The notes under the pieces were generated by a model. The model searched no databases, was not told where the DNA came from, and worked only from the letters and a program-made list of their open reading frames with translations. From the NCBI GenBank assembly GCA_963818365.1, contig CAWFRT010000005.1, positions 4,920 to 68,919 on the forward strand: DNA of 64,000 nucleotides, given 5' to 3'. This DNA comes from an uncultured Actinomycetota bacterium (GTDB lineage Bacteria; Actinomycetota; Actinomycetes; Propionibacteriales; Nocardioidaceae). Both the position numbers and the translations under genes were made by a program. Every line of letters begins with the position of its first letter. Positions within the stretch are counted from its first letter, which is position 1. Of the stretch, positions 1 through 64,000 are shown piece by piece.

Positions 1-251
1 ACCCGGCGGACGGGTTTGCCTTCGGCGTAATAGGTCGCCATCGAGGTGTTGTCGATGTCAAAGTTGATGGCCAACATGGTGCCGCCCGCGGCGACCCGGT
101 CGTCGACATAGTGACCAGACCCGGCCATCGCCACGCGGACGTCGTGGCGCCACTCCCGTTTGGAGGGCATCGAGTCACCGGCGTACGCCGAAGGAGTAGC
201 GGCGAAGAAGGTCAGCAGACAGATGGCGACGGTGAGCACTCGACGGGTCAT
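1..251 (-). CDS. Secreted HAD-family (class B-like) acid phosphatase, runs off the window edge
   Basis: Manual translation MTRRVLTVAICLLTFFAATPSAYAG...LAINFDIDNTSMATYY: signal peptide plus DxD motif; not in ORF track because it is partial. Confidence 0.7.
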   Translation of the reverse strand, partial: MTRRVLTVAICLLTFFAATPSAYAGDSMPSKREWRHDVRVAMAGSGHYVDDRVAAGGTMLAINFDIDNTSMATYYAEGKPVRR

Positions 252-398
252 GCCTCGATCCTCCCGTGCCGGTCGTCGAACGCCAAGCGCCAGGCATGGG
301 TCGACGGACCCAGGGCACGAGGTGGCGGGTGCGTTTGACAGGTCAAGTTTCGATCTAGACCTGTCAAACACTCCCGCCGACGTCGTACGACGTGGTGC

Positions 399-839
399 TT
401 AGCTTTCGAGCGCGGCGTCCAGGGTGATCTCGACTCCGGTGAGGGCTTTGCTGATCGGGCACGTTTCCTTGGCGGCCTGGGCGGTGGCGACAAATGTCTC
501 CGCATCCATGCCCTCGACCTCGCCGCGAACGGTGAGGGCGATGCCGGTGAGTCGGAAGCCGCCAGCAGGATCCGCGCCAAGCGAGACATCGGCCTGGACA
601 TCGAGCGAGATGGGAGTGCCTCCGGCCTCGGCGATCAGTGCGGAGAACTGCATCGCGTAGCAAGAGGAGTGAGCCGCGGCCACGAGCTCTTCGGGGCTGG
701 TGGTGCCGTCGGCGTTGTCGGCTGCCCGCTTCGGGAACGACACATCGAAAGTTCCGACACCGGAGCTGCTGAGCTCGACCTGACCGGAACCATCTGCCAG
801 GCCGCCGTTCCAGGCGGTGCGTGAGGTGCGTGTAGGCAT
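399..839 (-). CDS. OsmC/Ohr-family peroxiredoxin
   Basis: MPTRTSRTAWNG start, TSPEELVAAAHSSCYAM and CPISKAL two-Cys motifs. Confidence 0.92.
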   Translation of the reverse strand: MPTRTSRTAWNGGLADGSGQVELSSSGVGTFDVSFPKRAADNADGTTSPEELVAAAHSSCYAMQFSALIAEAGGTPISLDVQADVSLGADPAGGFRLTGIALTVRGEVEGMDAETFVATAQAAKETCPISKALTGVEITLDAALES

Positions 840-893
840 GCGATTGCTCTCTTTCGGTTGGGGTGCGCTGACCCCAGTGAACACCTTAATTAA

Positions 894-905
894 CTTGTGC
901 ACAAG
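894..905. promoter_or_regulatory. Probable MarR/OhrR operator
   Basis: Perfect palindrome CTTGTGCACAAG in the AT-rich gap between divergent osmC and MarR genes. Confidence 0.55.
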
Positions 906-969
906 ATACCTGTCCACAAGTTACACTCGAGGTGTGGAAACACGGTTGCATCGCGCCTGTTGTGAGCCG

Positions 970-1389
970 GTGTTAGCCGACCTGCTCTGCTTTGATCTGT
1001 ACGCCGCGTCGCGGACGTTGACGCAGCGCTATCGCCCACTGCTCGACAAGCACGGGCTGACCTATCCGCAATGGCTAGTGTTGGTCGAACTTTGGAGTGC
1101 CTCGCCCCGAACGGTGAAGGATCTGGGCTCTGACCTGCTGCTCGATCACGGCACTCTCACACCGCTCTTGCGACGAATGGAAGCCAATGGCTTGATTCGG
1201 CGCGAGCGTTCGTTGACTGATGAGCGCTTTGTCGAAGTGTCCCTCACCGCATCGGGGGAAGCCCTGCGTGGAGAGGCGGCCGCCATCCACTGCGAGATCG
1301 GCGAGTCCCTTGGGCTCACCAGCGCCCAGGTGGTCGCGCTGCAGCGCACGCTACGAAAGATCGCTGGCCGCAACCATGTCCGAAGCTGA
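970..1389 (+). CDS. MarR-family regulator, OhrR-like
   Basis: LCFDLYAASR (OhrR-type reactive Cys), GLTYPQWLVL, winged-helix; divergent from osmC. Confidence 0.88.
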   Translation: MLADLLCFDLYAASRTLTQRYRPLLDKHGLTYPQWLVLVELWSASPRTVKDLGSDLLLDHGTLTPLLRRMEANGLIRRERSLTDERFVEVSLTASGEALRGEAAAIHCEIGESLGLTSAQVVALQRTLRKIAGRNHVRS

Positions 1390-1424
1390 CCTTGATGAAG
1401 CCGGATAAGCCGGCGAAGACCGGA

Positions 1425-1497
1425 GGTTTCGAGACGCTCGCTGCGCTCGCTCCTCAACCACCAAGGGAACGCTCGAGACGCCTCGCTCCTCAACCAC
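1425..1497 (+). repeat. REP-like element (GGTTTCGAGACG...CTCCTCAACCA) plus a partial second copy
   Basis: Same head and tail as copies at 3495, 17075, 37056, 40290 and 58000. Confidence 0.8.
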
Positions 1498-1524
1498 CGA
1501 GACGGCGGCCCGTAGGCTGGCGGG

Positions 1525-2262
1525 GTGCGTGAGGACCGTTCTCTGATCCTGAGAGCGCTCGCGCCACGATTCATCGGCATCCACCTCCTAGCGATCGTGC
1601 TGGTGGGTCTGGCGGTGGGCCTGGGCTCGTGGCAATACTCGGCCTACCAAGCAGACCGCAACGCCGCGGCAAGGTCGCTGATCGACGCAAAGCCGGTCCC
1701 GATCGCAGAGGTGTTTGGTCCTGACGACCCCTTTCCGGGCAACGACAACGGCAGACCACTTGAGGTCACCGGCGAGTGGTTGCCTCTGGCCACGCTGATG
1801 GTGGCGAACCGCGAAAAGTCAGTCGAAGACGACACCCTGGGCTATTGGATCGTCACGCCCATCGCGGTGGGAGGGCCCGACGGTGCCGCTTTCCCCGTCG
1901 TCATCGGCTGGGCCGAAGAGCCGACCTTAGAACGCGAGTTGCCGCAAGGAGCGGCTGACGTCGTCGCATGGCTGCAACTCCCCGAAGCCGGCGTGGATCC
2001 GGACGAGGACCCCGCAGACAACGTCGTACCCACCCTCCGCATTGCGGAATTCGTCCAACGGCTCGACCGCGATGCCTATGGCGGGTTTGGCATCGCGACG
2101 ATGCCAGCAGCCGGACTCGAGCCGGTCGACGTGAATCAAGAGACCCAAGCCGACTGGTCCACCGGAGCGCGGAACCTGTTCTATGCCTTCGAGTGGTGGT
2201 TCTTCGGCGGCTTTGCGGTCTTCGCCTGGTGGCGCTACCTGCGTGATGAACTCAGCGAGTAG
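1525..2262 (+). CDS. SURF1-family membrane protein
   Basis: N-terminal TM with LGSWQ, C-terminal RNLFYAFEWWFF. Confidence 0.85.
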   Translation: MREDRSLILRALAPRFIGIHLLAIVLVGLAVGLGSWQYSAYQADRNAAARSLIDAKPVPIAEVFGPDDPFPGNDNGRPLEVTGEWLPLATLMVANREKSVEDDTLGYWIVTPIAVGGPDGAAFPVVIGWAEEPTLERELPQGAADVVAWLQLPEAGVDPDEDPADNVVPTLRIAEFVQRLDRDAYGGFGIATMPAAGLEPVDVNQETQADWSTGARNLFYAFEWWFFGGFAVFAWWRYLRDELSE

Positions 2263-2311
2263 CGTGACGTGGCCGCAGCAGTTGATAGGGCCGGGCCGGT
2301 AGGTTTGGCGC

Positions 2312-2647
2312 GTGCGCAACCTCTACTCCGTCTACCGAATCCTCGCCTGGATTGTCGGTGTCCTACTCACCGTTGGCACGTTTGTCGCCTTGCCGTTGAA
2401 GTACCTGACCCCCGACGGCTCGACCCTGCAACAGTTCGGTGAAGCCCTGTGGCCGCTGTGGATCATTCACGGTTGGGTTTACATGGTCTATCTCGTGGTG
2501 GCGTTCTTTTTGGCCCGCAAAGCGCGGTGGACCCTGCCGTTCACGCTGCTGATGTTGTTGGCCGGGACGGTGCCAATTCTGATCTTTATCGTTGAACGCC
2601 GTGTCGCCACGAAGATGTTGACCGAACACCCCGAGTTCGTGGCCTAA
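2312..2647 (+). CDS. DUF3817-like small membrane protein
   Basis: YRILAWIVG, HGWVYMVYL, LLAGTVP pattern; follows SURF1 as commonly seen in Actinobacteria. Confidence 0.8.
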   Translation: MRNLYSVYRILAWIVGVLLTVGTFVALPLKYLTPDGSTLQQFGEALWPLWIIHGWVYMVYLVVAFFLARKARWTLPFTLLMLLAGTVPILIFIVERRVATKMLTEHPEFVA

Positions 2648-2651
2648 GCCA

Positions 2652-3476
2652 GTGCTGACGACTGCGTTCGTCCTGGGTGGCGGCGGGGTGCTGGGCGCGG
2701 TCGAAGTGGGCATGCTCCGAGCCTTGCTCGAGCGCCAGATCATTCCCGACTTGGTGTTGGGCACGAGCGTCGGCGCCCTGAACGGCGCTTTCGTGGCCAG
2801 TGACCCGACTCTTGCGGTGACTGATCGATTGGTCGAGTTGTGGTCAGAAGCGTCCCAAACCGGTGATGTGTATGGCGACCGCCCACTGAAGACTATGCGA
2901 CGAGCCGTCTCTAGCCGCACCCACATTTACTCGTCAGACGGCCTTCGCACGCGCTTGGCGGAGGCGTTTGGTGATGTTCTTCTCGAGGACCTGCCAGTGC
3001 GCTTCCAGGTCTGCGCGGCCAGCATCGAGCGAGCCGCCGAGCATTGGTTCGAGACCGGCTCGGTCGTAGATGCGGTGTTGGCCAGCGCGGCCGTTCCCGG
3101 CCTCCTTCCGCCCGCCAAGGTTGGCGATGAACATTTCCTTGACGGTGGGATCGTGAACTCGATCCCGCTTGGGCGCGCCGTACAGCTGGGGGCTCAGCGG
3201 ATCTTCGTGCTCCAGGTGGGCCGCATCGATCGCCCGTTGGCAGCCCCCCACAACCCGTTTGAGGTCGCCCGGGTCTCCTTCGAGATCGCGCGCCGACACC
3301 GGTTCAACCGTGAGTTGGCCGAGGTGCCCGAAGGCGTCGAGGTCCATGTGCTGCCCGCGGCCGGCACTTCCAGCAAAGACGACTCCGTGTTTGCCTACCG
3401 TGATTTCTCGGCCGTTCTGAAGAAGATCGATGCCACCGCTCAAGCTTGCCGGTCATACCTCGACGACCTTGGCTGA
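2652..3476 (+). CDS. Patatin-like phospholipase
   Basis: GGGGVLG, GTSVG nucleophile elbow, DGG motif. Confidence 0.93.
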   Translation: MLTTAFVLGGGGVLGAVEVGMLRALLERQIIPDLVLGTSVGALNGAFVASDPTLAVTDRLVELWSEASQTGDVYGDRPLKTMRRAVSSRTHIYSSDGLRTRLAEAFGDVLLEDLPVRFQVCAASIERAAEHWFETGSVVDAVLASAAVPGLLPPAKVGDEHFLDGGIVNSIPLGRAVQLGAQRIFVLQVGRIDRPLAAPHNPFEVARVSFEIARRHRFNRELAEVPEGVEVHVLPAAGTSSKDDSVFAYRDFSAVLKKIDATAQACRSYLDDLG

Positions 3477-3494
3477 GGAGGTCGGTTGAGGCGG

Positions 3495-3531
3495 TTGGTT
3501 GAGGAGGTCGCGCAGCGACCGTCTCGAAACC
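3495..3531 (-). repeat. REP-like element
   Basis: Reverse complement reads GGTTTCGAGACGGTCGCTGCGCGACCTCCTCAACCAA. Confidence 0.85.
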
Positions 3532-3601
3532 TGCTGAGCCAAGAGGCCGCTCGGACCACCTAACCGAGCAAATTGCCAACTTTGGACGCCAAAAGTGGGA
3601 G

Positions 3602-3865
3602 TTAGCTGGCCCGAGTGGCCCCAGCACACGCGAGTGGCGTGCCGTCGCGATAGGTGACTGGGCCGTGGTTTCCGAAGGTGTCGAAGCGGACTTCGGGCGA
3701 ATCTCCGGCGCCATAGCCAAAAGTAAGCACGAGCACGTCGTCGGTGATTTCGCACGAGGCAAAGCGTTGTGGGGCATCACGTGTCAGCGCGAAGTAGCCA
3801 ACCGTCGCGACAAGGAGAAGCGAGCCGGCCAGCCCCGCAAACGCAAGCCTTCGGTATGACGCCAC
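3602..3865 (-). CDS. Small hypothetical exported/membrane protein
   Basis: N-terminal hydrophobic stretch; ORF only. Confidence 0.45.
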   Translation of the reverse strand: MASYRRLAFAGLAGSLLLVATVGYFALTRDAPQRFASCEITDDVLVLTFGYGAGDSPEVRFDTFGNHGPVTYRDGTPLACAGATRAS

Positions 3866-3894
3866 CAGGTGAGTGTAGGCACTAGGTTCAGCCT

Positions 3895-4908
3895 GTGACC
3901 CGAGTCCTCCAGCGAGTGGTGCTGTCGCCGTTGCTGGTGGCCCTCACGGTGTTGCTGTGGGTGACCCTGCCGCTGTGGATGTTGATTGCCGCCGCGTTTT
4001 CGCCTTTGCTGCCCGGCCACTGGCGGGTGTTGCGGGTGGCCTGGCTGGCGGTTCTTTATCTCACCTGCGAGGCGGTCTTGCTGGTGACTCTGTTTGGGCT
4101 CTGGGTGGCTTCCGGCTTCGGCCTGCGGATTCGTACGCCGTACTTCGAAGGCATCCACTATGAGCTGGTGCAGATGGCCATGTGGGTCTTCTTCACCGAG
4201 GCCAGGCGGGTGATCAAACTCGAGATTGAAACCGTCGGCCCGACCCCCAATGCTTTCCCGGGCCGTCCGTTGCTGGTGTGTTGCCGCCACGCCGGGCCGG
4301 GCGATTCGTTCACCTTGATCCACGCGTTGATGAGTTGGTATGGCCGCGAGCCACGCGTCGTACTCAAGGACACGCTGGCGTGGGATCCCGCCATTGGGGT
4401 GATCCTGCATCGCTTGCCGGCCAGGTTCATCTCGCCGAATCCCAAGGCGGGCAACGACGTCGAATCGCAGATCCGGGAACTGGCTCAGGGCCTGGACCAC
4501 AATGATGCGTTCGTGATTTTTCCTGAAGGTGGCAATTTCACACCTGCCCGCCGCGAACGCGGGATCGCGCGACTGCGCAAGCTCGGCTTGGAGAAGATGG
4601 CTGTTCGAGCCGAGAACATGACTAGCGTGCTCGCCCCACGACCGGGCGGGTTTCTGGCGGCCTTGGACGCCGCGCCAGATGCCGACGTAATCATCGTTGC
4701 CCACACCGGCATGGACCACGTACTCACCATCGGTGACATTTGGCAGTCCCTGCCGATGGACAAGAGGATCATCATGCGCTGGTGGCAGGTGCCTCGGGCT
4801 GAGATTCCCGAGGGACGTGACGAGCGAATCGAGTGGCTGTTTGCCTGGTGGGAGCAGGTTGACGATTGGATCCAGGAGCATCGTCCGCAGGATCTTGGGG
4901 ATCGCTAG
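3895..4908 (+). CDS. PlsC-type 1-acyl-sn-glycerol-3-phosphate acyltransferase family
   Basis: RHAGPGDS (HxxxxD), IFPEGG, N-terminal TM helices. Confidence 0.88.
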   Translation: MTRVLQRVVLSPLLVALTVLLWVTLPLWMLIAAAFSPLLPGHWRVLRVAWLAVLYLTCEAVLLVTLFGLWVASGFGLRIRTPYFEGIHYELVQMAMWVFFTEARRVIKLEIETVGPTPNAFPGRPLLVCCRHAGPGDSFTLIHALMSWYGREPRVVLKDTLAWDPAIGVILHRLPARFISPNPKAGNDVESQIRELAQGLDHNDAFVIFPEGGNFTPARRERGIARLRKLGLEKMAVRAENMTSVLAPRPGGFLAALDAAPDADVIIVAHTGMDHVLTIGDIWQSLPMDKRIIMRWWQVPRAEIPEGRDERIEWLFAWWEQVDDWIQEHRPQDLGDR

Positions 4909-4932
4909 CGGCTGGAACTGCCACCTAAGTGT

Positions 4933-5334
4933 CTAGGCGGAAGGCCCTTGGGTGCTCGCTTCGGAGTCGGCTGCCTCGGCAGCAGTGGTGGCCGCGTCAC
5001 TTGAGTCAGTTGGCGTCAGGTCCGGCGTCGGCGGAGTGTATGACGACTCCCAGTTGTCGCTCGCGCTGCCGCTTTGTAGGCGCTTCCAGAGAATCGCGGC
5101 CGCGGCCGCGATGCCACCAAGGAGCAACAATCCCAGCCAAGTGCCGGCGCGCTTACGTCGTGGCTTGGCGGGTTTCGAATCAGTCGCCTCGAGGCTGGGG
5201 TCGACTGCCTGAGCAGCCGGGGTTTCGTCGTCGGATGAGAATGCTGCAGCCAACACCGAATTGACCTGTGGCAGGACGACCTCGGCGATCTCTGCGGCCG
5301 TGTCCATAAAAGATTTGGTCTTGTCGCTAGCCAT
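4933..5334 (-). CDS. Hypothetical single-TM protein
   Basis: GGAGG RBS before ATG; basic patch, then TM, then acidic low-complexity tail. Confidence 0.65.
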   Translation of the reverse strand: MASDKTKSFMDTAAEIAEVVLPQVNSVLAAAFSSDDETPAAQAVDPSLEATDSKPAKPRRKRAGTWLGLLLLGGIAAAAAILWKRLQSGSASDNWESSYTPPTPDLTPTDSSDAATTAAEAADSEASTQGPSA

Positions 5335-5553
5335 TTCGGGCTCCTCCATCACAATGGTGTCAAGCGCTCTTCACTGCTCAAGCGTAGTTGCTGGCAATCT
5401 GGTCGACCCAATCTGCCGGGCCAAGTTTCTAGCCCAAACCTCTGGCCGGGCGCCGCAAGTCTTGGCCAGCATGGCAGGATCGTGGTGCGACGAGCCAGCG
5501 ACCACTCGTTGGACGTCCCCCGAAACAGACCCATACCCACGTGAAAGGCAGTC

Positions 5554-6066
5554 ATGGCTGACCTGCAAGCAACCCTGAAGACTAACCAGGGTGACATCAC
5601 CATCAATCTCCTTCCCAACCACGCACCAGCAACCGTCGAAAACTTCGTCGGTCTGGCCGAGGGAACCAAGGACTACAACTCCGGCAACGGTCGCACCGGC
5701 AAGTTCTATGACGGCCTCGGGTTCCACCGAGTCATTGAGGGTTTCATGATCCAGGGCGGCTGCCCGCTGGGCACCGGCACTGGCGGCCCGGGCTATACGT
5801 TCAAGGACGAACCCCACCCCGAGTTGATCTTCGATCGCCCCTATCTCTTGGCCATGGCCAACGCTGGTCCGGGCACCAATGGTTCGCAGTTCTTTGTCAC
5901 CTTGGCGCCCACCACTTGGTTGAATCGCAAGCACACCATCTTTGGTGAAGTTGCCGACCAGGCCTCTCGCGACGTGGTCGACGCCATCGGTGCGACGCGG
6001 GTCGGCGGCGGCGACAAGCCGGTCGAGCCGGTCATCATCGAAACAGTGGAAATCACCCGATCCTGA
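5554..6066 (+). CDS. ppiA: Cyclophilin-type peptidyl-prolyl isomerase
   Basis: FHRVIEGFMIQGG, AMANAGPGTNGSQFF, HTIFG. Confidence 0.97.
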   Translation: MADLQATLKTNQGDITINLLPNHAPATVENFVGLAEGTKDYNSGNGRTGKFYDGLGFHRVIEGFMIQGGCPLGTGTGGPGYTFKDEPHPELIFDRPYLLAMANAGPGTNGSQFFVTLAPTTWLNRKHTIFGEVADQASRDVVDAIGATRVGGGDKPVEPVIIETVEITRS

Positions 6067-6118
6067 CGGCTCGGATGTCAGCTTGACCTATGAACCGTGA
6101 ACCTATGAGCCGAGATCA

Positions 6119-7045
6119 ATGACCGAGCCGCCCGCCGCTGAGTCGACCTCGCAACCGCCCGTGGGACAGACGTGTTATCGGCATGCTGACCGAGAGACCT
6201 ATATCCGGTGTCAGCGCTGCGATCGCCCAATTTGTCCTGATTGCATGCTGGACGCTTCGGTGGGTTTTCAGTGCCCGAATTGCGTCAACGAGGGTGTGAA
6301 GTCGACGCGGCCGATTCGTACGACGTATGGCGGGGTGCGGCGCGGCAACCCCGCCATCACGTCGTTCGTGCTGATTGGCATCAACGTGTTTGTGTGGGCC
6401 GCGATCATGGCCACCGGTGGCAAAGAGAGTCCATTGGTCAGGTTGTTCGCCATCAAACTGGGTGGCTATTGCGTCGAAGAGCCGCGGGTGCCCGAGCAGA
6501 TCTGCAACATCGGTGGGCTTACGTGGAGCGATGGCGTCGACACCGGTGCCTATTGGCAGGTGATGACGAGCGTCTTCACCCACGAAGATGTGCTCCACAT
6601 CGCGTTCAACATGTTTGCGCTCTATCTCCTCGGACCGCAGTTGGAGGCGCTCATCGGGCGCGCACGTTTTCTCGCGCTCTATCTTCTTTCCGGTCTCGGC
6701 GGTTCCGTCGCGGTGCTGTGGCTTTCGCAACCCTATGGCCAAACCGTGGGTGCGTCCGGAGCGATCTTCGGCCTGATGGCGGGACTCGCTCTGGCCATCT
6801 GGAAGCGGGGAGGCAACCCCCAACCGATCCTGATCTGGATCCTGATCAACGTGATGATCACGTTCACTGGGCGCAACATTTCGTGGCAAGGCCATCTTGG
6901 CGGTTTCCTGACTGGCCTCGCAGTCATTGGCGTGATCACCTACGCCCCCCGCGAAAACCGCTCGCAGTACCAGGTGGCTGGCCTTACCGCGATCGGCGTA
7001 CTCCTTGTGCTGGCCATCTTCGTCCGCACCGCCACCTTCGCCTAG
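6119..7045 (+). CDS. Rhomboid intramembrane serine protease with N-terminal zinc-finger-like region
   Basis: CYRH...CQRCDRPICPDC, HIAFNM, GASGA, GHLGG. Confidence 0.95.
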   Translation: MTEPPAAESTSQPPVGQTCYRHADRETYIRCQRCDRPICPDCMLDASVGFQCPNCVNEGVKSTRPIRTTYGGVRRGNPAITSFVLIGINVFVWAAIMATGGKESPLVRLFAIKLGGYCVEEPRVPEQICNIGGLTWSDGVDTGAYWQVMTSVFTHEDVLHIAFNMFALYLLGPQLEALIGRARFLALYLLSGLGGSVAVLWLSQPYGQTVGASGAIFGLMAGLALAIWKRGGNPQPILIWILINVMITFTGRNISWQGHLGGFLTGLAVIGVITYAPRENRSQYQVAGLTAIGVLLVLAIFVRTATFA

Positions 7046-7086
7046 CCCGCCTGCTCGCGTTTGCGGGCTTCTTGCGGGCCGGTGTC

Positions 7087-7174
7087 GTTTCATCAAGGTA
7101 TGTAGGTGAGCCCTCACTTACCCATGTCTGCAGACCCCGGGAAGTGCAGCTTCGCCTGCATACCTTGATGAAAC
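7087..7174. repeat. 88-bp element with 20-bp inverted ends
   Basis: GTTTCATCAAGGTATGTAGG (7087-7106) vs CCTGCATACCTTGATGAAAC (7155-7174), 19/20 complementary. Confidence 0.75.
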
Positions 7175-7319
7175 TCCAGGGACCAGCCGCAGAGAGGCGC
7201 GGGACCGGCAGCCTAAGCAACGGGTTACACCAGTGTAATTCTCCACAGGTTTCTCCCCAGCTGTGGAAACAGGGGTACGCCGGGTGGAGGAGCCTCGAAA
7301 AGCTGGACTGATGGTGCCT

Positions 7320-7408
7320 GACCCACTCCCAGCGGGCGGCTTACTTCCGAGGGGCGCCCTACTCCCAGCAGGCGCCCTACTCCAGCGGGTGCCTTACTCC
7401 CAGCGGGT
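7320..7408. repeat. Five degenerate ~18-bp tandem units, the last containing the crgA stop codon
   Basis: Units GACCCACTCCCAGCGGGC / GGCTTACTTCCGAGGGGC / GCCCTACTCCCAGCAGGC / GCCCTACTCCAGCGGGT / GCCTTACTCCCAGCGGGT. Confidence 0.7.
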
Positions 7409-7858
7409 GGCGAAAGTGAAGCCCACGGCCATCAGCGCGATGCCGGCCAGGAGGTTCCAATTGCCGAGATCGTTCATAACCGGGATGTCTGAGAGATCGT
7501 TGCTGAAGACGTAGTAGGTGCAGATCCAGAGCAGGCCGATCAGGAAGCAGCCGAGCATCCCGACCACGACCCCACGACCGCGACCTAGCGGCGTCGACGG
7601 GTGAGCGCAGAGCGTGAGCCCGACCATCAAGGCACCCAAGCCGATGGCGTAGTTCCACTTCTTCAGATCGACAATGAACGCTGGACCGTCAGCCTTGACC
7701 CCCACCGCACTCGGGTCAACGCGGACGACGGTGTAGTAGTAGGCAGCCCACGCCAGACCAGCGATGATCAGCAACAGCGCGAGGACAAACCGCACGCTGA
7801 ATAGCCGTCCGCTGCTGGTGGGGTCTGCGAAAGCCTGACTCGCCTTAGGCTTGGACAC
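7394..7858 (-). CDS. crgA: Cell division protein CrgA
   Basis: C-terminal LGNWNLLAGIALMAVGFTFATRWE; canonical position next to DUF881. Confidence 0.9.
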   Translation of the reverse strand: MSKPKASQAFADPTSSGRLFSVRFVLALLLIIAGLAWAAYYYTVVRVDPSAVGVKADGPAFIVDLKKWNYAIGLGALMVGLTLCAHPSTPLGRGRGVVVGMLGCFLIGLLWICTYYVFSNDLSDIPVMNDLGNWNLLAGIALMAVGFTFATRWE

Positions 7859-7914
7859 GTGAGCTCCTCTAGATCGGTTCGGCGGATTACACGCCGCGGG
7901 CTAGCGTAGTCGCC

Positions 7915-8664
7915 ATGAGCAGCAACAGGTGGCGCTGGGGGACACCACTGATCCTTATCCTCTGCGGCGCGCTCTTCCCGATCAGCCGGGCAAACAGTGA
8001 TGGTGATGACTTGCGCCCCGGTCGATACACCGATCTGGCTGCCCTGACGAGCGCCGAGAAACAGTCTGTCGACCTGTTGACCGAACGTGCGGCTGCACTT
8101 AATGACGAGGTTACCAATCTCACGGCCGGTCTCAAGGATGTTCGAGTACGCCGTGAGCAACGCCAGGGTGAGTTGTTGAAGGATCCGGCCGGGTTGACGG
8201 AGCGAAGCGGCCCCGGCATCACCGTCATCCTCTCCGATGCCCCCGAGGAGGTCCGGGCGTCATCGACCAAAGAACCCAACGATCTTGTCGTGCACCAACA
8301 AGACATCCAATCGGTGGTCAACGCGATGTGGCAGGCCGGTGCCACTGCGGTGACCGTCGCCGGTCAGCGGATCGTCAGCACCACCGGCATTTCGTGTGAA
8401 GGCAACGCCGTAGTCATCCAGGACGTGCCCTATCCCCAGCCCTACGTCATCTCCGCAGTGGGTGACCAGGCCGCCATCGTGGCCGCGATTGATGCCCAAG
8501 CCCGCCTATCGGCCTATCGCTTTCAAGCCACCGACCCCGAGATTGCGATTGGCTGGCAACTCATCGAGGAAGCCGAAGTGGTGGCACCCGCGTTCGACGG
8601 CCTCATCGACATCTCGTTTGCCACGCCGATGGAAGTCAGCGACGGCAAAGAAGAATTGAAGTAG
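7915..8664 (+). CDS. DUF881 family protein
   Basis: VVHQQDIQSVVNAMWQAGA and QRIVSTT motifs; divergent from crgA. Confidence 0.9.
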   Translation: MSSNRWRWGTPLILILCGALFPISRANSDGDDLRPGRYTDLAALTSAEKQSVDLLTERAAALNDEVTNLTAGLKDVRVRREQRQGELLKDPAGLTERSGPGITVILSDAPEEVRASSTKEPNDLVVHQQDIQSVVNAMWQAGATAVTVAGQRIVSTTGISCEGNAVVIQDVPYPQPYVISAVGDQAAIVAAIDAQARLSAYRFQATDPEIAIGWQLIEEAEVVAPAFDGLIDISFATPMEVSDGKEELK

Positions 8665-8684
8665 GCCGAGCTTCACGTAGCCCC

Positions 8685-10436
8685 TTATGGCGACGGCGAG
8701 GCAGACGGGTCGGCTGAAGGCGATGGATCGACCGGGGCAGAACTCTCCGGGGGATCAGGCTCCGGGACGAACGTCGACACCACAATCGTGACGGGGGCAT
8801 TGAGCGGGGCGGTCTCTTCGGCGGCGGGTGACTGTTGAATGACAGTGCCTGCCGGCTCTGTCGTATTGCTGGACTCCACAACGTTCACCCGGAAGTTAGC
8901 GGCCTCAAGCTTCTTACGCGCTTCGTCCTCACTGAGCCCGATGACCGAAGGCACGACCTCCGGACCATCAGAGAAGTACGCCGTGATGACGGCGCCTTCT
9001 GCCACGGTCACACCAGCGCTGGGATCGGTTGAGATGACGATGCCTTGGGCGAGGTCGGACTCTTGCTCCTCAAACTTCACCTCAAGTTTTTGGGCCTCGA
9101 GGATGGTGCGGGCTTCCCGTCGGCTGATGCCGATCACTGACGGCACCGCCACCTCGGGCCGGCCGGTGGAGATGACCAAATCGACTGGCTCGTTCGGGTC
9201 GACGTAGAGATCGCGGTCGGGACTCTGACTGATCACGAAGTTGACCGGCACTTCGTCGTCGGGCTGGCGATCGAAGTCACCCACGACCAGCCCGGCCTCG
9301 CCAATCGCGGTGCGGGCTTCGTCTTCTGACAATCCGACCAGCGCGGGCACCTGCACTTGCTTGGACTCTTCCTCCATCAAACCGGGCAAGAATCGCCAGG
9401 CCGCCAACACCATGGCCACGATCAGGATGCCGAGGACCCACAGCCAGATCGCGCGACGGCGCTCATGATCAGGTTCCTCATCTATCGCCGGATCGAACAC
9501 GGCAGGAGACGTGGTGGTCGGAGTCGGCTGGGGTGGATAGTAGGTCGGCTCGACCACCTCCACAGGTGGGGCAGCCACTGGTCGGCCAGCCAAATAGCGC
9601 TCGATGTCGGTGCGCATGGCAGCGGCGCTTTGGTAGCGATCCTCGACCCGCTTCGCGAGCGACTTCATCACGATGGCGTCCAACTCGGCGGGCAGGTCCT
9701 CGTCGTGCATCGACGGTGGCGGGGCGATCTCACGCACATGCTGATAAGCCACCGACACCGGGCTGTCGCCCACAAACGGTGGTCGGCCGGCGAGCAATTC
9801 GTAGAGCAGGCAGCCGGTCGAATAGACGTCCGAACGCGAGTCGACGGTCTCCCCACGCGCCTGCTCCGGGGAGAGATATTGAGCCGTGCCGACAACGGCG
9901 GCGGTCTGCGTCATTCCAGCCGAGGCGTCGGAAATGGCTCGCGCGATGCCGAAGTCCATCACCTTCACGTCACCGGTGGGCGTAAGCATGATGTTGCCTG
10001 GCTTGATGTCGCGGTGGATGATCCCGGCTCGGTGGCTGTAGTCAAGGGCCGACAAGACGCCGCTGGTGATCTCCAAGGCCCGCTCGGGAAGGATCTTGCG
10101 ACCTTCGCGGAGGATCTCCCGCAGCGTTTTCCCGGCGACGTACTCCATCACGATGTAGGGCTGAGCCACGCCGTGCGGATCACTCGACGGCTCATCACCG
10201 GTGTCATAGACGGCAACGATGGAGGGGTGGTTGAGCGAGGCGGAGGCCTGCGCCTCGCGGTGGAACCGAGCCAGGAAGGTGGCGTCGCCGACCAGGTCGG
10301 TGCGCAGTCGCTTGACGGCAACGGCCCGCCCTAAGCGTGCGTCGATGCCCTTGCGCACCTCGGCCATGCCACCACGGCCCAGCAATTCGCCAAGCTCATA
10401 GCGGCCGCCGATGACGACCGGATCAGGGCTGCTCAT
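8685..10436 (-). CDS. pknB: Ser/Thr kinase PknB with PASTA repeats
   Basis: LGRGGMAEV, AVKRL, HRDIKPGN, DFG, one TM, three PASTA-like repeats. Confidence 0.97.
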   Translation of the reverse strand: MSSPDPVVIGGRYELGELLGRGGMAEVRKGIDARLGRAVAVKRLRTDLVGDATFLARFHREAQASASLNHPSIVAVYDTGDEPSSDPHGVAQPYIVMEYVAGKTLREILREGRKILPERALEITSGVLSALDYSHRAGIIHRDIKPGNIMLTPTGDVKVMDFGIARAISDASAGMTQTAAVVGTAQYLSPEQARGETVDSRSDVYSTGCLLYELLAGRPPFVGDSPVSVAYQHVREIAPPPSMHDEDLPAELDAIVMKSLAKRVEDRYQSAAAMRTDIERYLAGRPVAAPPVEVVEPTYYPPQPTPTTTSPAVFDPAIDEEPDHERRRAIWLWVLGILIVAMVLAAWRFLPGLMEEESKQVQVPALVGLSEDEARTAIGEAGLVVGDFDRQPDDEVPVNFVISQSPDRDLYVDPNEPVDLVISTGRPEVAVPSVIGISRREARTILEAQKLEVKFEEQESDLAQGIVISTDPSAGVTVAEGAVITAYFSDGPEVVPSVIGLSEDEARKKLEAANFRVNVVESSNTTEPAGTVIQQSPAAEETAPLNAPVTIVVSTFVPEPDPPESSAPVDPSPSADPSASPSP

Positions 10437-10530
10437 GAATCGATCTCTTCTCTTGGCCAATGGGTGGACCAGGGTTTGTCCATCCTAAGGATCGCCGGTG
10501 TCGACAGGCGCCACGGACTCACGGGCAAAT

Positions 10531-11991
10531 TCATGGGCCGATCACCGCCTCCATGACGGACTTGGCAATGGGTGCCCCGAGGCGCCCACCGGCAATCTCC
10601 TCGCGGGGATAGGAACTGGACTCCACCAACACAGCGACGGCCACCACCGGGTCGTCGGCGGGGGCGAACGAAACAAACCAGGCGTACGGCGGTCGGTCGT
10701 CGCTGGATTGTGCGGTGCCGGTCTTGCCCGCTACGGCGACGCCAGGGATCTGTGCCGCGCTGGCGGTGCCGGACTGAACGGTCGCGACCATCATGTCGGT
10801 GAGTTCGCGAGCGGTGGTTGCTGAGACGGCCCGCTGAAGTACGTCGGCCTCGGTCTTGTCGAGGGTGGTGTAGTCGGGTGCCTGCACTTCCTCGACGAGA
10901 TAAGGCCGGTTGAGTTCGCCGCCGTTGGCAATTCCCGACACCACCATCGCCATCTGCAGCGGCGTCGCCACGACATCGGACTGGCCGATCCCGGACATGG
11001 CCGTCTGGGGGGCGTTGAGGTTGGACGGATAACGCGAGATCCCCTGGGCGGGCAGATCCTCGAAGTAGCGGTCGTTAAACCCAAACGCTTCGGCCTGCTT
11101 GCGCATGGCCTCGGTGCCGAGTTCGTCAGCCAACGACAAGAACGTGACGTTGCAGGAGACGGCCAGTGCCTGAGTCAGGGTGATCTGGTCGCCGCCACAG
11201 TTGCCACCGTCATGGTTGGGGATATTGACCGTTGACTGCGGCAGATCAAACTCAGCCCCGCCGGGCACCAGCGAGTCGGCGTCGTACTTTCCTGATTCGA
11301 TTGCCGCAGCCGCCGTCACGAGCTTGAACGTCGACCCGGGAGGCAGTGCCGTTTGGATACCGCGGTTGAGCAGCGGTTTGGTGGGGTCATCGTTGAGTTG
11401 GTTGTAGGAATCAGTGACCTTGCCGATGTCGTGTGAGGCCAACCGGTTGGGGTCGAAGGTCGGACTCGACACCATGGCGAGCACCCGACCGGTGGAGGGT
11501 TCGAGCGCGACAACCGCTCCTTCGACATTTTCTCCCAAGTTCTTCAGGCCCTCGAACGCCGCATCCTGAGCTGCCTGATTGATCGTGAGTTGGACCCGGC
11601 CGCCCTTCGGGGACGAGTTTTGGATCAGGTCGACAAGACGGGTCACGAACAGTCGAGAATCTTGACCGGAGAGCACGTCGTTCTGGGTCTGCTCGATGCC
11701 CGTCTGGCTGAAGTAGGAGAAGTAGCCGGTGACGTGGGCAAACTTGAAGGGTGTGGGGTAGGTCCGTTGGAACTTGAACTGATCCTCGACGGCCACGCTT
11801 TCAGCGATTGGGTCGCGGCCGACCAGGATCGCGCCACGATCGCGCGAGAAGGCCGCGATCGCCACTCGCCGGTTCTTGGCGTCGCTATTGAGGCTCTCGG
11901 CCTGGACATATTGCAGGTAGGTGGCGTTGAGCATGAGCAGCAGGAACAGAACGAGGCAGAAGGTCGCCATCCTGCGGATCGGCTTGTTCAT
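10531..11991 (-). CDS. pbpA: Class B penicillin-binding protein PbpA
   Basis: STFK, SCN and KTG transpeptidase motifs. Confidence 0.95.
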   Translation of the reverse strand: MNKPIRRMATFCLVLFLLLMLNATYLQYVQAESLNSDAKNRRVAIAAFSRDRGAILVGRDPIAESVAVEDQFKFQRTYPTPFKFAHVTGYFSYFSQTGIEQTQNDVLSGQDSRLFVTRLVDLIQNSSPKGGRVQLTINQAAQDAAFEGLKNLGENVEGAVVALEPSTGRVLAMVSSPTFDPNRLASHDIGKVTDSYNQLNDDPTKPLLNRGIQTALPPGSTFKLVTAAAAIESGKYDADSLVPGGAEFDLPQSTVNIPNHDGGNCGGDQITLTQALAVSCNVTFLSLADELGTEAMRKQAEAFGFNDRYFEDLPAQGISRYPSNLNAPQTAMSGIGQSDVVATPLQMAMVVSGIANGGELNRPYLVEEVQAPDYTTLDKTEADVLQRAVSATTARELTDMMVATVQSGTASAAQIPGVAVAGKTGTAQSSDDRPPYAWFVSFAPADDPVVAVAVLVESSSYPREEIAGGRLGAPIAKSVMEAVIGP

Positions 11992-13415
11992 AGCTTCACC
12001 ACCTGAGTGGTCTCGCTGTCAGGGAGCAGCGTCCCGGTGTCGTTGGACAAGTCGGGCACCGGGCGGCGGGCTTGGTCGGAGATGCGCAGGAGGATGGCGA
12101 TGATCACCCAGTTGGCGACGAGGGAGGAGCCCCCTTGTGACAGGAAGGGCGTGGTGAGGCCGGTCAGCGGGATCAATCGGGTGACGCCGCCGATCACCAC
12201 GAAGACTTGAAGGGCGATCGTCACTGACAATCCGGTCGCGACCAATTTTCCGAAAGCATCACGGCACACCAGCGCGGCCCGGAGGCCGCGCTCAACGACC
12301 AGGACGTAACAGAGGATGACGGCCATCACCGCGGTCAGACCCAACTCCTCACCGATGGCGCCGATGATGAAGTCCGAGTGGGCGAAGGGGATGCGCTCCG
12401 GGCTGCCATTGCCGAAACCGCGCCCAATCAGCCCACCCCACGCCATGCCGAACATCGACTCGACAAGTTGATAACTCGCGCCGCTGTCGTAGGACCCCAT
12501 CGGATCAAGCCAGACGGCGACCCGATTCTGCACGTGAGGGAACAAGCGGTAGGCGACATAGGCACCGGCCACGAAGAGGGTGCCGCCCACCAGGAGCCAC
12601 CCCGGGCGTTCGGTGGCGACGTACAACATCACCAGGAAGAGGCCGAAGAACAACAGTGACGAACCGAGGTCCTTCTGAAAGACGAGGATGGCGAGGCTGA
12701 TCAGCCACATCACCACAATCGGGCCGAGATCGCGACCGCGGGGAAGGTCGACGAACAACACTCGCCGACCTGCCAACGCCAGCGCGTCGCGGTGCACGAC
12801 CAGATAGCCGGCGAACGCAATCACCAGCACGACCTTTGCGACCTCACCGGGCTGAAAACTGAAGCCGGCAATCTGAATCCAGATCCGAGCTCCGCGGATC
12901 TCGTTTCCGATGCCGGGGATCATCGGGAGCAGCAACAACGTGATGGTCAAGAGGAACAGGGTGTAGGTGTAGCGCTGCAGTACGCGGTGGTCGCGAACCA
13001 CGATGAGTGTCCCGATGAAGAGGACCACCCCCAAGGTCATCCAGATCAGTTGGCGCTGAGCAAAGTCATGCTCAGCACGGCCGGCCGCCTCAAAGGCCAG
13101 ATCAAGGCGGTGAATAACGGCTAAGCCCAGGCCGTTGAGCGCCGCCACGACAGGCAACAGCACGGGATCGGCGTACGGCGCAGTGAGTCGTACGACGATG
13201 TGTGCGGCGAGGATCAACGCGGCCAGCCAGCCGCCGTAGCCAAGGATGTCTGCCGGGATCTCACCCTCGACCCCGAGTCCGACCGCGGCATAAGCCCCGA
13301 TCCCGACTCCGAGCGCCAAGATGAGGAGGAAGAGCTCGGCTCCCCGCCGTTGGCGGTGGACGAAACCTAGAAAGCCGGGGGTGGCTTGATGCGCGCCTGG
13401 CGCAGAGGAACTCAT
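11988..13415 (-). CDS. rodA: RodA/FtsW SEDS protein
   Basis: QPGEVAK, DLG, HSDFI, GLTTPFLSQGGSS. Confidence 0.95.
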   Translation of the reverse strand: MSSSAPGAHQATPGFLGFVHRQRRGAELFLLILALGVGIGAYAAVGLGVEGEIPADILGYGGWLAALILAAHIVVRLTAPYADPVLLPVVAALNGLGLAVIHRLDLAFEAAGRAEHDFAQRQLIWMTLGVVLFIGTLIVVRDHRVLQRYTYTLFLLTITLLLLPMIPGIGNEIRGARIWIQIAGFSFQPGEVAKVVLVIAFAGYLVVHRDALALAGRRVLFVDLPRGRDLGPIVVMWLISLAILVFQKDLGSSLLFFGLFLVMLYVATERPGWLLVGGTLFVAGAYVAYRLFPHVQNRVAVWLDPMGSYDSGASYQLVESMFGMAWGGLIGRGFGNGSPERIPFAHSDFIIGAIGEELGLTAVMAVILCYVLVVERGLRAALVCRDAFGKLVATGLSVTIALQVFVVIGGVTRLIPLTGLTTPFLSQGGSSLVANWVIIAILLRISDQARRPVPDLSNDTGTLLPDSETTQVVKL

Positions 13416-14822
13416 GGCGATGCGCTCACGGATGGTGAAGGACTGGCACTGGGGCTCGCACTTGGCTCAGTGGCCTCGTTGATCGTGGGGTCGGCCACCT
13501 GTTGCTCGGCCAGACCATCGACGGTGCGTCGAGCTTCCTCAAGGTCACTGGTGGCGATGCCGCTGCGAACTTGCTCGGCGTCAAAGTCGGCGAGCCGGTC
13601 GATCGGGACGTCGGTCGTCTCGAACGCGCGGGAGAGGGTGATGACAGGGAGGTCAGCCTCGACCCCGCGGAAGATGGTGACGAAGCCGCCTTGCTCACCG
13701 ACGTAGTACTGCTGCTGGGTCCACGACCACGCCGCGGCACCGGCAATCCAGGCCATCCCCAAGACCACGGTGGTGACAAGGAGGCGGCGCAAGACACTAA
13801 AGCGGCGAGGAGGGCGGGGGGCGTAGCGAGCGGCTTCGGGGTCGGTCGAGGTAGTCGGGTGCCAAGGGTGGGACGACTGAGTTGACTGTGTCGTGGCCCT
13901 GCGGCGTGGCGCTGCCCGCTGGATTGGTGCTGGTGCGGGGCATCGAACCGCGCTGCGCTGCCACCCACTGGGCGGCATGGCGGAGTTGGCCTTGGTCGCG
14001 AGGATGTTCGGCGGCGGCTCCGACGACCACTGCGGCCTGCGGGCTGATCGTGTCGGCGGCCACGACGTCGGCGACGACACAAGTGATGTTGTCCGTCGAA
14101 CCCTCGGTCAGGCTCGCCTGAACCAGGGCGTGAGCCGCCTCCTCCGGCTCGCCTTCGGCCAGCAGCACGGTGAGCTGCTGGTCATTGAGTACGCCGGAAG
14201 CCCCGTCGCTGCAGATCAGCAGGCGATCGCCGACGGCGAGGTGGAGCCCGAAGAGATCGGGGTCCGCGTCGTGGACCCCGTCGATGGCTTTGAGGATGAG
14301 GTTTCTGTTGGGGTGGCTTCGGGCGCCCTCTTCGGTGAGCCGACCCTCGTCGATCAGGGACTGCACAAAGGTGTGGTCACGAGTGAGCTGACGGATCTCA
14401 CCGGCGCGCAGGAGATATGCCCGGCTGTCGCCGACGTGCCCGAACGTGAGTTGCTCACCGTCAAAGAGCGCCACCACGGCGGTGGTGCTGGTGCCGTTGA
14501 GAGCCGGCTCGATGTCAACGAGTCGGGCGATCCGGTCGTGGGCTCGGTTGAGCGCGGTCCCTACCTCGATCAGGGGGTCGCCGCTTGGGCGGATATCGAG
14601 GAGCCGGAGCTCATCAATCGCGGTCGCGGAGGCGAGGTCGCCTCGCACTGCGCCGCCCACACCGTCACATACCGCGAGCACCCACGGTCCGGCGTAGCCG
14701 GAGTCCTGATTGTCTTTACGCATTTGGCCGATGTCAGAGACGGCTGCGAAGTGGAGCCGGAAAGGCGCCGGCTGAAACTCTGCCGTCATCTCGTTCGGCG
14801 ACTCTGGGGGTGTCGTCGGCAC
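13412..14822 (-). pseudogene. pstP: PP2C phosphatase PstP, frameshifted (or assembly error): catalytic domain 13797-14822, TM/extracellular part in another frame
   Basis: SDIGQMRKDNQD, CDGVGG, CSDG, DNIT in one frame; DPEAARYAPRPP-TM-YYVG in a second frame; GTCGGTCG at 13841-13848. Confidence 0.8.
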
Positions 14823-14825
14823 TGG

Positions 14826-15290
14826 CTATTTCCTCAATTCGAGGACGGTCTTGCCGATCCGCACCTGGGCTCCGAGGGTGAGCGTAGTGGGTTGGGTGAT
14901 CCGGTTTGAGCCGAGATAAGTGCCGTTGGTCGAGCCCAGGTCTTCAACGAACCATTGGTCTCCGGATGCGGCAATTCGAGCGTGTCGGGTGGAGACGTAG
15001 TCATCCTCGAGCCGAATCGCCGCGTCAGAGCCGCGACCGATCAAGATGGGCGCCGCCGACAACGGAGCAGTAGCGCCAGCATTGCTGCCTTGGACGACGA
15101 AGACATGGGTGGGCGCTCCGCGTCGTGGCTTGGGAGTTTTGGCCGCCTTGACCCGCTTCTTGTTGTCTCGCTCAGTCGGCACGCGAGCCCCAAACATGTC
15201 CGAACGGATCACCGAGATCGCCGATAAGACAAAGATCCACAAAATCGCGAGGTAGGCGAACCGGACGAGGAACAGGGTCAACTCAGACAT
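14826..15290 (-). CDS. fhaB: FHA-domain protein FhaB/FipA
   Basis: N-terminal TM, IGRG, VSTRHA, DLGSTNGT. Confidence 0.93.
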   Translation of the reverse strand: MSELTLFLVRFAYLAILWIFVLSAISVIRSDMFGARVPTERDNKKRVKAAKTPKPRRGAPTHVFVVQGSNAGATAPLSAAPILIGRGSDAAIRLEDDYVSTRHARIAASGDQWFVEDLGSTNGTYLGSNRITQPTTLTLGAQVRIGKTVLELRK

Positions 15291-16020
15291 CCGCGACCTC
15301 ATCGATGCGGATCGTCATGGTGGTGTTGCCCACCTTGATCCAGGTGCCGTCAGTCGCCTCGGCGGTGGCGACCTTTTGGCCGTTGACGAGCATCCCGTTG
15401 GTGGAGCCAAGATCGTTGATCGAGATGGCACCTGAGCCGTCGCGGTTGGTTGAGCCTGCCGAAACCACAATTTCGATGTGTTTGCGACTCACCCCCGGGT
15501 CGTTGATCCGGATGTCGGCCTCAGCGCCACGGCCAATGATGACGCCGGGGGGGTTGAGGTGGTGTTGGGTGCCGTTGACTTCCAGCACGCCGCGCAGCAG
15601 ACGGGGGGCGGCTGCCTGCCGGTTTTGGTCGGCGTACGTCGCTCCAGTGACCTTGGCCTGAGCGCGGCTGCGCACGCGGAAGCGGCCCGTCGTCAGATCG
15701 TCGGCTGCCTCGAAAGCAATCTTCACCGGGCCAGGGAACACATAACTCTGCGCGTCGGCATGGTCGCGCAACTGGCGACTCAGTTCGCTGGCCATCGCGG
15801 AGTCATAGTCCGCCAATCGCTCCAGATCGGTCGCGCTCAGCTCGACCGAGAAGTCGTTGGGCACCAGACGACGGTCGCGGCTCAGGATCTGGGCGTTGTT
15901 GTCGACCTCTCGTTGGAGCGCCGCGGCAATCTCGACGGGTTGTACGGCGCTGCGGAAGGCGCGCGCAAACAATCCGGAGATCATCTGCTCCAGTTTGTTC
16001 TCGAACGCGGCGAAACCCAC
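15283..16020 (-). CDS. fhaA: FhaA (DUF3662 + FHA)
   Basis: FENKLEQMISGLFARAFRSAVQPVEI, GRG, SRKH, DLGSTNG; GGAGGG RBS before GTG. Confidence 0.93.
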   Translation of the reverse strand: MGFAAFENKLEQMISGLFARAFRSAVQPVEIAAALQREVDNNAQILSRDRRLVPNDFSVELSATDLERLADYDSAMASELSRQLRDHADAQSYVFPGPVKIAFEAADDLTTGRFRVRSRAQAKVTGATYADQNRQAAAPRLLRGVLEVNGTQHHLNPPGVIIGRGAEADIRINDPGVSRKHIEIVVSAGSTNRDGSGAISINDLGSTNGMLVNGQKVATAEATDGTWIKVGNTTMTIRIDEVADV

Positions 16021-16148
16021 ATGCCCTCCGTTTCTCCCTTGTGTGAACCCGACCCGACTGATCGTATCGGGGAAGCCCACCTGTCCCGGTGGTTGCGGCG
16101 CGCGTTTGGTCGCGACTCTCACGCTGGGATAACCTGGCTCCGCTTCAC

Positions 16149-16231
16149 GCGCGAGTGGCGGAACGGCAGACGCGCTGGCTTCAGGTGCCAGTGTCCGAAA
16201 GGGCGTGGGGGTTCAAATCCCCCCTCGCGCA
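16149..16231 (+). tRNA. tRNA-Leu(CAG)
   Basis: GCGCGAG/CTCGCGC acceptor stem, CTGGC-TTCAGGT-GCCAG anticodon arm, long variable arm, GGTTCAAATCC T-loop; CCA not encoded. Confidence 0.97.
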
Positions 16232-16236
16232 CACCT

Positions 16237-16278
16237 CACAACTCCCGGCCAGGGTTCCTGGCCGGGAGTTGTGCTTTC
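16237..16278 (+). terminator. Hairpin terminator after the tRNA
   Basis: 17-bp stem CACAACTCCCGGCCAGG/CCTGGCCGGGAGTTGTG, 3-nt loop, followed by CTTTC. Confidence 0.8.
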
Positions 16279-16398
16279 ACTGAAGCAGACCGTTTTGTCA
16301 CTCGGAGAACCGTAAATAGTTGACGATTTTCCTACTCGACAAAAGGCTCAGCGTGTAAAGTTAAGAAAACATCAAATTTTCACTCACATCGGAGTATC

Positions 16399-17067
16399 TT
16401 GACCAGCGTGCCGACAGTTCCAGCGCCCCGCCGCGGGCGCCCTCCCAAACACAGCCGTCCGGTTCTGCTCAATGCTGCCTCTCGAGTCTTGATCGACCGG
16501 GGGTATGGCGGATTGCGGTATCGCGATGTGGCTGAATCCGCTGGCGTGCCTGTGGCCAGCCTGCAACATTACTTTCCTAACCTTGCGGATTTGAGACGCG
16601 AGGCACTGCTCAATCAGGTGCACACCGAGGTGCGCAACTTGTCGGCGGATCTCGACGAGATCCCCGATGCCTGGGCGCGAGTGACCCACATCATTGCGTC
16701 GACGGTCGAGTTGGATGCTGCCAAGCGTAAGTCGGAGTGGACGCTCTGGCTCGAGTATTGGCGCGCTGCCGCGCACGATCCGGCCCTTGCTGAAGACAAT
16801 CTGCGTGAGCACGCCACGATCCAACGTCTTCTCGTCGCCGCGATCGATGACGGCGTTACCGCTGGGTTGTTCGAGCCTTTGGCGGAGACATCGAAGATTG
16901 CCAGCACCCTGTTGGCGATGGTCGACGGGTTTGGTCTTCGATTGGCGATCAACGACACCCAGGGCGTTGCAGAAGCCTCAGTCGAGGAGATAGAGGCTTA
17001 CGCCCGGATGATGCTCAGGGCTAACGCTGACTTGCCGTCGTTCCAGACGGACCACGCGAAGGTCTAA
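16399..17067 (+). CDS. TetR-family regulator (BetI-type C-terminal domain)
   Basis: RGRPP, GLRYRDVAESAGV, LQHYFPN, WLEYW. Confidence 0.92.
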   Translation: MTSVPTVPAPRRGRPPKHSRPVLLNAASRVLIDRGYGGLRYRDVAESAGVPVASLQHYFPNLADLRREALLNQVHTEVRNLSADLDEIPDAWARVTHIIASTVELDAAKRKSEWTLWLEYWRAAAHDPALAEDNLREHATIQRLLVAAIDDGVTAGLFEPLAETSKIASTLLAMVDGFGLRLAINDTQGVAEASVEEIEAYARMMLRANADLPSFQTDHAKV

Positions 17068-17074
17068 ACCTGGT

Positions 17075-17180
17075 GGTTTCGAGACGGTTGCTGCGCAACC
17101 TCCTCAACCAACAAAACGGCGGTTGCTGCGCAACCTCCTCAACCAACAGACGACGGTTGCTGCGCAACCTCCTCAACCAA
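17075..17180 (+). repeat. REP-like element with three tandem hairpin units
   Basis: GGTTGCTGCGCAACCTCCTCAACCAA three times between convergent genes. Confidence 0.88.
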
Positions 17181-17190
17181 CCGGTCTGAG

Positions 17191-17970
17191 TTAGTTTCCC
17201 GCCGTAGTGGCGTAAAGTGCGGCGCCAACGACTCCCGCTGTGTTGCGGAGTTTCGCGGGGATGATCGGGGTGTCGATCTTCACCAAGGGCAAGAACTCGT
17301 CGGCGTTCTTGCTGACTCCGCCGCCCACCACGATGAGCTCAGGGGAGAACAACTTCTCCAACGTGGAGTAGTACCTCGTCAGGCGCACTGCCCAGTCGGC
17401 GTAGGACAACCCTTCGGCGGTGCGCACGCTGCTGGCTGCCCGACTCTCGGCGTTGTAGCCGTCTATCTCGAGGTGGCCGAGCTCGGAATTGGGCACTAGG
17501 ACGCCGTTGTAAATGAGTGCGGAGCCGATGCCGGTGCCCAAGGTCGTCATGATGACCAAGCCCTGCTGGCCCTTCGCGGCGCCGTACCGCACCTCGGCCA
17601 AGCCGGCCGCGTCGGCATCATTGACGACGTGGACGTCGCGCTGAAGCTGCTCGGTGAAGATGGCGTCGGCGTCAGCGCCGATGAAGGACCGGTCGATGTT
17701 GGCGGCCGATCCCACGATGCCATGGCGTACGACGCCAGGGACGGTCACTCCCACTGGCGCGGTCGAACGGGGGAAGTGGCTGAGCAATTCGGCGAAGACC
17801 GCTGCGACGGCCTGCGGCGTGGCCGGCTTGGGTGTGGGGATCCGCACGCGGTCACTCGCGAAGTCGCCGGTGGCCAGGTCAACGGGCGCGCCCTTGATGC
17901 CCGTGCCGCCGAAATCGATACCGAAGGGATGCCCTGTTGTTGTTGCCGTGGGCTCTGCAATCGCAGTCAT
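17191..17970 (-). CDS. ppgK: Polyphosphate glucokinase (ROK family)
   Basis: [37 protein letters not shown]. Confidence 0.93.
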
Positions 17971-18375
17971 GGGCACCATCGAACAAGGCATCTGCCCGCG
18001 TGGCAACTTGACCGCGCCGATCAGTGCCGCGACAGATGGTTGTCAGGCGACTAGACAAACCCGTCGGCCTTGTCAAAGTCGCTAAGGAGACGTACGATTT
18101 TAGCGTTCGGTTGATTCAACCGAAGTCCCCAGACTAGGTGGGGGATCCGCTCCAAATGTGCTCTACGCCTCCCCCAGGCGGAATGCCTGTCTCGGTTGGA
18201 ACAGCTGGCCTGCCCCCCATGTTGCCTCAGTTCCGCGTCCTAGTCAGGTGAGTTTCGGGCTCGGATCCCCCACCCTTCTGCCGTCCGTTCGGCGCTCCTG
18301 TGGACAACGCGTGACACGCGCCGCGGTCTTGGTTGGATTTTCGTATGATGGTCACGATTTCGGTGGTGGGCCGAA

Positions 18376-18990
18376 ATGCTTCTGGGGGAGGCAAAGGATT
18401 TGGGGCATCAACTTCGCGGCGTCATTGTGGCCGCCGCAATGCAACTCAATACGGAGATCGGCTGGTCTGCCTTGACGATGGGCCGGCTTGCCGAACGTGT
18501 GGGGGTGAGTCGGCAAACCGTCTACAACGAAGTGGGCAGCAAGGTGCTGCTCGCCGAGCTGGTCAGGCAACGAGCGGCGCGCCAGCTCGGCTCGGTCATC
18601 GACGAGGCCTTCGCGCGCCATCCGGCTGACGTGGTGTCCGGCCTGAGATCAGCGGCCCAGGATTTCTTGCAAGCAGTCCAGGTCGATCCGACGCTGCAAG
18701 CAATCCTCGCCTCAAGCCAAGGCGTTCCGTCAGCGCAGCTGCCCTCCCCTGGGGTTGAGGCAGCGTTCTTGTTGAGCCAGACTGGCGAGTCCTTTCGTGC
18801 CAACTTGGAAGGATTCGAGGTGAGCTTGACGCCAACGGAGCGAGAGATCTTCATCGAAACAGCGATCCGACTTGTCTTGAGCAACGCCCTCCATCCCTCG
18901 GCGCCTGCGGACCAAGCCGCTGGTGGGATTGCTTGGGTGGTTTCCCGGATCGTCGGACTGCCTGACGCCGCCGTCTCCGCGCCGGGCTAG
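18376..18990 (+). CDS. TetR-family regulator
   Basis: LTMGRLAERVGVSRQTVYNEVGSK helix-turn-helix. Confidence 0.88.
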   Translation: MLLGEAKDLGHQLRGVIVAAAMQLNTEIGWSALTMGRLAERVGVSRQTVYNEVGSKVLLAELVRQRAARQLGSVIDEAFARHPADVVSGLRSAAQDFLQAVQVDPTLQAILASSQGVPSAQLPSPGVEAAFLLSQTGESFRANLEGFEVSLTPTEREIFIETAIRLVLSNALHPSAPADQAAGGIAWVVSRIVGLPDAAVSAPG

Positions 18991-19454
18991 TTGAGGCGCG
19001 CATACGAGGTCGCCAAGGCGGTGGCCACACTCATCCAGCCTGCATAAACCACGAGCCCCAGCCCTAGGCCAGGGGCAATTTGCCAAGCCAGGGCCACGAG
19101 CACCCAGGTCAATATGGCGGCCACCAAGAGACAGCCTGCGGCGGCCACCAGTTGGTGCGGGACATAAAAGAGATAGGCCCAGCCCAGGGCGAACGCCACG
19201 GAGACCACAAACACGCCCAGCATTGTGGTGGCAGTGTCCGGACCCTGGCGCGCTGACCAAACGCCAACGACGGCCAAGGCCAGGAAGTTCAGCGGCCAAA
19301 TCACCCCGAACACCACATCGGGTGGTTGGAACGACGGCTTCGACAAGGCGGCGTACCACCCTGGCTCGCTGGAGACCCACAGCGTCGAAAAGACAGCGTA
19401 GATAACGGTGACAGCAATGAAGCCGATGGCGAGGAGCGTCGAGCGATTCATCAC
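18987..19454 (-). CDS. tspO: TspO/MBR tryptophan-rich sensory protein
   Basis: WYAALSKPSFQPP, FGVIWP, five TM helices. Confidence 0.88.
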   Translation of the reverse strand: MMNRSTLLAIGFIAVTVIYAVFSTLWVSSEPGWYAALSKPSFQPPDVVFGVIWPLNFLALAVVGVWSARQGPDTATTMLGVFVVSVAFALGWAYLFYVPHQLVAAAGCLLVAAILTWVLVALAWQIAPGLGLGLVVYAGWMSVATALATSYARLN

Positions 19455-19498
19455 ACCACTCTGCCGGAGACGAACCAGCGGTCGACACCACGGTCCTA

Positions 19499-19557
19499 TT
19501 CAATCGATTGGTTGACTAAAAGGGAACCCCGTGATTGTATTCAACTCATCAGTTGAA
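19499..19557. promoter_or_regulatory. Two probable ArsR operators
   Basis: TTCAACT-CATC-AGTTGAA (19540-19557) and the related TTCAATCGATTGGTTGAC (19499-19516). Confidence 0.6.
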
Positions 19558-19581
19558 CTCGCGGCTTCAGGAGGCGCACCC

Positions 19582-19956
19582 ATGGGCGATGATTCGCTTT
19601 CGCGGATGTTCTCAGCATTAGCCGACCCGACTCGTCGCGATCTGGTGGCGCGCCTCACCACCGGTGACGCAACGGTCAATGAATTGGCCGCGCCGTACGA
19701 CGTGTCGCTCCAGGCGGTGTCTAAGCACATCAAGGTGCTACAGGAGGCCGGACTCGTGACCCGCAGTCGCGACGCCCAACGTCGACCGGTGCACCTTGAG
19801 GCCGAGGTTCTGGATCTCATGACGGGCTGGATCGAGCGCTATCGCCGTAAGGCGGAGGCCCAATACCAGCGACTTGACGTGGTTCTTGCCGAAATGGCCA
19901 CAACGGAAAACAACGACTTCGACAGCACCACTACCCACCAAGGAGCAGCATCATGA
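19582..19956 (+). CDS. ArsR/SmtB-family regulator
   Basis: FSALADPTRR, SLQAVSKHIKVLQEAGLV. Confidence 0.93.
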   Translation: MGDDSLSRMFSALADPTRRDLVARLTTGDATVNELAAPYDVSLQAVSKHIKVLQEAGLVTRSRDAQRRPVHLEAEVLDLMTGWIERYRRKAEAQYQRLDVVLAEMATTENNDFDSTTTHQGAAS

Positions 19957-20450
19957 ACACCACTGCGAGCACGGCGACCTCACCTCACACTCAAATCATC
20001 GTCAACCCGACGCTGCCGACGGTGGAGATCATCCGGGAATTTGACGCAGCCCCCGAACTGGTCTTCAAGGCCCACCTCGACCCTGAGTTGGTCGTGCAGT
20101 GGATGGGGCCTGATGATCTCACCAACGAAATCGACTATTGGGACGCCCGAGACGGCGGCAGTTGGCGCTACGTCGCGCGCCGCGGCGACGAGGCCTATTG
20201 GTTTCGGGGCTGCTTCCACGAAATCCGACCCAACCAACGGATCGTGCAGACCTTCATGTTTGAGGGCTACCCGGACGGTGTGGCGTTGGAATTCCTCAAC
20301 CTCGAGGCTCTTGAGGGTGGCCGCTGTCGCCTCCGCGCTGTGTCCCTGACCGATAGTTTCGAAGGCCGGGACGCCTTCGTCGCTAGCGGCATGGAATCCG
20401 GCGTTATCGCTGGTTATCTCAAGTTGGACCGGGTGCTCGCGGAGGGCTGA
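19953..20450 (+). CDS. SRPBCC/AHSA1-family ligand-binding protein
   Basis: REFDAAPELVFKAH, WMGP, GGSWRY; typical ArsR partner, 4-bp overlap. Confidence 0.9.
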   Translation: MNTTASTATSPHTQIIVNPTLPTVEIIREFDAAPELVFKAHLDPELVVQWMGPDDLTNEIDYWDARDGGSWRYVARRGDEAYWFRGCFHEIRPNQRIVQTFMFEGYPDGVALEFLNLEALEGGRCRLRAVSLTDSFEGRDAFVASGMESGVIAGYLKLDRVLAEG

Positions 20451-20507
20451 GCGTTACTTAGGGCCTAACCCGGTTGGCCCAAAGTGTAGTGACTTGCTAT
20501 TGTTAGG

Positions 20508-20606
20508 GCCGAGGGGAGTACTTCCCAACTCGTGCTCGGTCACTACGACGTCGCCATCGACGTCTCGGGCACGGACCCGCCAGCGCGGGTGAAGGAGACC
20601 TCAGGC
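20508..20606 (+). ncRNA. yybP-ykoY (Mn2+-sensing) riboswitch
   Basis: GGGGAGTA near the 5' end, GAGACC near the 3' end, closing GCCGAGG/CCTCAGGC pairing; directly upstream of a TerC/Alx gene. Confidence 0.75.
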
Positions 20607-20625
20607 GTCGACCTGAGGAGCCTTC

Positions 20626-21663
20626 ATGCTCTCTGCTGCAACCCCATCTGGCATCGATTCGATCGGCACCCCGTCGCTGTGGGCACTGATTATCGGCGCA
20701 GTTCTCGTGCTGCTCGCCGCAGACTTCGTCATCACGCGCAAACCCCACGAGGTCTCGATGGGCGAGGCCATCGGGTGGTCGGCGTTCTACGTCGCGCTCC
20801 CTCTTGCGTTTGGCGGCTACATCTGGCAGGTCTTCGGGGCCGAACGCGGTGTGGAATACCTCACGGGCTACGTCGTGGAGAAGTCGTTGAGTGTGGACAA
20901 CCTCTTTGTCTTCCTCCTCCTGCTCGGCGCCTTCGCCGTGCCACGTGAGCTGCAACAAAGGGTGCTGCTTTTCGGCATCATCGGTGCACTCGTGCTGAGG
21001 GGCATCTTCATCGCCCTAGGGGCGGCAGCCCTATCGGCGTTCGACTTTGTGTTCTTGATCTTTGGCGCAATCCTGATCGTCACCGGCCTCAAAATCCTCC
21101 GCGATGCGTGGCGGGGTCACGCACACGCCATTGACGTCGATTCGCTTCGCAGCGTCCGGCTGGTACGCCGGCTCATGCCGGTCACGGCTGACTATCGAGG
21201 CACGGCGTTGCTCACCCGCGTGGATGGACGCCGCGCGCTCACACCGCTGGCCTTGGTCGTGGTGGCGGTCCTCGCGACTGATGTTGTCTTCGCGGTGGAC
21301 TCGGTGCCTGCGGTCTATGGCATCACCGGTGATCCGTTCCTGGTTTTCGCCACTAACGCCTTTGCGCTGTTGGGCTTGCGGGCGTTGTACTTCGTGTTGG
21401 AGGGGGCGCTGAGCAAGTTGTCGCATCTCGGCTTTGGGTTGGCCGCGATCCTCGGGTTCATCGGCATCAAGCTGGGATTGCACTGGGGCCACCTGCAGTG
21501 GTCGAGCATCCCCGAGATCCCGACCGTCACCTCACTGTTGGTCATTGTTGGCATCTTGACCGTGACTGTCATGACCAGCCTGGTGGCCGACCGTCGGCGG
21601 ACTCGGCTAGAGGAGCGGGTGGGCGGAGACTTGAGCCCGTCGGAGGACCTCACGGGGCGTTAG
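20626..21663 (+). CDS. TerC/Alx-family membrane protein (Mn homeostasis)
   Basis: EKSLSVDNLF, DVVFAVDSVPA, TNAFALLGLRALYF. Confidence 0.93.
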   Translation: MLSAATPSGIDSIGTPSLWALIIGAVLVLLAADFVITRKPHEVSMGEAIGWSAFYVALPLAFGGYIWQVFGAERGVEYLTGYVVEKSLSVDNLFVFLLLLGAFAVPRELQQRVLLFGIIGALVLRGIFIALGAAALSAFDFVFLIFGAILIVTGLKILRDAWRGHAHAIDVDSLRSVRLVRRLMPVTADYRGTALLTRVDGRRALTPLALVVVAVLATDVVFAVDSVPAVYGITGDPFLVFATNAFALLGLRALYFVLEGALSKLSHLGFGLAAILGFIGIKLGLHWGHLQWSSIPEIPTVTSLLVIVGILTVTVMTSLVADRRRTRLEERVGGDLSPSEDLTGR

Positions 21664-22818
21664 TCCGAGCGCGGCTGCGGCTAGGACGATGTCGTCAAAC
21701 TCGGGCTCGGCGTTGACGACGCGCCCTTGGTGCCAGGCTCGCTTCACCCTGATTGGCTGAGCATCGACGTGGACCGTGACGATGTCTCTTGCGAGCACCG
21801 TCCGGTCGACTTGGTAGGTCCGTAGTCCGATGCTCGTGGTGGATTGAAAAACCAGATCCGTCAAACTGTCGATCCGCTCTGCGGGTGCGAGCACGTGAAG
21901 GGTGTGGGCCGGGCGACCCTTCTTCATCAGAATCGGAGTCAACCAGGCATCGGCTGCACCGGCGTCGAGCAGAGCCTGGATCGTGCCTGGCCAGAGGCGC
22001 GGGTCGAGGTCGTCGACGTTGGTTTCGAGGACGGTCATTGGGGCCAGGACGGTCACTGGCGCCTCGGCGGCCGCAGCGTCCCCAAGCGGTTCGCCGATCA
22101 CGAGTCGGCACACATTGGCGTGGCCCTCCGGGTCGGCACTGCCGGCGCCGATCCCGACGGTCGTGATGTCCATGGCCGGCATCGCGCCGAATCTTTCCGC
22201 CAACGTCACCAGCAGCGCCACGCCGGTGGGGGTGGCCAGCTCGATATCGACAGGCCCACCGCGGGCGGCCGCGCCCGAGGATCGCAATAGTTCGAGCACC
22301 GCCGGGCCAGGCACCCTCAGCAGGCCGTGTTGGGTTTGCACGCTGCCGCCACCGAGGGAGATGGGGCCGCCCACCACGCGGCGTACGCCCAAGTGCTCGA
22401 GTGCCACGAGGGTGCCGACAATGTCGGTCAGGCTGTCGAGGGCGCCGACCTCATGGAAGTGGACTAGGTGGGCGGCGATGCCATGGACTCGGCTCTCGGC
22501 GTCGGCCAGCAGTTGGAAGACCGCGATCGCCTGCGCAGTGACGGTTGTGGACAGGGCGGCGGCTTCGATTAGGTCGATGATCTCGCCCAATCGACGGGGC
22601 CGGCTGGAAGGCTGGGTTTCTACGAGCGCGTGAGTGGCGCGGAACTCGCCGCGGCGTACGTCGTCGGCAGTGACGGAAACCTGATCGCCCAGCCCGACGG
22701 CGTGCAGCGCGTCGATGACAACCGAGATCGGGGCGCCGGCATCGAGGCAGGCCCCAAGCAGCATGTCGCCGCTGACGCCACCGCGGGAGTCGATCCAGGC
22801 GACCAGTCCGTCAGCCAT
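21607..22818 (-). CDS. larC: LarC nickel-insertion protein (nickel-pincer cofactor)
   Basis: GVSGDMLLGA, HFHEVGALDS, ELATPTG, ETNVDD, MKKGRP, TTSIGLR, PEFDD. Confidence 0.93.
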   Translation of the reverse strand: MADGLVAWIDSRGGVSGDMLLGACLDAGAPISVVIDALHAVGLGDQVSVTADDVRRGEFRATHALVETQPSSRPRRLGEIIDLIEAAALSTTVTAQAIAVFQLLADAESRVHGIAAHLVHFHEVGALDSLTDIVGTLVALEHLGVRRVVGGPISLGGGSVQTQHGLLRVPGPAVLELLRSSGAAARGGPVDIELATPTGVALLVTLAERFGAMPAMDITTVGIGAGSADPEGHANVCRLVIGEPLGDAAAAEAPVTVLAPMTVLETNVDDLDPRLWPGTIQALLDAGAADAWLTPILMKKGRPAHTLHVLAPAERIDSLTDLVFQSTTSIGLRTYQVDRTVLARDIVTVHVDAQPIRVKRAWHQGRVVNAEPEFDDIVLAAAALGLTPREVLRRAQVSAHPLL

Positions 22819-23647
22819 GGGCGCGGCTTGCGCTGGCTTGATTCATCGACCCCGAGCGGAAACCCATCGGGTCTACTTCGACCCGATCAAAGCCCAAGAT
22901 GGTCGCGGTGATGGCCGGAAAGGCAGCCAGGGCTGGCACCAGGGCTAGGTCAATCTCGACCTTGGCCACCGCGCCGAGGTCGCGGACGCGGAGGTTGCGC
23001 ACCGGCAAACCTGCCGCCAGACAGGCCTGTCGTAGGTCGTGTTCGGCGCGTTCGACCCGGCCGAGTCGGGCGGGGGTGATGGTTAGGCCATAGGCAATTC
23101 GGCTCGAAAGACAAGCGGCGGCCGGTTTGTCGGCCGTGGTCAGCCCCCAATCCCGGGAGGCCTCGCGGACCTGCGCCTTGGTGAGCCCAGCGTCGCGAAG
23201 TGGCGTGATTGCCCCGCGCTGGGCGGCCGCCCTGATCCCTGGCCGAAATGGATCAACGGCGTCGTCGGCGTTCGTTCCGGTCGCGACTGCGTTGAGATTG
23301 AGCTGGGCGGCGAGCGGAGCGAGGATGTCGAGGAGCTCGGCCTTGCAGTGAAAGCATCGGTCGGGGCCGTTGGCGCGATAGCCCTCGCGTGACATTTCGT
23401 GCGTGGCCGGGGTCAGGTGACGCACACCGAGGCTGGCGGCGTACTTCGTGGCGTCAGCCAGCTCGGTGGCCGGGAGCGAGGAACTGACTGCAGTCGCCGC
23501 GACGACGAGGTCTGGGCCGAGGGCGCGGACGGCGGCGGCCAGGAGAAAGGCAGAATCTGCGCCGCCCGAGAATGCGATCAGGAGTGATCCGGACGCCCGG
23601 AGCCCCACGTCGAGCGTCGCCAACTGGTCGTGCAGAGCGGTCTTCAC
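22811..23647 (-). CDS. larE: LarE ATP-dependent sulfur transferase
   Basis: AFSGGADS PP-loop, RCFHCK, GTNADD, RPG, ACLSSR; GTGA overlap with larB. Confidence 0.92.
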   Translation of the reverse strand: MKTALHDQLATLDVGLRASGSLLIAFSGGADSAFLLAAAVRALGPDLVVAATAVSSSLPATELADATKYAASLGVRHLTPATHEMSREGYRANGPDRCFHCKAELLDILAPLAAQLNLNAVATGTNADDAVDPFRPGIRAAAQRGAITPLRDAGLTKAQVREASRDWGLTTADKPAAACLSSRIAYGLTITPARLGRVERAEHDLRQACLAAGLPVRNLRVRDLGAVAKVEIDLALVPALAAFPAITATILGFDRVEVDPMGFRSGSMNQASASRAHG

Positions 23648-24303
23648 GAAGCGTCCCGAGCATGCTTCAAGATGCGGATGGCCGCACACGCGGCGCCAAA
23701 GCCGTTGTCGATCCCGACCACGGTGATGCCCGGGCTGCAGGACGCGAGCATGCCAAGAAGTGCGGTGATTCCCTCAAGCCCAGAGCCATAACCCGTGCTG
23801 GTCGGGACCGCGATGATGGGCGCGCGGGTGAGGCCGGCAACCACGCTGGCGAGGGCTCCCTCCATGCCAGCCAGCACGATCACTACCTCGGCGGCGTCGA
23901 GGTGTGCTTGATGGGACAAGACTCGGTGGAGGCCTGCCACGCCAACATCAGCGATCAGTTCGGTGGCGAAGCCATAGGCCGCGAGGACGGCTTGAGTCTC
24001 GTGGGCAATCGGCAGATCAGCGGTGCCTGCGGTCAGCAGGGTGACATTGCCAGCTTGGCTGGCGGCTGGTCGCCAAGTCAGTGTCGCGAGCGAGCCGCCG
24101 ATGATGGTCGAGCCAGGGTTGATCGCCTGGGCGGCTTTGGATTGAGGCTCATCGGCCCGGGTGAGGAGGACCGGACCCGTGGTTTGTGCGAGTAACCCGC
24201 TGACCGCGGCGGCGCATTGTTCCGGAGTCTTGCCGGGAGCATAAACCGCCTCGGCAAGGTTCGTTCGTCCCTCGCGGGTCGGATCGAGGTGCAACTCGGG
24301 CAT
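23644..24303 (-). CDS. larB: LarB (PurE-like carboxylase/hydrolase)
   Basis: EAVYAPGKT, TAGTADLP, DVGVAGLHR, AGMEGAL, PTSTGYG, NGFGAA. Confidence 0.93.
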   Translation of the reverse strand: MPELHLDPTREGRTNLAEAVYAPGKTPEQCAAAVSGLLAQTTGPVLLTRADEPQSKAAQAINPGSTIIGGSLATLTWRPAASQAGNVTLLTAGTADLPIAHETQAVLAAYGFATELIADVGVAGLHRVLSHQAHLDAAEVVIVLAGMEGALASVVAGLTRAPIIAVPTSTGYGSGLEGITALLGMLASCSPGITVVGIDNGFGAACAAIRILKHARDAS

Positions 24304-24347
24304 GAGCCCATGGTGCCCTAGATCGATCGGCACGGGCCGGGCGAGCC

Positions 24348-24842
24348 TCACTGATCCGCGTCTAGTCGGACACAGTCGCCACACCGGCGTTCATGTCGCG
24401 CCGTCACCTGACAACACGTCGTACGCCGAAAAGTGGGGCCGAGCTCGCCAGTCCACGCGTCTGCCAAAGGTCTGCTCAGGAGCGCGTTGGTCGCGACGGC
24501 GAAGATGCGCGCGGTGTGTTCTGGGACTTCTTGGGCGAGGATCCCAGCACTCGAGGCGATCACCGAGGCCAGGTTTCCCCACAGAATTGGCTGCGTTAGG
24601 GTCCCGCGACTGGCTGTGGTCACGAGGTCGGTGAGCGGCCCGGAGACAGCCTTTTCGAGGGCCAGCGGATCTCCTGTTATGGCCGCTCGCAGAGCAGGCA
24701 GCACGATGGTGCCGGCTGCTTGGAGCGTGACGAGTGATTCGGCTGCCCCCTGTTTGATGTCGTCCACCGGCGTGTCGGTGAGCTGAGCGAGGGCGATGCG
24801 CTTGCGCGCGGCGCTGGCCAGGAAGGTCGCCAGATCGCTCAA
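24348..24842 (-). CDS. FhuF-like (2Fe-2S)-binding protein
   Basis: C-terminal RRTTCC-x10-CGDC motif. Confidence 0.72.
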   Translation of the reverse strand: MSDLATFLASAARKRIALAQLTDTPVDDIKQGAAESLVTLQAAGTIVLPALRAAITGDPLALEKAVSGPLTDLVTTASRGTLTQPILWGNLASVIASSAGILAQEVPEHTARIFAVATNALLSRPLADAWTGELGPTFRRTTCCQVTARHERRCGDCVRLDADQ

Positions 24843-25675
24843 GCCAGGATGTCCTGGAGATTGTGGGGAGTTTCTGCGCGGGCGAACGCGCGGCGGACAA
24901 GTTCACCGAAGACCAGCCCGAGGATCAGCCAGGTGATCAGGTGCAGTCCCAGCGAATACAGGCGGAAGTCGTAAAGGAGATCTGCCGGGAACCCGGGAAA
25001 GACGATGGTGCCCGCGTCGTCGGTCAGCGGAAGCGGGGTCTCGGTGGTTCTTGTGAGGCCGCTCATTGAGCCCGTGGTGGGGAAGAGGACCAACATTGCC
25101 GTCGCGCCTGCGAACCAAGTGGCCGCGCCGGCGAGGAGGCCGTTCGGCGTGGTGGATCGCTGCATCATTCGTCGGGCCACCCACACTGCGACCACCATCA
25201 GGGCCACCGAGGCAATGACGAGCAGCAAGTAGTAGCCACCTCGTGGTCGTGCGGTTTCGTCGAGCGAGACCGCTGGCGGATTGGCTGGGTATTTCAAGAA
25301 CGGCAGCAGATTTATCGCCACGAAGCCGGCGAGGGCAAGCAGGAACGCCAGGGCTTGGGGCGACACCTTCTCGAAGCGGCCAAGGCAGCCGGCATACACC
25401 ACTGAGAAGACTGCCCCCAGCGCGACGGCGTACCCAATGACGCCGACGGCGAGTCCCCAACCCGCTTGAGTGGCGCGACTGACGACAGCTTCTTCGCCGT
25501 GGGAATGGCCAGACTCTTGGGCGTGGGCCAGGGCGCTTTCGGCCGCAGCCCGGCCGGACTCAAAGTTGATGGCCTGGCCGATCAGTGGCTCGCCAACGAA
25601 GCGGGCATAACCGAAAGCAATCAGGCCAGCGACGAGGCCGGCCGCGAGACCATTGAGGACGAGGCGGCGTTCCAT
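24839..25675 (-). CDS. cbtA: CbtA putative cobalt transporter subunit
   Basis: GEPLIGQAINFE, HSH, LKYPANPPAV, DLLYDFRLYS. Confidence 0.9.
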   Translation of the reverse strand: MERRLVLNGLAAGLVAGLIAFGYARFVGEPLIGQAINFESGRAAAESALAHAQESGHSHGEEAVVSRATQAGWGLAVGVIGYAVALGAVFSVVYAGCLGRFEKVSPQALAFLLALAGFVAINLLPFLKYPANPPAVSLDETARPRGGYYLLLVIASVALMVVAVWVARRMMQRSTTPNGLLAGAATWFAGATAMLVLFPTTGSMSGLTRTTETPLPLTDDAGTIVFPGFPADLLYDFRLYSLGLHLITWLILGLVFGELVRRAFARAETPHNLQDILA

Positions 25676-25699
25676 TGGGCTATCCCCAGTGGTGGATGC

Positions 25700-25936
25700 T
25701 CAGTGACACGGGAAACCGAGGCTGTGGCGAGCGTCATGGAAGAGTTCGTGCAGCAGCAGCCCGTCACCGGTCACCGAGACGGAGCCCTGGTCGATACCAA
25801 GGAAGTAGATCGCGGCGATGCCCATCAAGAGCGCTCCCATGAACCACAGGCCGGTGATGGTGAGTGAGATCGGGCGGGCGCCGGCCCTGACGTTGAGTGG
25901 GCTGCTGGCTGCGGCTGACGGAGAGCTGGGGGGCAC
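25700..25936 (-). CDS. cbtB: CbtB putative cobalt transporter subunit
   Basis: One TM followed by HELFHDARHSLGFPCH. Confidence 0.92.
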   Translation of the reverse strand: MPPSSPSAAASSPLNVRAGARPISLTITGLWFMGALLMGIAAIYFLGIDQGSVSVTGDGLLLHELFHDARHSLGFPCH

Positions 25937-25976
25937 GTTTCACTCCTTCGAGGCGTAAGTATTATGAGAAACGTAC

Positions 25977-25992
25977 CTCTCCTATAGTAGAT
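25977..25992. promoter_or_regulatory. Candidate operator, copy 1 (cbtB/osmC-like divergence)
   Basis: CTCTCCTATAGTAGAT, 11/16 to GTTTACTATAGTAAAC. Confidence 0.45.
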
Positions 25993-26016
25993 TCGTCCAG
26001 AGCGGAGGAGGGGCTT

Positions 26017-26421
26017 GTGTCCGAACGAGTTGTCAGTGCGACGTGGTCGCCGGGACCGCTGAACACCACCGTGGAATTCGACACGCGGCAGACGATGCTT
26101 GTTGACGAGCCAGTCTCTGTGGGTGGGACGGGAATGGGCCCGCAGCCAACGGATCTCTTCATCGCATCGGTGGCGTCGTGCTTCACGTTGGCCTTGGTGT
26201 ACGCCGCGGGGAAGGCAGGCTTGTCGCTGACCTCAGTGGAGGTCGTGGTGACCGGCACCTATGCCGGACCACGTTTCTCCGAGATTGCCATCCATGCCGA
26301 GCTGGGCGGCGTACCCACTAGCGAGCGGGACGCCTTGGTCGCCTCCGCCGAGCGCTATTGCTATGTGACCAACACCCTCCGTCGCCCCCCAACGGTCACC
26401 ACCACCTCCACCTCCCGCTGA
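26017..26421 (+). CDS. OsmC-like family protein
   Basis: VDEPVSVGGTGMGPQPTDLFIASVASCF, ERYCYVTNTL. Confidence 0.85.
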   Translation: MSERVVSATWSPGPLNTTVEFDTRQTMLVDEPVSVGGTGMGPQPTDLFIASVASCFTLALVYAAGKAGLSLTSVEVVVTGTYAGPRFSEIAIHAELGGVPTSERDALVASAERYCYVTNTLRRPPTVTTTSTSR

Positions 26422-26513
26422 GGAGTCACGCAGATCCGGCGAGGCGTCACGTAAACCCGGCGAGGAGTCACGCAGATCCGGCGAGGCGTCACGTAAACCC
26501 GGCGAGCCGTCAC
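26420..26513 (+). repeat. 21-bp periodic array (ABAB plus half unit)
   Basis: GAGGAGTCACGCAGATCCGGC alternating with GAGGCGTCACGTAAACCCGGC. Confidence 0.9.
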
Positions 26514-26727
26514 CGTCGGATCGGCCGGCATGCCTGAACTGCTCAATGTCTGCTGATGTCGGGCCGCCAGACTTCCTTTAGCGCGAGCCAATCAACTGAC
26601 ATGGGCCATCCGCTGGTAGTCCGGATCGGGGTTTGTTGCAGGGAGGCCGGCTCGGCTGCAACAAGTCTGCAACGGCGCCGAGTTGGATGAATTCATCTCG
26701 GCTCCCCATCCCCCATGGAGGCGCACC

Positions 26728-27179
26728 ATGAGCAAAGTCGTTGTTGATACCGCAATTAGTGACGCCTCGTTGGGTTTACGTGACTCCTCGCCGGGTCTGC
26801 GTGAGCCTCGGCGGGTTTGCGTGACGCCTCGCCGGATCTGCGTGACGCCTCGCCGGGTGAGGCGTTGGCGAGCGTGCACTACTTGGCGGAGCGGCCATGC
26901 CGCTGTCGGTTCGCGCGGGATACGCAGGTGCACCACGATCAGTTGCTGCGCATCGCCAGCGATGGCGACGCCTTCTTCGAGTTGATGGAGTTGGCGGTCA
27001 CCTGGGGCGAGTTGGACTACTCCGAAATGCCGGTGATTCCGCCCAATCGGTGGCTTGAGTTCGTCGACTCCCACATGTGGGCCGATGGCGAGAAGGCCGA
27101 ACGAATGCTCGCCCTTGCCACCGATGTCGCGCTGGGTTCGGCACGCGCAACGGCTCGCCTGGAGCGGTCCGGCAGCTGA
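26728..27179 (+). CDS. Hypothetical protein with the repeat array in its 5' region; probably frameshifted, or starting near 26928
   Basis: GGAGG RBS and ATG at 26728; protein-like C-terminus (VHYLAERPCRC...LAVTWGELDYS) is in the -1 frame. Confidence 0.5.
26759..26856 (-). repeat. 21-bp periodic array, inverted relative to 26420-26513
   Basis: Five GTGAC(T/G)CCTC-type cores at 21-bp spacing; one unit (GTGAGCCTC) is 1 bp short. Confidence 0.88.
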
Positions 27180-27195
27180 CGTCGTACGCCGAAAC

Positions 27196-28179
27196 TCAAA
27201 CTAAGCCGGTGACCGTCTCCCGGTTGAGATCCAGCACCTCAACGCAATGACCCGCCGAAGCAAGGCCGATCAATCCCGAATCATCAACAACGCCGATCAC
27301 CTCGGCAGTGAGGTCACGCTGGTGGAACGCCTCGCGACAAGCGTCAACCTGTTCAACCGGGGTCGTCAGCAAGAACGCGTAGTTGGGGAAACAGGTCAGC
27401 CAGCGCGTCAACTCGACCCCATCCGGCACCGGCAAGGCGTCGAGGTCGACCCGGCAGCCATAGCGCCCGTGCTCCAAGAGCATCGCCAGGGAGCCCACGA
27501 GGCCGGCCATGCTGACGTCTTTGGCCGCCACCGCGGACCCCGACTCGGCGACCTCGGCCAACAATCGGATATCACCCGCGGCCTGCTCGGCGCGCTGGCG
27601 GAACCCCGCAAAGAACGGAAAGTCCGGCCGCATTTCGCCGACCAGCGAGCACGCCAAGATGACCGCGTGACCGGGCCGAACGTGAGTCATCGACAAGACC
27701 GCCTCCGCCCGGCCGAGCCCAAAGGCAGACAACGCAGGTGGACCGTCGGAGCGAGTCAGGTGCCCGCCGAGCAGCGGCACGTCATACAACTCGCAGCCGT
27801 AGCGAATTCCCCGCAAGATCTCACGGGCAGTCGTCTCGTTAGCCACGATGGTGTTCACGATGCCGGTCGGCCGCGCGCCCATCGCGGCCAGGTCGTTGAC
27901 GTTGGTCAGCACGGCCGCGATGCCGGCCCCGAACGGGTCGTGGGCGACAAAAGACGGCAACAGGGCCTCCCCGCAGGCCACCACAAACGAGTCATCAAAA
28001 GCAATTGCGGCACCGTCATCGCCGGGTCCGGTCAGCCAGTCGGATTTGTCGAAAACCTCCGAGACCAGGCCGATCGCCTGCTTGTCGCGGAGGCCGGCGT
28101 ACGCCGTCACGGTGGCAACTAGTTCGGTCAGTTGTGCGGCGCTGAGCCCGGGCCTCGAGGTGGTTCGGTCGCGTTGCAT
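27196..28179 (-). CDS. AIR synthase/selenophosphate synthetase-like protein (Sll0787/MSMEG_0567/NitF type); start uncertain
   Basis: GDDGAAI, TNVNDLAAMG, GGHL, KDVSMAG. Confidence 0.85.
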   Translation of the reverse strand: MQRDRTTSRPGLSAAQLTELVATVTAYAGLRDKQAIGLVSEVFDKSDWLTGPGDDGAAIAFDDSFVVACGEALLPSFVAHDPFGAGIAAVLTNVNDLAAMGARPTGIVNTIVANETTAREILRGIRYGCELYDVPLLGGHLTRSDGPPALSAFGLGRAEAVLSMTHVRPGHAVILACSLVGEMRPDFPFFAGFRQRAEQAAGDIRLLAEVAESGSAVAAKDVSMAGLVGSLAMLLEHGRYGCRVDLDALPVPDGVELTRWLTCFPNYAFLLTTPVEQVDACREAFHQRDLTAEVIGVVDDSGLIGLASAGHCVEVLDLNRETVTGLV

Positions 28180-28188
28180 ATAGGAAAC
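28173..28188. promoter_or_regulatory. Candidate operator, copy 2 (AIR synthase-like/comA divergence)
   Basis: GTTGCATATAGGAAAC, 12/16 to consensus. Confidence 0.5.
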
Positions 28189-28209
28189 GATAGATTTAGG
28201 ATCCGACAC

Positions 28210-28998
28210 ATGACAAGGCCAGGCTTCCTGTCACTCCCTGAGCGCGCTGAGAAGCCGCGTACGTCGGGTCTGACGCACGTCCTTGACAAGGGGCTCTCCG
28301 TCTCTGCCACCAGCGAATTGCTCCGGTCAGCGGGCAACTTTATTGACGTCTGGAAGTGGGGCTGGGGCACGGCTTACCTCGACCCCGACGTCCCTGTGAA
28401 ACTCAAGATGCTCGAAGGGGCGGGCATCAGCGCCTGCCTCGGCGGCACCATGCTGGAGATCTCGTGGCTGCAAGGCAAACACAAAGAGTGCCTGGACTGG
28501 GCGGCCGAGCTGGGTTTCCCGATGATCGAGGTGTCACGCGGAGTTGCGCCGATGACACTGGTGGAGAAGCGCGAACTGATTGAGTACGCCGTCTCGCACT
28601 TCACGGTGTTCAGCGAGGTCGGCAGCAAGGATCCGGCTTTCGACGTGGACCCGCAGGCATGGCGTGCGGAAGTCGTGTCTGACCTGGCAGCCGGCGCCTC
28701 GATGGTGGTCGCCGAGGGCCGCGAGAGTGGCACGGTGGGGCTGTATGACCCCGCGGGTGCGATTCGGCCGGACGTGGTGGAGGCAATCGCCGCGGTCGCG
28801 GGTCCGGATCGGATCTTCTTCGAGGCTCCGAAGAAGGACCAGCAGGCATGGTTCATTCGACACTTTGGGCCGAGCGTCAACCTGGCCAACATCGCCGCTG
28901 GCGAAGTGATGGGGCTGGAAGCCCTGCGCCTCGGCTTGCGTGCCGACACGGTCGCCCTAACCGGGGAAGGCGGGGCGCCAGGAGTTGGGGTGACATGA
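28210..28998 (+). CDS. comA: Phosphosulfolactate synthase (ComA family)
   Basis: GLTHVLDKG, DVWKWGWGT, LGGTMLE, IEVSRG, SEVGSKD, EGRESG, FEAP, LEALRLGLRADT. Confidence 0.93.
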   Translation: MTRPGFLSLPERAEKPRTSGLTHVLDKGLSVSATSELLRSAGNFIDVWKWGWGTAYLDPDVPVKLKMLEGAGISACLGGTMLEISWLQGKHKECLDWAAELGFPMIEVSRGVAPMTLVEKRELIEYAVSHFTVFSEVGSKDPAFDVDPQAWRAEVVSDLAAGASMVVAEGRESGTVGLYDPAGAIRPDVVEAIAAVAGPDRIFFEAPKKDQQAWFIRHFGPSVNLANIAAGEVMGLEALRLGLRADTVALTGEGGAPGVGVT

Positions 28999-29990
28999 GT
29001 GTGAACATCTATCCCGACAAATACCGCGGGGTTTCAGTGACCACTGTGGGCGGGGCCCTCGATCTTGAGTCCTTGCGGGCGTACTTCGTGGGAAAGCAGG
29101 CCTACTTCAAGACGAGGTACGCCGTCGTCAGCGGCACGGAAGGCGGTGTGCCTGCCACCGCCATCGTCCGCATTCACACCGCGGCGACCCCTTCAACTGG
29201 CGCCGTTCGGGGCGGACTATCTGGGGAGGGGGAGGGAGAAGGGGAGCTGTTTCTCCCGATCCTCGACGTCACCATGCTGGCTACCGCCGACGAAACGGTG
29301 GTCGTGGACGACCCCGAGATTGACACCGGTGTGCCCTCGGAGTTGGCCAGAGCCGCCCGTGAGCGAGCGCCGGGCTCTCGCGCGGTCGTCGTACACGGGC
29401 GCTATGAACACATCAGTTTCATCATCGACGCTCAACCCCTTCAAGTGCTCGTGCGCGAGGTGATTCCACCCGAACCCGCGAAACTCGTCGATCAGGCGGC
29501 CCGGGTCTTGGCCGTGCGCGAGGACTTGCCACCGATAGAGCTGATCCCCGATGTGGTGGATCTCCGCGAGGTGGCCGCGGCCCATCCAGCAGCGCACTAC
29601 CTCCTGCCTTGTCGAGGGTCGGGTTTCGTTCCTCAACAGTCCGAGCAGGGTGCCGCAGGCAACATCAAGATTGAATTCTTGGATGAACACCCAGCAGAAG
29701 GCGACTGGCTGATGCTGGGCTGCACGCGCTCGCAGCAGATCCACGGCGCGTTCTATGACCGCGATGCCCCCCAAGTGAGTTTCTGCCCCCTTGAACGGCC
29801 AGCCTCCCCCCTGTTGACGCTCACCAAATGTTGCCTCCAAGACGACGACATCGTGCGGGGAGACCACTCCGTGTCGGTGCCCTGGGGATCGTCGCTCGAG
29901 CGGGTGAGCGAGGCGCTCGAGGCGTTGGTGGCGCTGGCCAAAGATCAAGCCAGCACCGACCAACGGGTTCGCGCAGCGGAGGCGCTCTAG
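28995..29990 (+). CDS. Hypothetical Cys-containing protein translationally coupled to comA
   Basis: ATGA overlap; LLPCRGSG, LGCTRSQQIH, FCP, TKCCL. Confidence 0.75.
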   Translation: MSVNIYPDKYRGVSVTTVGGALDLESLRAYFVGKQAYFKTRYAVVSGTEGGVPATAIVRIHTAATPSTGAVRGGLSGEGEGEGELFLPILDVTMLATADETVVVDDPEIDTGVPSELARAARERAPGSRAVVVHGRYEHISFIIDAQPLQVLVREVIPPEPAKLVDQAARVLAVREDLPPIELIPDVVDLREVAAAHPAAHYLLPCRGSGFVPQQSEQGAAGNIKIEFLDEHPAEGDWLMLGCTRSQQIHGAFYDRDAPQVSFCPLERPASPLLTLTKCCLQDDDIVRGDHSVSVPWGSSLERVSEALEALVALAKDQASTDQRVRAAEAL

Positions 29991-31321
29991 TGGCGACCCG
30001 GATCAGCGACTCGGAGATGTATGCCCACCTCTGGACCGCCCCACAGTTGGACGGGTTGTTCGATGAGCGCGGTCGCCTGACTGTGTGGCTCACCATCTTG
30101 CGGGCGCTGGCCAAGGCGCAGGGCGAACTTGGGATCATCCCGACGCTGGCCGCCGGCGACATCGCCAAACTGACCGCCGCAGACCTCGACCTTGCGCTCG
30201 TCGCCGAGCACACCCGGCGTACGTCGCACTCGACGCTAGGTCTGATCCACGGGCTGCAAGCTGCGCTCCCAGAGGACGTGGCGCAGTATGCCTACTACGG
30301 CGCGACTGTCCAAGACGTCTCAGACACCTGGTTTGGCCTGGTGATGAGGGAGGTCGGTAGGCAGGCCAAGCTTGGGCTCGAGGAACTGCAACGGGGGCTG
30401 GTGTCGCTGAGCCAACAGCACCGCGACACGGTGATGCTGGGCCGCACCCATGGGCAGCCGGGCTCACCCATCACCTTCGGTTTCAAAGTGGCTTCGTGGG
30501 CTGATGAAGTGGGCCGCCATCTCGACCGGCTGGCTGAGGGACGCCCGCGCTGGGAGGTCGGCCAACTCGCTGGCGCGGTCGGTGTACTCGGCTTCTTTGG
30601 CGCACAAGGAACCGAGTTGCGGGCGCGGTTTTGTGCCGAGTTGGCACTCAACGATCCGGGCATTTCCTGGACGTCAAGCCGCGATCGGGTGGCTGAGTTT
30701 GGCGGCGTGCTAGCGATGATCTGCGCCACCTTGGCCCGAATGGGCAATGAGGTCTATGAACTCCAGCGCCCCGAGATCGGCGAATTGTCCGAGCCCCCCA
30801 TCGAGGGCGGCGTCGGCAGCATCACCATGCCGCATAAGCGCAATCCGGAGCGCAGTGAGCATCTGGCGACCCTGTCGAGGCTGGCTCGGGCGCAAGCCGG
30901 CGTCTTGCTGGAAGGCATGGAACATCAGCACGAGCGGGACGGCCGAGCCTGGAAGGCGGAGTGGATCGCGCTGCCGGAATTGTGTGAGTTAACGGTTGTC
31001 GCCGTGGGTCTGGCACAGCAACTGTTCCTTGACCTTGGCGTCCACCCCGATCGAATGGCCGCGAATCTCGCCGCCTCTGGGGTTGGGCCGCGGTCTGAGC
31101 AGTTGCTGGCGGCGCTGTCTGCGCGGATCGGGAAGCATCGCGCCCAAGCCTTGTTGCAGGAAGCCCTGGCCCAGGGTGCCGTCGAGGCCGACCTCGAGGA
31201 ACTGCTGATGAAGCACGGGGTAGCCGGCGAAGAGGTAGGCCAGTTGATGGCGACCTATCAGACCGGCGTCGCCGGGCAGATGGTCGACACCGTCCGCAGC
31301 AAGGGGCGCCGCAGTGATTGA
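29990..31321 (+). CDS. Adenylosuccinate-lyase-like protein (XcbD-like), non-canonical signature
   Basis: GATVQD, MLGRTHGQ, GSITMPHKRNP, HERD. Confidence 0.85.
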   Translation: MATRISDSEMYAHLWTAPQLDGLFDERGRLTVWLTILRALAKAQGELGIIPTLAAGDIAKLTAADLDLALVAEHTRRTSHSTLGLIHGLQAALPEDVAQYAYYGATVQDVSDTWFGLVMREVGRQAKLGLEELQRGLVSLSQQHRDTVMLGRTHGQPGSPITFGFKVASWADEVGRHLDRLAEGRPRWEVGQLAGAVGVLGFFGAQGTELRARFCAELALNDPGISWTSSRDRVAEFGGVLAMICATLARMGNEVYELQRPEIGELSEPPIEGGVGSITMPHKRNPERSEHLATLSRLARAQAGVLLEGMEHQHERDGRAWKAEWIALPELCELTVVAVGLAQQLFLDLGVHPDRMAANLAASGVGPRSEQLLAALSARIGKHRAQALLQEALAQGAVEADLEELLMKHGVAGEEVGQLMATYQTGVAGQMVDTVRSKGRRSD

Positions 31322-32339
31322 CGCGACCGACAAGGTGGCCAGCGCGAGATTGGCGCGGTTCGAGTTGCTCGCCGGGCCGACACCGCTCCAACGGTTGACC
31401 GCGATCGAGGCGTTGTGTGGGACCGGTCCACTCCTCGTCAAGCGCGACGATCTCACCGGGTTTGGAGTCGCGGGCAACAAGGCTAGGACGCTGGAATATC
31501 TCATCGGTGATGCCCTGGCTGGTGGCGCCGACGTGGTCGTCACCGGTGGTCGACCCGGCTCCAACTTCTGCTCGGCGACCGCGGCCGCCTGTGCCAAAGC
31601 TGGGCTTGAAGCCCACCTGGTGATGGCGCTGTCGCCCGGCGCCGTGCCGAGTTCGAACGTGAACTTGTCGGTCGCTTTCGGCGCGCAGATTGCCCCGGTT
31701 TCACCGACTTGTGACCTAGACGAAGCCATCGCGTCGTACGCCGACAGGCTGAGGTCGGCGGGCCGAAAGGTGTACGCCGTGCCGAGAGGCGGGGCCACGC
31801 CCATCGGTGCCTTGGGTTATGCCGACGCAGCCCACGAGTTGGCCGAGCAACTGTTCGGTGAGCCGGATCAGCCGATGCAGGTCGTGGTCGCAGTGGGGAC
31901 CGGCGGGACGGTCGCTGGGCTGCTGACTGGCCGCGGAGAATTGGGCGCGTCATGGGCGCTGGCCGGGGTTTGCGTGAGTTCGCCGGCGGCTGAAATGGCC
32001 GGGCGGATCACCCGAATAGCGGCGGGCTGCGCGGCGCTACGCGGCGCCCGTCCAGGGGTTGGTCTGACCCTGACCGATGCGCCTGGGGAGCACGGCGTAC
32101 TCACCAACGCGCAGCGTGATCTCGCCGACCTGGCGCTGCGCCACGAGGGGTTGTTGCTCGACAGCACCTACACGGCTAAGTCGTTTGAGCGCGCGGTCGA
32201 ACTGGCTCAGCGGACCACCCGGCCGACGGTTTTCTGGCACACGGGCGGCCTGCTGGGAGCGTTGGCACGCATCTCGACAGGCTCGACCAACCCCGAGGGA
32301 TCCAACCTCGGCGACTCGACCAACCTGGAGGACCGATGA
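31314..32339 (+). CDS. PLP enzyme of the D-cysteine desulfhydrase/ACC deaminase family (XcbE-like)
   Basis: TPLQ, KRDDLTG, GNKARTLEY, SN, GTGGT, LDSTYTAK, FWHTGG. Confidence 0.9.
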   Translation: MIDATDKVASARLARFELLAGPTPLQRLTAIEALCGTGPLLVKRDDLTGFGVAGNKARTLEYLIGDALAGGADVVVTGGRPGSNFCSATAAACAKAGLEAHLVMALSPGAVPSSNVNLSVAFGAQIAPVSPTCDLDEAIASYADRLRSAGRKVYAVPRGGATPIGALGYADAAHELAEQLFGEPDQPMQVVVAVGTGGTVAGLLTGRGELGASWALAGVCVSSPAAEMAGRITRIAAGCAALRGARPGVGLTLTDAPGEHGVLTNAQRDLADLALRHEGLLLDSTYTAKSFERAVELAQRTTRPTVFWHTGGLLGALARISTGSTNPEGSNLGDSTNLEDR

Positions 32340-33856
32340 CTAAGCGCGTGCGGGTGGCGGGGTCGGTGACCTCCAAGGCGGCACCGGAGTTGATCGCGTC
32401 AGGTTTTCAGATGGAGAACGACGACGCGCCCTACCTCCACGATGGCCTTAACCTGGCCGACATCGCGCACGTTTTGGACCTGTCACGCCGAGGGCTTTTG
32501 CCGGCGGACGCCGAACGGTCGTTGCTTGAGATCCTGCTGGAGGTCTGCGAGATCGACGCGGAGGACTTCCCTTACGATCCCCACCTGGGGGAGCCTTACA
32601 ACTCACGAGAGCACTACTTCGTGGAGGCGCTCGGGGATGCTGCTGGTTGGCTCCATGCGGGTCGCCCACGTCGGGAGGCGGCCAGGATTGCCCTGCGCCT
32701 GCGGCTTCGACGGCAACTCGTTGACCTAGTCCTCGACGTCGTCGCCTTTGGCACTCAGGTGTGTGACCTAGCGACCGAACATGCCGACACCCTGATGGCC
32801 GATCAGACGTATCTTCAACAGGCTCAGCCCTCCACCTTTGGGCACTATTTGCTCACTTTTGCCCACCCGGCCCTGCGCGACGCCGAGCGGCTCCTGGACG
32901 AGCTGAAACAGATCAATGCCAGTCCTGGCGGGGCTGGGTGCGTCAATGGCACACGTCTCCAAGACGATCGCGGCTACCTCGCAAACCTGCTCGGCTTTGA
33001 CTCCGTGATCACCCACACTCGCGATGCGATGTGGCGGGTCGATGACCTGATCGCCTTGCTTGCGACCACCACCTCGGTGGTTTCTAATCTCAGCAAGTTG
33101 GCCGAAGACTTGGAGATCTTTTCCAGCGCCGAGTTTGACTTCGTCGATCTCGACGACTCGTTCAGCCGCTCAAGTGTGCTGATGCCCAACAAGCGAAACC
33201 CCTATGCGTTGTCGATCGTTCGCGGCGCCTCCGGCGTGTTGATCGGCCGGCTCTCCGGCTTTCTGGCGGTCACGAAGAGTCCGTCGGCGCGTTCGGACAA
33301 CTTCATTTATGCGTACGGCGAGGTGCCCCGCGCGCTGGACTTAGCCGAGCGGGTGACAGCGCTGATGGCCGGTGTGGTGCGGACCCTGGTGGTGCATCCA
33401 GACCGAATGTTGGCGGAATTGGACCGCGGCTATGCCCAATCGACAGATCTTGCAGAGTTCTTCACGGTGAAACGCGGCGTGGACTATCGCACGGCCTATT
33501 ACGTCGTCGGAGACGCCGTACGACAAGCGAGTCGGGAGGGGATTCCCGGACGTTTGATCGGCGCCGAGATCATCAACCGGGCGGCGGCGGCTCGCACGGG
33601 AACACCGTGGGATGTCACCGACGAAGAACTGGCCGAGGTGTTGAAGCCGGAGTCGATCGTTGCCTCGCGAACCGCCGAGGGTGGCGCGGCCAAAGCTGTC
33701 GTGCTGGCCGGGGTCGAAGCCACCCGTGCTCGACTCAGCCTGATCGCGGAGCAGGCCGACCAGCGGTTGCGTGACTTCGACGCTGTCGAAGTTTCATTGC
33801 TGGCGCAGGCCCGCAGCGTTGTTGCTACCCCGTCAGTGAAATCAGAGGAGAAGTGA
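32336..33856 (+). CDS. Argininosuccinate-lyase-like protein (XcbC-like), non-canonical catalytic motifs
   Basis: TYLQQAQP (Tyr where THxQ has His), SSVLMPNKRNP, TDLAE. Confidence 0.85.
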   Translation: MTKRVRVAGSVTSKAAPELIASGFQMENDDAPYLHDGLNLADIAHVLDLSRRGLLPADAERSLLEILLEVCEIDAEDFPYDPHLGEPYNSREHYFVEALGDAAGWLHAGRPRREAARIALRLRLRRQLVDLVLDVVAFGTQVCDLATEHADTLMADQTYLQQAQPSTFGHYLLTFAHPALRDAERLLDELKQINASPGGAGCVNGTRLQDDRGYLANLLGFDSVITHTRDAMWRVDDLIALLATTTSVVSNLSKLAEDLEIFSSAEFDFVDLDDSFSRSSVLMPNKRNPYALSIVRGASGVLIGRLSGFLAVTKSPSARSDNFIYAYGEVPRALDLAERVTALMAGVVRTLVVHPDRMLAELDRGYAQSTDLAEFFTVKRGVDYRTAYYVVGDAVRQASREGIPGRLIGAEIINRAAAARTGTPWDVTDEELAEVLKPESIVASRTAEGGAAKAVVLAGVEATRARLSLIAEQADQRLRDFDAVEVSLLAQARSVVATPSVKSEEK

Positions 33857-35277
33857 TGTCGAGTCCTGTCGTCGAACTGCCCACCGAAGTGGAAGTTGTC
33901 AACATTGGGTTGCCCCTGTTTGGGGAGGCGGTGGCTGCCCAGGGTCGGCCCGTGGTGCAGGTGGATTGGCGGCCGCCAGCGGATGGAAACCTTGAGGTGG
34001 TGCGTGCGCTGACCCGCACGTTTGGCGTGCACGAGGGCGTCATCGAAGCAGCAAACGCGGAAGTGTTTCGTCGCCTCGACACCGGGGTCGCGATGCTGAC
34101 CGGGGTGGCGACGGCAGCCGATGTGGTGCCTGACATCGAGGGTCAAACGATTCTGCACTGCGGTCCCGCCATCGAATGGGTGGACGTGTGCGATCCGCTG
34201 CGTCGGTCGATGCGGGCCGCGGTGGTGGCTGAAGGTTGGGCTGCTGAAGTGTCCGACGCTGATCGGTTGTTGGCCGCTGGGGACGTCCGGCTGGAGCCGG
34301 CAAATCTGCATCAGATGTGTGTGCCGATGGCCACCGCGATCGGGCCTTCCTCGCCAGTCTGGGTGGTGGAAAACCGAGACGGCAACACAGTCGCCTTCTC
34401 GCCGATCAATCAAGGGCCGGGCGAGGTGCCCTGGTTTGGTCGGGAGACTCCGGAAGCGATTGAGCGGCTGCGGTTTCTACGCGACGTGGCCGGGCCGTTG
34501 CTGGGTCGAGTGGTCACGGGGACCGGTCCGATCGACCTGTTTGCGTTGGCCACGCAGGGCATTGCCATGGGCGACGACATCCACATGCGCACCCAGGCGA
34601 CCACCAATCTGCTGATCCGCAACCTCTTGCCGGGCATCGTCGAGCACGGGGGTGCGCGGGGCGTTGAGTTCGCGTCGTACCTCTCTGGGAACCACCTGTT
34701 CTTCCTCAATCTGGCGATGGCAGCGGCCAAGTCGCTGACCCTGTGGGCAGAGGAGGTGCCTCATTCGAGCATCGTCACGACCATGTCGCGCAACGGAACG
34801 GGTTTCGGGATCCGGTTGGCGGGCAACGACGAGTGGTTCCTCACCGAGGCACCGCCGGTGAGCGATGCGCTTTACTACTCCGGCCAGTCCGCTGAGACAG
34901 CAGCCAAGGACATCGGCGACAGTGCTGTTTTGGAGTTGGTGGGCTTGGGTGGTCCAGCTGCGGCCGGCTCACCCGCCGTCGCGGCGTTCCTTGGCGGGAC
35001 AATGGCAGATGCGAGAGCGGCCACGGAATCCATGATCGAGATCTGCCGCGGGCCGAGTTCGCGCTTCAAACTGCCGATCATGGACTTTCGGGGTACGCCG
35101 GTGGGAGTCGACGTACGTTATGTCGCTGAAACTGGCATCACCCCCAAGGTCAACACTGGCGTGCTCCACATCTCCGATGGGTCTGGCCAGATCGGTGCCG
35201 GTGTGGCTACGGCGCCGGTCAGTTGTTTTGTCGAAGCCCTCCTCGACCTCGACCGCCGACTCACCGCCGAGAAGTAG
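33853..35277 (+). CDS. DUF1116 (YlbE/AllG-like) protein with an N-terminal FdrA-tail-like segment
   Basis: ILHCGP, MGDDIHMR, NHLFFLN, MSRNG, DIGDSA, INT-like VNTG; N-terminal VNIGL...VDWRPPADG. Confidence 0.88.
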   Translation: MMSSPVVELPTEVEVVNIGLPLFGEAVAAQGRPVVQVDWRPPADGNLEVVRALTRTFGVHEGVIEAANAEVFRRLDTGVAMLTGVATAADVVPDIEGQTILHCGPAIEWVDVCDPLRRSMRAAVVAEGWAAEVSDADRLLAAGDVRLEPANLHQMCVPMATAIGPSSPVWVVENRDGNTVAFSPINQGPGEVPWFGRETPEAIERLRFLRDVAGPLLGRVVTGTGPIDLFALATQGIAMGDDIHMRTQATTNLLIRNLLPGIVEHGGARGVEFASYLSGNHLFFLNLAMAAAKSLTLWAEEVPHSSIVTTMSRNGTGFGIRLAGNDEWFLTEAPPVSDALYYSGQSAETAAKDIGDSAVLELVGLGGPAAAGSPAVAAFLGGTMADARAATESMIEICRGPSSRFKLPIMDFRGTPVGVDVRYVAETGITPKVNTGVLHISDGSGQIGAGVATAPVSCFVEALLDLDRRLTAEK

Positions 35278-35283
35278 AACAAG

Positions 35284-35322
35284 GTGGAGGAAATAGCGCA
35301 CCTGGTGCGCCAATTCCTCCAC
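35284..35322. repeat. ~40-bp palindrome, family P
   Basis: GTGGAGGAAATAGCGCAC-CTG-GTGCGCCAATTCCTCCAC. Confidence 0.85.
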
Positions 35323-35343
35323 TTAGCGAGCCCGAACTAGCCT

Positions 35344-36033
35344 GTGGCGGTGAACACGTCCTTCCGGTCCGGGGTGAGGACGGGGGCACCGTTCGGAATT
35401 GTCTCCTTCGTCCTCTCCGCCTCCTTCGGAGTGTTGGCTGTGCAGGCTGGGTTCTCGTGGTTCCAGGTGCTCGTGATGTCGGCCCTGGTGTTCGCAGGTT
35501 CGGCACAGTTCGCCATGCTTTCGATCCTCGCGGGCGGCGGCAGTGGAGGGGCGGCCGTCGGGGCCTCAGGGTTGATGAACAGCCGATTCCTGGCGATGGG
35601 GATCGCCTTGGCACCCTCGCTCCCGGGTCGGTGGTGGTCGCGGGCCGCACAGGGCCAGGCGGTGGTGGACGCCTCGTGGGCGATCGCCAACCGCGGCGAT
35701 GGCACCTTCGACCGCTGGCTGCTCTTCGGCACCACGCTCCCGCAGTACGTCGGGTGGGTGGTCGGCGGGACACTCGGCGCGCTGCTCGGGGATGGGCTCG
35801 GCGACACGGATCGGCTTGGTTTTGACGCCATCTATCCCACCTTCTTTCTGGCTCTGCTGATTGCCGAACTCCGGGATGCGCGGTCGAGAGGGGTCGCCCT
35901 GGCCGGTGCCGCCATCGCGTTGGCGCTGGTGCCATTCACACCACCCGGCATACCGATCCTCGCCGCGAGCGTGGCGGCTATCGTCGGCCTCTGGTCCCCG
36001 CCCGCGACAGTGCCCGAGATTGGGGAGGCGTAG
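35344..36033 (+). CDS. AzlC-family membrane protein
   Basis: MSALVFAGSAQFA, MNSRF, VVDASWA. Confidence 0.9.
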   Translation: MAVNTSFRSGVRTGAPFGIVSFVLSASFGVLAVQAGFSWFQVLVMSALVFAGSAQFAMLSILAGGGSGGAAVGASGLMNSRFLAMGIALAPSLPGRWWSRAAQGQAVVDASWAIANRGDGTFDRWLLFGTTLPQYVGWVVGGTLGALLGDGLGDTDRLGFDAIYPTFFLALLIAELRDARSRGVALAGAAIALALVPFTPPGIPILAASVAAIVGLWSPPATVPEIGEA

Positions 36034-36035
36034 CC

Positions 36036-36356
36036 GTGATGTGGGGTCCTGCCCACCTCTGGTGGCCAATCTTGGGTTGCATCGTGCTGACCGCGCTGAT
36101 TAAGGCCGCGGGCCCGATTGCCCTGGGAGGTCGGGAGTTGCCACGGGCGCTCACAGGTGTGGTTAGCCTGATGGCCCCCGCATTGATTGCCGCCTTGGTT
36201 GTTACTGCCGCTTTTGCCGATGGACAACGGCTGGGCCTGGGCGCACACACTGTGGGGCTCGCGGTTGCCGCAGTGTTCCTCTGGCGTGGCAAGTCTGTTG
36301 TGCTGGCCGTTTTCGTGGCGGTTGCCGTCACCGCTGCCTTGCGCGCCGCCTTGTGA
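36036..36356 (+). CDS. AzlD-family membrane protein
   Basis: LIKAAGP, APALIAALV; follows AzlC. Confidence 0.85.
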   Translation: MMWGPAHLWWPILGCIVLTALIKAAGPIALGGRELPRALTGVVSLMAPALIAALVVTAAFADGQRLGLGAHTVGLAVAAVFLWRGKSVVLAVFVAVAVTAALRAAL

Positions 36357-36991
36357 AGGCGCGAGTGTTCGCCGTGTTCGGCCGGGCGATCTATGTCGCG
36401 AACGGCGACTCAGTTCGAGTGCTCGTCGACCACCGCTCGCCGCGTGGACCGCTACATCTACGAGTGCGGAAACTGCCATCGCTCCAGGTTGAGGACGAGG
36501 TTCTCCTCACCGCCGGGCTGGCGGAATTCCCGGGTGGGTGCGTGAGGATCGAGGATCCATGGGTGGGTGAGCAGCCCTTGCGGGGGCTCGCCAGGCTCGA
36601 CCCACGGCAGTCAGACATCGCCGAACTGGCTGTGCGCGTCGGCGGGCGAGGGCCCGGACTGACTCCGCAGGGGGACGACGTTTTGGCCGGCGTACTTCTT
36701 GCCCGTTGGGGCGTCTGCGACGACACCGAACGGCGCGAGCTCCTGGCCATCGCGCTGAGCGTGGACACCAACCGGATTTCTCGCGCCTTCCTGGCGGCGG
36801 CGGCCGGGGGCCAATGCATCGAGCCAGCCCACGACTTGTTGGTTGCGCTGTTGGTCGGCGATGAACCAGCGGCCGGCAGGGCCCAGGCCGAGCTCACGTC
36901 GTACGGCGCGACCTCCGGTGTCGCGCTGGCGCGGGGGATTCGCGCCGAGGTTGCCAACGATGGGTTGCACTTCTTGACGGTGCTCGGGTGA
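36353..36991 (+). CDS. DUF2877 (YlbF/AllH-like) protein
   Basis: GRGPGLTPQGDDVLAG, TNRIS, GATSG. Confidence 0.85.
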   Translation: MKARVFAVFGRAIYVANGDSVRVLVDHRSPRGPLHLRVRKLPSLQVEDEVLLTAGLAEFPGGCVRIEDPWVGEQPLRGLARLDPRQSDIAELAVRVGGRGPGLTPQGDDVLAGVLLARWGVCDDTERRELLAIALSVDTNRISRAFLAAAAGGQCIEPAHDLLVALLVGDEPAAGRAQAELTSYGATSGVALARGIRAEVANDGLHFLTVLG

Positions 36992-37055
36992 AGCGGGAGT
37001 CCATTGCCGCGGCAGCGGCGACGGGCTGCGTGCGTTGGGCGTTCCGCGCTCATCA

Positions 37056-37227
37056 GGTTTCGAGACGGCGCTAGCGCGCCTCCTCAACCAACAAGCACAC
37101 GGGGCTAGCGCGCTTGCTCAACCAACAAGCACACGGGGCTAGCGCGCTTGCTCAACCAACAAGCACACGGGGCTAGCGCGCTTGCTCAACCAACAAGCAC
37201 ACGGGGCTAGCGCGCCTCCTCAACCAA
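37056..37227 (+). repeat. REP-like element followed by four 34-bp tandem copies
   Basis: CAAGCACACGGGGCTAGCGCGCTTGCTCAACCAA at 37092, 37126 and 37160, variant at 37194. Confidence 0.9.
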
Positions 37228-37241
37228 CTACCGGACCGGCG

Positions 37242-37868
37242 CTAGCTGAGGCTGATGTGGACGAGCTCGGCCACTGCGCGCCCGGAATTGGTCCAGGTGG
37301 CGGAGTGATCAGTGAGGAAATGCAGTGAATCGCCACGCTTAAGAGCGAAGTCACGGCCGCCGATTGTGGCGTGCACCGCTCCGGCAACCACGTGCACCAA
37401 CGACTCACCACCACGTGCGGGCGCATCCTCCAACACGGCGCCAGCGGGCAACTTGATCGTCGTACCTCTGGCGCGGAACCGAGCCGGTGGTCCGGAGATG
37501 AGTACGACGTCGGCGCCGCCACGATCCACCGGCTCGCCGGTGCCAGACGCCACATGCCAGACGTCATGGGGATCCTCGGGCTCTTCGCCAATGAGGTGGC
37601 TGATCGGACGCTTGAAGACGGTGGCCAGTTTGAGCAGAGTCGTGATCGTCGGCACCATGTCGCCGCGCTCGATCTTGTGGATCGAAGCGGCGCTCACTTC
37701 GGCAATCGCACTCATCTGTTGGAGCGACAACCCCAAGCCGGCCCGCATGTCGGCCAGCCGCGGACCAATCCCGGCTACGACCTCCTCAACGCTCAGGGCG
37801 CCCGTGTCAGTCGCGTTTTCCGGCGTGACTGAAGTGCTGGCGGCGTTTGCAGCACTGCCTCTAGGCAT
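37242..37868 (-). CDS. XRE-family HTH regulator with C-terminal cupin domain
   Basis: LSLQQMSAIAEVSAASIHKIERG...PTITTL; GGESLVHVVAG, GDSLHF. Confidence 0.92.
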   Translation of the reverse strand: MPRGSAANAASTSVTPENATDTGALSVEEVVAGIGPRLADMRAGLGLSLQQMSAIAEVSAASIHKIERGDMVPTITTLLKLATVFKRPISHLIGEEPEDPHDVWHVASGTGEPVDRGGADVVLISGPPARFRARGTTIKLPAGAVLEDAPARGGESLVHVVAGAVHATIGGRDFALKRGDSLHFLTDHSATWTNSGRAVAELVHISLS

Positions 37869-37882
37869 TTGCCTGTCCTCTC

Positions 37883-37914
37883 TTGACGTCCCACTCGCGT
37901 TTACTATGATAGAC
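37883..37914 (+). promoter_or_regulatory. Promoter (TTGACG-16-TATGAT) overlapped by candidate operator copy 3
   Basis: GTTTACTATGATAGAC at 37899-37914, 13/16 to consensus. Confidence 0.6.
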
Positions 37915-37984
37915 GACAACCTCACATAATGGACACGCCATCGCTGACGTGTTCGCCGGTCTCGTCAGGAGTGTCCATCAAGTT

Positions 37985-39319
37985 ATGAAGACAGTAGTCA
38001 TCGGTGGCGGTTCGGCAGGCACGGGCGCAGCCGGAGGGGTGAAAGCGGCCAATCCCGAAAACGAAGTCGTTGTTTACACCGACTTCCAGGACATCGCCTA
38101 CAGCCCTTGCGGCATCCCATTTGTGCACGGCAAGGAGATCGAGAGTTTCTCCAAGCTCTTCTTGGCCACCAAAGAGGACTACGTCAAAGCCGGCATCGAC
38201 ATCCACTACAACACCACCGTCACCAGCATTGATGTGAAGGCAAAGACCATCGAGGTCGAGGGCGAAGGAACGGTCTCGTGGGATCGGCTGGTCATCGCGA
38301 GCGGCTTCAAGTACGCCAACCCCGGCGTTCCGGGCGGGGATCTCGACGGTCTCTACTACATGAAGAACATCCGCGAAGCCGAGATCTGGGACAAGCGCCT
38401 CGACACGGTCAAGAAGGCCGTCGTGATCGAGGCCGGACCGCTGGGTGCGGAGATGGTGAGCGCCCTTGCCCACCGCGGGATCGAGACTCATGTGGTCGAC
38501 CCTCACCCGTGGGCGTTGAGTGAGATCGCCGACCCCGACATCGTGGCTCCCGTCGAACAGGCCTGGCGAGACCAGGGCGTGCACCTGCACTTCAACACCA
38601 AACTCGAGGCTTTCCTCGGCAGCGGAACCGTGACCGGGGTGCGTACGTCGGAGGGTGATATCGACTGCGACATGGTTGTCGTGGCGACCCACAAGACCCC
38701 TGACACCAAGTTGGCGACGGCGGCCGGACTCAAGATCGGCTCGACCGGTGGGATCATCGTCGGCAACGACATGTCCACGTCTGCACCCGGGGTGTGGGCA
38801 GCCGGCGACTGCATCGAAGTGGTCCTGGGGCAGACCAAGATTCCGATCCAGGGGCTCACGGGCTCGCATGCCTATTCGCAGGGGAAGGTCGCTGGCTTCA
38901 ATGCTGGCGGTGGGGCTGGCGGGAAGGTCTATTCGCCGGTCTACGTCCCCTGGGGAATGCTCGCGGCCAACCAGATGGTGGGTGGGGTTGCCCTCGGCGA
39001 AACGCTGGCCGCCAGTCTCGGCATCCCACACATTGTGGGCAGTGCCCAGGGGATCTCGCGGGCTCGCTACTACCCCGGCGTACAACCGGTGAAGATCAAA
39101 CTCCTCGCCGACCCGGCAACTCACAAGTTGATCGGGGCCCAGATGGTCGGCGGCGAAGGCATCAAGGAGCGAGCAGACTTCCTGGCGATGTGTGTGCGCA
39201 AGGGCATCACCCTCGAGGACCTAGCGACGATGGAGAACGTCTATTCGCCGGCGATCGGCGCCCTTAACGAACCCATCTCCGTGGCCGCGCAAAACACTCT
39301 CGCGGCGTTGAAGAAGTGA
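37985..39319 (+). CDS. FAD-dependent pyridine nucleotide-disulfide oxidoreductase, CoA-disulfide reductase/NADH oxidase type
   Basis: IGGGSAG, AYSPCGIPF single redox Cys, WAAGDC, GAQMVG, YSP dimerization tail. Confidence 0.88.
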   Translation: MKTVVIGGGSAGTGAAGGVKAANPENEVVVYTDFQDIAYSPCGIPFVHGKEIESFSKLFLATKEDYVKAGIDIHYNTTVTSIDVKAKTIEVEGEGTVSWDRLVIASGFKYANPGVPGGDLDGLYYMKNIREAEIWDKRLDTVKKAVVIEAGPLGAEMVSALAHRGIETHVVDPHPWALSEIADPDIVAPVEQAWRDQGVHLHFNTKLEAFLGSGTVTGVRTSEGDIDCDMVVVATHKTPDTKLATAAGLKIGSTGGIIVGNDMSTSAPGVWAAGDCIEVVLGQTKIPIQGLTGSHAYSQGKVAGFNAGGGAGGKVYSPVYVPWGMLAANQMVGGVALGETLAASLGIPHIVGSAQGISRARYYPGVQPVKIKLLADPATHKLIGAQMVGGEGIKERADFLAMCVRKGITLEDLATMENVYSPAIGALNEPISVAAQNTLAALKK

Positions 39320-39326
39320 TCCGCCG

Positions 39327-39584
39327 GTGAGTTTCTCAACGTGGTTGCGATCCAACTCGCAGCATTATCTAGTGGCGGCCTCGCAAGAGGAGATCGCTAA
39401 GCGTCACGGCGTACCCGGCCCAAAGCGGTACGGCGGCTTCTCGGAGTTCTTTTGGCTCAGCATCTTTGCTCCTCTCTATCGAATCCTCCCCTGGAAGTTG
39501 CGCCATGCAGTCATGCGCGGAATGCCTGGGAGTCACCGTCGGCATTGGGACTACCCCACCGACACCACAGGACCGGCGATATGA
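39327..39584 (+). CDS. Small hypothetical protein in the operon
   Basis: Protein-like composition (FWLSIFAPLYRILPW, MPGSHRRHW); 7 bp after the oxidoreductase stop. Confidence 0.7.
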   Translation: MSFSTWLRSNSQHYLVAASQEEIAKRHGVPGPKRYGGFSEFFWLSIFAPLYRILPWKLRHAVMRGMPGSHRRHWDYPTDTTGPAI

Positions 39585-39739
39585 CGCGCCGAGCCTGCCC
39601 CAGAACGGCGCTAAGCCGAACCCGCGCAGCCACGCGCATGCAGTTGCACCAGCTCGGCCCTAAGAAGAACGAACCCAAGAAGAATCAGCCCGAGAAGAAT
39701 CAGCCCGAGAAAATCAGCGCAGTGAGAGGAATCTGAAAC

Positions 39740-40225
39740 ATGCCAAAGACAGTCAACTGGGGACCCCCAGCGGTCGGTGAGTCCCTTTTCAACGACGAGA
39801 AGTTGTTTGAGGACATCAAGGCCAACGAAGGCGAAAAGGCCTTCATCTTCATTCACACGGTGCCTTACGAGGGCTCGGTCGCCCTGGTGAACCTGCTGAC
39901 CTCGACGCGACTTCGTCGCAAGGGTTTCGAAGTCAACATCATCCTTTATGGCCCTGGCGTGCTCCTTGCTTCGGGCACCCGCGGCTTCCCGACCATTGGC
40001 GCCGAGGCGTTCCCAGGTCACATGGCGATCAACAAGCAACTGGGTGTGCTGATGGACGAAGGCGCAACGATCTATGCCTGCCGTTTCGCCATGGGTGCTC
40101 TCTACGGCATGGGTGAGGATCAATTGATCCCCGGGGTGAAGGCATTCCACCCGCTCGACGTACTCGACTCGGCGCTCACCGCCTGGCGTGCCGGCGCCTT
40201 CCAGATGAACACCTGGACGGTCTGA
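39740..40225 (+). CDS. MSMEG_0572/Sll0783 (NitB, DsrE-like) family protein
   Basis: FIHTVPYEGSVALVNLLT, LYGPGV, AFPGH, IYACRFAMGALYG. Confidence 0.88.
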   Translation: MPKTVNWGPPAVGESLFNDEKLFEDIKANEGEKAFIFIHTVPYEGSVALVNLLTSTRLRRKGFEVNIILYGPGVLLASGTRGFPTIGAEAFPGHMAINKQLGVLMDEGATIYACRFAMGALYGMGEDQLIPGVKAFHPLDVLDSALTAWRAGAFQMNTWTV

Positions 40226-40243
40226 TCTAGATACCCTCCCGCG

Positions 40244-40283
40244 GACGTCATACGAAGTGGTGCGAACCATTTCGTATGACGTC
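40244..40283. repeat. 40-bp palindrome (18-bp arms, 4-nt loop)
   Basis: GACGTCATACGAAGTGGT-GCGA-ACCATTTCGTATGACGTC, one mismatch. Confidence 0.8.
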
Positions 40284-40289
40284 TTGCGG

Positions 40290-40360
40290 GGTTTCGAGAC
40301 GGCGCTAACGCGCCTCCTCAACCACCGGACGGGACGGCGCTAACGCGCCTCCTCAACCAA
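40290..40360 (+). repeat. REP-like element, two units
   Basis: GGTTTCGAGAC-GGCGCTAACGCGCC-TCCTCAACCA, then a second hairpin and tail. Confidence 0.85.
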
Positions 40361-40414
40361 CATGCAGGACGGCGCGCAGGCGCCGGCTCAACCGCCAACC
40401 ACGAAGGAGGAGCC

Positions 40415-41083
40415 ATGGACGGCATTGCTGACATGGGAGGAAAACCCGGTTGGGGGGCGGCCAAGCCGCCGGCCGCCGACGAACCTGTCTTTGCCGAGGA
40501 GTGGGAGGGTCGAGCCTTCGCGTTGGCGCTGTTGTCGATGCGCACGGCGGGCACCAACCTCGACTCGTTCCGTCACGCGTTGGATCGCCAACCACGCGAG
40601 AAATACATCGACGACGGCTATTACGGACGGTGGCTGCACGCTGCCGAACTGATGCTCGTCGAGTCCTCGATCCTGGCCCCGGATGCGGTTGAGGCCCGCG
40701 CCCGCAATCTGCGCGGCGAAGGTATCCCCGAGCCCGGCATCCCCGAGCCCAACAAGCCCGACTATGCCCCAACCGCGGCGGGTTCACTGCGACCGATCGA
40801 CGACGTGCCCGTCTTTGCCATCGGAGACCGTGTACGCGCAAAGGACATTAGCCCCGCCAAGCACACCCGACTAGTCGGCTATGTGCGTGGCCGCGAGGGT
40901 GTGGTGTCGCGGATCGAACCGTCAGCGCTGTTGCCCGACACTCACGCCACTTTCGAGGGCGAAAACCCGCAAAACGTCTATTGCGTCAGTTTTGACTCCC
41001 ACGAATTGTGGGGCGCCGACGCGGAGTCATTCACCTTGAACATTGATCTTTGGGAAAGCTATTTGGAGGCTGCGTCATCATGA
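40415..41083 (+). CDS. nthB: Nitrile hydratase beta subunit
   Basis: [50 protein letters not shown]. Confidence 0.95.
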
Positions 41084-41661
41084 GCGAGGAACATCTGCCG
41101 ATCCAACTTCGAACCGAGGCGCTGGAGCAACTGCTTGTTGAGCGGGGACTGGTCGATCCGTCGATCATGGACCGCTTCATCAGCACCTACGCCAACGACG
41201 TTGGTCCGCTCAACGGCGCCAAGGTCGTCGCGAAGGCCTGGACCGATCCGGACTACAAAGCCCGCTTGCTTGAGGAGGGCACCGCCGCGATCGGCGAGCT
41301 CGGCTTCAAGGGGCCGCAGGGCGAGCACATGGTGGTCGTGGAGAACACTGACGACACCCACAACGTGGTCGTGTGCACGCTCTGCTCGTGTTATCCGTGG
41401 CCGGTGTTGGGATTGCCGCCGAGTTGGTACAAAGACCCGGCGTATCGCTCGCGGGTCGTCCGCGAGCCTCGCGCTGTGTTGTCCGAGATGGGCCTCAACG
41501 TGCCCGCTGAGAAGGACATCAAGGTCTGGGACTCCTCCTCTGAGGTGCGTTTCTTCGTGTTGCCACAGCGCCCGGCTGGGACCGAGTCCTTGTCGGAAGA
41601 GGAACTGGCGGCCCTAGTCACCCGGGACGCAATGGTCGGCGTTGCCGAGGTGTCCGTATGA
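41080..41661 (+). CDS. nthA: Nitrile hydratase alpha subunit, cobalt type
   Basis: [21 protein letters not shown]; CTLCSC is the Co-type motif (Fe-type has CSLCSC). Confidence 0.97.
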
Positions 41662-42047
41662 CGTCCGCCTCCGGCGTACTCGACATCGAAGGGGTGGCCG
41701 CTCCTCCGCGCTCTAATGGCGAGTTGGTCTTTGGCGCCCCCTGGGAGAGCCGAACCTTCGGGATGGCGATGGCGCTGTATGACGCCGGCGCCTTCGCGTG
41801 GGATGACTTTCGCGATGCGTTGATCGCGCGGATCTCGGCCTGGGAGGCGGACCCGCCCGAGGGCGAGTGCTACTCCTACTACCAATGCTGGCAGGGTGCC
41901 CTCGAAGATGTGCTCGCGGCCAAGGGTCTCGTCACCCCCGACACGTTGGCCACCCGCGGTGCCGAACTGGCGGCTCGTCCCGCAGGCTATGACCACGGTC
42001 ACGATCATGGCGACGGGGACCACGACCACGGAGACCACCACCACTAG
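41658..42047 (+). CDS. Nitrile hydratase accessory/activator protein with His-rich tail
   Basis: [23 protein letters not shown], tail [17 protein letters not shown]. Confidence 0.9.
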
Positions 42048-42054
42048 ACGAACA

Positions 42055-42097
42055 GAGTGGAGGAAATAGCGCACCTGGTGCGCTATTTCCTCCACTC
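42055..42097. repeat. Perfect 43-bp palindrome, family P
   Basis: 20-bp arms GAGTGGAGGAAATAGCGCAC / GTGCGCTATTTCCTCCACTC, CTG loop. Confidence 0.92.
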
Positions 42098-42104
42098 TAA
42101 TCCG

Positions 42105-43067
42105 CTACCCCACCCGGCCGAGGGCGATAACGCAGCCCTGTCCGCACGGGTGGAGGGTTCCCTCCCAGCCACCGGCTTCCAGGAGTTGTCCGATGCGCTG
42201 CGCGGTGTGACAGCCGCGGTTGTGGACCTGACCCCAACCCAGCCGCACGGTTTGTCGCCCGTCGACTAGGGCATCCAGATCTCGGTCGAGGTCGCGGTCT
42301 CGTTGGTGCGACGAAGCATGGAAGAGGCGGCCATCGAGTTCAACGGTCAGCCCGAAAGGCTCGAAAGTGAGGTCGTCATAGAGCTTGCCAACGGTGCCAA
42401 CCCACGAGACCTGATGTAACGCCGGAGGCAATCCGTGAGGTCGTTGGACAAGGCGAACGAAGTCGTTTTCCAACACCGAGTGGGTCCCCATCGCAACGTC
42501 ATTGAGGATGCCGATCAGCCAGTCGCGTCGCCGCAACCGCGGACGTTGGTGTAGCGCGGCCAGCAACCGCTCGGGCGTCGTACGCCGTGAGCGGCAGGCG
42601 TCCGCAACCACCTCAAGGGCGTCCATCTCGAAGGGCTGCTCGGCGGCAACATCGAGAACCGCCTCTTCAATCCGCACCCGAGGAGGGCTGCCCTCTCGGA
42701 CGCGGTCGTCAAAGTCGCCCTGTCGGCAGATGACATAGCCGGTTCGCGATTTGACCCGTCTCCCTTGCGAGACCGTGATCGTGATCGGGTCGGCGTCACG
42801 TTCGGGGTGCCAGCCCGGACCGTTGGCGACCCGCAGGGCAGATGTCTTGCCGAGCGCGGCCGGGGCATAGAACAACGTGCCTGCCCACGCCCGTTGTATC
42901 CAGGTCGGCTGACCTGTGTGGTTGATGAAGACCCCGGGCATCAGCCGCACCAGTTGGCGCCTCCGGAGCATTCGATCGAGCGCAGGCTTGGTTACACCGA
43001 TCGCCACCAGCTGTCGGCGAGACACCACACCGTTTTGGTCTGCGAAGAGTTGTCCGAGGGCATTCAT
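42105..43067 (-). CDS. AbiEi-antitoxin-like N-terminal domain plus DUF559/Vsr-like nuclease-fold protein
   Basis: QNGVVSRRQL, LVRLMPGVF, HSVLE, VELDGRLFH, DRDLDRD, TVRLGW. Confidence 0.8.
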   Translation of the reverse strand: MNALGQLFADQNGVVSRRQLVAIGVTKPALDRMLRRRQLVRLMPGVFINHTGQPTWIQRAWAGTLFYAPAALGKTSALRVANGPGWHPERDADPITITVSQGRRVKSRTGYVICRQGDFDDRVREGSPPRVRIEEAVLDVAAEQPFEMDALEVVADACRSRRTTPERLLAALHQRPRLRRRDWLIGILNDVAMGTHSVLENDFVRLVQRPHGLPPALHQVSWVGTVGKLYDDLTFEPFGLTVELDGRLFHASSHQRDRDLDRDLDALVDGRQTVRLGWGQVHNRGCHTAQRIGQLLEAGGWEGTLHPCGQGCVIALGRVG

Positions 43068-43118
43068 CGGTCCAGTGTGTGCGAATCGGCCGACCCAAGG
43101 CGCACGAGCCCCGCTGCC

Positions 43119-43143
43119 TGTGGATGAACCCGCGTGTGGATAA
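43119..43143. promoter_or_regulatory. Two DnaA-box-like 9-mers upstream of the AbiEi/DUF559-like gene
   Basis: TGTGGATAA (43135-43143, reverse complement of TTATCCACA) and TGTGGATGA (43119-43127). Confidence 0.5.
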
Positions 43144-43148
43144 CTAAC

Positions 43149-43185
43149 TGGAGGAAATGGCGCATCTGGTGCGCTATTTCCTCCA
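43149..43185. repeat. Palindrome, family P
   Basis: TGGAGGAAATGGCGCA-TCTGG-TGCGCTATTTCCTCCA. Confidence 0.88.
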
Positions 43186-43369
43186 ACTTAGTCGCCGGAA
43201 AGTTGAGGCTCGCTGATTTAGCGCGTGAATGTGGTCATGGCGACCGTCCAGCTGCGCAACTATGACGCCGCGGCCCATGGCGCTCCGCGGCAGCGAGGTG
43301 CCGATTCGACCCATGCCACGCCTGGCGCGCACCCAGGCGTCGAGTGCGTCGTCGACGTCACGGGCTGAA

Positions 43370-43696
43370 ATGGATGGTTTGATCGCCACCGCAATGGGGC
43401 TCTTCAAGATTGCGGCCGTCGTCGCCGCGACTCTCGCCTCGTCGTGGGCTCTCTTTATGTTCGGCTACTCGAACCCCGAACTGGCTGCGCAGTGGCTGCC
43501 GCGCTTCGATGTTGTCACCAGACACCTTTGGGGGCTGGGCGTCTTGCTCGCCCTATTGGGGCTGAGCATCGGTGCATCGACGAGTCTCATTGCGCGACGG
43601 ATAGGCCAGTCAGCGTGGGCCTTGGTGCCGGGCCTCTGGGTGGTGGCTTGCTTCGCCGTCCTTCTGCTCGGTCCGCATTCCTCGTCGGGTTCCTGA
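43370..43696 (+). CDS. Small hypothetical membrane protein (about three TM helices)
   Basis: Hydrophobic ORF lying between two family-P palindromes. Confidence 0.55.
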   Translation: MDGLIATAMGLFKIAAVVAATLASSWALFMFGYSNPELAAQWLPRFDVVTRHLWGLGVLLALLGLSIGASTSLIARRIGQSAWALVPGLWVVACFAVLLLGPHSSSGS

Positions 43697-43717
43697 CTCT
43701 GGTGGATAACAACTAAC

Positions 43718-43754
43718 TGGAGGAAATGGCGCACCAGGTGCGCTATTTCCTCCA
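43718..43754. repeat. Palindrome, family P
   Basis: TGGAGGAAATGGCGCAC-CAG-GTGCGCTATTTCCTCCA. Confidence 0.88.
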
Positions 43755-43774
43755 CTTAAGTGTCGACCGCCTCC

Positions 43775-44956
43775 TCAGCCGGCGGAAGGGTCGCCGTACA
43801 ACTCAAGGTGGCGGAGGGCGCTGCCGGTCCAGGAATACTTCTCGGCGACGGGTCGCCCGCCCTCGACCAGCCGCGCGCGCAACTCACCGTCGATCGCGAC
43901 TCGCTCCAACGCATCGGCCAGCGCCAGATGATCGGCCACAGCAGGCATCAACGCAGACACCCCGTCGACCAAATATTCGCCGAACACATCAATGTCAGAG
44001 GTCACCGCGGGCCGCCCAGCCGCCAACGCTTCCAGCACCGCGAGACCCCAGCCTTCGTTTGTCGACGGATAGGCGAGCGCGTCGCAGGCGTGATACCAAC
44101 CCACCAACTCTGACTCCGGCACAGTGCCGAGGATGATCACGTCTTTGTCCAACGCCAAACCCAACTCGTCGATCTCGCGCAGGCAATTGTCGCGATAGGC
44201 CGCATAGTCCTGAAACGAGTGACCACCCAACACAGCGACAGCTGGCGGCGAAGGCATCCGCGACTTCAACTCCGCGAGCGCCCGCACGAGATGGATCGCC
44301 CCTTTGCGTGGCTCGAGGCCGCCGACGGCAAGGAACAAGAAGCGATCAGGGGGGATGCCGGTGCGCGCCCGCAACTTTGCAACCAAGTCATCGTCAGCGG
44401 CCGCAAACCGCGGCAGATCCACTCCGTTCCACACCACTGATGCCTCAACCCCATAGTCCGCCAGCAACAATTGGCGCCAATGATCGCTGACCACGAAGAC
44501 CTGATCGGGTTCGTGGATCGCGGCGATCTGGCAATCGATGAGGGCCTGCGTGGTGAAGTCGTCGACGTGATGAACGGTGCGTACGACGCGCACGGGAGTG
44601 TCGCCGTGAGCGATCTGGGCCTCCCTCACCCGCACCGCCGCCCGCGCAGAAATGCAGTCCTGGGTGTGCAGGATGTCGAATCCTCCGACGGCCCGTTGCA
44701 ACCCGACCTCCAGGGCATCAATGCTGGCGAAGACCTTCTCTTCCAAGGTGCCTACATCGCCGGGAGCGGGGAACACCAGCGTCGGAGCAGCGACCTCCCG
44801 ATAGAAGCCCACCTCCGGATCGCCGAGCGTGATGATCGTGACATCCGCACCCGCGGCGTACATCGCCTCGCCCAACGCGAGAGTGTGCACCACCCCTCCG
44901 CGAGGTTTGGTGGAGTAGGTGATTAGCGCTATCCGCGGGCCAGATCTCTCGGGCAC
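43775..44956 (-). CDS. MSMEG_0565-family GT4 glycosyltransferase
   Basis: IALITYSTKPRGGVVHTLAL, LHTQDCIS, TVHHVDDFT, GGLEPRKG, EGWGLAVLEALA. Confidence 0.92.
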   Translation of the reverse strand: MPERSGPRIALITYSTKPRGGVVHTLALGEAMYAAGADVTIITLGDPEVGFYREVAAPTLVFPAPGDVGTLEEKVFASIDALEVGLQRAVGGFDILHTQDCISARAAVRVREAQIAHGDTPVRVVRTVHHVDDFTTQALIDCQIAAIHEPDQVFVVSDHWRQLLLADYGVEASVVWNGVDLPRFAAADDDLVAKLRARTGIPPDRFLFLAVGGLEPRKGAIHLVRALAELKSRMPSPPAVAVLGGHSFQDYAAYRDNCLREIDELGLALDKDVIILGTVPESELVGWYHACDALAYPSTNEGWGLAVLEALAAGRPAVTSDIDVFGEYLVDGVSALMPAVADHLALADALERVAIDGELRARLVEGGRPVAEKYSWTGSALRHLELYGDPSAG

Positions 44957-46512
44957 TACAGGACCTTCTTCACCAGAGCGGGGTCGCGGGTCGCAATAGC
45001 GCCCGCTGCCAACGCCGCCCGGGCGGCCGTCTCGGTGACGATGCAGCCAGCGGCTTCCAGGGTGGACCGTTGGGCGGCGAAACCCTGCGGATCCTGGTCG
45101 GTGCCGAGGACGTACGCCACGACTTGAGCGCCCCCGGCATCGTGAATCTCACGACAAGCCGGGGCAAGCTGTCCGGCGGGATCATCGTGGGACCCATAAC
45201 CGATCACCACGTCGAGCAGGATCGCTGCCAGGTCGGACTCTTGACCGGCCTCGCGTAGCAGCTCCAATCGAGCCTCCGGGTCGATCATCGGGTGTGGCCG
45301 ACCTTGGGTGTATTCCTCCTCGCCAAGATCCAAACAGATGTGCGAGCCTGCCGGGGCCGGGACATGGAGGGACTTGTCGAGCGGGGTGTTTGACCAGACC
45401 TTGCCAAGAATCGGCCCCAGGATGGTTAGTGCTTCGTAGCACAGTGTGCCGCCCGAATAGAGGCCCCGCACCAGCGTCTGCTCTTCGCGAAGTCTTCCCA
45501 GGGAGTGGGTGATGGAGCTTTCGAGTGAACCCACCACATCAGGCACTTCGTCGCCGAGCAACCGCAGCGTTTCGAGCACGCCTGCCTCAAGCGTCGCGGC
45601 CACGCGAGCCGTGGACGGTAGCTCAAAGGAGGCTGTCGTGCCGACGTACGCCGCCACAAAAGGCATGTCGCCAGCCTCGGCGATCACTGCCCTGGCTACG
45701 TCGTCGGCGGGGGGCTTCGACACAAAGAGGATGGCTTCGACGTCATCGCGGGCTCGCAGCGACGCCACCGCCAGCCGGGCCATCCGGCCGTCGACTTCGG
45801 CGTTGAGGTCGCGCCCACCCAGCCCGATCACGGCGATCACACCCTCGCCAAATCGGTCGAGCAAACTCATCGCTTCCTGGGCGCCCGTGCCGGCGGCCGC
45901 GATCACGCCGATCCGGCCAGGCTTCACCACGTTGGCAAAGCCAAGCCCGGTCTCGCCCAACATCGCGGTGCCCGCGCCCGGACCCATCACCAGCCGCCCA
46001 AGCGCACGGGCCCGGTCCTTGAGTTCGATTTCAGCATCGACCGGGATGTTGTCGCTAAAGAGCAACACGTCGAGCCCAGCCGACAGCGCCTTGTGGGCCT
46101 CAAGCGGGGCATAGTCGCCGGGCACAGAGATGACGGCGACATTGCTGCCGGGTTGGGCTTCGATGGCGGCCCGCAGAGAGCGAGGGCTGGCCACCGGGCC
46201 GGACGCAGCCGATTCACGCGTGCTGAAAACGGCGGTTTCGGCAGCGTCCAGGGCCGCCGCGACAACTTCATCTGAAGCAGAGCGCACCGCAAAGAAGAGA
46301 TCGTTTCCGCCGGCCGGCTCGATCGACGCCGTGTCGAAACCTTCGGCTCGCAATTCCTCTAGATTGGCGGACGTCGCCATCGCGACCGCCGTCCATTCGA
46401 CTCCGGCAACGGCATACATTGCCCGCGTTCCCGAGAGTTGCACCACCGAGTCGACGTAGGTGTCGCGGAACACCTTGAGGGCCCGATTGCTTGCTGCGCT
46501 TTCCCGGCTCAT
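44956..46512 (-). CDS. fdrA: FdrA-family acyl-CoA synthetase-like protein (AllF-like)
   Basis: YVDSVVQL, ISVPGDYA, FSDN, MGPGAGT, GLYSGGTLCYE, DLGEEEYTQGRPHPMIDP. Confidence 0.9.
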   Translation of the reverse strand: MSRESAASNRALKVFRDTYVDSVVQLSGTRAMYAVAGVEWTAVAMATSANLEELRAEGFDTASIEPAGGNDLFFAVRSASDEVVAAALDAAETAVFSTRESAASGPVASPRSLRAAIEAQPGSNVAVISVPGDYAPLEAHKALSAGLDVLLFSDNIPVDAEIELKDRARALGRLVMGPGAGTAMLGETGLGFANVVKPGRIGVIAAAGTGAQEAMSLLDRFGEGVIAVIGLGGRDLNAEVDGRMARLAVASLRARDDVEAILFVSKPPADDVARAVIAEAGDMPFVAAYVGTTASFELPSTARVAATLEAGVLETLRLLGDEVPDVVGSLESSITHSLGRLREEQTLVRGLYSGGTLCYEALTILGPILGKVWSNTPLDKSLHVPAPAGSHICLDLGEEEYTQGRPHPMIDPEARLELLREAGQESDLAAILLDVVIGYGSHDDPAGQLAPACREIHDAGGAQVVAYVLGTDQDPQGFAAQRSTLEAAGCIVTETAARAALAAGAIATRDPALVKKVL

Positions 46513-47480
46513 CGGCTGCTCGCAAGAGAGTCGGCCAGCACGATGGTGGTCCCGACGCCGCGCGAATCGTCAGCAGTGGAGTCCAAGGCGTCCGCCACCA
46601 GTTCGGGCGAAGTGATGATCGCTCGCCTGCCGCCGTTGCGGACAAAGCTGATCGCCGCGCGCACTTTGGGGCCCATCGAGCCCTCCGGGAACTGGCCTTC
46701 GTCGAGGTAGCGCTCGGCTTCCACACTGGTGATGACGTCCAGATATCTGACTGTCGGCTTGCCGAAGTCGATCGCCACCTTCTCCACACCCGTGACCAAC
46801 ACCAAGGTATCAGCGCCGATGGAGGAGGCAACCTGCTCGGCGGCGTAGTCCTTGTCAACGACGGCGTCCACGCCGACGTAGCCATCCACGCGAGAAACCA
46901 CCGGGATCCCGCCGCCGCCAGCGGCAATCACGACCGCGCCAGAGTTCACCAGGGTGCGGATCGCGGCGCTTTCGACGATCGAGATCGGTCTCGGGGAGGG
47001 TACGACGCGACGCCAGCCGCGACCCGAATCCTCAACCATCGTCCAACCACGATCGGTTGTGAGCGTCTTCACCTGATCCTCGCTGAAGAACGGTCCAATT
47101 GGCTTAGTTGGCCGGGTGAAAGCAGGATCATCGGCGGCAACCACGGTGTGGGTGACCACTGCCACCGCCTCGACTTGGCCGTGCGAGGCGCGGCGCAAAG
47201 AGAGGGCAATCATGCTGCCAAGGTAGGCCTCGGTCATGGCGCCAAGGGTGAAGAGCGGCTGAGCCGGGACCAAGTCAGCACCCTCTTCCTGCTGAATCGC
47301 CAACGAGCCGACCTGTGGTCCGTTTCCATGCACGACCGCAACATTCCAGCCTGACTGGATGAGGTGGTTGATGCCGTGGGCCATGGCGAGGGAGTTGATC
47401 TCCTGCTCGTCGTACGTCCCGCGTTGACCCTCCTTGGTGAAGGCGTTGCCGCCCAGGGCGACCACCACAGAACGACGCAT
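46509..47480 (-). CDS. Carbamate kinase
   Basis: VVALGGNA, HGNGPQVG, PTKPIGPF, RRVVPSP, GGGGIP, DAVVDKD, GSMGPK. Confidence 0.95.
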   Translation of the reverse strand: MRRSVVVALGGNAFTKEGQRGTYDEQEINSLAMAHGINHLIQSGWNVAVVHGNGPQVGSLAIQQEEGADLVPAQPLFTLGAMTEAYLGSMIALSLRRASHGQVEAVAVVTHTVVAADDPAFTRPTKPIGPFFSEDQVKTLTTDRGWTMVEDSGRGWRRVVPSPRPISIVESAAIRTLVNSGAVVIAAGGGGIPVVSRVDGYVGVDAVVDKDYAAEQVASSIGADTLVLVTGVEKVAIDFGKPTVRYLDVITSVEAERYLDEGQFPEGSMGPKVRAAISFVRNGGRRAIITSPELVADALDSTADDSRGVGTTIVLADSLASSR

Positions 47481-47552
47481 TTGCGGGCCTTTCAGTTCAC
47501 TTGGCCGACGGGATTCGGCTGGCTAAACGCCGCATCTCAGGGATCGAAAGTG

Positions 47553-47588
47553 TTGGACAATACGACGTTGACGTTTACTATAGTAAAC
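47553..47588 (+). promoter_or_regulatory. Promoter (TTGGAC-17-TACTAT) with perfect 16-bp operator palindrome, copy 4; probably a leaderless mRNA
   Basis: GTTTACTATAGTAAAC at 47573-47588, immediately before ATG 47589. Confidence 0.7.
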
Positions 47589-47966
47589 ATGACGGAAGAA
47601 GCGGTGCAAGCAACAGACGCCCCCGCACCCATCGATCCACGTCGTATCGCCGAGACGCTCAAAGTGGCGCGTTGGCGCGAAGCCGAGGACCGGGTCTACC
47701 CCCTGGTGATGGTGGATCCCGCGCTTTATCAGGCGGCGGTGGCAGCCGTCGCAAAAATTTGTGAAGTGGTTCGAGAACGAGGTCTTTCGCGCGCTGAGTT
47801 GCTGGCACTGAACAGCCACGAAGTTGCCGCCAGCGTCTTAGTTGACCCCGAGCTCTATCAGCAGGTGACCGGGCTCAACGGCTCGGCTGGTTTGTCTGCT
47901 GCCACCCTCGTCGAGGCTGCCCTCGCCCAAGTCGCGTCCTTCACACCCTCAGGAGATACCCCATGA
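47589..47966 (+). CDS. Hypothetical protein heading the radical SAM operon
   Basis: RWREAEDRVYPLVMVDPALY; ATGA overlap with the radical SAM gene. Confidence 0.7.
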   Translation: MTEEAVQATDAPAPIDPRRIAETLKVARWREAEDRVYPLVMVDPALYQAAVAAVAKICEVVRERGLSRAELLALNSHEVAASVLVDPELYQQVTGLNGSAGLSAATLVEAALAQVASFTPSGDTP

Positions 47967-49108
47967 GCCAGCAGGTCTCTGACGTCATTCCCACCACGCT
48001 GGGCGAGTTGATCGCCGACCTGCAAGCAGTGGGCATGCGGACTCGGAGTGAGGTCGAGCGTCGAGTTGGTGGGGCCGGACCTACTGATGTCGGGATGTTT
48101 TGGGTCGAGGGGATTGGCGTCACGATTCCCACCACGAGCAACGAGGCCAAGCACTCGCCGTACTCCTTGGAGGTCGAAGACGAGGGTACGGCGATCTATC
48201 GCGACGGTGTTCGGCTGGCCTCGGCGCACGGCGAGCGGCGGCCCAAGTTTTATGACCTGGAAACTGCCGACGGGGTTCCCTACTGGCAGATCGCACTCCT
48301 CCATCTCGACTCGTTGGCCAGCACCGTCGTCCAGCACTGTTCCTACTGGGGGAACGCCGATCAGTGCGGCTTCTGCGGGATCGGCCTGTCGCTGGATTCG
48401 GGGCGGACGATCGTCAAGAAGTCGCCAGCTCAGTTGGCCGAGGTTGCGGTCGCCGCGCGTGACCTGGATGGTGCCGTGGATGCGACGCTCACGACCGGGT
48501 CATCGAATGGCCGCGATCGTGGGGCGTTGTACGTCGCGAAGTGTGGGCAGGCGGTCAAGGAGGCCGCTGGTTTGCCGGTCGAGGTGCAGTTTGAGCCGCC
48601 GTTCGACCTCGACGTGATTAACCAGGTCGGCGGCATGGGGATCGACTCGGTCGGCATCCACATCGAAACTTTTGATCCTGCGGTGTTGGCGCGGGTGGCT
48701 CCTGGGAAGTTCCGGACCGGCATGGAGCGCTACTTCGAGGCGTGGGAGCGGGCGGTGTCAGTCTTCGGCTCGGGCCAGGTGTCGACGTACGTCATTCTGG
48801 GGATGGGTGAGGACCCTGAACTCACTATCGAAGGCTGCAAGCGAGCCGTCGACATCGGCGTCTATCCCTTCATCGTGCCGATCCGGCCGGTGGTCGGGAG
48901 CCTGCTCGAAGACATCGTCCCGCCGACCTCGGACTACACCGAACCGATCTATCGCAAGGTCGCGACCTACATGGCTGAGCGCGGCATGGACGCTTCGCAG
49001 GTCTCGGCTGGGTGCGCGCGTTGCCAGGCGTGTTCGGCGATCAACTCGATGAAGACGGACACGCCTTTGGTGTTGCTTGGCCCAACCCGGACGGCTGAGA
49101 GCGCCTGA
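47963..49108 (+). CDS. MSMEG_0568-family (NitD-type) radical SAM protein
   Basis: IALLHLDSLASTV, CSYWGNADQCGFC (Cx8Cx2C), TLTTG, GIHIE, STYVILGMGE, C-terminal GCARCQACS. Confidence 0.92.
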   Translation: MSQQVSDVIPTTLGELIADLQAVGMRTRSEVERRVGGAGPTDVGMFWVEGIGVTIPTTSNEAKHSPYSLEVEDEGTAIYRDGVRLASAHGERRPKFYDLETADGVPYWQIALLHLDSLASTVVQHCSYWGNADQCGFCGIGLSLDSGRTIVKKSPAQLAEVAVAARDLDGAVDATLTTGSSNGRDRGALYVAKCGQAVKEAAGLPVEVQFEPPFDLDVINQVGGMGIDSVGIHIETFDPAVLARVAPGKFRTGMERYFEAWERAVSVFGSGQVSTYVILGMGEDPELTIEGCKRAVDIGVYPFIVPIRPVVGSLLEDIVPPTSDYTEPIYRKVATYMAERGMDASQVSAGCARCQACSAINSMKTDTPLVLLGPTRTAESA

Positions 49109-49581
49109 TGAATGCGTCGAGTTCGGCAGCGGCGGCACCCGAGGTGTCGTGTCGAGCAGCGTCGACCTTGGCTGAACTCCAGGCGCATCGGGCGGTTCGC
49201 CATGCCGTGTTTGTCGTCGAGCAAGAGATCTTTGCAGGCGACGACATCGACGAACACGACGATGATCCACGCACGGTGCACGTCGTCGGCATGATTGGCG
49301 ACCAACCTGGCGGCGCAGTGCGGCTCTATCCCCTCGATGACGAGGGCGCACGTTGGCAGGGCGACCGACTCGCCGTACTCCCTGAGTTTCGGGCAGCTGG
49401 CCTCGGTGGACCACTGGTGAAGTACGCCGTTGCGACGGCGGCTGCTGCCGGTGGGACTCACATGGTTGCCCACATCCAGACCCCCAACGTGCGGTTCTTC
49501 GAATACCTCGGCTGGGAGGCCGACGGGGAGCAGGAAATCTACGTCGGTCGAACCCATCAGCCGATGATCATCCGCTGGTAG
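49108..49581 (+). CDS. MSMEG_0567/Sll0786-type (NitE) GNAT acetyltransferase
   Basis: RHAVFVVEQ, GAVRLYP, WQGDRLAV, AHIQTPNVRFFEYLGW. Confidence 0.9.
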   Translation: MNASSSAAAAPEVSCRAASTLAELQAHRAVRHAVFVVEQEIFAGDDIDEHDDDPRTVHVVGMIGDQPGGAVRLYPLDDEGARWQGDRLAVLPEFRAAGLGGPLVKYAVATAAAAGGTHMVAHIQTPNVRFFEYLGWEADGEQEIYVGRTHQPMIIRW

Positions 49582-49593
49582 ACCCCCCCGCGC

Positions 49594-49677
49594 GAGGAGT
49601 CACGAAATCCCGCCGAGAAGTCGCGCGGACTGGCCGAGGAGTCACGAAATCTGGCCCAAGAGTCACGAGGTCTAGGC
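49594..49677 (+). repeat. 21-bp periodic array, four units
   Basis: GAGGAGTCAC-type cores at 49594, 49615, 49636 and 49657. Confidence 0.85.
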
Positions 49678-49749
49678 GATGACGACACACTCGATCCCGG
49701 CGCTCAACCTGGTCGGTGCGTCGGCGAAGCTGCGGCTCGCTGCGGTTGC

Positions 49750-49860
49750 GCCCAATCCACGTGACTCCTCGCGCGGATTTCGTGACTCCTCACCCAATCC
49801 ACGTGACTCCTCGACGCAACTACGTGACTCGTCGGCCGAATTACGTGACTCCTCACCCGA
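49750..49860 (-). repeat. 21-bp periodic array, five units, inverted
   Basis: GTGACTC(C/G)TC at 49761, 49782, 49803, 49824 and 49845. Confidence 0.88.
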
Positions 49861-52800
49861 TGCGGCCAGTGCGGGTGCGCCAAAGCGCGGGAAGCCGGCC
49901 ATCGGCGAGGAACTTGGCGCGGCGTTCGACTGGCAACGCATCAGCCAGACGCAAGATCGCCGCCCAAGACTCAGCCTCGCCGCCCAGTTGAGCGACTAAT
50001 TGATCCGAGCCCAATTCACCGGCCTTGACGGCCGCCTCTTCAGTGCTGCCGAGGTGGGATAGTGCGAGCGCTTCATACTTCCTCGAGGAGTTCGCTCGCG
50101 CCAGCACCAATAGTTCTTCCGCTCGCGGCGGCTCGAATCGGGCCTGCATCTCCAGCAACCGCATGTGTGCCCGAGCCCGGAAGGGCAGCGGTACCTCCAA
50201 GAACGCAAATGCCCGCTCGACCCGAGACCCAGCGCTATCGAAATCGCCAACGACGAGTTCACACTCCGCCAACGCCAGCACGGCGTGCAAGCCCTGCTCC
50301 AATTCCAGCGCGCCACCGCCGCGTTCGGCCGAGGCAACCGCCCGCTCAGCCACCATCTGGGCCTGCGCATGCTCGCCCAACTCGCGCCACAACCACGACG
50401 TCGTCGTGTCGATCCCAGCGCTGTAGTAGTCGGTGCCGTGGTCATCAATCAGCTTCCGGGCACGCTGGAGACTGCGCAACGCCCCCTCAAAGTCACCCGT
50501 GTCACCCAGTGAAAGTGCCGTAAAGAACAGTGATTGCAGCAGGGAACGGAAGAGCCCGTTGGAGCGACACAGAACGATCGCCTGTGCGAGAGTACGACGG
50601 GCCTCGTCGAAGCGGTCGACGTGTTGCAACACCGCGCCCCGAAAGGTCAGCGCCTGCGCGGCAATCTCATCATCGGGCCGTTCGGAAATCACCTGCTCGT
50701 AGGCCTCGGCCGCCCCCCGATAATCGCCATCCCAGTGACGCACTCGACCCAGCAGCAGGGCAGCCGAGCGAGGTGCGCCCGGCGCAGCCGCGGCTGCCTC
50801 GGCCAGCCGGGTCGCTCGGTCGGCCAGGTCAGCAGCAGTCATGGCATCACGAGCAAATAGCGCCGTCCATCCCAACTGCTCCAAAGCGCGGGCTTCTAAC
50901 ACGTCGTCATACAGCGATCGGGCAATCTCCAGCGCGCGCTCCTGGTCGTCGTGCGCATCCTGATAGCGACCCAACTCGCTGCGGATCTGGCCTCGACGGA
51001 GCAGCGTGTCGGCCAGCGCGGGCGGATCTTCGACGTGCTCGGCTGCGTGGAGCGCCAAACCCAGCAGCCGCTCGGCCTCGACATTCGACAACGCTTGATG
51101 CGCGAGCTCACCGGCCGAGCGCCAGGCTCGAGCCGCTTCGGGCCAGGCCTCCGCGGCTGCCCAATGGCGAGCTGCGGCCTCAGGCTGGCCGCTCATCACC
51201 AACGCGGCGCGGCGATGGCGGTTGATCCGGGTCGGCTCGGGAATTTGTCGATAGAGGACTTCGCGCAAGATCGTGTTGGAGAAGCCAAAACTTGTGCGAT
51301 GAGTGATCAGCAATTGCGCACGCAGCGCAGCCTTCAGCAGCGAGGCGCAATCCTCCACCCGCATCTGGCCCAACCCAGAGACCTCGTCGAGAGTGAACTT
51401 GTTGCCAAATACTGCGCCCAGTTGGAGCACTTCAATCACGTCCGGCGGTACGACGCCCAGCCGTGCTGTGATCGCGGCCCGCAGCGAGTCGGGCAGAGGC
51501 ACCGAATCGGCGTCCTGATTGAGCGTCTGCCCATGCCTGACCAACTCGGCCAAGTAGAGCGGGGAACCGTTGGTGAGCGCCAACATTCGCGCCGGATCCT
51601 GACTGGAGTTATGCAGGCGTAGGTAGGCCGACACCCCCGCCAGATCGAACTCCCGAGGCTCGACGATGCGCGCCGTACCCCCCAAGATCCCAACGATCCG
51701 ATCCCCGTCGGAGGCCAGCGCCGAGCCCACAATCAACAGCCGATGTCCCTCGGCGCGTTGCGCCAAGAAGGCCAGCGCCTCCAGGGTGGCGTCGCTTGCG
51801 TTGTGTAGCGATTCGACCACGAGCAGGAGGGGTTCTTGCCGCGCCAACCCAAGGAGTACGCCGGCCAATGACTCGAGCACGCGCCGGTGATGTGTCTCCG
51901 GGAGATAGTGGTCGTAGTCGACCGGACCGAGAATCGCCGTGATGTCGGGGATCAGGTCGGTCAGCGGAGCTGCCCACTCGCGGAGCAACTCCCGCACCTC
52001 TGCCGGTGGACGCCCGAGCAGGACCGGACGCATGACATCCACCAGGGGCTGAAGAAAGAGCGATCGTTCGGACTCGCGGCACGTCGTACGCAACACCTGA
52101 GCACCCGACGCCTGCGCCCGCGCCACCACGTGATCGACCAGCACGCGCTTGCCCACCCCGACCGTGCCCAACACCAAACTCAGTCCTCCGTGGCCGGACA
52201 CGGTTGCTGACCAATGACCGATCAGCGCCTCAATCTCGGCCTCACGGCTCACCAGCGTTGAGTCGCTGCCGCTGCGCCGGGCCCGCGCGGTGACAGGGGT
52301 AGGCGGAAGGTCGGTGTGCAAGATCGCGAGGTAGAGCGACTGAGTTGTGCCGGCAGGATCGATGCCAAGCGAGTCAGCCAACGTCGTGCGCAGGCGCTCA
52401 TAGACCTGCAGCGCGGCGGCGGGCCGATCCGACTGTGCGTAGGCCGTCATTAGCGCACGGCAGGCATCCTCATCGAGAGGGTCATCATCGAGCGCGGCGG
52501 CCGCGCTGGCCTCGGCGGCGGGGAAGTCTGCGCAGGCCAAAGCCGCCGTCCAACGCAACGACCGGGCCCGGCGCAACAGCCGCCCACCGACCGCTCGGGT
52601 TTGGGTCACCCACTCGCTGTCAGCCTCGTCTGCCAAGACTGGGCCCGCCTGCAGAATCGTTTCGGCGGTGCCGGCGGCGTGCTCGGCCAGTCCGTACGAC
52701 GACGCGGCCAACTCCTCCTCGGCCACCGCGCAGCGAGCCTCGGCTTCAGCCAGATCGACCCGCAGCGCCTCGGAAGTGACCAGCGTGTAGCCGCTGGCGT

Positions 52801-53059
52801 CCCCCCTGATGGCCTCTGCTCCCAGCAACTTTCGGAGTCGGCTCACCAGGGCGGCAACGTTTCGCTCGGCCCGCGCCGGCGCGGCGGCCGGCCACACCGC
52901 TTCAATCAGGCTTGACATGGTGACGTTCTGGTCGTGACTGGTCGCTAGCCGTTTGAGCAAACGGGCTTCTTGGCCCCCAGGGGAGGGTCGAGTGAGACCC
53001 TCGATGGCGAACGCGCCAACAAGACGCAGGGTGTGCGCGGTGGGATGCGGAGTGGTCAC
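49853..53059 (-). CDS. Large BTAD/SARP-type regulator with AAA ATPase and TPR-like repeats
   Basis: N-terminal wHTH, DPLDEDACRALM (BTAD), LVSREAE, degenerate P-loop GTVGVGK, TNGSPLYLAE. Confidence 0.88.
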   Translation of the reverse strand: MTTPHPTAHTLRLVGAFAIEGLTRPSPGGQEARLLKRLATSHDQNVTMSSLIEAVWPAAAPARAERNVAALVSRLRKLLGAEAIRGDASGYTLVTSEALRVDLAEAEARCAVAEEELAASSYGLAEHAAGTAETILQAGPVLADEADSEWVTQTRAVGGRLLRRARSLRWTAALACADFPAAEASAAAALDDDPLDEDACRALMTAYAQSDRPAAALQVYERLRTTLADSLGIDPAGTTQSLYLAILHTDLPPTPVTARARRSGSDSTLVSREAEIEALIGHWSATVSGHGGLSLVLGTVGVGKRVLVDHVVARAQASGAQVLRTTCRESERSLFLQPLVDVMRPVLLGRPPAEVRELLREWAAPLTDLIPDITAILGPVDYDHYLPETHHRRVLESLAGVLLGLARQEPLLLVVESLHNASDATLEALAFLAQRAEGHRLLIVGSALASDGDRIVGILGGTARIVEPREFDLAGVSAYLRLHNSSQDPARMLALTNGSPLYLAELVRHGQTLNQDADSVPLPDSLRAAITARLGVVPPDVIEVLQLGAVFGNKFTLDEVSGLGQMRVEDCASLLKAALRAQLLITHRTSFGFSNTILREVLYRQIPEPTRINRHRRAALVMSGQPEAAARHWAAAEAWPEAARAWRSAGELAHQALSNVEAERLLGLALHAAEHVEDPPALADTLLRRGQIRSELGRYQDAHDDQERALEIARSLYDDVLEARALEQLGWTALFARDAMTAADLADRATRLAEAAAAAPGAPRSAALLLGRVRHWDGDYRGAAEAYEQVISERPDDEIAAQALTFRGAVLQHVDRFDEARRTLAQAIVLCRSNGLFRSLLQSLFFTALSLGDTGDFEGALRSLQRARKLIDDHGTDYYSAGIDTTTSWLWRELGEHAQAQMVAERAVASAERGGGALELEQGLHAVLALAECELVVGDFDSAGSRVERAFAFLEVPLPFRARAHMRLLEMQARFEPPRAEELLVLARANSSRKYEALALSHLGSTEEAAVKAGELGSDQLVAQLGGEAESWAAILRLADALPVERRAKFLADGRLPALWRTRTGRIG

Positions 53060-53164
53060 GAGCCGTCCTGAAACTACGAGATCACGATGTCGAGAGAATC
53101 TTCAGTATTGCTGGGCTTTCAATTGCTGTCACCGACTGGTCGATCCTGCCGGCGAGGTTTACGG

Positions 53165-53578
53165 CTAGGGCGCGACACCCAGTGTGGACAGCACAGCCCG
53201 GAGATAGGCCAGTTCGGCGCTGGTCTCGACATGGCGGGAGCTATCTGTCAGCGTCACGGCATACCCCTCCGCCGGAGGCGGCAAGGATTCCAAACTCACA
53301 AACTGCGCGCCAAGGAGTTCGCGCAGTTGGTGCTCCCAGGGCAACCAGACGACCTCGTCGGCATCGATCGAGTCCAGCGCCCACTCGGTCGTGCCGTTGA
53401 AACGGATCAGCCGACCGGTGGGAAGTTGTTGTACCTCGATGGTCATGTCGGCGATGACGAAGACCTGATCCAGGTCGCGTCCGGGGATGGAGAAGCGATC
53501 ACCGGGGGTGGGCTCCCAGCCTTGTCCGGCGGTCCGCAGCAGATGGGCGAGTTGGGTGGCCTGTTCGACAGCGATCAC
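53165..53578 (-). CDS. Conserved actinobacterial hypothetical protein
   Basis: WEPTPGDRF, FNGTTEWALDS, LPWEHQLRELLG; this family is often mislabelled CpaE. Confidence 0.7.
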   Translation of the reverse strand: MIAVEQATQLAHLLRTAGQGWEPTPGDRFSIPGRDLDQVFVIADMTIEVQQLPTGRLIRFNGTTEWALDSIDADEVVWLPWEHQLRELLGAQFVSLESLPPPAEGYAVTLTDSSRHVETSAELAYLRAVLSTLGVAP

Positions 53579-53712
53579 GGACTCATTGTGTCGTGCCGAT
53601 AAAGCCTCGAATTGCTTGTGCACCCAGAGCGTCAGGCTTACCCTTAGCGAGTGCGTATAACGAAACTCGAAGCATAATGCGCAACACAGGCGCCGAGACA
53701 TCGAAGGAGACG

Positions 53713-54528
53713 ATGCGCCGTCTCCTCGAGCATGCTCGCTATGAAGTGTTGCCGACCAAGACCATCGAGCAGAAGTTGCTGGACGGGGTGCCCACCGCTG
53801 TCCAGATCACCGTGACCGCCTCCCCGTCGGCTGGCCTTGAGACGACGCTTGCGATGACCGAGACACTCTCCGGCCACGGGTACGACGTCGTACCCCACCT
53901 CGCGGCGCGGATGGTGACCGGCCGCACTGAACTAGAAGAAATCGTCGCGCGCCTGCAAGCCGCTGGCGTCACGAGCATCTTCGTGCCAGGCGGCGATGCT
54001 CAGGCTGCGGGCGACTATGCCGACGCGCTCGCGTTGCTCGAGGATCTGACCGCGCTCGGATCGCCTTTCAAACACGTCGGCGTGACTGGCTATCCCGAAT
54101 CACACCCCACCATCAGCGATGACCTGACGGTGCAGTCGATGTGGGACAAGCGCAAACACGCGACACATGTCGTGAGCAACCTGACCTTTGATCCGGCGAT
54201 GATTCGCAACTGGCTTCATCGCCTGCGCACCCGTGGGGTGACGATGCCCCTGCTCCTCGGCCTACCCGGCCCCATCGATCGCGCCAAGTTGCTCTCGATG
54301 GCCACCAAAATCGGCATTGGCGAATCCACCAAATTCTTGGTCAAGCAGAAGGGCATCATGGCTCGGCTGGCCGCCCCGGGCGGCTTTACTGGTGAGAAAT
54401 TCCTGGAGAAGTGCGCGCCCGTGTTGGGGGAGCCGGGCGCTCTAGTCGAGGGCCTCCACCTTTACACCTTCAATCAGGTTGCCGAAACCGAGGTCTGGCG
54501 CCAAGACCTCCTCAACCGCCTCTCCTGA
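53713..54528 (+). CDS. metF: Methylenetetrahydrofolate reductase family
   Basis: YEVLP, TVTASP, VPHLAAR, GGD, GYPESHP, GLHLYTFNQ; AAGGAG RBS. Confidence 0.88.
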   Translation: MRRLLEHARYEVLPTKTIEQKLLDGVPTAVQITVTASPSAGLETTLAMTETLSGHGYDVVPHLAARMVTGRTELEEIVARLQAAGVTSIFVPGGDAQAAGDYADALALLEDLTALGSPFKHVGVTGYPESHPTISDDLTVQSMWDKRKHATHVVSNLTFDPAMIRNWLHRLRTRGVTMPLLLGLPGPIDRAKLLSMATKIGIGESTKFLVKQKGIMARLAAPGGFTGEKFLEKCAPVLGEPGALVEGLHLYTFNQVAETEVWRQDLLNRLS

Positions 54529-54544
54529 CCTGATTCCAAAGAGC

Positions 54545-54584
54545 GGGGAGTCCTTGGTTCACCTGGTGCGCCACAGACTCCCCC
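54545..54584. repeat. Degenerate palindrome sharing the family-P centre
   Basis: GGGGAGTC...CACCTGGTGCGC...GACTCCCC. Confidence 0.45.
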
Positions 54585-54603
54585 ATCTTTCGGGATTTCG
54601 CGG

Positions 54604-55113
54604 CTAACCCTGTCGGCGGGCGTAGGCAAACGTCATCTTCGCTCCCCGGCAGGTCTGCAGGGTGAGGTCGCCATGGATCAGGCCGTCGCTGCTTCCGCTC
54701 TTGCGGTTAATAACGTCGCGCGCATAGACCCGATACTTCAGGACCTTGCCCTTGGGTGTCGTGACGGTGATCTTCGAGCCGATCGGCAGCCACTTGTCCC
54801 ACCGCCAAAATCCGCAGCGATCGTGTCCGGCCAGCCAGGCGGGTTGGTCCGAATTTCCTGGCAATGAACCCCAGAACAAGGTGGCCTTGCAGCGGTTGAT
54901 CGTCGCTTGGCCGCCGCGGCTAATCGGCTTTGACCATCCCCGAACTTTCACCTGCCAGCGCTGTCTTCCCGCTCGGCTGGCGACCGGCTCCGTGGAGTCG
55001 AGCGGGAGCTGTACGACGGCAGGTGCAGTTGGCACGCCTGTGGTCTCCGCAGGCGCCACCGAGACGAGAAATCCACCGACGAGGACCGTGGCCACAATGA
55101 GGATTCGACGCAT
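54604..55113 (-). CDS. Exported sortase-fold protein (class F-like)
   Basis: Signal peptide, WLAGHD and LTLQTC catalytic-type motifs. Confidence 0.65.
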   Translation of the reverse strand: MRRILIVATVLVGGFLVSVAPAETTGVPTAPAVVQLPLDSTEPVASRAGRQRWQVKVRGWSKPISRGGQATINRCKATLFWGSLPGNSDQPAWLAGHDRCGFWRWDKWLPIGSKITVTTPKGKVLKYRVYARDVINRKSGSSDGLIHGDLTLQTCRGAKMTFAYARRQG

Positions 55114-55388
55114 GGCGCAGTACCTCTCACGACGAGGCGAACGTCGCGGCTCACGCATCCCCCCACTGTGCTGAGACCCCGAAGGTCGCCAGTGGGCAAT
55201 CACTAGGAAAGGTAGCCGAGCCAGCCGCCCAACACAGCCGAATGGGAAAACTGGGCCGATCGAGGCGAAATCCCATGCCGTGGCCTAATTCAGTCGCCGC
55301 GCGTAGATAAACGTCGTTTGCGATCCGCGGAACATGCGGAAACGGCCATCTGGGCACGAGCATATGGTGGAAGAGCGGAGGGGTTTCT

Positions 55389-55973
55389 CTACCCTTTCTC
55401 CTCCACGAGTTCAACGAGCGCTCTTTCGAGCCCGGCATGCCCGGTGTCGACGATTGTCAATGGCAGACCGATCCGCTCAGCCGCTTCGTGGGCCAGTCTG
55501 GTCAATTCCTCATCAGGCTCTTGGGCCAGCCAGACCACGCGCGTATAGGACTTGAAATAGTCGTCGCGAAGCTCGGGATAGCGATCGAGACCCAACTCGC
55601 GGATCACGGTTCGGTGAAAGGACTTCACCAAGAAGTCGGTGAACACATAGGTGCCCGGCTGATCCTCGAAGAACTTCGCCAACCTTTCCGGGCCGGTGTA
55701 CACGTCATAGCAGTGCAATCCCGGCAACCGCTCGACCCCCAACTCGCCACACAACTCGTCGAGGGCGCCATACGTGCCGCAGTCGGCATACCCAATCAGG
55801 ACACGTTGGTGCGAGGCCAACAAGGGTGCCGCCACCTCTCGCACAGCGTCGGCAATGAGGTGCGGTTGGTTGTGGAGCAACGGCGGCAAGGGGTGTACGT
55901 CGAGTGCCCACCCCCGCCGTTCGGCGATCGTGGCGGCCGGCTGGGCCAGCGCCCCACACGCGATCAGAGCCAC
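55389..55973 (-). CDS. DUF1638-family protein
   Basis: LIACGAL, LHN, GYADCGT, HCY, TDFL, YTRVVWLAQ; start approximate. Confidence 0.8.
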   Translation of the reverse strand: MALIACGALAQPAATIAERRGWALDVHPLPPLLHNQPHLIADAVREVAAPLLASHQRVLIGYADCGTYGALDELCGELGVERLPGLHCYDVYTGPERLAKFFEDQPGTYVFTDFLVKSFHRTVIRELGLDRYPELRDDYFKSYTRVVWLAQEPDEELTRLAHEAAERIGLPLTIVDTGHAGLERALVELVEEKG

Positions 55974-56001
55974 CCCACCAGCCCCACGCCCAGATAGTCC
56001 G

Positions 56002-56046
56002 CCGAGAAAATCATGGTTTTCGAGTCCAAAACCATGATTTTCTCGG
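56002..56046. repeat. Perfect 45-bp palindrome (19-bp arms)
   Basis: CCGAGAAAATCATGGTTTT-CGAGTCC-AAAACCATGATTTTCTCGG. Confidence 0.88.
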
Positions 56047-56067
56047 TGGACTATCTGAGGGTGGGGG

Positions 56068-57996
56068 TTAGAAGGAGAGTTGGTCGACGAACTTGTCGTT
56101 GAAGTCTGCGCGATCGGAGAGTTCGACATACTTCACCTCCTCTAACAACGCCTCGGCGCCCGCGCGTTCGCGCAGGGACAGCAGGGCCATCTTCGCCCCC
56201 TCGCCGGCCACGTTGCCAGCCGAGACGATCCGCAGCACTGGCAGCTTGGGGACGAGGCCGATCCGGATCGCGGAGGCGGCGGAGAGATAGGAGCCAAACG
56301 AGCCAGCTAGCAGCACCTGTTGTACGTCGGAGTGCTCGAGACCAAGCTCTTCCAGCAGCAGTGTCCAGCCTGTCGAGATCGCCGCCTTCGCAAACTGCAA
56401 CTCGCGGACATCGCGCTGGGAGAGGTAGACACAGTCCTCAATAGGCGCGTCGGAAGTGGGGCGATGGAGGATGAAGACTCGTTCCTCACCGATCTTGGTG
56501 AAACGATCGGCCAGACCTGGGACAGCCTCGACGGCCGCGTCCTCGGTGATGAAACGGCCAGTGCTATCGAGCAAGCCCACCTTGACCAACTCAGCCACTG
56601 CATCCACGAGCCCTGAGCCGCACAGACCGCGCGGCTCGACATCGCCGATCACACCGAGCGTCACCGAATCGGGACCAATCTTGATGACCTCGATCGCGCC
56701 GTCAGCGGCCCGCATTCCACATCGGATGGCACCGCCCTCGAAGGCCGGACCGGCAGGGGCCGCTGTCGACAACAGGGTGTCGCCATTGCTTAGCACGATC
56801 TCGCAGTTGGTGCCGACGTCGATGAACAATCGGCAGCGCTTATCGCGGTCCATGCCGCTGGCCAGGATGCCAGCCACGATGTCGCCACCGACATAAGCGC
56901 CGAGCGAGGGAAAGAGCGCCACGCGTGCGCGCGGATGAATGGCTAACCCAATGTCGGTCGCCAGCAGGGTCGGGAAGGTGGCCGTGGTCATGATGAACGG
57001 CGCCACCCCTAGCGGCTCCGGGTCGATGCCGAGCAGCAGGGCGGTCATGGTGGCGTTGCCAGCGATCGCCACCTCGTAAACATGGGCCGGGTCGACGGAG
57101 CCTTCGACGCACACCTCGCTTGCCAACTCGGCAAGGGTGGCTGAGGCGGCCTCCTGGAGTGCCGGCAGCGCAGCCGGATCCATCATCGTCGCGCTGATCC
57201 GGGTGATGACGTCCCCGCCGAACGGCTGCTGCTTGTTGAGCATCGACGACACCGCCACCGGCGTGCCGGTCTCGAGATCGAGCAGAGTGGCGACCACAGT
57301 GGTGGTGCCGAGGTCGAAGGCGATGCCGTAGCGGATTGAGGAAGTGTCGCCGGGTTCGACATCGATCAGCTCTTCGTCGACGATCACTGCCGTGATCTTG
57401 AAGTCACCTTCGCGGAGTACGCCGGGGAGCCGCCGCAACACGTGGAGGTCAGCGGTCAACTCAAGGTCATCGATTGCCGCCAGGACGCGGGCCAAGTCGG
57501 TCCGTTGGTCAGCAAGCGACGGATCAGCCAACTCGACGTACCGCTTCTGGACTGCCGGTCGCAGGATCACCTGGCGACCAACACCGACTGTGGCGGCCTT
57601 CGGTCGCGTCATCAGCGGGGGAACTTCGACGGTGAGATTCTCGGTAGCTTTGACGAGGCACGCCAACCGCCAACCCTCGCCGAGCTCGGCTTCGGAGAAG
57701 GTACGCCGGTCGTGGGTGGTGATGGGGGTCGGAGTGTCGACCCGGATCTTGCACTTGCGGCAGGTGCCATGTCCGCCGCACGTGGAGTCGATGGCGATGC
57801 CGTTCCACGAGGCAGAGTCGAAGACCGTGACCCCTGGTGGCACCCGGATCGTCTTGGGGGTGACGTTGCCGGAGGTGTCGCGAACGCTGAAAGCCAACTC
57901 GACGCGACCCGTGCCGTCATGGGAAGTCACGGGTGGCGCGGTGGGGGCGATTAAGCCCTCACGGCGTACGTCTTGAAGTGGGTCGTTGTCACGCAC
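56068..57996 (-). CDS. ASKHA-domain reductive activator of corrinoid proteins (RACo/RamA-like) with N-terminal 2Fe-2S domain
   Basis: CGGHGTCRKC...RLAC, FDLGTTT, GGDVITRI, DVGTNCE, GPAFEG, GLCGSG, LAGSFG. Confidence 0.93.
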   Translation of the reverse strand: MRDNDPLQDVRREGLIAPTAPPVTSHDGTGRVELAFSVRDTSGNVTPKTIRVPPGVTVFDSASWNGIAIDSTCGGHGTCRKCKIRVDTPTPITTHDRRTFSEAELGEGWRLACLVKATENLTVEVPPLMTRPKAATVGVGRQVILRPAVQKRYVELADPSLADQRTDLARVLAAIDDLELTADLHVLRRLPGVLREGDFKITAVIVDEELIDVEPGDTSSIRYGIAFDLGTTTVVATLLDLETGTPVAVSSMLNKQQPFGGDVITRISATMMDPAALPALQEAASATLAELASEVCVEGSVDPAHVYEVAIAGNATMTALLLGIDPEPLGVAPFIMTTATFPTLLATDIGLAIHPRARVALFPSLGAYVGGDIVAGILASGMDRDKRCRLFIDVGTNCEIVLSNGDTLLSTAAPAGPAFEGGAIRCGMRAADGAIEVIKIGPDSVTLGVIGDVEPRGLCGSGLVDAVAELVKVGLLDSTGRFITEDAAVEAVPGLADRFTKIGEERVFILHRPTSDAPIEDCVYLSQRDVRELQFAKAAISTGWTLLLEELGLEHSDVQQVLLAGSFGSYLSAASAIRIGLVPKLPVLRIVSAGNVAGEGAKMALLSLRERAGAEALLEEVKYVELSDRADFNDKFVDQLSF

Positions 57997-57999
57997 GGT

Positions 58000-58036
58000 G
58001 GTTTCGAGACGCTCGCTGCGCTCGCTCCTCAACCAA
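58000..58036 (+). repeat. REP-like element
   Basis: Same sequence as the 1425-1460 copy. Confidence 0.85.
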
Positions 58037-58942
58037 CATTCGCGGCGGCTGCCTCGGCGGCGGCCTTCTCGGCAGCGGCCTTGGCCACCCGAGATCGGGC
58101 GATCCAGGAGGAGCCCCACTCGTCGTGCTGCAAGAACAGATCAGCAGCCTTGACCGCGTCGATGACCGATGTGGTGCGGGCATCCATGATGGCGCTAGTG
58201 AGCCCGGCCATCATCGCCATCGCCAAGAAGGTGCCGTTGAGTGCGTGCCGGTTGGGCATTCCAAAGCTCACGTTGGAGGCGCCACAAGTCATGTTGAAAC
58301 CATAGAGATCGCGGATCTGACGCATCGTTTCGAAGCCAGCAATACCCGACTCAGGAGCTGCGCCGATCGGCATAGCCAACGGATCGACCACGATGTCGGA
58401 CATCGCGATGCCATATTCGGCGGTGGCGATCTCCACGAACCGGGCTAGGTGGAACATCCGGCCCTCGGGCTCCATCGGGATCTCTTCTGGCCCATGGGGC
58501 AACACGATGACGGCGGCATCATGCTTCTTCACCAGCGGCAGGATGATCTCCATCCGGTCGTCTTCGACGGTGATGGAGTTGACCAGTGCGCGACCTTTGT
58601 AGGCCGCCAACCCAGCCTCCAGTGCCTCGACCACGGAGGAGTCGATGCAGATCGGTAGATCGGTGAGGCTCTGCACCATGGTGATCGCCTTGGCGAGGAC
58701 TTCGGGCTCGTCAAGCAGCGGCACGCCCATGTTGACGTCGAGGATGTCGGCGCCGGCCTCGACCTGCGACTTCACATCACGCTCGATCGCCGACATGTCA
58801 CCGGCACGCAACTGCTCCTGGAAAATCCGACGACCGGTCGGGTTGATCCGCTCCCCGATCAGGCAGAACGGGCGGCCGTGGCCAATGACAACTTCGCGGG
58901 TTGCTGACCGGATGACGGTCTCTTGCAACTCAGCCGTCCCCA

Positions 58943-58946
<4 letters not shown>
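58029..58946 (-). CDS. Pterin-binding methyltransferase (MeTr/methionine synthase folate domain)
   Basis: IGERINPTG, DVNMG, CIDSS, VNSI, DPL, GASNVSFG. Confidence 0.92.
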
Positions 58947-59631
<685 letters not shown>

Positions 59632-59635
<4 letters not shown>

Positions 59636-60459
59636 GCGGCACCCTCCTTGCTAGTGCGAACCTTTGATGTGGGGCGCGCGAGCAGCGCGGTCAGCCGCTC
59701 GGCTTGCTCGACCAGATAGCGGCCGAACGTCTCTTGGCCATCGCCCAATCTTCCGTCACCCAGACGGCCGTCGCCGAGACGGGTGGTGGGACCCGAGATG
59801 CCGAGGGCGGCGATGGTTTCGCCTCGGCTGTTGCGGACCGGGGCCGCGATGCCCGTCAGTCCGACTTCTAGTTCGTTGACAGTGATGGCAAATCCTTGAC
59901 GGCGTACGACGCCCAGTTGGCTCAGCAGTTCGCGACTGGTGGCGACGGTGAATTCGGTCAGCTGCTCCAGTTTGCCGGTGGGCATCGGGAGCACGTCGTA
60001 GGCGTAGAGCACCTTGCCGAGCGAGGAGGTGTGAGCCGGGACTTCGAGCTGGGTCCAGTCGCGGGTGCCGAGGAGATAACGCGCATCCACCTGAGCGACG
60101 TGGATGACGCGTTCGCCGCGGGCGACACCGAGGTTGACGGTTTCGCCGGTTTTGTCACCGATCGCTTCCAGAATGGGCAGAGCCAGCCGGGCCAACTCTT
60201 CCCACGGGTCGTGGCGAGCGGCGTACTGCCAAAAAAGTGGGCCGGCGACATAGCCGCCGTCATCGGTGCGTTCGACGAGCTCGGTGCGCTCCAGTGCGGT
60301 CAACAATCGGGAGGTCGTGGACTTGGGCAGCCCGCACTCATCGGCCAATTCGGCAAAAGCAACAGGGTCATCGGAACGAACGACGGTCGCGATCAGCATG
60401 GCAGCGCGATCAACGGCCTGGGTGCCTGTCCCCTGCCCAGCGAGTCCGTGCTCTGTCAT
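59632..60459 (-). CDS. IclR-family regulator
   Basis: QAVDRA, GLPKSTTSRLL, GETVNL, SSLGK, ALGISGP. Confidence 0.93.
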
Positions 60460-60478
60460 ACGACAATTCCACCACAAA

Positions 60479-60516
60479 GTTCCACAATATGGAACTTGTA
60501 TTCCACATCATGGTTC
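60479..60516. promoter_or_regulatory. Probable IclR operator(s)
   Basis: GTTCCA-CAATA-TGGAAC (60479-60495) and weaker ATTCCACATCATGGTTC (60500-60516) between divergent genes. Confidence 0.6.
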
Positions 60517-60555
60517 TGGCGGGCCACCGCCTGGGTCAGTGCTCGGGCTGGCACG

Positions 60556-61647
60556 ATGAGCAATGTGACCAGCGACCAAAGCCAGATCGTGCCGGTGCCG
60601 ACCAGCGATGCCATGCGTGCCGCCGCCCAGGCTTTCGTCGAGTGCCTCACTCGCGAGCAGCGCGCCATCGCCTGCCAACCTTTTGCCGATCACGTCGGGC
60701 GGATGGATTGGTCCTATTACCCGCGCCGATTTCCGGGGGTTTCGCTCGCCGACTTGAACCACCGCCAGCGCAAGGCCGCCCAGGTGTTGTTGCGCTCGGG
60801 CCTTAGCGCGTCGGCGTACGCCCGAGCCCGCCAGGTGATGGCGGCCGAGGACATTCTGGATGATCTGGAGGGGCGCAGCGCGACCGCGCATCGGGACGCT
60901 GACCTTTACTCCGTGACGGTTTTCATCAGCGGCGACCTGTTCTTTGAGCCGATCCGTGGTTGGCGGATTGAGGGTCACCACTTGTCGGTGAACTACACCT
61001 TCGATGATGCCGAGGCAGCTAGCACCGGGATCGCGGCCGCCACCCCGCTCTTCATGGGCAGCAATCCAGCCCGGATCACCCACGATGGCTTTGACATCTA
61101 TCGACCGTTTGGTGATGCCGAGGACTTGGGGCGCGACCTGCTGGAGTCACTCAGTCCGGCTGCGCGCGAGGTGGCCGTCATTCGTGCGGAGGCACCGGCC
61201 GACGTCGTACTCGCAAATTTGCCCCTGGTGGGAGATTCTCTGCCAGCGCTCGAGCTGCCGATCTTGCGGTGGTCTCTCGCCAATGGAGCCGACCGAGCAG
61301 CCTTCGAGGAGGTTCGCTTCACCAAGGAGCGACCACTTGGGATTGCCTACGCCGACCTCGAAAGCTCGGCGCGGCGCAAGATCGCCAAGTTGGTGGGTCA
61401 CTACGTCGGTCGTTTTCCGCCCGAGGCCCAATGGCCGGGCATGGGTTATCTGGAGGACCTGTGGTTCGCGTGGGCAGGGTCGCCTCAGGTGGGCGCGCCG
61501 CACTATTACCGTCTGCAAAGCCCAACACTGGTGGTGGAGTTCGACAACGTCCAGAACGGCGCTAATCACGTCCACACCGTCGTACGCCATCCCGACAACG
61601 ACTTTGCTGTCGCCACGCTTGGTCTGCATCACCTGCAACAGCACTGA
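60556..61647 (+). CDS. DUF3500-family protein
   Basis: WSYYP, RIEGHHLSVN, TPLFMG, HYYRLQSP, EFDN, NHVHTVVR. Confidence 0.85.
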   Translation: MSNVTSDQSQIVPVPTSDAMRAAAQAFVECLTREQRAIACQPFADHVGRMDWSYYPRRFPGVSLADLNHRQRKAAQVLLRSGLSASAYARARQVMAAEDILDDLEGRSATAHRDADLYSVTVFISGDLFFEPIRGWRIEGHHLSVNYTFDDAEAASTGIAAATPLFMGSNPARITHDGFDIYRPFGDAEDLGRDLLESLSPAAREVAVIRAEAPADVVLANLPLVGDSLPALELPILRWSLANGADRAAFEEVRFTKERPLGIAYADLESSARRKIAKLVGHYVGRFPPEAQWPGMGYLEDLWFAWAGSPQVGAPHYYRLQSPTLVVEFDNVQNGANHVHTVVRHPDNDFAVATLGLHHLQQH

Positions 61648-61934
61648 CCTCCCTCTCAACCGAACCCTGCGCCCGGCGTGTTGCGTATCCATTCGGAGGG
61701 AGGCCCAACTCGTCGAAATCCGGGGACACCAGGTCGATTGTTATCGGTGCAGCCAACCTGGCTGAAGTGATCGGCAAGCTCACCGATCAGGGAGTCGACC
61801 CGACGCTGGCCGGAGCCTTGCCCTCCATCGAGGGGGCCTGATGCCTCCGACAGCTTGCGAACCGATCGGCCGAGTCGCGCCGTACCCCTCATAAGAGCAC
61901 TCGATAAGCGGGTGTCGACGAGGGGAAAAGCATC

Positions 61935-63851
61935 ATGAAGTTTCAACACAGTACGACGGCGCTGGGAGTGGCCGCCTTGTTTGCAAGCGGGCTCGTGGTC
62001 GGCATGCCGACCGCAAGCCACGCGCTAGTTCCCACCACCGTGATCAACACCAACGACTCAGGGGTGGGGTCGTTTCGCCAGGCAATCCTGGACGCGAACA
62101 ACCCAGCACTGGCTTTCGACGAGATCTTTTTCGACATTCCCGGCGGCGGGCGTCAGGTCATCGCTCCGCTGACCGATCTGCCTGACATTACGGCGCCGGT
62201 CACGATCGATGGCTACACCCAGCCCGACGCCAGTCCCGCCACCAACCAGAACGACGCCGCGATCATGCTCGTGCTGGACGCGGCCTTGATGAGTGAAGGT
62301 CTGCAGATCACCACCGATGACACAACCGTGCGTGGGCTGGCCATTCGAGATGCCGTCAACGGCCTCTCGGGCGCCGGTGACGGGATCAAGATTGATGGTG
62401 ACAACAACACCATTGTTGGCAACTACCTCGGCATCCAAGCGGTCGGCGTAAACCCTGCAGGAAACGAAGGCCGAGGCGTCTTCGTCGAGGGTGACGGCAA
62501 TGCTATTGGGGGTACGACGCCAGCAGATCGCAACGTGATCTCCGCCAATGGTGAAGAGGGTGTGACGCTGCTGGGCGACGCCAACACGGTGTCTGGCAAC
62601 TACATCGGCACCGACGATTTGGGTGCCCTGGACGTCGGCAATGACGGCGACGGCGTCGACGTCGTCGGCCTGGACAACGTGGTGGGTGGGCCGACGGCGG
62701 GGGCCGGCAACGTCATCTCTGGCAACGCGCAAAACGGTGTCCGAGTTGACTCCGATAGCACTGGCACCGCGGTCCGACGCAACTCCATCGGCGTGGACGC
62801 AAGCGGCACTTTTGCGGTCGGCAACACTCTGGACGGGGTGGAAGCCGATGGCGCTGACACGGTGGTGGTGCACAACGTCATCTCGGCCAACCGAATCGGC
62901 GTTGTGGGCAATGCCAATGACGTGCGGGTGCTTGAGAATCAGATCGGCACCGATGCTGCTGGTGTGGTTGCGCTGGGGAACACCGCTGGAGGGGTCGACC
63001 TTGGTGGCGAAGATGTCGTGGTCGGCAGCCCGGGTCAGGGCAACCTTGTGTCCGGCAATCTTGGAGCCGGCATTGAACTCGGTGGCGCGGATCGAGCCGT
63101 GGTTCAGGGCAACCTGGTCGGGACTGACATTTCGGGATTGCTGCCACTCGGCAACGGTGCCGAAGGTATCGACCTCAGCGGCGCGGACGCGCTCGTCGGT
63201 GGGTCAGCAGCCGGCGCCGGCAACGTGGTGGGCGGCAACGGTGGTCCAGGGATCGCTTCCGGAAGCCCCAACGCCGTGATCCGCAAGAACGTCGTTGGTG
63301 GGGTTGGCATCGGCAATGCGGGGACCGGGATCATCGTCACGGATGGTCCGTCGCTGACCGTCAACAACACGGTGACCCGCAACGGCCAGGGTGGCATCCA
63401 CGTCCTCGGTCAGGATGAGCAGACGTTGTCCCGCAACCAGGTCTTCCTCAACGCTGGCCTAGGCATTGACCTGGAGGGTGACGGCTTGGTCGAGGTCAAC
63501 GACGCCGGCGACGTCGACAACGGTGCCAACGACCTGATGAACTTCCCGATCGTCAACACAGCGACCGTGGTGGCTGGCGGTACGTCTGTGACCTGGCAGA
63601 TGGTTGCCGGCTTGCCGAACACCGCCTTCACCGTGGAGTTCTTCGCCAGCACTGCCTGCAACCCGGGAGCGCCCAATGGCGAAGGCCAGCGGTTCTTGGG
63701 GTCACTGGTGGCCAACACCAACGGGGCAGGAAATGGTTCAGGCGCCGGGGTTGTGGGTGCGGCTGCGGTCGGGGAGGTCGTCACCGCGACGGCGACCGAT
63801 GTCGTCGACGGCTCGACATCGGAGTTCTCGGTCTGTACGCCGGTGGTGTAG
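61935..63851 (+). CDS. Secreted right-handed parallel beta-helix protein
   Basis: Signal peptide, NTNDSGVGSFRQAI, repeated GNYIGTD/NVISGN, NDAGDVDNGAN, TSEFS. Confidence 0.88.
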   Translation: MKFQHSTTALGVAALFASGLVVGMPTASHALVPTTVINTNDSGVGSFRQAILDANNPALAFDEIFFDIPGGGRQVIAPLTDLPDITAPVTIDGYTQPDASPATNQNDAAIMLVLDAALMSEGLQITTDDTTVRGLAIRDAVNGLSGAGDGIKIDGDNNTIVGNYLGIQAVGVNPAGNEGRGVFVEGDGNAIGGTTPADRNVISANGEEGVTLLGDANTVSGNYIGTDDLGALDVGNDGDGVDVVGLDNVVGGPTAGAGNVISGNAQNGVRVDSDSTGTAVRRNSIGVDASGTFAVGNTLDGVEADGADTVVVHNVISANRIGVVGNANDVRVLENQIGTDAAGVVALGNTAGGVDLGGEDVVVGSPGQGNLVSGNLGAGIELGGADRAVVQGNLVGTDISGLLPLGNGAEGIDLSGADALVGGSAAGAGNVVGGNGGPGIASGSPNAVIRKNVVGGVGIGNAGTGIIVTDGPSLTVNNTVTRNGQGGIHVLGQDEQTLSRNQVFLNAGLGIDLEGDGLVEVNDAGDVDNGANDLMNFPIVNTATVVAGGTSVTWQMVAGLPNTAFTVEFFASTACNPGAPNGEGQRFLGSLVANTNGAGNGSGAGVVGAAAVGEVVTATATDVVDGSTSEFSVCTPVV

Positions 63852-64000
63852 CCAGCCTGCTAAGGGTGGGTGGGCCGGACCGCTGTGGTGTGAGCGTGAA
63901 AAACGCGTTGCACCGTGGCGGTCCGGTCGCCATGCTGGTTGGATCGGCCGTTGCCAGCCAGCGCCGTTCGTCAGCAGATTGCCACCCAAGACAGGGGCTG

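Follow-up and report, generated by a model that had tools for sequence, protein, structure and literature searches.

Positions 28210 to 33856 of the window (the whole stretch of 64,000 nucleotides analysed) are likely, from sequence comparison, to form a complete bacterial-type coenzyme M (CoM) biosynthesis operon, xcbB-A-D-E-C, whose product has no part in the epoxide metabolism of the source organism, a soil actinobacterium. The plus strand carries five translationally coupled genes in the order comA/xcbB, xcbA, xcbD, xcbE and xcbC (Table 1), joined by ATGA (B/A), TAGTG (A/D), an 8-nt overlap (D/E) and ATGA (E/C). The first-pass annotation had described this series as comA, hypothetical, PurB-like, PLP and ArgH-like genes, and all five lie where it placed them. 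It had recognized four Xcb families (B, D, E and C), which are indeed present, but there are five in all, the "hypothetical" gene being xcbA. As XcbA is the final enzyme of the pathway, the predicted bacterial CoM route is therefore complete. The B-A-D-E-C order is the same here, in Nocardioides JS614 and in M. chubuense NBB4, and its recurrence in about 80 other species places it far beyond chance. The genes share 39–51% identity with their JS614 counterparts; ComA matches its JS614 counterpart at 50% identity and Xanthobacter XcbB at 37%.

Table 1. Features of the operon and its surroundings, in window coordinates
Feature	Coordinates	Strand	Supporting match
larC, larE, larB (nickel-pincer cofactor genes), without larA	21607..24384	-	NCBIfam equivalogs above cut-off
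OsmC-family peroxiredoxin-like gene	25897..26421	+	Pfam OsmC 67.5 bits
sll0787-family AIR-synthase-like gene (NitF type), divergent from comA	27196..28180	-	TIGR04049 251.7 bits
comA/xcbB, predicted (2R)-phospho-3-sulfolactate synthase (PEP + sulfite)	28210..28998	+	Pfam ComA 267.9 bits, 1e-79, full-length
xcbA-family (DUF7714), putative [2Fe-2S] thioaldehyde reductase forming CoM	28995..29990	+	NF052538 254.6 bits
xcbD-like, aspartase/fumarase superfamily (predicted 3-sulfopropionyl-cysteine synthase)	29990..31321	+	NF052536 563.6 bits vs purB 223
xcbE-like PLP enzyme (D-cysteine desulfhydrase/ACC deaminase fold)	31314..32339	+	PALP 122 bits
xcbC-like, aspartase/fumarase superfamily (predicted phosphosulfolactate to sulfoacrylate, phosphate elimination)	32336..33856	+	NF052535 413.7 bits vs argH 282.3
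allG-like (DUF1116), sixth coupled operon gene	33853..35277	+	Pfam AllG 221.9 bits
40-bp palindromic element closing operon	35283..35322	.	Perfect hairpin, 6 bp past allG stop
azlC, azlD-like, allH-like (DUF2877) genes	35344..36991	+	Pfam AzlC 110, AllH 68.3 bits
HTH (XRE) regulator	37242..37925	-	HTH_3/HTH_31 and PuuR-like matches
CoA-disulfide-reductase (CoADR)/NADH-oxidase-family flavoprotein, one redox Cys	37985..39319	+	TIGR03385 255.8 bits, below cut-off
MSMEG_0572/Sll0783 (NitB) family protein, DsrE/TusD fold	39740..40225	+	TIGR04044 197.8 bits, cut-off 109.85
Nitrile hydratase beta, alpha and accessory genes	40415..42047	+	TIGR03888 173, TIGR01323 306.6, TIGR03889 69 bits, all above cut-off
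MSMEG_0565-family glycosyltransferase, FdrA/AllF-like gene, carbamate kinase	43775..47480	-	TIGR04047 343.7 (above cut-off), NF004760 385, arcC 346.7
MSMEG_0568 radical-SAM and MSMEG_0567/Sll0786 GNAT genes (NitD, NitE types)	47963..49581	+	TIGR04043 382.9, TIGR04045 96.6, both above cut-off

The XcbA–E pathway of Xanthobacter has been reconstituted (PMC9457059), and every step in the source organism is inferred from orthology to it, none being shown here. XcbB would join sulfite and PEP to give phosphosulfolactate, from which XcbC would release phosphate to leave sulfoacrylate. XcbD is predicted to add cysteine to sulfoacrylate, forming 3-sulfopropionyl-cysteine, which the PLP-dependent XcbE may cleave and decarboxylate to sulfoethanethioaldehyde. 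Finally, the Fe-S protein XcbA would reduce this thioaldehyde to 2-mercaptoethanesulfonate, that is CoM. XcbA scores above the NF052538 cut-off of 150 and has five invariant cysteines (C206, C243, C264, C279 and C280) in common with the characterized Xanthobacter XcbA; its AF2 model (pLDDT 90.4) gave no fold match in the PDB.

Profile scores leave some room for the view that these are merely ordinary paralogues, of PurB and ArgH for the two lyases and of D-cysteine desulfhydrase for the PLP enzyme, with ComA making sulfolactate only and no CoM being formed. XcbC, XcbD and XcbE all miss the curated NCBIfam cut-offs (575 for NF052535 and 600 for NF052536), which are of the narrow "exception" type, XcbC barely passes that of argH (279.5), and XcbE ties between NF052537 (XcbE, 197.4 bits) and CuyA (196.6), both far under cut-off. 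However, canonical ArgH and PurB, their GSSxMP loops intact, are encoded separately in the genome, and the operon lyases carry all the derived motifs of characterized XcbC and XcbD. The XcbD motifs GSITMPHKRNPE, GRTHGQPGxP and GATVQDxxDTW are common to the Xanthobacter and JS614 enzymes and unlike the genome's own PurB. Where XcbC has R(S/A)SxLMPQKRNPY, DxTYLQxAQP and GRxRREA, as in characterized XcbC, the genome's own ArgH reads GSSIMPQKKNP, GRTHLQHAQP and GRSRNDQ, the ArgH catalytic His being replaced by Tyr in the second motif. In trees rooted only by single, very long outgroup branches, the operon XcbC and XcbD fall within the Xcb clade and the genome's own ArgH and PurB outside it; grouping with the housekeeping enzymes, which would have refuted the first-pass interpretation, is thus not observed. 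The alkene-type Xcb proteins form one clade, which appears nested within the diversity of the Xcb proteins of the supercluster described below. For XcbE, the PLP lysine K56 is invariant across 76 homologues and the position of the gene between xcbD and xcbC is conserved, but the tree is unresolved relative to the genome's own paralogue. Since neither score nor tree separates XcbE from CuyA and D-cysteine desulfhydrase, the last steps could yield a different thiol. With XcbA present above its cut-off, and with no role outside CoM synthesis known to us for XcbA so far, the paralogue explanation is very improbable. To our knowledge, CoM in bacteria has been thought to be confined to alkene-consuming organisms, and an ordinary CoM-dependent route for epoxides or alkenes, with its genes lying elsewhere or missing from the assembly, would agree with the JS614-like gene order, the identity to JS614 xcb and the placement by ArgH of the source organism near Nocardioides, the genus of JS614. 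Against this, tblastn with XecA, EtnE and EtnABC found no match in the 98.98%-complete genome, and neither a PF02332 hydroxylase (soluble di-iron monooxygenase, SDIMO) nor 2-KPCC was found in it. The absence of alkene genes first reported for the window therefore holds for the whole genome, and no alkene cluster elsewhere (no epoxyalkane:CoM transferase (EaCoMT), SDIMO or 2-KPCC) accounts for the operon. The only XecA-like candidate was a weak (39.5-bit) MetE-like ORF, rejected as unrelated to XecA. Among 17 other genomes bearing this supercluster, seven lack an EtnE-like match and six lack an SDIMO, and EtnE, XecA or EtnC lies near xcb in none (0%) of 47 well-flanked loci. An alkene role is thus scarcely credible here.

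The operon and allG appear to be transcribed together, though there are no expression data, from a divergent promoter region, AT-rich and very short, that also serves the AIR-synthase-like gene. The comA ATG (28210) is about 30 bp from the latter and has a TAGGAT -10-like box 8 nt upstream; for the AIR-synthase-like gene itself, a promoter-like TTGTCA-18-TATCGT lies at 28216–28187 and the likely start is ATG 28180. The allG start overlaps the xcbC stop (GTGA), and allG is found beside xcb in 64% of well-flanked loci. Two further copies of the palindrome closing the operon occur at 42056 and 43717, with none expected by chance. GlnR-box-like sites were not detected around the operons. The true OsmC start probably lies downstream of 25897.

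The surroundings of xcb are conserved in a supercluster that spans dozens of species and two phyla. In 47 sufficiently flanked loci, each from a different species, at least one Nit1C/gpr-type nitrogen-starvation marker is beside xcb in every case (47/47), with OsmC nearby in 91%, Sll0783 in 83% and the CoADR-like flavoprotein in 81%. The XRE regulator is kept in 68% of loci and the adjacent AIR-synthase-like gene in 55%. Frequent members include oxamate-carbamoyltransferase-like genes, carbamate kinase, nitrile hydratase and larBCE; within 10 kb, the beta subunit of nitrile hydratase occurs in about 34% of loci and the glycosyltransferase, FdrA/AllF-like gene and carbamate kinase in 32–43%. 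The larBCE genes accompany about a third of loci, and no Lar_N domain was found in six of the seven larBCE-bearing genomes examined, the source genome included; azlC gave no tblastn match in the first 95 related loci. When the phylum was sampled evenly, all four XcbA-positive genomes of another class showed the same layout. It is also present in the cultured Pseudonocardia endophytica, whose homologue of the XRE regulator has an additional cupin domain. On a Methylocystis plasmid, OsmC-xcbBADEC adjoins a canonical Nit1C cluster with nitrilase. No description of the linkage of xcb to Nit1C or sulfur-redox genes was found in the literature searched. The related gpr cluster of M. smegmatis, MSMEG_0565-0572, is induced by nitrogen starvation, makes cells resistant to peroxide and raises the NADPH/NADP ratio (PMC6039565).

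Three proteins of the supercluster have features of sulfur-redox chemistry. In OsmC, C95 and C155 are invariant across 73 homologues. The AF2 model of the Sll0783 protein (pLDDT 83.9), whose Cys114 is invariant, matches DsrE 3pnx in Foldseek (E 1.8e-7, prob 1.0), with further matches to DsrEFH, TusBCD and YchN. The best PDB relatives of the CoADR-like flavoprotein are the NADH oxidase 6ruz, CoADRs and the CoA-persulfide reductase 8a56; its Cys54 (YSPCG) is kept in 95% of 60 homologues, and the equivalent residue is invariant in the xcb-adjacent flavoproteins of JS614, NBB4 and Xanthobacter. At about 29% identity, however, it is no closer to these alkene-cluster flavoproteins than to a Thermus NADH oxidase, so that no common substrate can be inferred; the second of its dinucleotide motifs is degenerate (EAGPLG). 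The mycothiol ligase MshC is intact in several supercluster genomes, that of the closest relative included, so CoM does not serve as a general thiol substitute; the source genome's own mshC looks frame-shifted.

The explanation favoured on balance combines the CoM operon with a part for CoM as the dedicated thiol in a module of sulfur-redox and C-N chemistry; what exactly CoM does there is inferred. The first-pass annotation had suggested a tie to nitrile/amide chemistry or redox buffering, which gains support from the two-phylum synteny of Nit1C/gpr genes, nitrile hydratase or nitrilase, OsmC, the DsrE-fold protein and the CoADR-like flavoprotein, even though the chemistry, CoM production and the choice of role remain inferences. 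The more specific proposal, in which a conserved supercluster akin to the Nit1C/gpr nitrogen-starvation cluster has CoM as its dedicated small thiol, is possible but tentative, in the absence of metabolite or expression data. The single-Cys flavoprotein would keep CoM reduced or reduce CoM persulfide, the DsrE-fold protein may carry sulfane sulfur or a mixed disulfide, and OsmC could use CoM as reductant. The nitrile hydratase/nitrilase, AllFGH-like transcarbamoylase and carbamate kinase genes would constitute the C-N branch of the same system.

Instead of buffering redox, CoM could act in C-N chemistry as a covalent carrier; it is a carrier thiol in every role known to us. In this entirely inferential scheme, cyanide or a cyano group would be captured on the CoM sulfur, as disulfide or persulfide, via the DsrE-fold protein and the flavoprotein; nitrile hydratase would convert S-cyano-CoM to S-carbamoyl-CoM, an FdrA/AllG/AllH-like enzyme would move the carbamoyl group to phosphate, and carbamate kinase would yield ATP, ammonia and CO2, with CoM freed. 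The coupling of allG to xcbC, the recurrence of FdrA, AllG, AllH, carbamate kinase and nitrile hydratase/nitrilase (with an amidase in one supercluster variant), and the additional match of the nitrile hydratase alpha subunit to thiocyanate hydrolase gamma (188.7 bits) agree with it. So do the oxamic transcarbamylase AllFGH and catabolic carbamate kinase YbcF of E. coli (PMC11326118, PMC9843812) and the requirement for Nit1C clusters in Pseudomonas cyanide assimilation (PMC7815647, PMC11049912). The scheme is nevertheless unlikely: nitrile hydratase (~34%) and FdrA with carbamate kinase (32–38%, within 10 kb) are far less constant than OsmC, Sll0783 and the flavoprotein (81–91%), and no enzyme was identified for S-cyano adduct formation. 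Also open to consideration is that the Xcb enzymes make a sulfonate thiol as the building block for a larger metabolite, such as a glycosylated, acetylated thiol like mycothiol or bacillithiol, assembled by the MSMEG_0565 glycosyltransferase, GNAT, AIR-synthase-like and radical-SAM enzymes. The glycosyltransferase is a GT4 enzyme with MshA (106 bits) and BshA (51 bits) as next-best matches; the gene set also includes a GNAT (MshD-like logic), an ATP-dependent AIRS-like enzyme and a disulfide-reductase-like flavoprotein, and no well-flanked locus lacks all of these Nit1C/gpr genes. Yet the glycosyltransferase, radical-SAM and GNAT genes lie within 10 kb of xcb in only 30–53% of loci, no CoM-attaching ligase is evident, and published descriptions of the M. 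smegmatis and Pseudomonas Nit1C/gpr clusters, whose sequences themselves were not checked, list no xcb, implying that Nit1C/gpr enzymes do not need CoM. The building-block reading is accordingly quite unlikely. The occurrence of xcb without alkene genes, beside sulfur-redox and nitrile/nitrogen-starvation genes, points to a job of CoM that has gone unrecognized.

The five genes at 28210-33856 lie on the forward strand with overlapping stops and starts, exactly within the interval delimited by the first-pass annotation, and form a putative operon for the biosynthesis of coenzyme M (CoM). Families were named from Pfam and NCBIfam profile scores judged against curated cut-offs (see the table). 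The four Xcb families that had been recognised from the sequence are all found, but the count must be raised to five, because the gene previously called hypothetical matches the NCBIfam XcbA family above its cut-off. XcbA is the [2Fe-2S] protein that carries out the last, reductive step of the reconstituted Xanthobacter pathway (PMC9457059), and all five enzymes of that pathway are, as predicted from sequence, encoded in the operon. ComA scores below the cut-off of the archaeal equivalog TIGR03849 (236 bits, cut-off 280), and for the PurB-like protein the XcbD model leads the next-best model by 180 bits.

Features of the xcb operon and its surroundings (positions in the window), with the share of 47 loci that carry each gene
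Feature	Position (strand)	Evidence or remark	Share of 47 loci
comA (xcbB)	28210-28998 (+)	Pfam ComA 267.9 bits (cut-off 25.2), full length; no competing model listed	98%
xcbA (DUF7714)	28995-29990 (+)	NF052538 XcbA 254.6 bits (cut-off 150); no competitor; ATGA overlap	
xcbD (PurB-like)	29990-31321 (+)	XcbD 563.6 bits (cut-off 600), purB 223; TAGTG junction	100%
xcbE (PLP enzyme)	31314-32339 (+)	XcbE 197.4 bits (cut-off 450), CuyA 196.6; 8-nt overlap	96%
xcbC (ArgH-like)	32336-33856 (+)	XcbC 413.7 bits (cut-off 575, NCBI exception cut-off), argH 282; ATGA overlap	100%
allG-like, sixth gene of the translationally coupled string	33853-35277 (+)	GTGA overlap	64%
sll0787-family AIR-synthase-like (AIRS-like) gene	divergent from comA, ~30 bp away	TIGR04049 251.7 bits (cut-off 321.3)	55%
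40-bp palindrome GGTGGAGGAAATAGCGCACCTGGTGCGCCAATTCCTCCAC	35283-35322, 42056-42095, 43717-43756	three copies; the copy at the operon end a perfect palindrome	
OsmC-family gene	near operon	profile match	91%
allH-like and azlCD genes	near operon	profile matches	
34-bp tandem repeat	37065-37228	4.8 copies, 96% matches; between allH-like and HTH-cupin regulator genes	
HTH-cupin (XRE-type) regulator gene	near operon	profile match	68%
CoA-disulfide-reductase/NADH-oxidase-family (CoADR-like) flavoprotein	37985-39319	profile match	81%
Small ORF, ~85 aa	39330-39590 (+)	no family match; between flavoprotein and Sll0783 genes	
MSMEG_0572/Sll0783 (NitB) gene	39740-40225	TIGR04044 above cut-off	83%
Nitrile hydratase beta, alpha and accessory genes	after Sll0783	profile matches	34% (beta)
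MSMEG_0565 glycosyltransferase, FdrA-like gene, carbamate kinase	near operon	TIGR04047 above cut-off (glycosyltransferase)	
MSMEG_0568 radical-SAM and MSMEG_0567 GNAT	near operon	TIGR04043 and TIGR04045 above cut-offs	53% (GNAT)
cbtA, larB, larE, larC	upstream of operon; lar genes 21607-24384 (-)		~33% (larB, larE, larC)
At least one Nit1C/gpr marker			100%

A grouping of the two lyases with housekeeping PurB and ArgH, which would have spoken against the assignment, is not observed. Maximum-likelihood trees place the ArgH-like and PurB-like proteins of the operon within the Xcb groups; ArgH and PurB lie outside these groups on long branches. When the operon proteins are aligned with the Xcb proteins of Xanthobacter and Nocardioides sp. 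JS614 and 13 relatives, the ArgH-like protein is found to have the motif R(S/A)SxLMPQKRNPY of XcbC, together with DxTYLQxAQP (a tyrosine in place of the catalytic histidine of ArgH) and GRxRREA, while the PurB-like protein has GSITMPHKRNPE, GRTHGQPGxP and GATVQDxxDTW in common with XcbD. The genome's own ArgH (74-76% identical to that of Nocardioides species) and PurB are encoded on another contig with the canonical catalytic loops GSSIMPQKKNP and GSSAMPHKMNT, and none of these XcbC or XcbD motifs is present in them. XcbA can be aligned from end to end with its characterised Xanthobacter counterpart, and five cysteines are invariant. A Foldseek search with its model (pLDDT 90.4) detected no solved structural relative (best match E 0.096), so that the predicted fold offers no clue to mechanism, and an exact-sequence look-up of the window's XcbA and of the sequence P0046 returned no entry. 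XcbE has a D-cysteine desulfhydrase fold and is fast-evolving, and it cannot be told apart by score or by tree from paralogues of the D-cysteine desulfhydrase type, including the genome's own. Its assignment is weak, resting on the present and invariant PLP lysine and the fixed position between xcbD and xcbC. Taken together, production of CoM from PEP, sulfite and cysteine is a likely inference, made without metabolite or transcript data; a product that is not CoM at all, for which the weakly assigned XcbE leaves some room beside the family-specific signatures of the lyases, is given very little credence.

According to a 2024 comparative genomics study, the known occurrence of CoM biosynthesis genes is limited to methanogenic archaea and to bacteria that use alkenes aerobically (PMC11507031). 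The genome-wide search for an alkene cluster proposed in the first-pass annotation has been carried out on this assembly, which is 98.98% complete. XecA, EtnE, EtnA, EtnB and EtnC have no tblastn match in the genome at E<=1e-5, a protein search of the genome for epoxyalkane:CoM transferase also gave no match, and the hydroxylase domain of the alkene monooxygenases (SDIMO, PF02332) has no match across the genome. The best match in the genome to 2-KPCC is just 25.7% identical and is a generic DSOR flavoprotein; the CoADR-like flavoprotein of the locus belongs to the single-cysteine CoADR/Nox family, in contrast to the two-cysteine DSOR carboxylase 2-KPCC. Because none of these proteins is found, an alkene cluster elsewhere in the genome does not explain the operon, and ordinary alkene use is hardly tenable here. 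Among 17 genomes with the same cluster, seven have no match to EtnE-like proteins and six lack SDIMO; in the other cluster-bearing genomes the best full-length EtnE-like matches are at most 35% identical and are located elsewhere in the genome. EtnE, XecA and EtnC are beside xcb in 0% of the 47 loci.

The only match to PF01717 (Meth_synt_2) in the genome is partial (39.5 bits) and lies in a 328-aa ORF on contig C3 (C3:992652-993638), with HxC and C-terminal Cys motifs. The idea that this MetE-like ORF encodes a cryptic CoM transferase was rejected, as its similarity to XecA is not significant (E 0.057), no NCBIfam model matches it and three supercluster genomes lack it. It is a member of a distant family of the zinc thiol-alkyltransferase type with unknown substrate.

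The surroundings of the operon, together with it termed the supercluster, contain four of five Nit1C/gpr markers above the NCBIfam cut-offs, with the AIRS-like gene below. No nitrilase is encoded in the window, and the only nitrilase-like gene of the genome is on another contig (38% identity); nitrile hydratase occupies the place where the Nit1C nitrilase would be. The FdrA, DUF1116 (AllG), DUF2877 (AllH) and carbamate kinase families are all present, split over three operons, so that the gene set for oxamic transcarbamylase AllFGH and carbamate kinase AllK (PMC11326118, PMC9843812) is complete at the locus, with the substrate inferred from the families only. The FdrA-like protein scores 385, under its cut-off of 433. 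This 518-aa protein ends at about position 496 of the E. coli-type FdrA model, and residues 8-54 of the AllG-like protein, at its N-terminus, correspond to the C-terminal end of the same model (positions 506-552). The small ORF is conserved in Pseudonocardia endophytica (L016:19236-19496) and in a third locus (L096:19804-20061). The larB, larE and larC genes adjoin the supercluster here and in about one third of related loci. Since a LarA-type (Lar_N) protein is absent from six of seven genomes with lar genes by the supercluster, this one included, the client enzyme of the nickel-pincer cofactor is unknown and may reside in the supercluster.

The linkage is not confined to this genome. A pattern scan with one genome per species identified an XcbA relative in at least 550 species genomes, mostly of soil Actinomycetota, and in protein databases XcbA relatives at E<=1e-10 make up 1382 of the 90%-identity clusters among 8000 candidates scored, as well as 219 of the 50%-identity clusters. 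All window genes and alkene-pathway proteins were searched in 95 fetched loci, and the shares in the table refer to 47 loci, each of a different species, in which xcbA is flanked by 8 kb or more on both sides. The synteny sample consists of the 80 best matches and four from an even sample and is no full census. The even sample comprised 300 genomes of the phylum, eight of which are XcbA-positive, all from one family of another class, and the same supercluster is present in all four of those fetched. Cultured carriers include Pseudonocardia (many species, among them P. endophytica, which matches the window layout gene for gene), Actinomycetospora (A. succinea), Nocardioides guangzhouensis, Planosporangium (P. 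flavigriseum), Streptomyces chiangmaiensis and Methylocystis iwaonis. Variant loci carry an extra AhpD-family protein or amidase. Plasmid matches in Variovorax and Streptomyces rimosus were discarded as xcb clusters, being solitary XcbD-like paralogues without other xcb genes.

The xcbABCDE genes of Xanthobacter autotrophicus Py2 (pXAUT01; PMC9457059) encode the same five families with 35-46% identity, the same catalytic-loop motifs in XcbC and XcbD and the five XcbA cysteines, but in the order A-B-C-D-E rather than B-A-D-E-C, and the window operon, unlike that cluster, does not adjoin alkene monooxygenase or xecABCDE genes. The ethene and vinyl chloride oxidisers Nocardioides sp. JS614 (pNOCA01) and Mycolicibacterium chubuense NBB4 have the order B-A-D-E-C with 39-51% identity, and close to their xcb genes lies a CoADR-family flavoprotein that has its redox cysteine in common with the window protein. 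Their flanks contain etnEABCD, CoA-transferases, an SDR and MEDS regulators, whereas those of the window contain OsmC, the AIRS-like gene, allG, Sll0783 and nitrile hydratase in a genome without etnE and etnABC. The alkene-associated Xcb proteins of Xanthobacter, JS614 and NBB4 form a single clade, with those of Xanthobacter on a long branch. Because this clade appears to be nested among Nit1C-linked sequences, the trees suggest that alkene oxidisers recruited a pre-existing CoM pathway, although each tree is rooted by only a single long outgroup branch.

With Nit1C (Pseudomonas nitBCDEFGH, Synechocystis sll0783-sll0787) and gpr (Mycobacterium smegmatis MSMEG_0565-0572) the window has in common NitB/Sll0783, NitD, NitE, NitF and the glycosyltransferase. 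It differs in having nitrile hydratase for the Nit6803-type nitrilase and the CoADR-like flavoprotein for the MSMEG_0569/NitH type, in the addition of xcbBADEC, OsmC, the AllFGH-like set, carbamate kinase and larBCE, and in the scattering of these genes over ~28 kb in several operons. On plasmid pSS37A-Re-1 of the alphaproteobacterium M. iwaonis, OsmC-comA-xcbA-D-E-C directly adjoins a canonical Nit1C cluster with Nit6803 nitrilase, radical-SAM, GNAT, sll0787 AIRS, Pnap_2097, an FdrA-like protein and MSMEG_0565 glycosyltransferase. XcbC and XcbD of this locus are 57% and 52% identical to the window proteins; unlike the window, it has no nitrile hydratase or CoADR-like gene within the 25 kb read. 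It has been annotated gene by gene and not described as a unit. At the level of sequence, a complete, coupled Xcb operon with family-specific catalytic signatures occurs without an alkene pathway, and its linkage to Nit1C/gpr, OsmC, DsrE-fold and CoADR-like genes is conserved across phyla.

Judged from a DsrE fold, a CoADR-family redox cysteine and the cysteines of OsmC, each of the three neighbours found most regularly with the CoM genes is a thiol or sulfane-sulfur protein. The Sll0783-family protein, with one invariant cysteine, has no match among Pfam or PDB sequences, and its model (pLDDT 83.9) matches DsrE, DsrEFH, TusBCD and YchN with probability 1.0 in a structure search. The flavoprotein carries the one redox cysteine typical of the CoADR/Nox/Npx family. 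This residue is found in 95% of 60 homologues and without exception in the flavoproteins that accompany xcb in JS614, NBB4 and Xanthobacter. Among the solved relatives of the flavoprotein are CoA-disulfide and CoA-persulfide reductases. Both catalytic cysteines of OsmC are kept in all 73 homologues. The flavoprotein cannot be regarded as a specific orthologue of those in alkene clusters, to which it is ~29% identical, no closer than to Thermus NADH oxidase. At its second dinucleotide-binding motif, EAGPLG takes the place of GGGYIG (EASPLG in the P. endophytica homologue), and the electron donor may be other than the usual NAD(P)H.

Only ~30 AT-rich bases (28181-28209) separate comA from the divergent AIRS-like gene, with -10-like boxes on both strands placed as for leaderless transcripts. 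The coupled gene string ends 6 bp before the first copy of the 40-bp palindrome, which recurs at supercluster operon ends (no copies expected by chance) and may act as a REP-like terminator or as an operator shared between operons. A simple GlnR-box pattern, GTnAC-n6-GnAAC, occurs twice (1.3 expected) and in none of the intergenic regions of interest, and thus there is no evidence for GlnR control. No riboswitch was found in the window by Rfam.

How CoM would be used is a matter of inference. In M. smegmatis, nitrogen starvation induces the homologous gpr cluster more than 100-fold, and this cluster makes the cells resistant to peroxide and increases NADPH/NADP; as described, it is without xcb genes (PMC6039565). 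Cyanide assimilation in Pseudomonas requires Nit1C (PMC7815647, PMC11049912). The reading preferred here, which remains tentative and falls somewhat short of an even chance, is that CoM is the supercluster system's own thiol. The flavoprotein would hold CoM reduced or de-persulfidated, the DsrE-fold protein would act as its partner, OsmC would use it against hydroperoxides, and the nitrile hydratase or nitrilase, AllFGH-like and carbamate kinase genes would make up a C-N salvage branch. Replacement of mycothiol by CoM is not general, as MshC is missing in three small cluster genomes and present in four others. In the present genome the mshC model is matched in three pieces across two reading frames (C3:445639-446775), reflecting either a pseudogene or assembly indels.

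Two further proposals draw on the same genes. In one view CoM, far from being peculiar to alkene users, would be the dedicated thiol of a stress and nitrogen-scavenging system found in many species, from which alkene oxidisers borrowed the pathway; at its boldest, this view has cyano and carbamoyl groups travel on CoM in a carrier cycle. Cyanide or a cyano group would be trapped on the CoM sulfur, hydrated by nitrile hydratase to S-carbamoyl-CoM and phosphorolysed by the AllFGH-like enzyme, after which carbamate kinase would yield ATP and ammonia. Nitrile hydratase is among the less constant neighbours; this view and its cycle are considered unlikely. CoM might instead be a building block of a larger glycosylated thiol; that proposal is likewise speculative and seems improbable. 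The reading of CoM as the system's own thiol draws on the thiol and sulfane-sulfur neighbours.

The CoM pathway itself is already known. The literature searched contains no description of it without alkene metabolism, of its linkage to Nit1C/gpr or of its breadth. What is added here is a complete CoM pathway, predicted in a genome without alkene genes and, in dozens of species belonging to two phyla, closely linked with genes of thiol redox and of nitrile/carbamoyl chemistry. Because cultured carriers are available, the question can be put to a direct test. Should CoM indeed be made, it would have a far broader biological range and far broader roles than thought, and the long-unexplained Nit1C/gpr cluster, associated with cyanide assimilation and with peroxide resistance under nitrogen starvation, would gain a concrete cofactor.

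Follow-up and report, generated by a model that had tools for sequence, protein, structure and literature searches.

The 64,000-nt stretch of DNA analyzed here (the window) carries four genes related to allFGHK, which in Escherichia coli encodes the oxamic transcarbamylase AllF-AllG-AllH and the catabolic carbamate kinase AllK (Kim & Kim 2024, PMC11326118; 2022, PMC9843812). The AllG (DUF1116) subunit (474 aa; 33853..35277, plus strand) scores 221.9 bits against Pfam PF06545 (cut-off 27), and the AllH (DUF2877) subunit (212 aa; 36353..36991, plus strand) scores 68.3 bits against PF11392 (cut-off 25). The minus strand encodes the AllF (FdrA) subunit without its C-terminal tail (518 aa; 44956..46512; Pfam CoA_binding and Ligase_CoA, NCBIfam NF004760) and a dedicated AllK-like carbamate kinase (323 aa; 46509..47480; Pfam AA_kinase). 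Pfam searches and BLASTP against E. coli K-12 located all four genes where the first-pass annotation had placed them, and alignment to E. coli FdrA, YlbE and YlbF upheld its family assignments at 37-39% identity. Identity is 37% for FdrA over E. coli FdrA residues 6-492, 39% between AllG residues 64-463 and YlbE 5-409, 38% between AllH residues 98-189 and YlbF 160-253, and 40% between the kinase and YbcF (AllK). AllH aligns to YlbF over its C-terminal ~95 residues only and is 59 residues shorter than its E. coli counterpart. FdrA, which was also aligned with E. coli FdrA and SucD, scores 385 bits against NF004760; it misses the whole-protein cut-off of 433 because it lacks profile positions 497-555. 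The kinase exceeds the NF009007 carbamate kinase cut-off (321 versus 266 bits) and falls below that of the arcC equivalog TIGR00746 (347 versus 358 bits). The AF2 model of AllG has a pLDDT of 85, and its best fold match is 3CLQ (TM 0.93). A genome-wide search found FdrA, AllG and AllH in a single copy each; the second carbamate kinase of the genome is part of an arginine deiminase cluster. By these sequence matches, the window encodes one complete predicted AllF/AllG/AllH-type carbamoyltransferase together with its own carbamate kinase. The likeness to E. coli allFGHK comprises four shared protein families at 37-40% identity with all Pfam domains present, a dedicated kinase gene adjoining FdrA and a conserved ~50-aa linker element.

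The set is held in three translationally coupled units. AllG is the last gene of an XcbB(ComA)-XcbA-XcbD-XcbE-XcbC-like operon (28132..33856, plus strand; Pfam, NCBIfam), and its start, GTG 33853 or ATG 33856, overlaps the TGA of the upstream XcbC-like lyase gene (GTGATG). Downstream of AllG lie azlC and then azlD (35344..36356, plus strand; Pfam AzlC and AzlD), and the AllH start overlaps the azlD stop. The azlC-azlD insertion between AllG and AllH is peculiar to the window genome, being present in none of 82 related loci, and AllG is followed directly by AllH in 38 of these. The third unit is on the minus strand, 9.7 kb from AllG; the kinase stop overlaps the FdrA start, and the FdrA stop overlaps the start of an MSMEG_0565-family GT4 glycosyltransferase gene that ends the operon (43775..44956; TIGR04047, 343.7 bits, cut-off 259.85). 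The E. coli genes form one operon beside allECD, whereas the window has three units with no allECD neighbors and its genome has no AllD; unlike the E. coli set, the window genes also lie among Xcb- and Nit1C-type genes and are translationally coupled to them. A repeat search found a REP-like palindrome right behind the AllG stop (35284..35322) and further copies at 42045-42107, 43149-43185 and 43709-43763.

The segment absent from FdrA is found on AllG. AllG residues 9-60 (33877..34032, plus strand) form a strand-helix-strand-helix element whose homolog is the last 50 residues of E. coli FdrA. Residues 9-55 are 40% identical to E. coli FdrA 507-553 (E = 3e-7), and residues 8-54 match positions 506-552 of the 555 in NF004760, a profile that the window FdrA spans from position 8 to 496 only, ending just ahead of the tail segment. 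When the E. coli tail was searched against six frames of the 3.4-Mb genome, the AllG N-terminus was the single significant site (E = 7e-6). The pLDDT of the tail is 72-82 in the AllG model and 81-91 in a model of a natural FdrA-AllG fusion. Family-wide, the location of the ~50-aa tail varies between AllG, FdrA and the middle of the protein in natural FdrA-AllG fusions, and its motif was aligned across all three architectures. The tail is on AllG in about a third of the 50%-identity clusters of the family, the three states are interleaved on the family tree, and the AllG location is the usual actinobacterial state, compact CK-AllH-FdrA-AllG operons included. The proposal that the FdrA tail had moved onto DUF1116 therefore stands only in the sense that the tail is on AllG here and on FdrA in E. 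coli; no move occurred in the window lineage, and the arrangement is not special, given how common the AllG location is, the existence of fusions and the interleaved states. The comparison identifies the tail position as a common shift of a gene boundary.

The neighboring genes resemble two known systems. A plus-strand group (37949..42047) encodes a CoA-disulfide-reductase-like flavoprotein, a NitB/Sll0783-like protein and the beta, alpha and accessory proteins of a cobalt-type nitrile hydratase. Divergent from the kinase operon are genes for MSMEG_0568-family radical SAM and MSMEG_0567-family GNAT proteins (47963..49581, plus strand), which score 382.9 bits against TIGR04043 (cut-off 303.7) and 96.6 bits against TIGR04045 (cut-off 68.45), respectively. 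An sll0787-family AIR-synthase-like protein (27196..28209, minus strand; Pfam AIRS and AIRS_C) is encoded divergently from the Xcb operon, and its best match is TIGR04049 at 251.7 bits (cut-off 321.3). These genes recall the Nit1C cluster (Podar 2005, PMC1199592), known as nitBCDEFGH of Pseudomonas, sll0783-0787 and the gpr cluster MSMEG_0565-0572 (PMC6039565). The NitB/Sll0783-like, radical SAM, GNAT and glycosyltransferase proteins all pass their NCBIfam cut-offs (4/4), the AIR-synthase-like gene is present, and the genes stay together across taxa as in Nit1C. The window differs from the classic cluster in that NitB is followed by the nitrile hydratase genes (beta, alpha and accessory), with no sll0784-type nitrilase beside it, and in that the place of the FMO-like NitH is taken by a CoADR-like flavoprotein; AllFGHK and Xcb genes are absent from the classic cluster. 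A genome-wide nitrilase search gave a single nitrilase-like match, which is not linked to the cluster and reaches 204 bits where the cut-off is 503. The second system is bacterial coenzyme M biosynthesis by XcbA-E of Xanthobacter autotrophicus Py2 (Wu 2022, PMC9457059). One window operon holds all five families, and XcbA is above its NCBIfam cut-off (254.6 versus 150), whereas the XcbD-like (563.6 versus 600), XcbC-like (413.7 versus 575) and XcbE-like (197.4 versus 450) proteins are below theirs; ComA scores 236 against a cut-off of 280 that is archaeal. The window operon also differs in terminating in AllG and in having no alkene or epoxide genes in the window. A SARP-type regulator adjoins the cluster in the window genome and in 16 of the 82 related loci. 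The radical SAM, GNAT and glycosyltransferase genes and the neighboring SARP regulator in the window genome are equally compatible with biosynthesis.

The first-pass annotation described the four genes as dispersed. Comparison of the 82 related loci shows them instead to be constant members of a supercluster whose gene order is reshuffled and whose gene set stays constant. The AllFGH-kinase module is a fixed component of this conserved ~25 kb supercluster, found mainly in Actinomycetota, along with Nit1C/MSMEG_0565-0572-type genes, an XcbA-E coenzyme-M-like set, the CoA-disulfide-reductase-like flavoprotein and usually the cobalt nitrile hydratase. Conservation was counted in the 52 loci that were anchored on AllG and offered at least 19 kb of sequence. 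ComA and XcbA were each found in 41 of them, the XcbD-like protein in 42, the XcbC-like protein in 44, the kinase in 39, the flavoprotein in 38, the NitB-like protein and NHase alpha in 36 each, FdrA in 32 and the radical SAM protein in 31. The XcbC-like lyase gene lies immediately upstream of AllG in 51/82 loci; where FdrA is present (n = 43), it adjoins the kinase in 37 loci and GT4 in 34. In four genomes, genes absent from the analyzed flank turned up just beyond it, and AllH was not found in two of the five genomes searched that lacked an adjacent copy, both MAGs. A phylum sample of 301 genomes contained 19 with the MSMEG_0568-type radical SAM gene; AllG was present in 8 of these, within 10 kb on the same contig in 5, and missing from the other 11. 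The supercluster AllG forms a separate clade on the tree and scores ~200-245 bits against PF06545, compared with 290-330 for other actinobacterial copies. It is considered a distinct lineage because the other actinobacterial AllG genes sit in compact operons or purine contexts. The compact CK-AllH-FdrA-AllG operons and fused AllF-AllG forms of other Actinomycetota share the module, with the tail on the AllG side or internal, but they are contiguous and purine-linked where the context is readable, whereas the window genes are split. In Acrocarpospora corrugata, for example, the neighbors of the compact/fused module are PucR, a xanthine permease and an enzyme like xanthine dehydrogenase.

The window genes belong to the conserved cluster rather than to purine breakdown. 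As first annotated, neither allantoinase nor allantoate amidohydrolase was found within the window, and AllD, AllE and AllA homologs are absent from the genome, which is 99% complete. None of the 82 loci contains an E. coli all gene of the allantoin type. In the genome, the allB-like matches fall on a dihydropyrimidinase and a dihydroorotase. A conventional allantoin/oxalurate catabolism whose remaining genes lie elsewhere in the genome would draw on an M20 protein (C4:600423-601640) that exceeds the NCBIfam 'allantoate amidohydrolase' cut-off (538 versus 372 bits), but its gene adjoins hutI- and hutF-like genes, and with the missing homologs and the identity of the allB-like matches this explanation is very unlikely.

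The suggestion that the set replaces an amidase receives only partial support. Unassigned ORFs of the 82 loci contain no recurrent amidase or nitrilase, and an amidase-signature gene occurs in only one locus; nearly all loci lack amidases and nitrilases. The hydratase genes and GT4-FdrA-CK come directly after AllG(-AllH) in Pseudonocardia loci, and the M. smegmatis version of the cluster, MSMEG_0565-0572, instead has nitrilase-like and amidase-like genes and is induced >500-fold under nitrogen starvation (PMC6039565). Nitrile hydratase is missing from the genome in 3 of 5 carriers tested, and the loci of these three retain Xcb, AllG and AllH, one with FdrA also within the flank. An Amidohydro_2 enzyme occupies the slot in the hydratase-free variants, and in one of them (locus L023) AllG-type genes coexist with this enzyme and an amidase. 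The link to a hydratase product is therefore not obligatory, because AllG, AllH and FdrA persist in hydratase-free genomes. The release of amide nitrogen is contradicted by the characterized AllFGH reaction, which splits an N-carbamoyl bond and yields the amide, oxamate, as a product (PMC11326118). The nitrogen of a simple carboxamide cannot yield carbamoyl phosphate, and it is improbable that AllFGHK stands in place of an amidase to free the nitrogen from the amide group of an ordinary carboxamide produced by nitrile hydratase.

AllFGH interconverts oxalurate plus Pi and oxamate plus carbamoyl phosphate, and AllK consumes the carbamoyl phosphate (PMC11326118). Our preferred reading, with a probability of roughly 45%, is that the supercluster-fixed AllFGH module and kinase act as in E. 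coli on a different substrate, and that the tail links the FdrA module to the AllG module; as part of this reading we infer both the substrate and the direction. The module would move a carbamoyl group from a pathway intermediate onto phosphate, and the kinase would turn the carbamoyl phosphate into ATP, CO2 and NH3, for a net release of nitrogen with energy conservation within a nitrogen-scavenging pathway. FdrA shares its fold with the NDP-forming acyl-CoA synthetases, whose phosphorolysis of an activated acyl group gives an acyl phosphate. The intermediate would be a ureide or thiocarbamate rather than allantoin-derived oxalurate, and where nitrile hydratase is present it could come from hydration of X-C#N, where X is nitrogen or sulfur. 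The biosynthetic direction is rather unlikely. The kinase would build carbamoyl phosphate from ATP, CO2 and NH3, and the AllFGH-type enzyme would carbamoylate an intermediate that is an amide, amine or thiol, such as a nitrile-hydratase amide, which would become an acylurea, toward a small metabolite assembled by the radical SAM and Xcb enzymes, the GNAT and the glycosyltransferase. Assays of E. coli AllFGH were run this way, from oxamate and carbamoyl phosphate to oxalurate, and the tailoring-enzyme flavor of the gene content, the translational coupling of the glycosyltransferase to FdrA and the SARP-type regulator beside the cluster here and in 16/82 loci fit it. Against it, bacterial carbamate kinases are typically catabolic, the nitrogen-starvation response of related Nit1C-type clusters speaks against nitrogen expenditure, AllFGH has a very high Km (36.9 mM) for its amide acceptor, and there is no known product.

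Chemistry other than carbamoyl transfer, with the FdrA-type subunit and AllG/AllH acting on some other activated acyl group, for instance an acyl-CoM or acyl-CoA thioester, and the kinase homolog on a different acyl phosphate, is quite improbable. It would suit the folds nearest to FdrA after 3DMY, which are ADP-forming acetyl-CoA and 4-hydroxybutyryl-CoA synthetases and SCS-alpha, the coupling of AllG with the Xcb thiol pathway in 51/82 loci and the kinase score under the arcC equivalog cut-off. The kinase is nonetheless above the NF009007 cut-off and 40% identical to AllK, and the characterized carbamoyl system consists of precisely these four genes, which occur together in compact operons elsewhere.

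A more specific scheme, which we regard as a long shot, casts the supercluster AllFGH-type enzyme as a thiocarbamate (or ureide) phosphorylase in cofactor-borne assimilation of cyanide or nitrile nitrogen with substrate-level phosphorylation. The coenzyme-M-like thiol made by the Xcb enzymes would take a cyano group to give an S-cyano or N-cyano adduct, and nitrile hydratase, or the Amidohydro_2 enzyme in hydratase-free variants, would make an S- or N-carbamoyl compound from the adduct. Phosphorolysis by FdrA/AllG/AllH would then set the thiol free again and give carbamoyl phosphate, from which the kinase would yield ATP and NH3. HypE, an enzyme that the AIR-synthase-like protein resembles, interconverts S-carbamoyl and S-cyano groups. 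If true, the scheme would account for the long-unexplained Nit1C-type genes.

AllFGH was recognized in 2024 as a new transcarbamylase class with one known substrate (PMC11326118). Here a whole AllFGH lineage appears to serve another pathway, one that is widely conserved and offers no route to oxalurate, and the class would therefore need at least one further substrate. The supercluster also carries Nit1C-type genes, a puzzle since 2005, and a coenzyme-M-like pathway without neighboring alkene metabolism; a step forming carbamoyl phosphate would narrow the chemistry needed between these parts. The tail result predicts that the 50-aa element physically joins the FdrA and AllG subunits, and natural fused and split FdrA/AllG forms are available in the family for structural work.

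The window holds four genes that Pfam and NCBIfam assign to the carbamoyltransferase/kinase set. Two are on the plus strand, AllG/DUF1116 (474 aa, 33853-35277) and AllH/DUF2877 (212 aa, 36353-36991), and two on the minus strand, FdrA/AllF (518 aa, 44956-46512) and the carbamate kinase (323 aa, 46509-47480). Alignment with the proteins of E. coli K-12 (locus L001) gave 37% identity for FdrA across E. coli residues 6-492, 39% for YlbE 5-409 (E. coli AllG) against AllG 64-463, and 38% for YlbF 160-253 (E. coli AllH) against AllH 98-189. YbcF (E. coli AllK) is 40% identical to the carbamate kinase. FdrA, AllG and AllH are each present as a single copy in the 3.4-Mb genome. The gene layout described in the first-pass annotation was borne out. 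AllG ends the Xcb-like operon, and its start overlaps the TGA of the XcbC-like lyase gene that precedes it. azlC and azlD lie downstream of AllG, and the AllH start overlaps the azlD stop. The kinase, FdrA and GT4 glycosyltransferase genes follow one another on the minus strand with overlapping stops and starts.

The genes around the AllFGHK set are not unrelated operons. The GT4 gene, the radical SAM gene at 47963, the GNAT gene and the DsrE-like gene at 39740 score above the NCBIfam cut-offs for the MSMEG_0565, MSMEG_0568, MSMEG_0567 and MSMEG_0572/Sll0783 families, respectively, and the NCBIfam family nearest to the AIR-synthase-like gene at 27196 is sll0787. Families of this MSMEG_/sll078x type are Nit1C genes (PMC1199592). 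The Nit1C cluster encodes a nitrilase, whereas the window has a cobalt-type nitrile hydratase in that place. The AIR-synthase-like protein lacks a HypE-like C-terminal cysteine. The operon ending with AllG contains ComA and XcbA-, XcbD-, XcbE- and XcbC-like genes by NCBIfam, and the ComA/Xcb set belongs to the bacterial coenzyme M pathway (PMC9457059). No description of AllFGHK together with Nit1C, Xcb or nitrile hydratase genes was found in the literature, where the sole other non-allantoin context found was beside triuret/biuret genes in nitrifiers (PMC12625717).

An AllG-alignment scan covered one genome per species. Of the 454 relatives it returned, the closest 80 were pooled with four loci from a single-protein scan, two of them shared, to give 82 loci (60-84% identity). 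Almost all are from Actinomycetota and one is from Hoeflea. Genes were counted within ±10 kb of AllG in the 52 of 82 loci with at least 19 kb. ComA and XcbA were each found in 41/52 loci, the XcbD-like gene in 42, the XcbC-like gene in 44, the flavoprotein in 38, the NitB-like gene and the nitrile hydratase alpha subunit in 36 each, the kinase in 39, FdrA in 32, the radical SAM gene in 31 and the AIR-synthase-like gene in 40. Block order and orientation vary among loci while the gene set is constant. Across the 82 loci, the XcbC-like gene is immediately 5' of AllG in 51 and AllH is immediately 3' in 38; FdrA adjoins the kinase in 37/43 loci and the GT4 gene in 34/43. Seemingly absent blocks often lie just beyond the flank. 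XcbA is present in 5/5 Pseudonocardia-type genomes tested, and in 2 of them it could be located on the AllG contig at a distance of about 20 kb. The hydratase is 2.5-3 kb outside the flank in two Kribbella genomes.

Some related loci carry further genes of the window. The larC-larE-larB genes and cbtA (21607-25675) lie upstream of the cluster, and LarB, LarC and LarE occur alongside the supercluster in 8-9 related loci. A protein of about 90 aa encoded between the OsmC-like and AIR-synthase-like genes (26817-27179) has no family match. It recurs, conserved, in 23 or more of the related loci and may be the counterpart of the unexplained Nit1C ORF6 of about 100 aa. The hypothetical ORF ahead of the radical SAM gene (47364-47966) also has no family match and is weakly similar to a protein of about 210 aa that occupies the same position in at least 10 related loci.

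Two segments of the window occur in none of the 82 related loci and are therefore insertions in this genome: azlCD (35344-36356), which splits AllG from AllH, and an AbiEi-like gene with a 155-aa neighbor, orf155 (42105-43696), which parts the hydratase genes from the GT4-FdrA-kinase operon. Both insertions are recent. REP-like palindromes (35284-35322, 42045-42107, 43149-43185 and 43709-43763; GTGGAGGAAATAGCGCACC / GGTGCGC.ATTTCCTCCAC) are located downstream of AllG, downstream of the hydratase accessory gene and to either side of orf155. They bracket the AbiEi/orf155 insertion and border azlCD on one side only. A 34-nt tandem repeat (37065-37228; 4.8 copies, 96% identity) separates AllH from the HTH-cupin regulator gene, and on the minus strand each of its units can fold into a short hairpin.

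AllG and the MSMEG_0568-type radical SAM gene were sought in 301 evenly sampled Actinomycetota genomes. The radical SAM gene was found in 19 genomes, AllG in 37 and both in 8, and the two genes are less than 10 kb apart on one contig in 5 of these 8. The AllG proteins of the other genomes have Pfam scores of about 290-330 bits compared to 200-245 for the supercluster copies. Of nine of these other AllG loci, most are compact operons with FdrA adjoining AllG and the kinase, AllH or both close by; in Acrocarpospora, a fused AllF-AllG and AllH are encoded next to genes for a PucR regulator, xanthine permease and xanthine-dehydrogenase-like enzyme. The score gap and the compact or purine-related contexts of the other copies indicate that supercluster AllG forms its own lineage and has its own context.

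Nitrile hydratase is less tightly linked. Nitrile hydratase is absent throughout the genome in 3/5 carrier genomes tested. The loci of these hydratase-free genomes retain Xcb, AllG and AllH, and one also has FdrA within the flank. An Amidohydro_2 enzyme is beside the NitB-like gene in hydratase-free L013 and L024. L023, known at the locus level, has both an Amidohydro_2 and an amidase-signature enzyme beside the NitB-like gene and is the sole locus in which an amidase was found. The more distant L090 combines AllG with the kinase, NitB, Amidohydro_2, radical SAM, GNAT and AIR-synthase-like genes and lacks the hydratase and Xcb genes. The NitB-adjacent slot varies (L013, L023, L024, L035, L052 and L090), with the hydratase in most loci and Amidohydro_2 (PF04909) in several. 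No sll0784-type nitrilase scored above the cut-off in the 301-genome sample.

Homologs of E. coli allA, allB, allC, allD, allE, gcl, glxK and glxR were found in 0/82 loci, and AllD, AllE and AllA homologs are absent from the 99%-complete genome. The allB-like genes of this genome encode a dihydropyrimidinase and a dihydroorotase. One M20 protein scores above the NCBIfam "allantoate amidohydrolase" cut-off, and its gene is beside hutI- and hutF-like genes. The canonical allantoin pathway was rejected based on the missing AllD/AllE/AllA, the other assignments of the allB-like genes and the hut context of the M20 gene. This hut-type group (contig C4:597920-612155; imidazolonepropionase-like, formimidoylglutamate-deiminase-like and M20 genes) is about 7 kb upstream of a group in which a second carbamate kinase gene is downstream of an arginine-deiminase-like gene that itself adjoins an amino acid permease gene.

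FdrA has the fold of the NDP-forming acyl-CoA synthetases, enzymes that convert an activated acyl group to the acyl phosphate by phosphorolysis. AllFGH interconverts oxalurate plus Pi and oxamate plus carbamoyl phosphate, and AllK uses carbamoyl phosphate to form ATP (PMC11326118). The supercluster module most likely acts on another carbamoyl donor: AllFGH would perform the same phosphorolysis on a donor made within the supercluster pathway, and the kinase would harvest ATP and free NH3. Nitrogen release with ATP gain agrees with the induction of the related M. smegmatis cluster by nitrogen starvation (PMC6039565). A search for GlnR boxes gave 2 matches compared to 1.3 expected, with 0 in promoter regions, and promoter and terminator scans were at chance level. 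The first-pass annotation proposed that the set may replace an amidase. The absence of amidase and nitrilase genes is compatible with this idea, but the chemistry does not match, as the amide stays intact in the known reaction, and the hydratase-free variants also speak against it. A hydratase substrate that is an N- or S-cyano compound would fit as a version of the amidase idea compatible with the chemistry, since hydration would turn it into a ureide or thiocarbamate, either of them a carbamoyl donor. Given the neighboring Xcb genes, S-carbamoyl-CoM is the most attractive candidate for the putative donor. Alternatively, the module may operate in the reverse, biosynthetic direction.

The C-terminal tail of E. 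coli FdrA was proposed to have moved onto AllG, and the tail is indeed there: E. coli FdrA 507-553 aligns with AllG 9-55 (40% identity, E = 3e-7). The same AllG segment matches positions 506-552 of the 555-position NCBIfam FdrA profile, of which window FdrA spans only 8-496, and the end of crystallized E. coli FdrA (3DMY). The AllG N-terminus is the single significant site for the E. coli tail in six frames of the whole genome and the sole tail position in 81/82 window-related loci. A phmmer search with AllG as the query identified 2646 relatives among 1.84 billion cluster representatives, and architecture was classified for 113 of the best 150, the criterion being a complete AllG body N-terminus. 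About 57/113 lack the tail, as in E. coli (410-430 aa), between 16 and 33, depending on the criterion, have it at the N-terminus (460-480 aa) and 13 to 16 are FdrA-AllG fusions of about 1000 aa. Pfam finds CoA_binding, Ligase_CoA and AllG in the fusions, with the tail between the halves. Concatenated window proteins as the query retrieved many further FdrA-AllG fusions, including those of Acrocarpospora, Herbidospora and Brevibacterium isolates. The motif [VI]x[VI]N[VI]GL..FA[ED][AS]L..Q......VDWRPP..G is common to all three architectures. The three tail states interleave on a quick maximum-likelihood tree in which well-supported branches force at least 5 changes of each, and the small clade of E. 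coli YlbE includes one tail-bearing and one fused member. The tail is likewise within the AllG reading frame in compact CK-AllH-FdrA-AllG operons of other Actinomycetota. Tail-on-AllG is common and recurrent, so a lineage-specific transfer was rejected and the arrangement is not a peculiarity of the window organism.

The AlphaFold model of AllG (pLDDT 85) predicts a strand-helix-strand-helix tail (pLDDT 72-82). In the model of a natural fusion, P0273 (pLDDT 88.6, pTM 0.74), the sole mid-protein disorder, at residues 524-537, separates the FdrA body from the tail, which has pLDDT 81-91 and is followed by a second coil. The tail is thus bounded by two loops in the model, and these are the two observed gene-split points. 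The tail is read as a putative inter-subunit linker and its apparent move as a gene-boundary shift. Comparison of the fusion model with 3DMY for tail placement relative to FdrA gave a TM of 0.54 and an rmsd of about 20 Å.

Called CK-FdrA, FdrA-GT4, lyase-AllG and AllG-AllH fusions were discarded as Rosetta-stone evidence. Frameshift errors are likely because the contig with the lyase-AllG fusion shows split and merged neighboring genes; FdrA-AllG fusions alone were trusted because they recur in isolate genomes. On metagenome contig L102 (ENA contig_21627), the supercluster has several split or merged genes, including ComA (115 aa), lyase+PALP (577 aa) and lyase+AllG (1012 aa). These odd ORFs are probably frameshift errors and advise caution on "fusions" from such assemblies. 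AllG-family fusions of other kinds were GntR-AllG (P0162, 551 aa), AllG-NmrA-like (P0199, 781 aa) and FdrA-AllG with a ChrR-type cupin (P0147, 1095 aa).

Follow-up and report, generated by a model that had tools for sequence, protein, structure and literature searches.

This locus raises the question of what a cobalt-type nitrile hydratase (NHase) does directly 3' of a NitB-type gene. Canonical Nit1C was described by Podar et al. 2005 (PMC1199592) as an association in which ORF1, a YchN-like protein of 160-163 aa, adjoins a subfamily-1 (Nit6803/sll0784) nitrilase; it corresponds to nitBCDEFGH of cyanide-assimilating Pseudomonas and to sll0783-0787, and it was also found on a plasmid of Acetobacter pasteurianus 386B (L099). 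In the 64,000-nucleotide stretch of DNA analysed here (the window), an NHase cassette follows NitB, and a sequence-only reading had taken the locus for a Nit1C variant.

The cassette consists of three translationally coupled genes in the order beta, alpha, accessory protein, which is also the order of known cobalt-type NHases. The beta subunit (40415..41083, + strand), a single protein of 222 aa, scored 173.1 bits against TIGR03888 (cut-off 152.2), and its closest PDB match was 3qxe_B, a Co-type NHase beta chain. The alpha subunit of the cobalt type (41080..41661, + strand; ORF 41050-41661) scored 306.6 bits against TIGR01323 (cut-off 249.85); translation probably begins with the ATG at 41080, preceded by GGAGG and overlapping the beta stop codon as ATGA. 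PDB Co-type NHase alpha chains matched this protein with E-values of about 1e-79 to 1e-98, and its metal-site motif, VCTLCSCY, lies within a 13-residue stretch that aligns to the Co-NHases of the PDB. The CTLCSC metal site, with its Thr and Tyr, therefore marks the enzyme as Co-type. The accessory (activator) protein (41658..42047, + strand; TIGR03889, 69.2 bits against 46) ends in a His/Asp-rich C-terminal tail. All three genes claimed from the letters alone (beta, alpha with CTLCSC and activator) were thus borne out, each family scoring above its cut-off, and the enzyme shares these families and the VCTLCSCY motif with the Co-type NHases of Pseudonocardia thermophila, Pseudomonas putida and Bacillus (PDB 1ire, 3qxe and 1v29). 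Judged by sequence, the three genes at 40415-42047 encode a cobalt-type nitrile hydratase that looks functional, together with its metallochaperone; hydration of a nitrile (R-C#N) to the corresponding carboxamide is the expected reaction. Thiocyanate hydrolase (SCNase) was considered and rejected as an identity for either subunit: alpha reached 188.7 bits against TIGR03887, whose cut-off is 291.45, and SCNase has its beta equivalent split in two subunits, whereas beta is a single protein here, matched by the SCNase alpha subunit at residues 133-219 only. Unlike known Co-type NHases, the cassette has no adjoining amidase, aldoxime dehydratase or amide regulator and is embedded in a cluster of NitB and coenzyme-M-type (CoM-type) genes, to which its clade is almost confined.

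NitB itself (39740..40225, + strand, 161 aa) belongs to the MSMEG_0572/Sll0783 family (TIGR04044, 197.8 bits against 109.85), has an invariant Cys114-Arg115 in the alignment and is predicted to adopt a DsrE/YchN-like fold (pLDDT 83.9), matching DsrE, YchN and TusD structures. The gap of 189 nt between NitB and the NHase contains a tandem direct repeat and, directly after the nitB stop codon, a hairpin with an 18-bp stem (40244..40283, + strand), which may act in termination, in attenuation or in stabilising the mRNA. Because this strong hairpin lies between them, nitB and the NHase genes may not share a transcript; a similarly strong hairpin occurs 3' of nitB in most loci of the family that we call type II below, whether or not an NHase is present. 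On the 5' side, a conserved 85-aa protein (39327..39584, + strand), which matched no family, was kept in nearly all type II loci by tblastn and always lies between NitB and a flavoprotein of the CoA-disulfide-reductase (CoADR)/NADH-oxidase type (37985..39319, + strand, ORF open from 37949; TIGR03385, 255.8 bits, below cut-off). This flavoprotein has a single redox Cys (YSPCGIPF) and shows 59-95% identity among type II loci. Running divergently to its operon is an XRE-HTH/cupin regulator (37242..37925, - strand, start uncertain; PuuR-like, 43 bits), which keeps its place in most type II loci and has orthologues with HTH_3 and Cupin_2 domains. On the 3' side, a strain-specific insertion (42045..43763) bracketed by three related palindromes separates the cassette from a glycosyltransferase gene. 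Within it lie an AbiEi-like gene (42105-43067, - strand; PF13338) and an ORF of 155 aa (43229-43696, + strand); L085 has the insertion too, whereas L041 and L043 lack it.

The other partners of NitB are dispersed over the window. An OsmC/Ohr-like protein (25897..26421, + strand; OsmC-like NCBIfam matches), which in most relatives lies directly 3' of NitB or of the NHase cassette, precedes a NitF-like, AIR-synthase-like (AIRS) gene of the sll0787 family (27196..28209, - strand). The latter lies 12 kb upstream of NitB on the opposite strand, beside comA; it scored 251.7 bits against TIGR04049, below the cut-off of 321.3, and also matched methanogenesis marker 2 (187.8 bits). Beyond the cassette lie an MSMEG_0565-family GT4 glycosyltransferase (43775..44956, - strand; TIGR04047, 343.7 bits against 259.85), an MSMEG_0568-family, NitD-like radical SAM protein (47963..49108, + strand; TIGR04043, 382.9 bits against 303.7) and an MSMEG_0567/Sll0786-family, NitE-like GNAT protein (49108..49581, + strand; TIGR04045, 96.6 bits against 68.45). 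The NitD-, NitE- and NitF-like genes and the MSMEG_0565-type glycosyltransferase reported in the sequence-only reading are therefore all present, the NitF-like one below its family cut-off; all Nit-type partners are single-copy and lie on the contig of NitB and the NHase. A conserved protein 5' of the radical SAM gene (47364..47966, + strand, start uncertain), which matched no family and whose ORF overlaps the carbamate kinase gene, showed by tblastn a weak relation to a 207-aa protein that precedes an Amidohydro_2 gene in relatives. A SARP/BTAD-AAA-TPR regulator (49853..53059, - strand) is kept beside the cluster in the closest relatives, with orthologues in L014, L041, L048 and L095.

Two further gene sets resemble pathways described elsewhere. 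Bacterial coenzyme M biosynthesis is encoded by xcbABCDE in Xanthobacter autotrophicus Py2 (PMC9457059), and all five families were matched (NCBIfam) in one CoM-type operon of the window (28132..33856, + strand): ComA/XcbB (28132-28998, 236 bits against 280), XcbA (28848-29990, 254.6 against 150), XcbD-like (29828-31321, 563.6 against 600), an XcbE-like PLP enzyme (31314-32339, 197.4 against 450) and XcbC-like (32336-33856, 413.7 against 575), all on the + strand, with only XcbA above its cut-off. In contrast to the Xanthobacter genes, this set is linked to Nit-type genes, and none of the window genes that were scanned belongs to alkene or epoxide oxidation. The second set recalls the oxamic transcarbamylase AllFGH of E. 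coli, which works with the carbamate kinase AllK (PMC11326118). All of its counterparts are present, dispersed over three transcription units: an AllG-like protein (33853..35277, + strand; DUF1116, PF06545, 221.9 bits); an AllH-like protein (36353..36991, + strand; DUF2877, PF11392, 68.3 bits) 3' of azlCD (35344-36356; AzlC and AzlD family matches); and an FdrA/AllF-like protein (44956..46512, - strand; NF004760, 385 bits against 433), whose orthologues carry HMA_AllF_N and Ligase_CoA, with a carbamate kinase (46509..47480, - strand; NF009007, 321.2 against 266; TIGR00746, 346.7 against 358.25). Unlike in E. coli, no allantoin-pathway genes lie near the locus, and the substrate of the AllFGH-like enzyme is probably not oxalurate.

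How far does this locus agree with Nit1C? The two share the YchN/DsrE-like NitB, the MSMEG_0568-type radical SAM, the MSMEG_0567-type GNAT, the AIRS-like protein (here below the TIGR04049 cut-off) and the MSMEG_0565-type glycosyltransferase. Unlike Nit1C, the locus has no Nit6803 nitrilase, no MSMEG_0570 protein (ORF6, about 100 aa) and no MSMEG_0569 flavin monooxygenase (ORF7). The cluster type adds the CoM-type pathway, the AllFGH-like genes, carbamate kinase, the CoADR-like flavoprotein, the 85-aa protein, OsmC and either an NHase or an Amidohydro_2 protein. Moreover, Nit1C is one compact co-directional operon, whereas the genes here spread over about 25 kb and both strands (Nit-type genes at 27196-28209 (-), 39740-40225 (+), 43775-44956 (-) and 47963-49581 (+)). 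The absences were pursued through the whole 3.4-Mb genome. No gene scored above the cut-off of the Nit6803 nitrilase family (TIGR04048), the best reaching 204 bits against 502.6 on another contig, C3, and the sole whole-genome tblastn match to Nit6803 was that same gene, at 35-39% identity; C3 also carries every CN_hydrolase gene of the genome, five in all, and the one gene with an amidase signature. Genome-wide tblastn with actinobacterial and Acetobacter queries left NitG without a match and NitH with just a partial one, of 28%, on C3. The sequence-only reading saw no nitrilase, amidase, NitG or NitH in the window; a Nit6803 nitrilase, NitG and NitH were missing on this wider search too, and no nitrilase accompanied by Nit partners was found elsewhere in the genome. 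Since NitG and NitH are missing too, the locus is not a one-gene swap of Nit1C.

To place the locus, about 190 related loci were compared, with gene content mapped by tblastn in 69 of them and by Pfam tables for four contigs. The NitB tree split into two deep clades, with 100% SH-aLRT on both sides, joined by a very long branch and only about 42% identical. Type I corresponds to the M. smegmatis gpr operon MSMEG_0565-0572, known for GlnR-dependent peroxide resistance (PMC6039565), and to clusters like it; these carry two CN-hydrolases, NitG and NitH, and have no CoM-type, AllFGH-like, carbamate kinase or NHase genes. The locus described here shares the NitB, radical SAM, GNAT, AIRS and glycosyltransferase families with the gpr operon, and the OsmC and disulfide-reductase-type flavoprotein give it a redox theme that fits this likeness; in half of the type I loci, moreover, an Amidohydro_2 gene adjoins NitB, with 61-72% identity to those of type II. 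Type II, to which our locus belongs, is found mainly in Actinomycetota and has a fixed core that combines the divergent XRE-cupin regulator, the flavoprotein, 85-aa protein and NitB with the radical SAM, GNAT, AIRS and glycosyltransferase genes, the ComA/XcbADEC set, the AllFGH-like genes, carbamate kinase and OsmC. When seven CN-hydrolases and one amidase were used as queries, all 10 clearly type I loci gave matches and no type II locus did; Nit6803, NitG and NitH queries found nothing in actinobacterial type II loci, none of which has a nitrilase. A hybrid on a plasmid of Methylocystis iwaonis joins type-II-like genes (flavoprotein-85-aa protein-NitB-AllG, ComA and XcbA) to a true Nit6803 nitrilase and has neither NHase nor Amidohydro_2; because this plasmid carries a nitrilase, a nitrile-converting step can belong to the type II cluster. 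No description of the type II cluster was found in the searchable literature. On the evidence of gene content and the NitB tree, the locus is a member of a second, widespread and undescribed cluster family that reuses NitB/D/E/F and the glycosyltransferase. The label of Nit1C variant therefore survives in so far as NitB/D/E/F-like genes and the glycosyltransferase occur with an NHase and with no nitrilase; the idea of a one-enzyme swap does not, given the separate deep NitB clade and the extra modules.

The survey of NitB neighbourhoods also showed what occupies the slot beside NitB. Restricted, sample by sample, to the about 114 type II loci whose sequence was long enough, the tally gave the NHase cassette in 44, Amidohydro_2 in 44, neither in 26 and both in 0. 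Genome and assembly loci contributed 22, 29, 10 and 0, respectively, and metagenome loci, counted where at least 1.5 kb followed NitB, 22, 15, 16 and 0; PF04909 was confirmed in eight of the nine gap ORFs tested among the Amidohydro_2 calls. The variable slot, typically between NitB and OsmC, thus holds the NHase cassette, Amidohydro_2 or nothing, and never both. The exclusivity had a naive Fisher p of 1e-8, with few phylogenetically independent switches, and a sign test has no power because only 3 pairs lie on well-supported branches. By fold, Amidohydro_2 comes closest to lactonases and decarboxylases, but its identity to them is only 13-20%. The association with the NHase does recur, but its alternative is Amidohydro_2 and not a nitrilase.

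These data bear on the reading in which the NHase directly replaces the NitC nitrilase, taking the same nitrile intermediate to an amide and not to acid plus ammonia. Such a replacement would fit the Nit6803 nitrilase directly after NitB in canonical Nit1C (Acetobacter plasmid L099; PMC1199592), the NHase in that place here in a genome with no nitrilase among Nit partners, and an NHase clade largely confined to type II clusters; the Methylocystis hybrid, with a nitrilase and no NHase, keeps a simpler reading of the NHase as a nitrilase analogue alive. Nevertheless we consider replacement rather unlikely: NHase and nitrilase are both missing from about 60% of type II clusters, and seven of 12 genomes with an NHase-less cluster have no NHase alpha genome-wide (two of the seven assemblies being just 57% and 77% complete); NitG and NitH are missing as well; and the NHase excludes Amidohydro_2, an enzyme that coexists with CN-hydrolases in type I clusters. 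Position also argues against it, as the cassette, always within the cluster, occurs in four different positions or arrangements, being convergent with nitB in L044-46, L101, L104, L105 and L109, while L078/79 have it 5' of the flavoprotein and L095 has it after AllG.

Could the cassette instead be an unrelated passenger, a general nitrile-catabolism operon that landed beside nitB by chance? Its presence or absence is cleanly polymorphic: in L061 and L063, whose flanks are 92-95% identical, the region from the nitB stop to OsmC differs by an indel of about 1.6 kb that contains the NHase cassette. The terminator-like hairpin and the mobile AbiEi insertion adjoining the cassette in the window would also suit a passenger. 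In a tree of concatenated alpha and beta subunits, however, the 22 cluster-linked NHases, including that of the alphaproteobacterial cluster L067, formed one clade (support 100/99) together with only two unlinked ones, from Streptomyces fodineus and a Streptosporangium sp.; these stand-alone members favour a passenger to some extent, and because of them the enzyme can be taken to work outside the cluster. Eight further unlinked NHases, from genomes that also have type II clusters, fell outside the clade. An amidase adjoins one unlinked NHase (L093), in contrast to the locus described here. No homologue of NHase beta turned up in any of 60 genus- or order-level relatives; the cassette therefore moves with the cluster. 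Near-monophyly, occurrence in 44 of about 114 type II loci spanning several actinobacterial classes and one alphaproteobacterium, the lack of co-occurrence with Amidohydro_2, and the absence of any amidase or aldoxime dehydratase partner of type II-linked NHases in the loci compared together make chance company highly improbable.

The explanation we favour, and regard as fairly probable, is that the NHase is a dedicated but optional module of a nitrilase-free type II NitB cluster, alternating with Amidohydro_2, and that it is a functional counterpart of the Nit1C nitrilase at most and does not replace it in position. It appears dedicated yet optional because of the single linked clade, the four positions and the clean 1.6-kb indel. 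NHase and amidohydrolase would be alternative routes that make or clear the same kind of carbonyl- or amide-level intermediate; in NHase-bearing strains a nitrile or a heteroatom-bound cyano compound would be hydrated, and the amide or carbamoyl product would pass to the carbamoyl-handling branch (AllFGH-like enzyme and carbamate kinase), not to a classical amidase. The NHase step may be peripheral, since about a quarter of the clusters carry neither NHase nor Amidohydro_2.

A more specific form of this explanation, which we infer at every step, is that type II clusters handle cyano groups on thiols. A cyano group would derive from cyanide or arise in situ and be captured on the invariant NitB Cys or on a CoM-type thiol; the NHase would hydrate the S-cyano compound to an S-carbamoyl compound (thiocarbamate); the AllFGH-like enzyme would move the carbamoyl group to phosphate, by phosphorolysis to carbamoyl phosphate; and carbamate kinase would yield ATP, NH3 and CO2. 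The CoADR-like flavoprotein would recycle the disulfide, and Amidohydro_2 would be the alternative entry in strains with no NHase. Such a route is consistent with the joint conservation of the DsrE-like NitB with its invariant Cys-Arg, the single-Cys CoADR-type flavoprotein, the CoM-type pathway, the AllF/G/H-like genes, carbamate kinase and an NHase with no amidase, and, according to PMC7815647, cyanide assimilation in Pseudomonas needs canonical Nit1C. We judge it improbable in this full form, as alpha scores as an NHase and not as a thiocyanate hydrolase (188.7 against 291.45), and the NHase cannot be an obligatory step because the carbamoyl module and thiol genes are equally present in NHase-less clusters.

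Since 2005 Nit1C has had no functional explanation, the only phenotypes so far being cyanide assimilation in Pseudomonas, effects on PHB and nitrogen starvation in Synechocystis, and peroxide resistance in M. smegmatis. Type II clusters set the Nit genes beside readable chemistry, namely a CoM-type thiol, a disulfide-reductase-type flavoprotein and carbamoyl-phosphate enzymes, and across the family three C-N-acting enzymes appear interchangeable: NHase, Amidohydro_2 and, in one hybrid, nitrilase. With this gene company, the range of hypotheses shrinks to sulfur-linked, amide-, nitrile- or carbamoyl-level chemistry. Cultured carriers are available in Pseudonocardia bannensis (NHase), Nocardioides daejeonensis MJ31 and a Nonomuraea sp. 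(Amidohydro_2), and Methylocystis iwaonis (nitrilase). The locus also marks out a cobalt NHase clade whose substrate is probably natural and non-xenobiotic. If true, the thiol route would be the first mechanistic explanation for Nit1C-type genes and would give coenzyme M a new role beyond methane and alkene metabolism.

Our analyses showed that a complete cobalt-type nitrile hydratase (NHase) lies in a conserved, nitrilase-free NitB cluster, in which it is optional, mutually exclusive with an Amidohydro_2 gene, a member of a clade of its own and without an amidase partner. All of the genes named in the sequence-only reading were found in the open reading frame (ORF) list and family scans. On the forward strand, NitB (39740-40225; TIGR04044, 197.8 bits against a cut-off of 109.85) is followed after a gap of 189 nt by the NHase beta subunit (40415-41083; TIGR03888, 173.1 against 152.2), the alpha subunit (TIGR01323, 306.6 against 249.85) and the NHase accessory protein (41658-42047; TIGR03889, 69.2 against 46). 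The most likely start codon of the alpha gene is the ATG at 41080, which overlaps the beta stop codon as ATGA and has GGAGG ahead of it. The alpha subunit has the cobalt-type motif VCTLCSCY and its alignment with solved cobalt-type NHases spans its full length, the beta subunit most closely resembles Co-type beta subunits, the accessory protein has a His/Asp-rich C-terminal tail, and the thiocyanate-hydrolase model scored the alpha subunit at 188.7, far under its cut-off of 291.45. Based on these scores and alignments, the ATGA overlap and the tail, 40415-42047 is predicted to be a complete, ordinary-looking Co-NHase cassette, and a whole-genome search found this NHase to be the only one in the genome.

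Downstream of the NHase, an MSMEG_0565 glycosyltransferase, an FdrA/AllF-like protein and carbamate kinase are encoded on the reverse strand (43775-47480), beyond which genes for a conserved unknown protein, an MSMEG_0568 radical SAM protein and an MSMEG_0567 GNAT protein lie on the forward strand (47364-49581). NitB is preceded by a conserved 85-aa ORF and a CoADR/Nox-type flavoprotein, which bears the single-Cys motif YSPCGIPF; a divergent XRE-cupin regulator lies ahead of both. Further upstream are AllH, AzlCD and AllG, then a ComA-XcbA-XcbD-XcbE-XcbC operon of the bacterial coenzyme M (CoM) type, which we compared with the bacterial CoM pathway (PMC9457059), and beyond it an sll0787-like AIRS protein, scoring under the family cut-off, and an OsmC-like protein. 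The stretch separating the NHase from the glycosyltransferase gene has received an insertion, an AbiEi-like gene flanked by related palindromes. This palindrome family (core GTGGAGGAAATAGCGCACC / GGTGCGC...) occurs at 42045-42107, 43149-43185, 43709-43763 and 35284-35322, and three of its copies bracket the AbiEi-like gene together with a 155-aa ORF. The insertion is missing from the closest relatives (L041 and L043) and is found in a Nocardioides MAG (L085); AbiEi paralogues lie on contigs C3, C4 and C5 of the window's genome. Just past the cluster's SARP regulator, 53593-58119 holds an MTHFR-like gene and a gene for an AcsV-like corrinoid activation/regeneration protein (439 bits, under its cut-off).

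In known Nit1C clusters, NitB is followed by the Nit6803 nitrilase NitC. The lack of a nitrilase reported in the sequence-only reading extends to the whole genome (3.4 Mb in six contigs, the window being C5:4920-68919), in which no gene attains the Nit6803 cut-off. Five CN_hydrolase genes and the sole amidase-signature gene are all located on C3, and NitB, the radical SAM, GNAT and AIRS-like proteins and the glycosyltransferase are encoded in one copy each, all on C5. NitG (MSMEG_0570) and NitH (MSMEG_0569) are absent from the genome, as is any homologue of the NitB-linked type of Amidohydro_2. Homologues of the NHase beta subunit were found in none of 60 genus- or order-level relatives, so in this genome the cassette came with the cluster. 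The whole cluster is borne by C5, which at 92,523 bp is second-smallest in scale among the six contigs, and the NitB gene occurs in just 4 of 37 same-genus genomes, this one included. The small size of C5, the rarity of NitB among congeners and the lack of NHase in the relatives sampled suggest that the cluster is a horizontally acquired island or plasmid.

NitB neighbourhoods were sampled from near relatives, assemblies with close NitB homologues, species genomes (45 loci) and metagenomes (80 loci), together with an even set of 401 genomes of the phylum, 16 of which contained NitB; genes were mapped by tblastn with the window proteins and with canonical actinobacterial cluster proteins identified via NCBIfam. 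The tree divided the NitB proteins into two clades, with very long and fully supported branches between them. Type I clusters, of the 'gpr' type of Mycobacterium smegmatis MSMEG_0565-0572 (PMC6039565), contain NitB, radical SAM, GNAT-AIRS, two CN-hydrolases, NitG, NitH and the glycosyltransferase. Type II clusters, to which that of the window belongs, share an XRE-cupin gene divergent from flavoprotein-85 aa-NitB, the radical SAM, GNAT, AIRS and glycosyltransferase genes, CoM-type genes, AllF/G/H-like genes, carbamate kinase and OsmC, in an order that varies by lineage. Queries for seven CN-hydrolases, one amidase, two Nit6803 nitrilases, NitG and NitH matched all type I loci and had no match in any actinobacterial type II locus; nor did the Pfam tables of four type II contigs contain a CN_hydrolase or amidase. 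Family scans gave no assignment to the conserved protein of about 200 aa (47364-47966 in the window; L072:10467-11090, L050:10539-11168 and L017:2873-3574 in other loci), which many type II loci have upstream of radical SAM or else in the interval from NitB to Amidohydro_2. In the window, the ORF for this protein and the 5' part of the carbamate kinase gene overlap, which makes the start of the ORF uncertain. Beside the window's cluster lie larC, larE and larB (21607-24384; nickel-pincer cofactor) and an adjoining gene for a CbtA-like metal transporter (24839-25675); the window ORFs scanned included no LarA. LarB/LarE/LarC are also encoded directly 3' of NitB in a Denitrobaculum locus (L067) and a metagenome locus (L116).

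A plasmid of Acetobacter pasteurianus 386B carries a textbook Nit1C cluster, with NitB, Nit6803 nitrilase, radical SAM, GNAT, AIRS, glycosyltransferase, MSMEG_0570 and MSMEG_0569. Two Methylocystis iwaonis plasmids are instead type-II-like, with flavoprotein-small ORF-NitB (65% identical)-AllG, glycosyltransferase-AllF, cupin, OsmC and ComA-XcbA-XcbD, although the locus also bears a canonical-type AIRS-GNAT-radical SAM-Nit6803 nitrilase operon and has neither NHase nor Amidohydro_2. This hybrid refutes the notion that type-II-like clusters never occur with a nitrilase; a true nitrilase can therefore serve such a cluster, and nitrilase, NHase and Amidohydro_2 can reasonably be regarded as alternatives to one another, each a C-N-acting accessory in related chemistry. 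The sequence-only reading had placed the NHase in the nitrilase slot after NitB and hence proposed a Nit1C variant yielding an amide. The Methylocystis hybrid keeps this idea alive, and with it the rather unlikely alternative that the NHase is a simple nitrilase analogue; however, the NHase proved optional and the gene with which it alternates in the slot is Amidohydro_2.

Among the genome and assembly loci, NHase was present in 22, Amidohydro_2 in 29, neither in 10 and both in none; these 61 rows include two duplicate contigs (L014 = L043 and L055 = L039), one locus that is type I in the NitB tree (L034) and one whose Amidohydro_2 match was found later (L084), and correction for these shifts each tally by no more than 1. 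For metagenome loci in which 1.5 kb or more of sequence follows NitB, the tallies were 22, 15, 16 and none, respectively. The exclusivity was significant in a naive Fisher test that ignores kinship (p = 1e-8), while a phylogenetic sign test had no power, with just three independent pairs on well-supported branches. Where NHase is lacking, the 1-1.7-kb gap after NitB is filled by an Amidohydro_2 (PF04909) gene, as confirmed in eight of the nine ORFs tested. This gene lies exactly between NitB and OsmC in, for example, L066, L051 and L022, the position held by the NHase cassette in L058, L060, L061, L064 and L069. Between L061 and L063, whose flanks share 92-95% nucleotide identity, the cassette is a clean indel of ~1.6 kb at the nitB stop codon. 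In 7 of 12 genomes with an NHase-less type II cluster, two of the seven being incomplete, NHase alpha was found nowhere.

Half of the type I clusters also have Amidohydro_2 adjacent to NitB, with 61-72% identity to the type II proteins. There it coexists with CN-hydrolases, so its role differs from that of nitrilase-family enzymes. Between type I L018, L020, L023, L025 and L027 and type II L066 and L022, NitB is just ~42% identical against 61-72% for Amidohydro_2, which suggests that the latter has been exchanged between cluster types or is under unusually strong constraint. The Amidohydro_2 model (pLDDT 85.3) is an amidohydrolase TIM barrel with invariant DxHxH, Lys118, HxH, His182, His190 and Asp242; the closest structural matches share only 13-20% identity with it and are LigI-type lactonases and decarboxylases, and no NCBIfam or PDB sequence match provided a name.

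In a concatenated alpha and beta tree, 22 linked NHases formed one clade (support 100/99), including that of L083, scored as linked because it retains a nitB fragment and OsmC. Their hosts comprise several actinobacterial classes and an alphaproteobacterial Denitrobaculum MAG, and eight NHases located elsewhere in genomes with type II clusters fell outside the clade. Stand-alone NHases of Streptomyces fodineus and Streptosporangium sp. nest within it, beside the linked Pseudonocardia bannensis enzyme, which rules out that these NHases are exclusive to the cluster. Four placements of the cassette occur: most often it follows NitB, and otherwise it converges with NitB, beyond OsmC, lies ahead of the flavoprotein or follows AllG; the linkage is thus to the cluster and not to the 3' end of nitB. 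We consider it highly improbable that the cassette is a mere passenger. No cluster-linked NHase has an adjoining amidase-signature gene. An NHase outside the linked clade (L093, G182:C214) shows this classical pairing.

In most type II loci, nitB is followed by a strong GC-rich hairpin, regardless of whether an NHase comes next (median fold energy in the 80 nt past the stop codon, -39 kcal/mol against -26 in the coding control). Co-transcription of nitB and the NHase is therefore plausible but not assured. No conserved intergenic element emerged from the nitB-NHase spacers of six relatives, which do not align and have a strong hairpin as their sole common trait. In the window, two copies of a ~27-nt unit, GACGGCGCTAACGCGCCTCCTCAACCA, lie ~35 nt from each other in the stretch that separates the hairpin from the start of NHase beta (40296-40365); the unit is not found in the relatives' spacers. 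Its 14-nt core was not convincing as a cluster-wide operator (five matches against 1.55 expected, equalled by 4 of 100 shuffles), and its near-matches at 37067 and 37203 are no more than chance would give.

Among 30 aligned NitB proteins drawn from both types, only one cysteine is invariant, and the arginine next to it is invariant too (Cys114-Arg115). The NitB model (pLDDT 83.9) matches the structures of DsrE, DsrF, YchN and TusD, and places Cys114 at a strand end and helix start, which we take to be the place of the persulfide cysteine in DsrE and TusD. This modelled cysteine, the single-Cys flavoprotein of CoADR type, OsmC and the thiol pathway of the CoM type jointly point to sulfur-centred chemistry. 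A specific route through a thiol-bound cyano compound seems improbable.

We favour, as probable, a general picture in which the NHase acts on a compound of the cluster. It would hydrate a nitrile or a heteroatom-bound cyano compound, arising in the cluster as an intermediate or by-product or else salvaged by it, and the amide or carbamoyl product would pass to the AllFGH-like and carbamate kinase branch, for which there is a precedent in Escherichia coli (PMC11326118). In other strains, Amidohydro_2 would provide an alternative route. A full-text literature search returned descriptions of Nit1C, gpr, bacterial CoM synthesis and AllFGH, and no account of their combination or of an NHase within such a combined cluster. 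As cultured carriers exist for each variant, the cluster is well suited to experiment.
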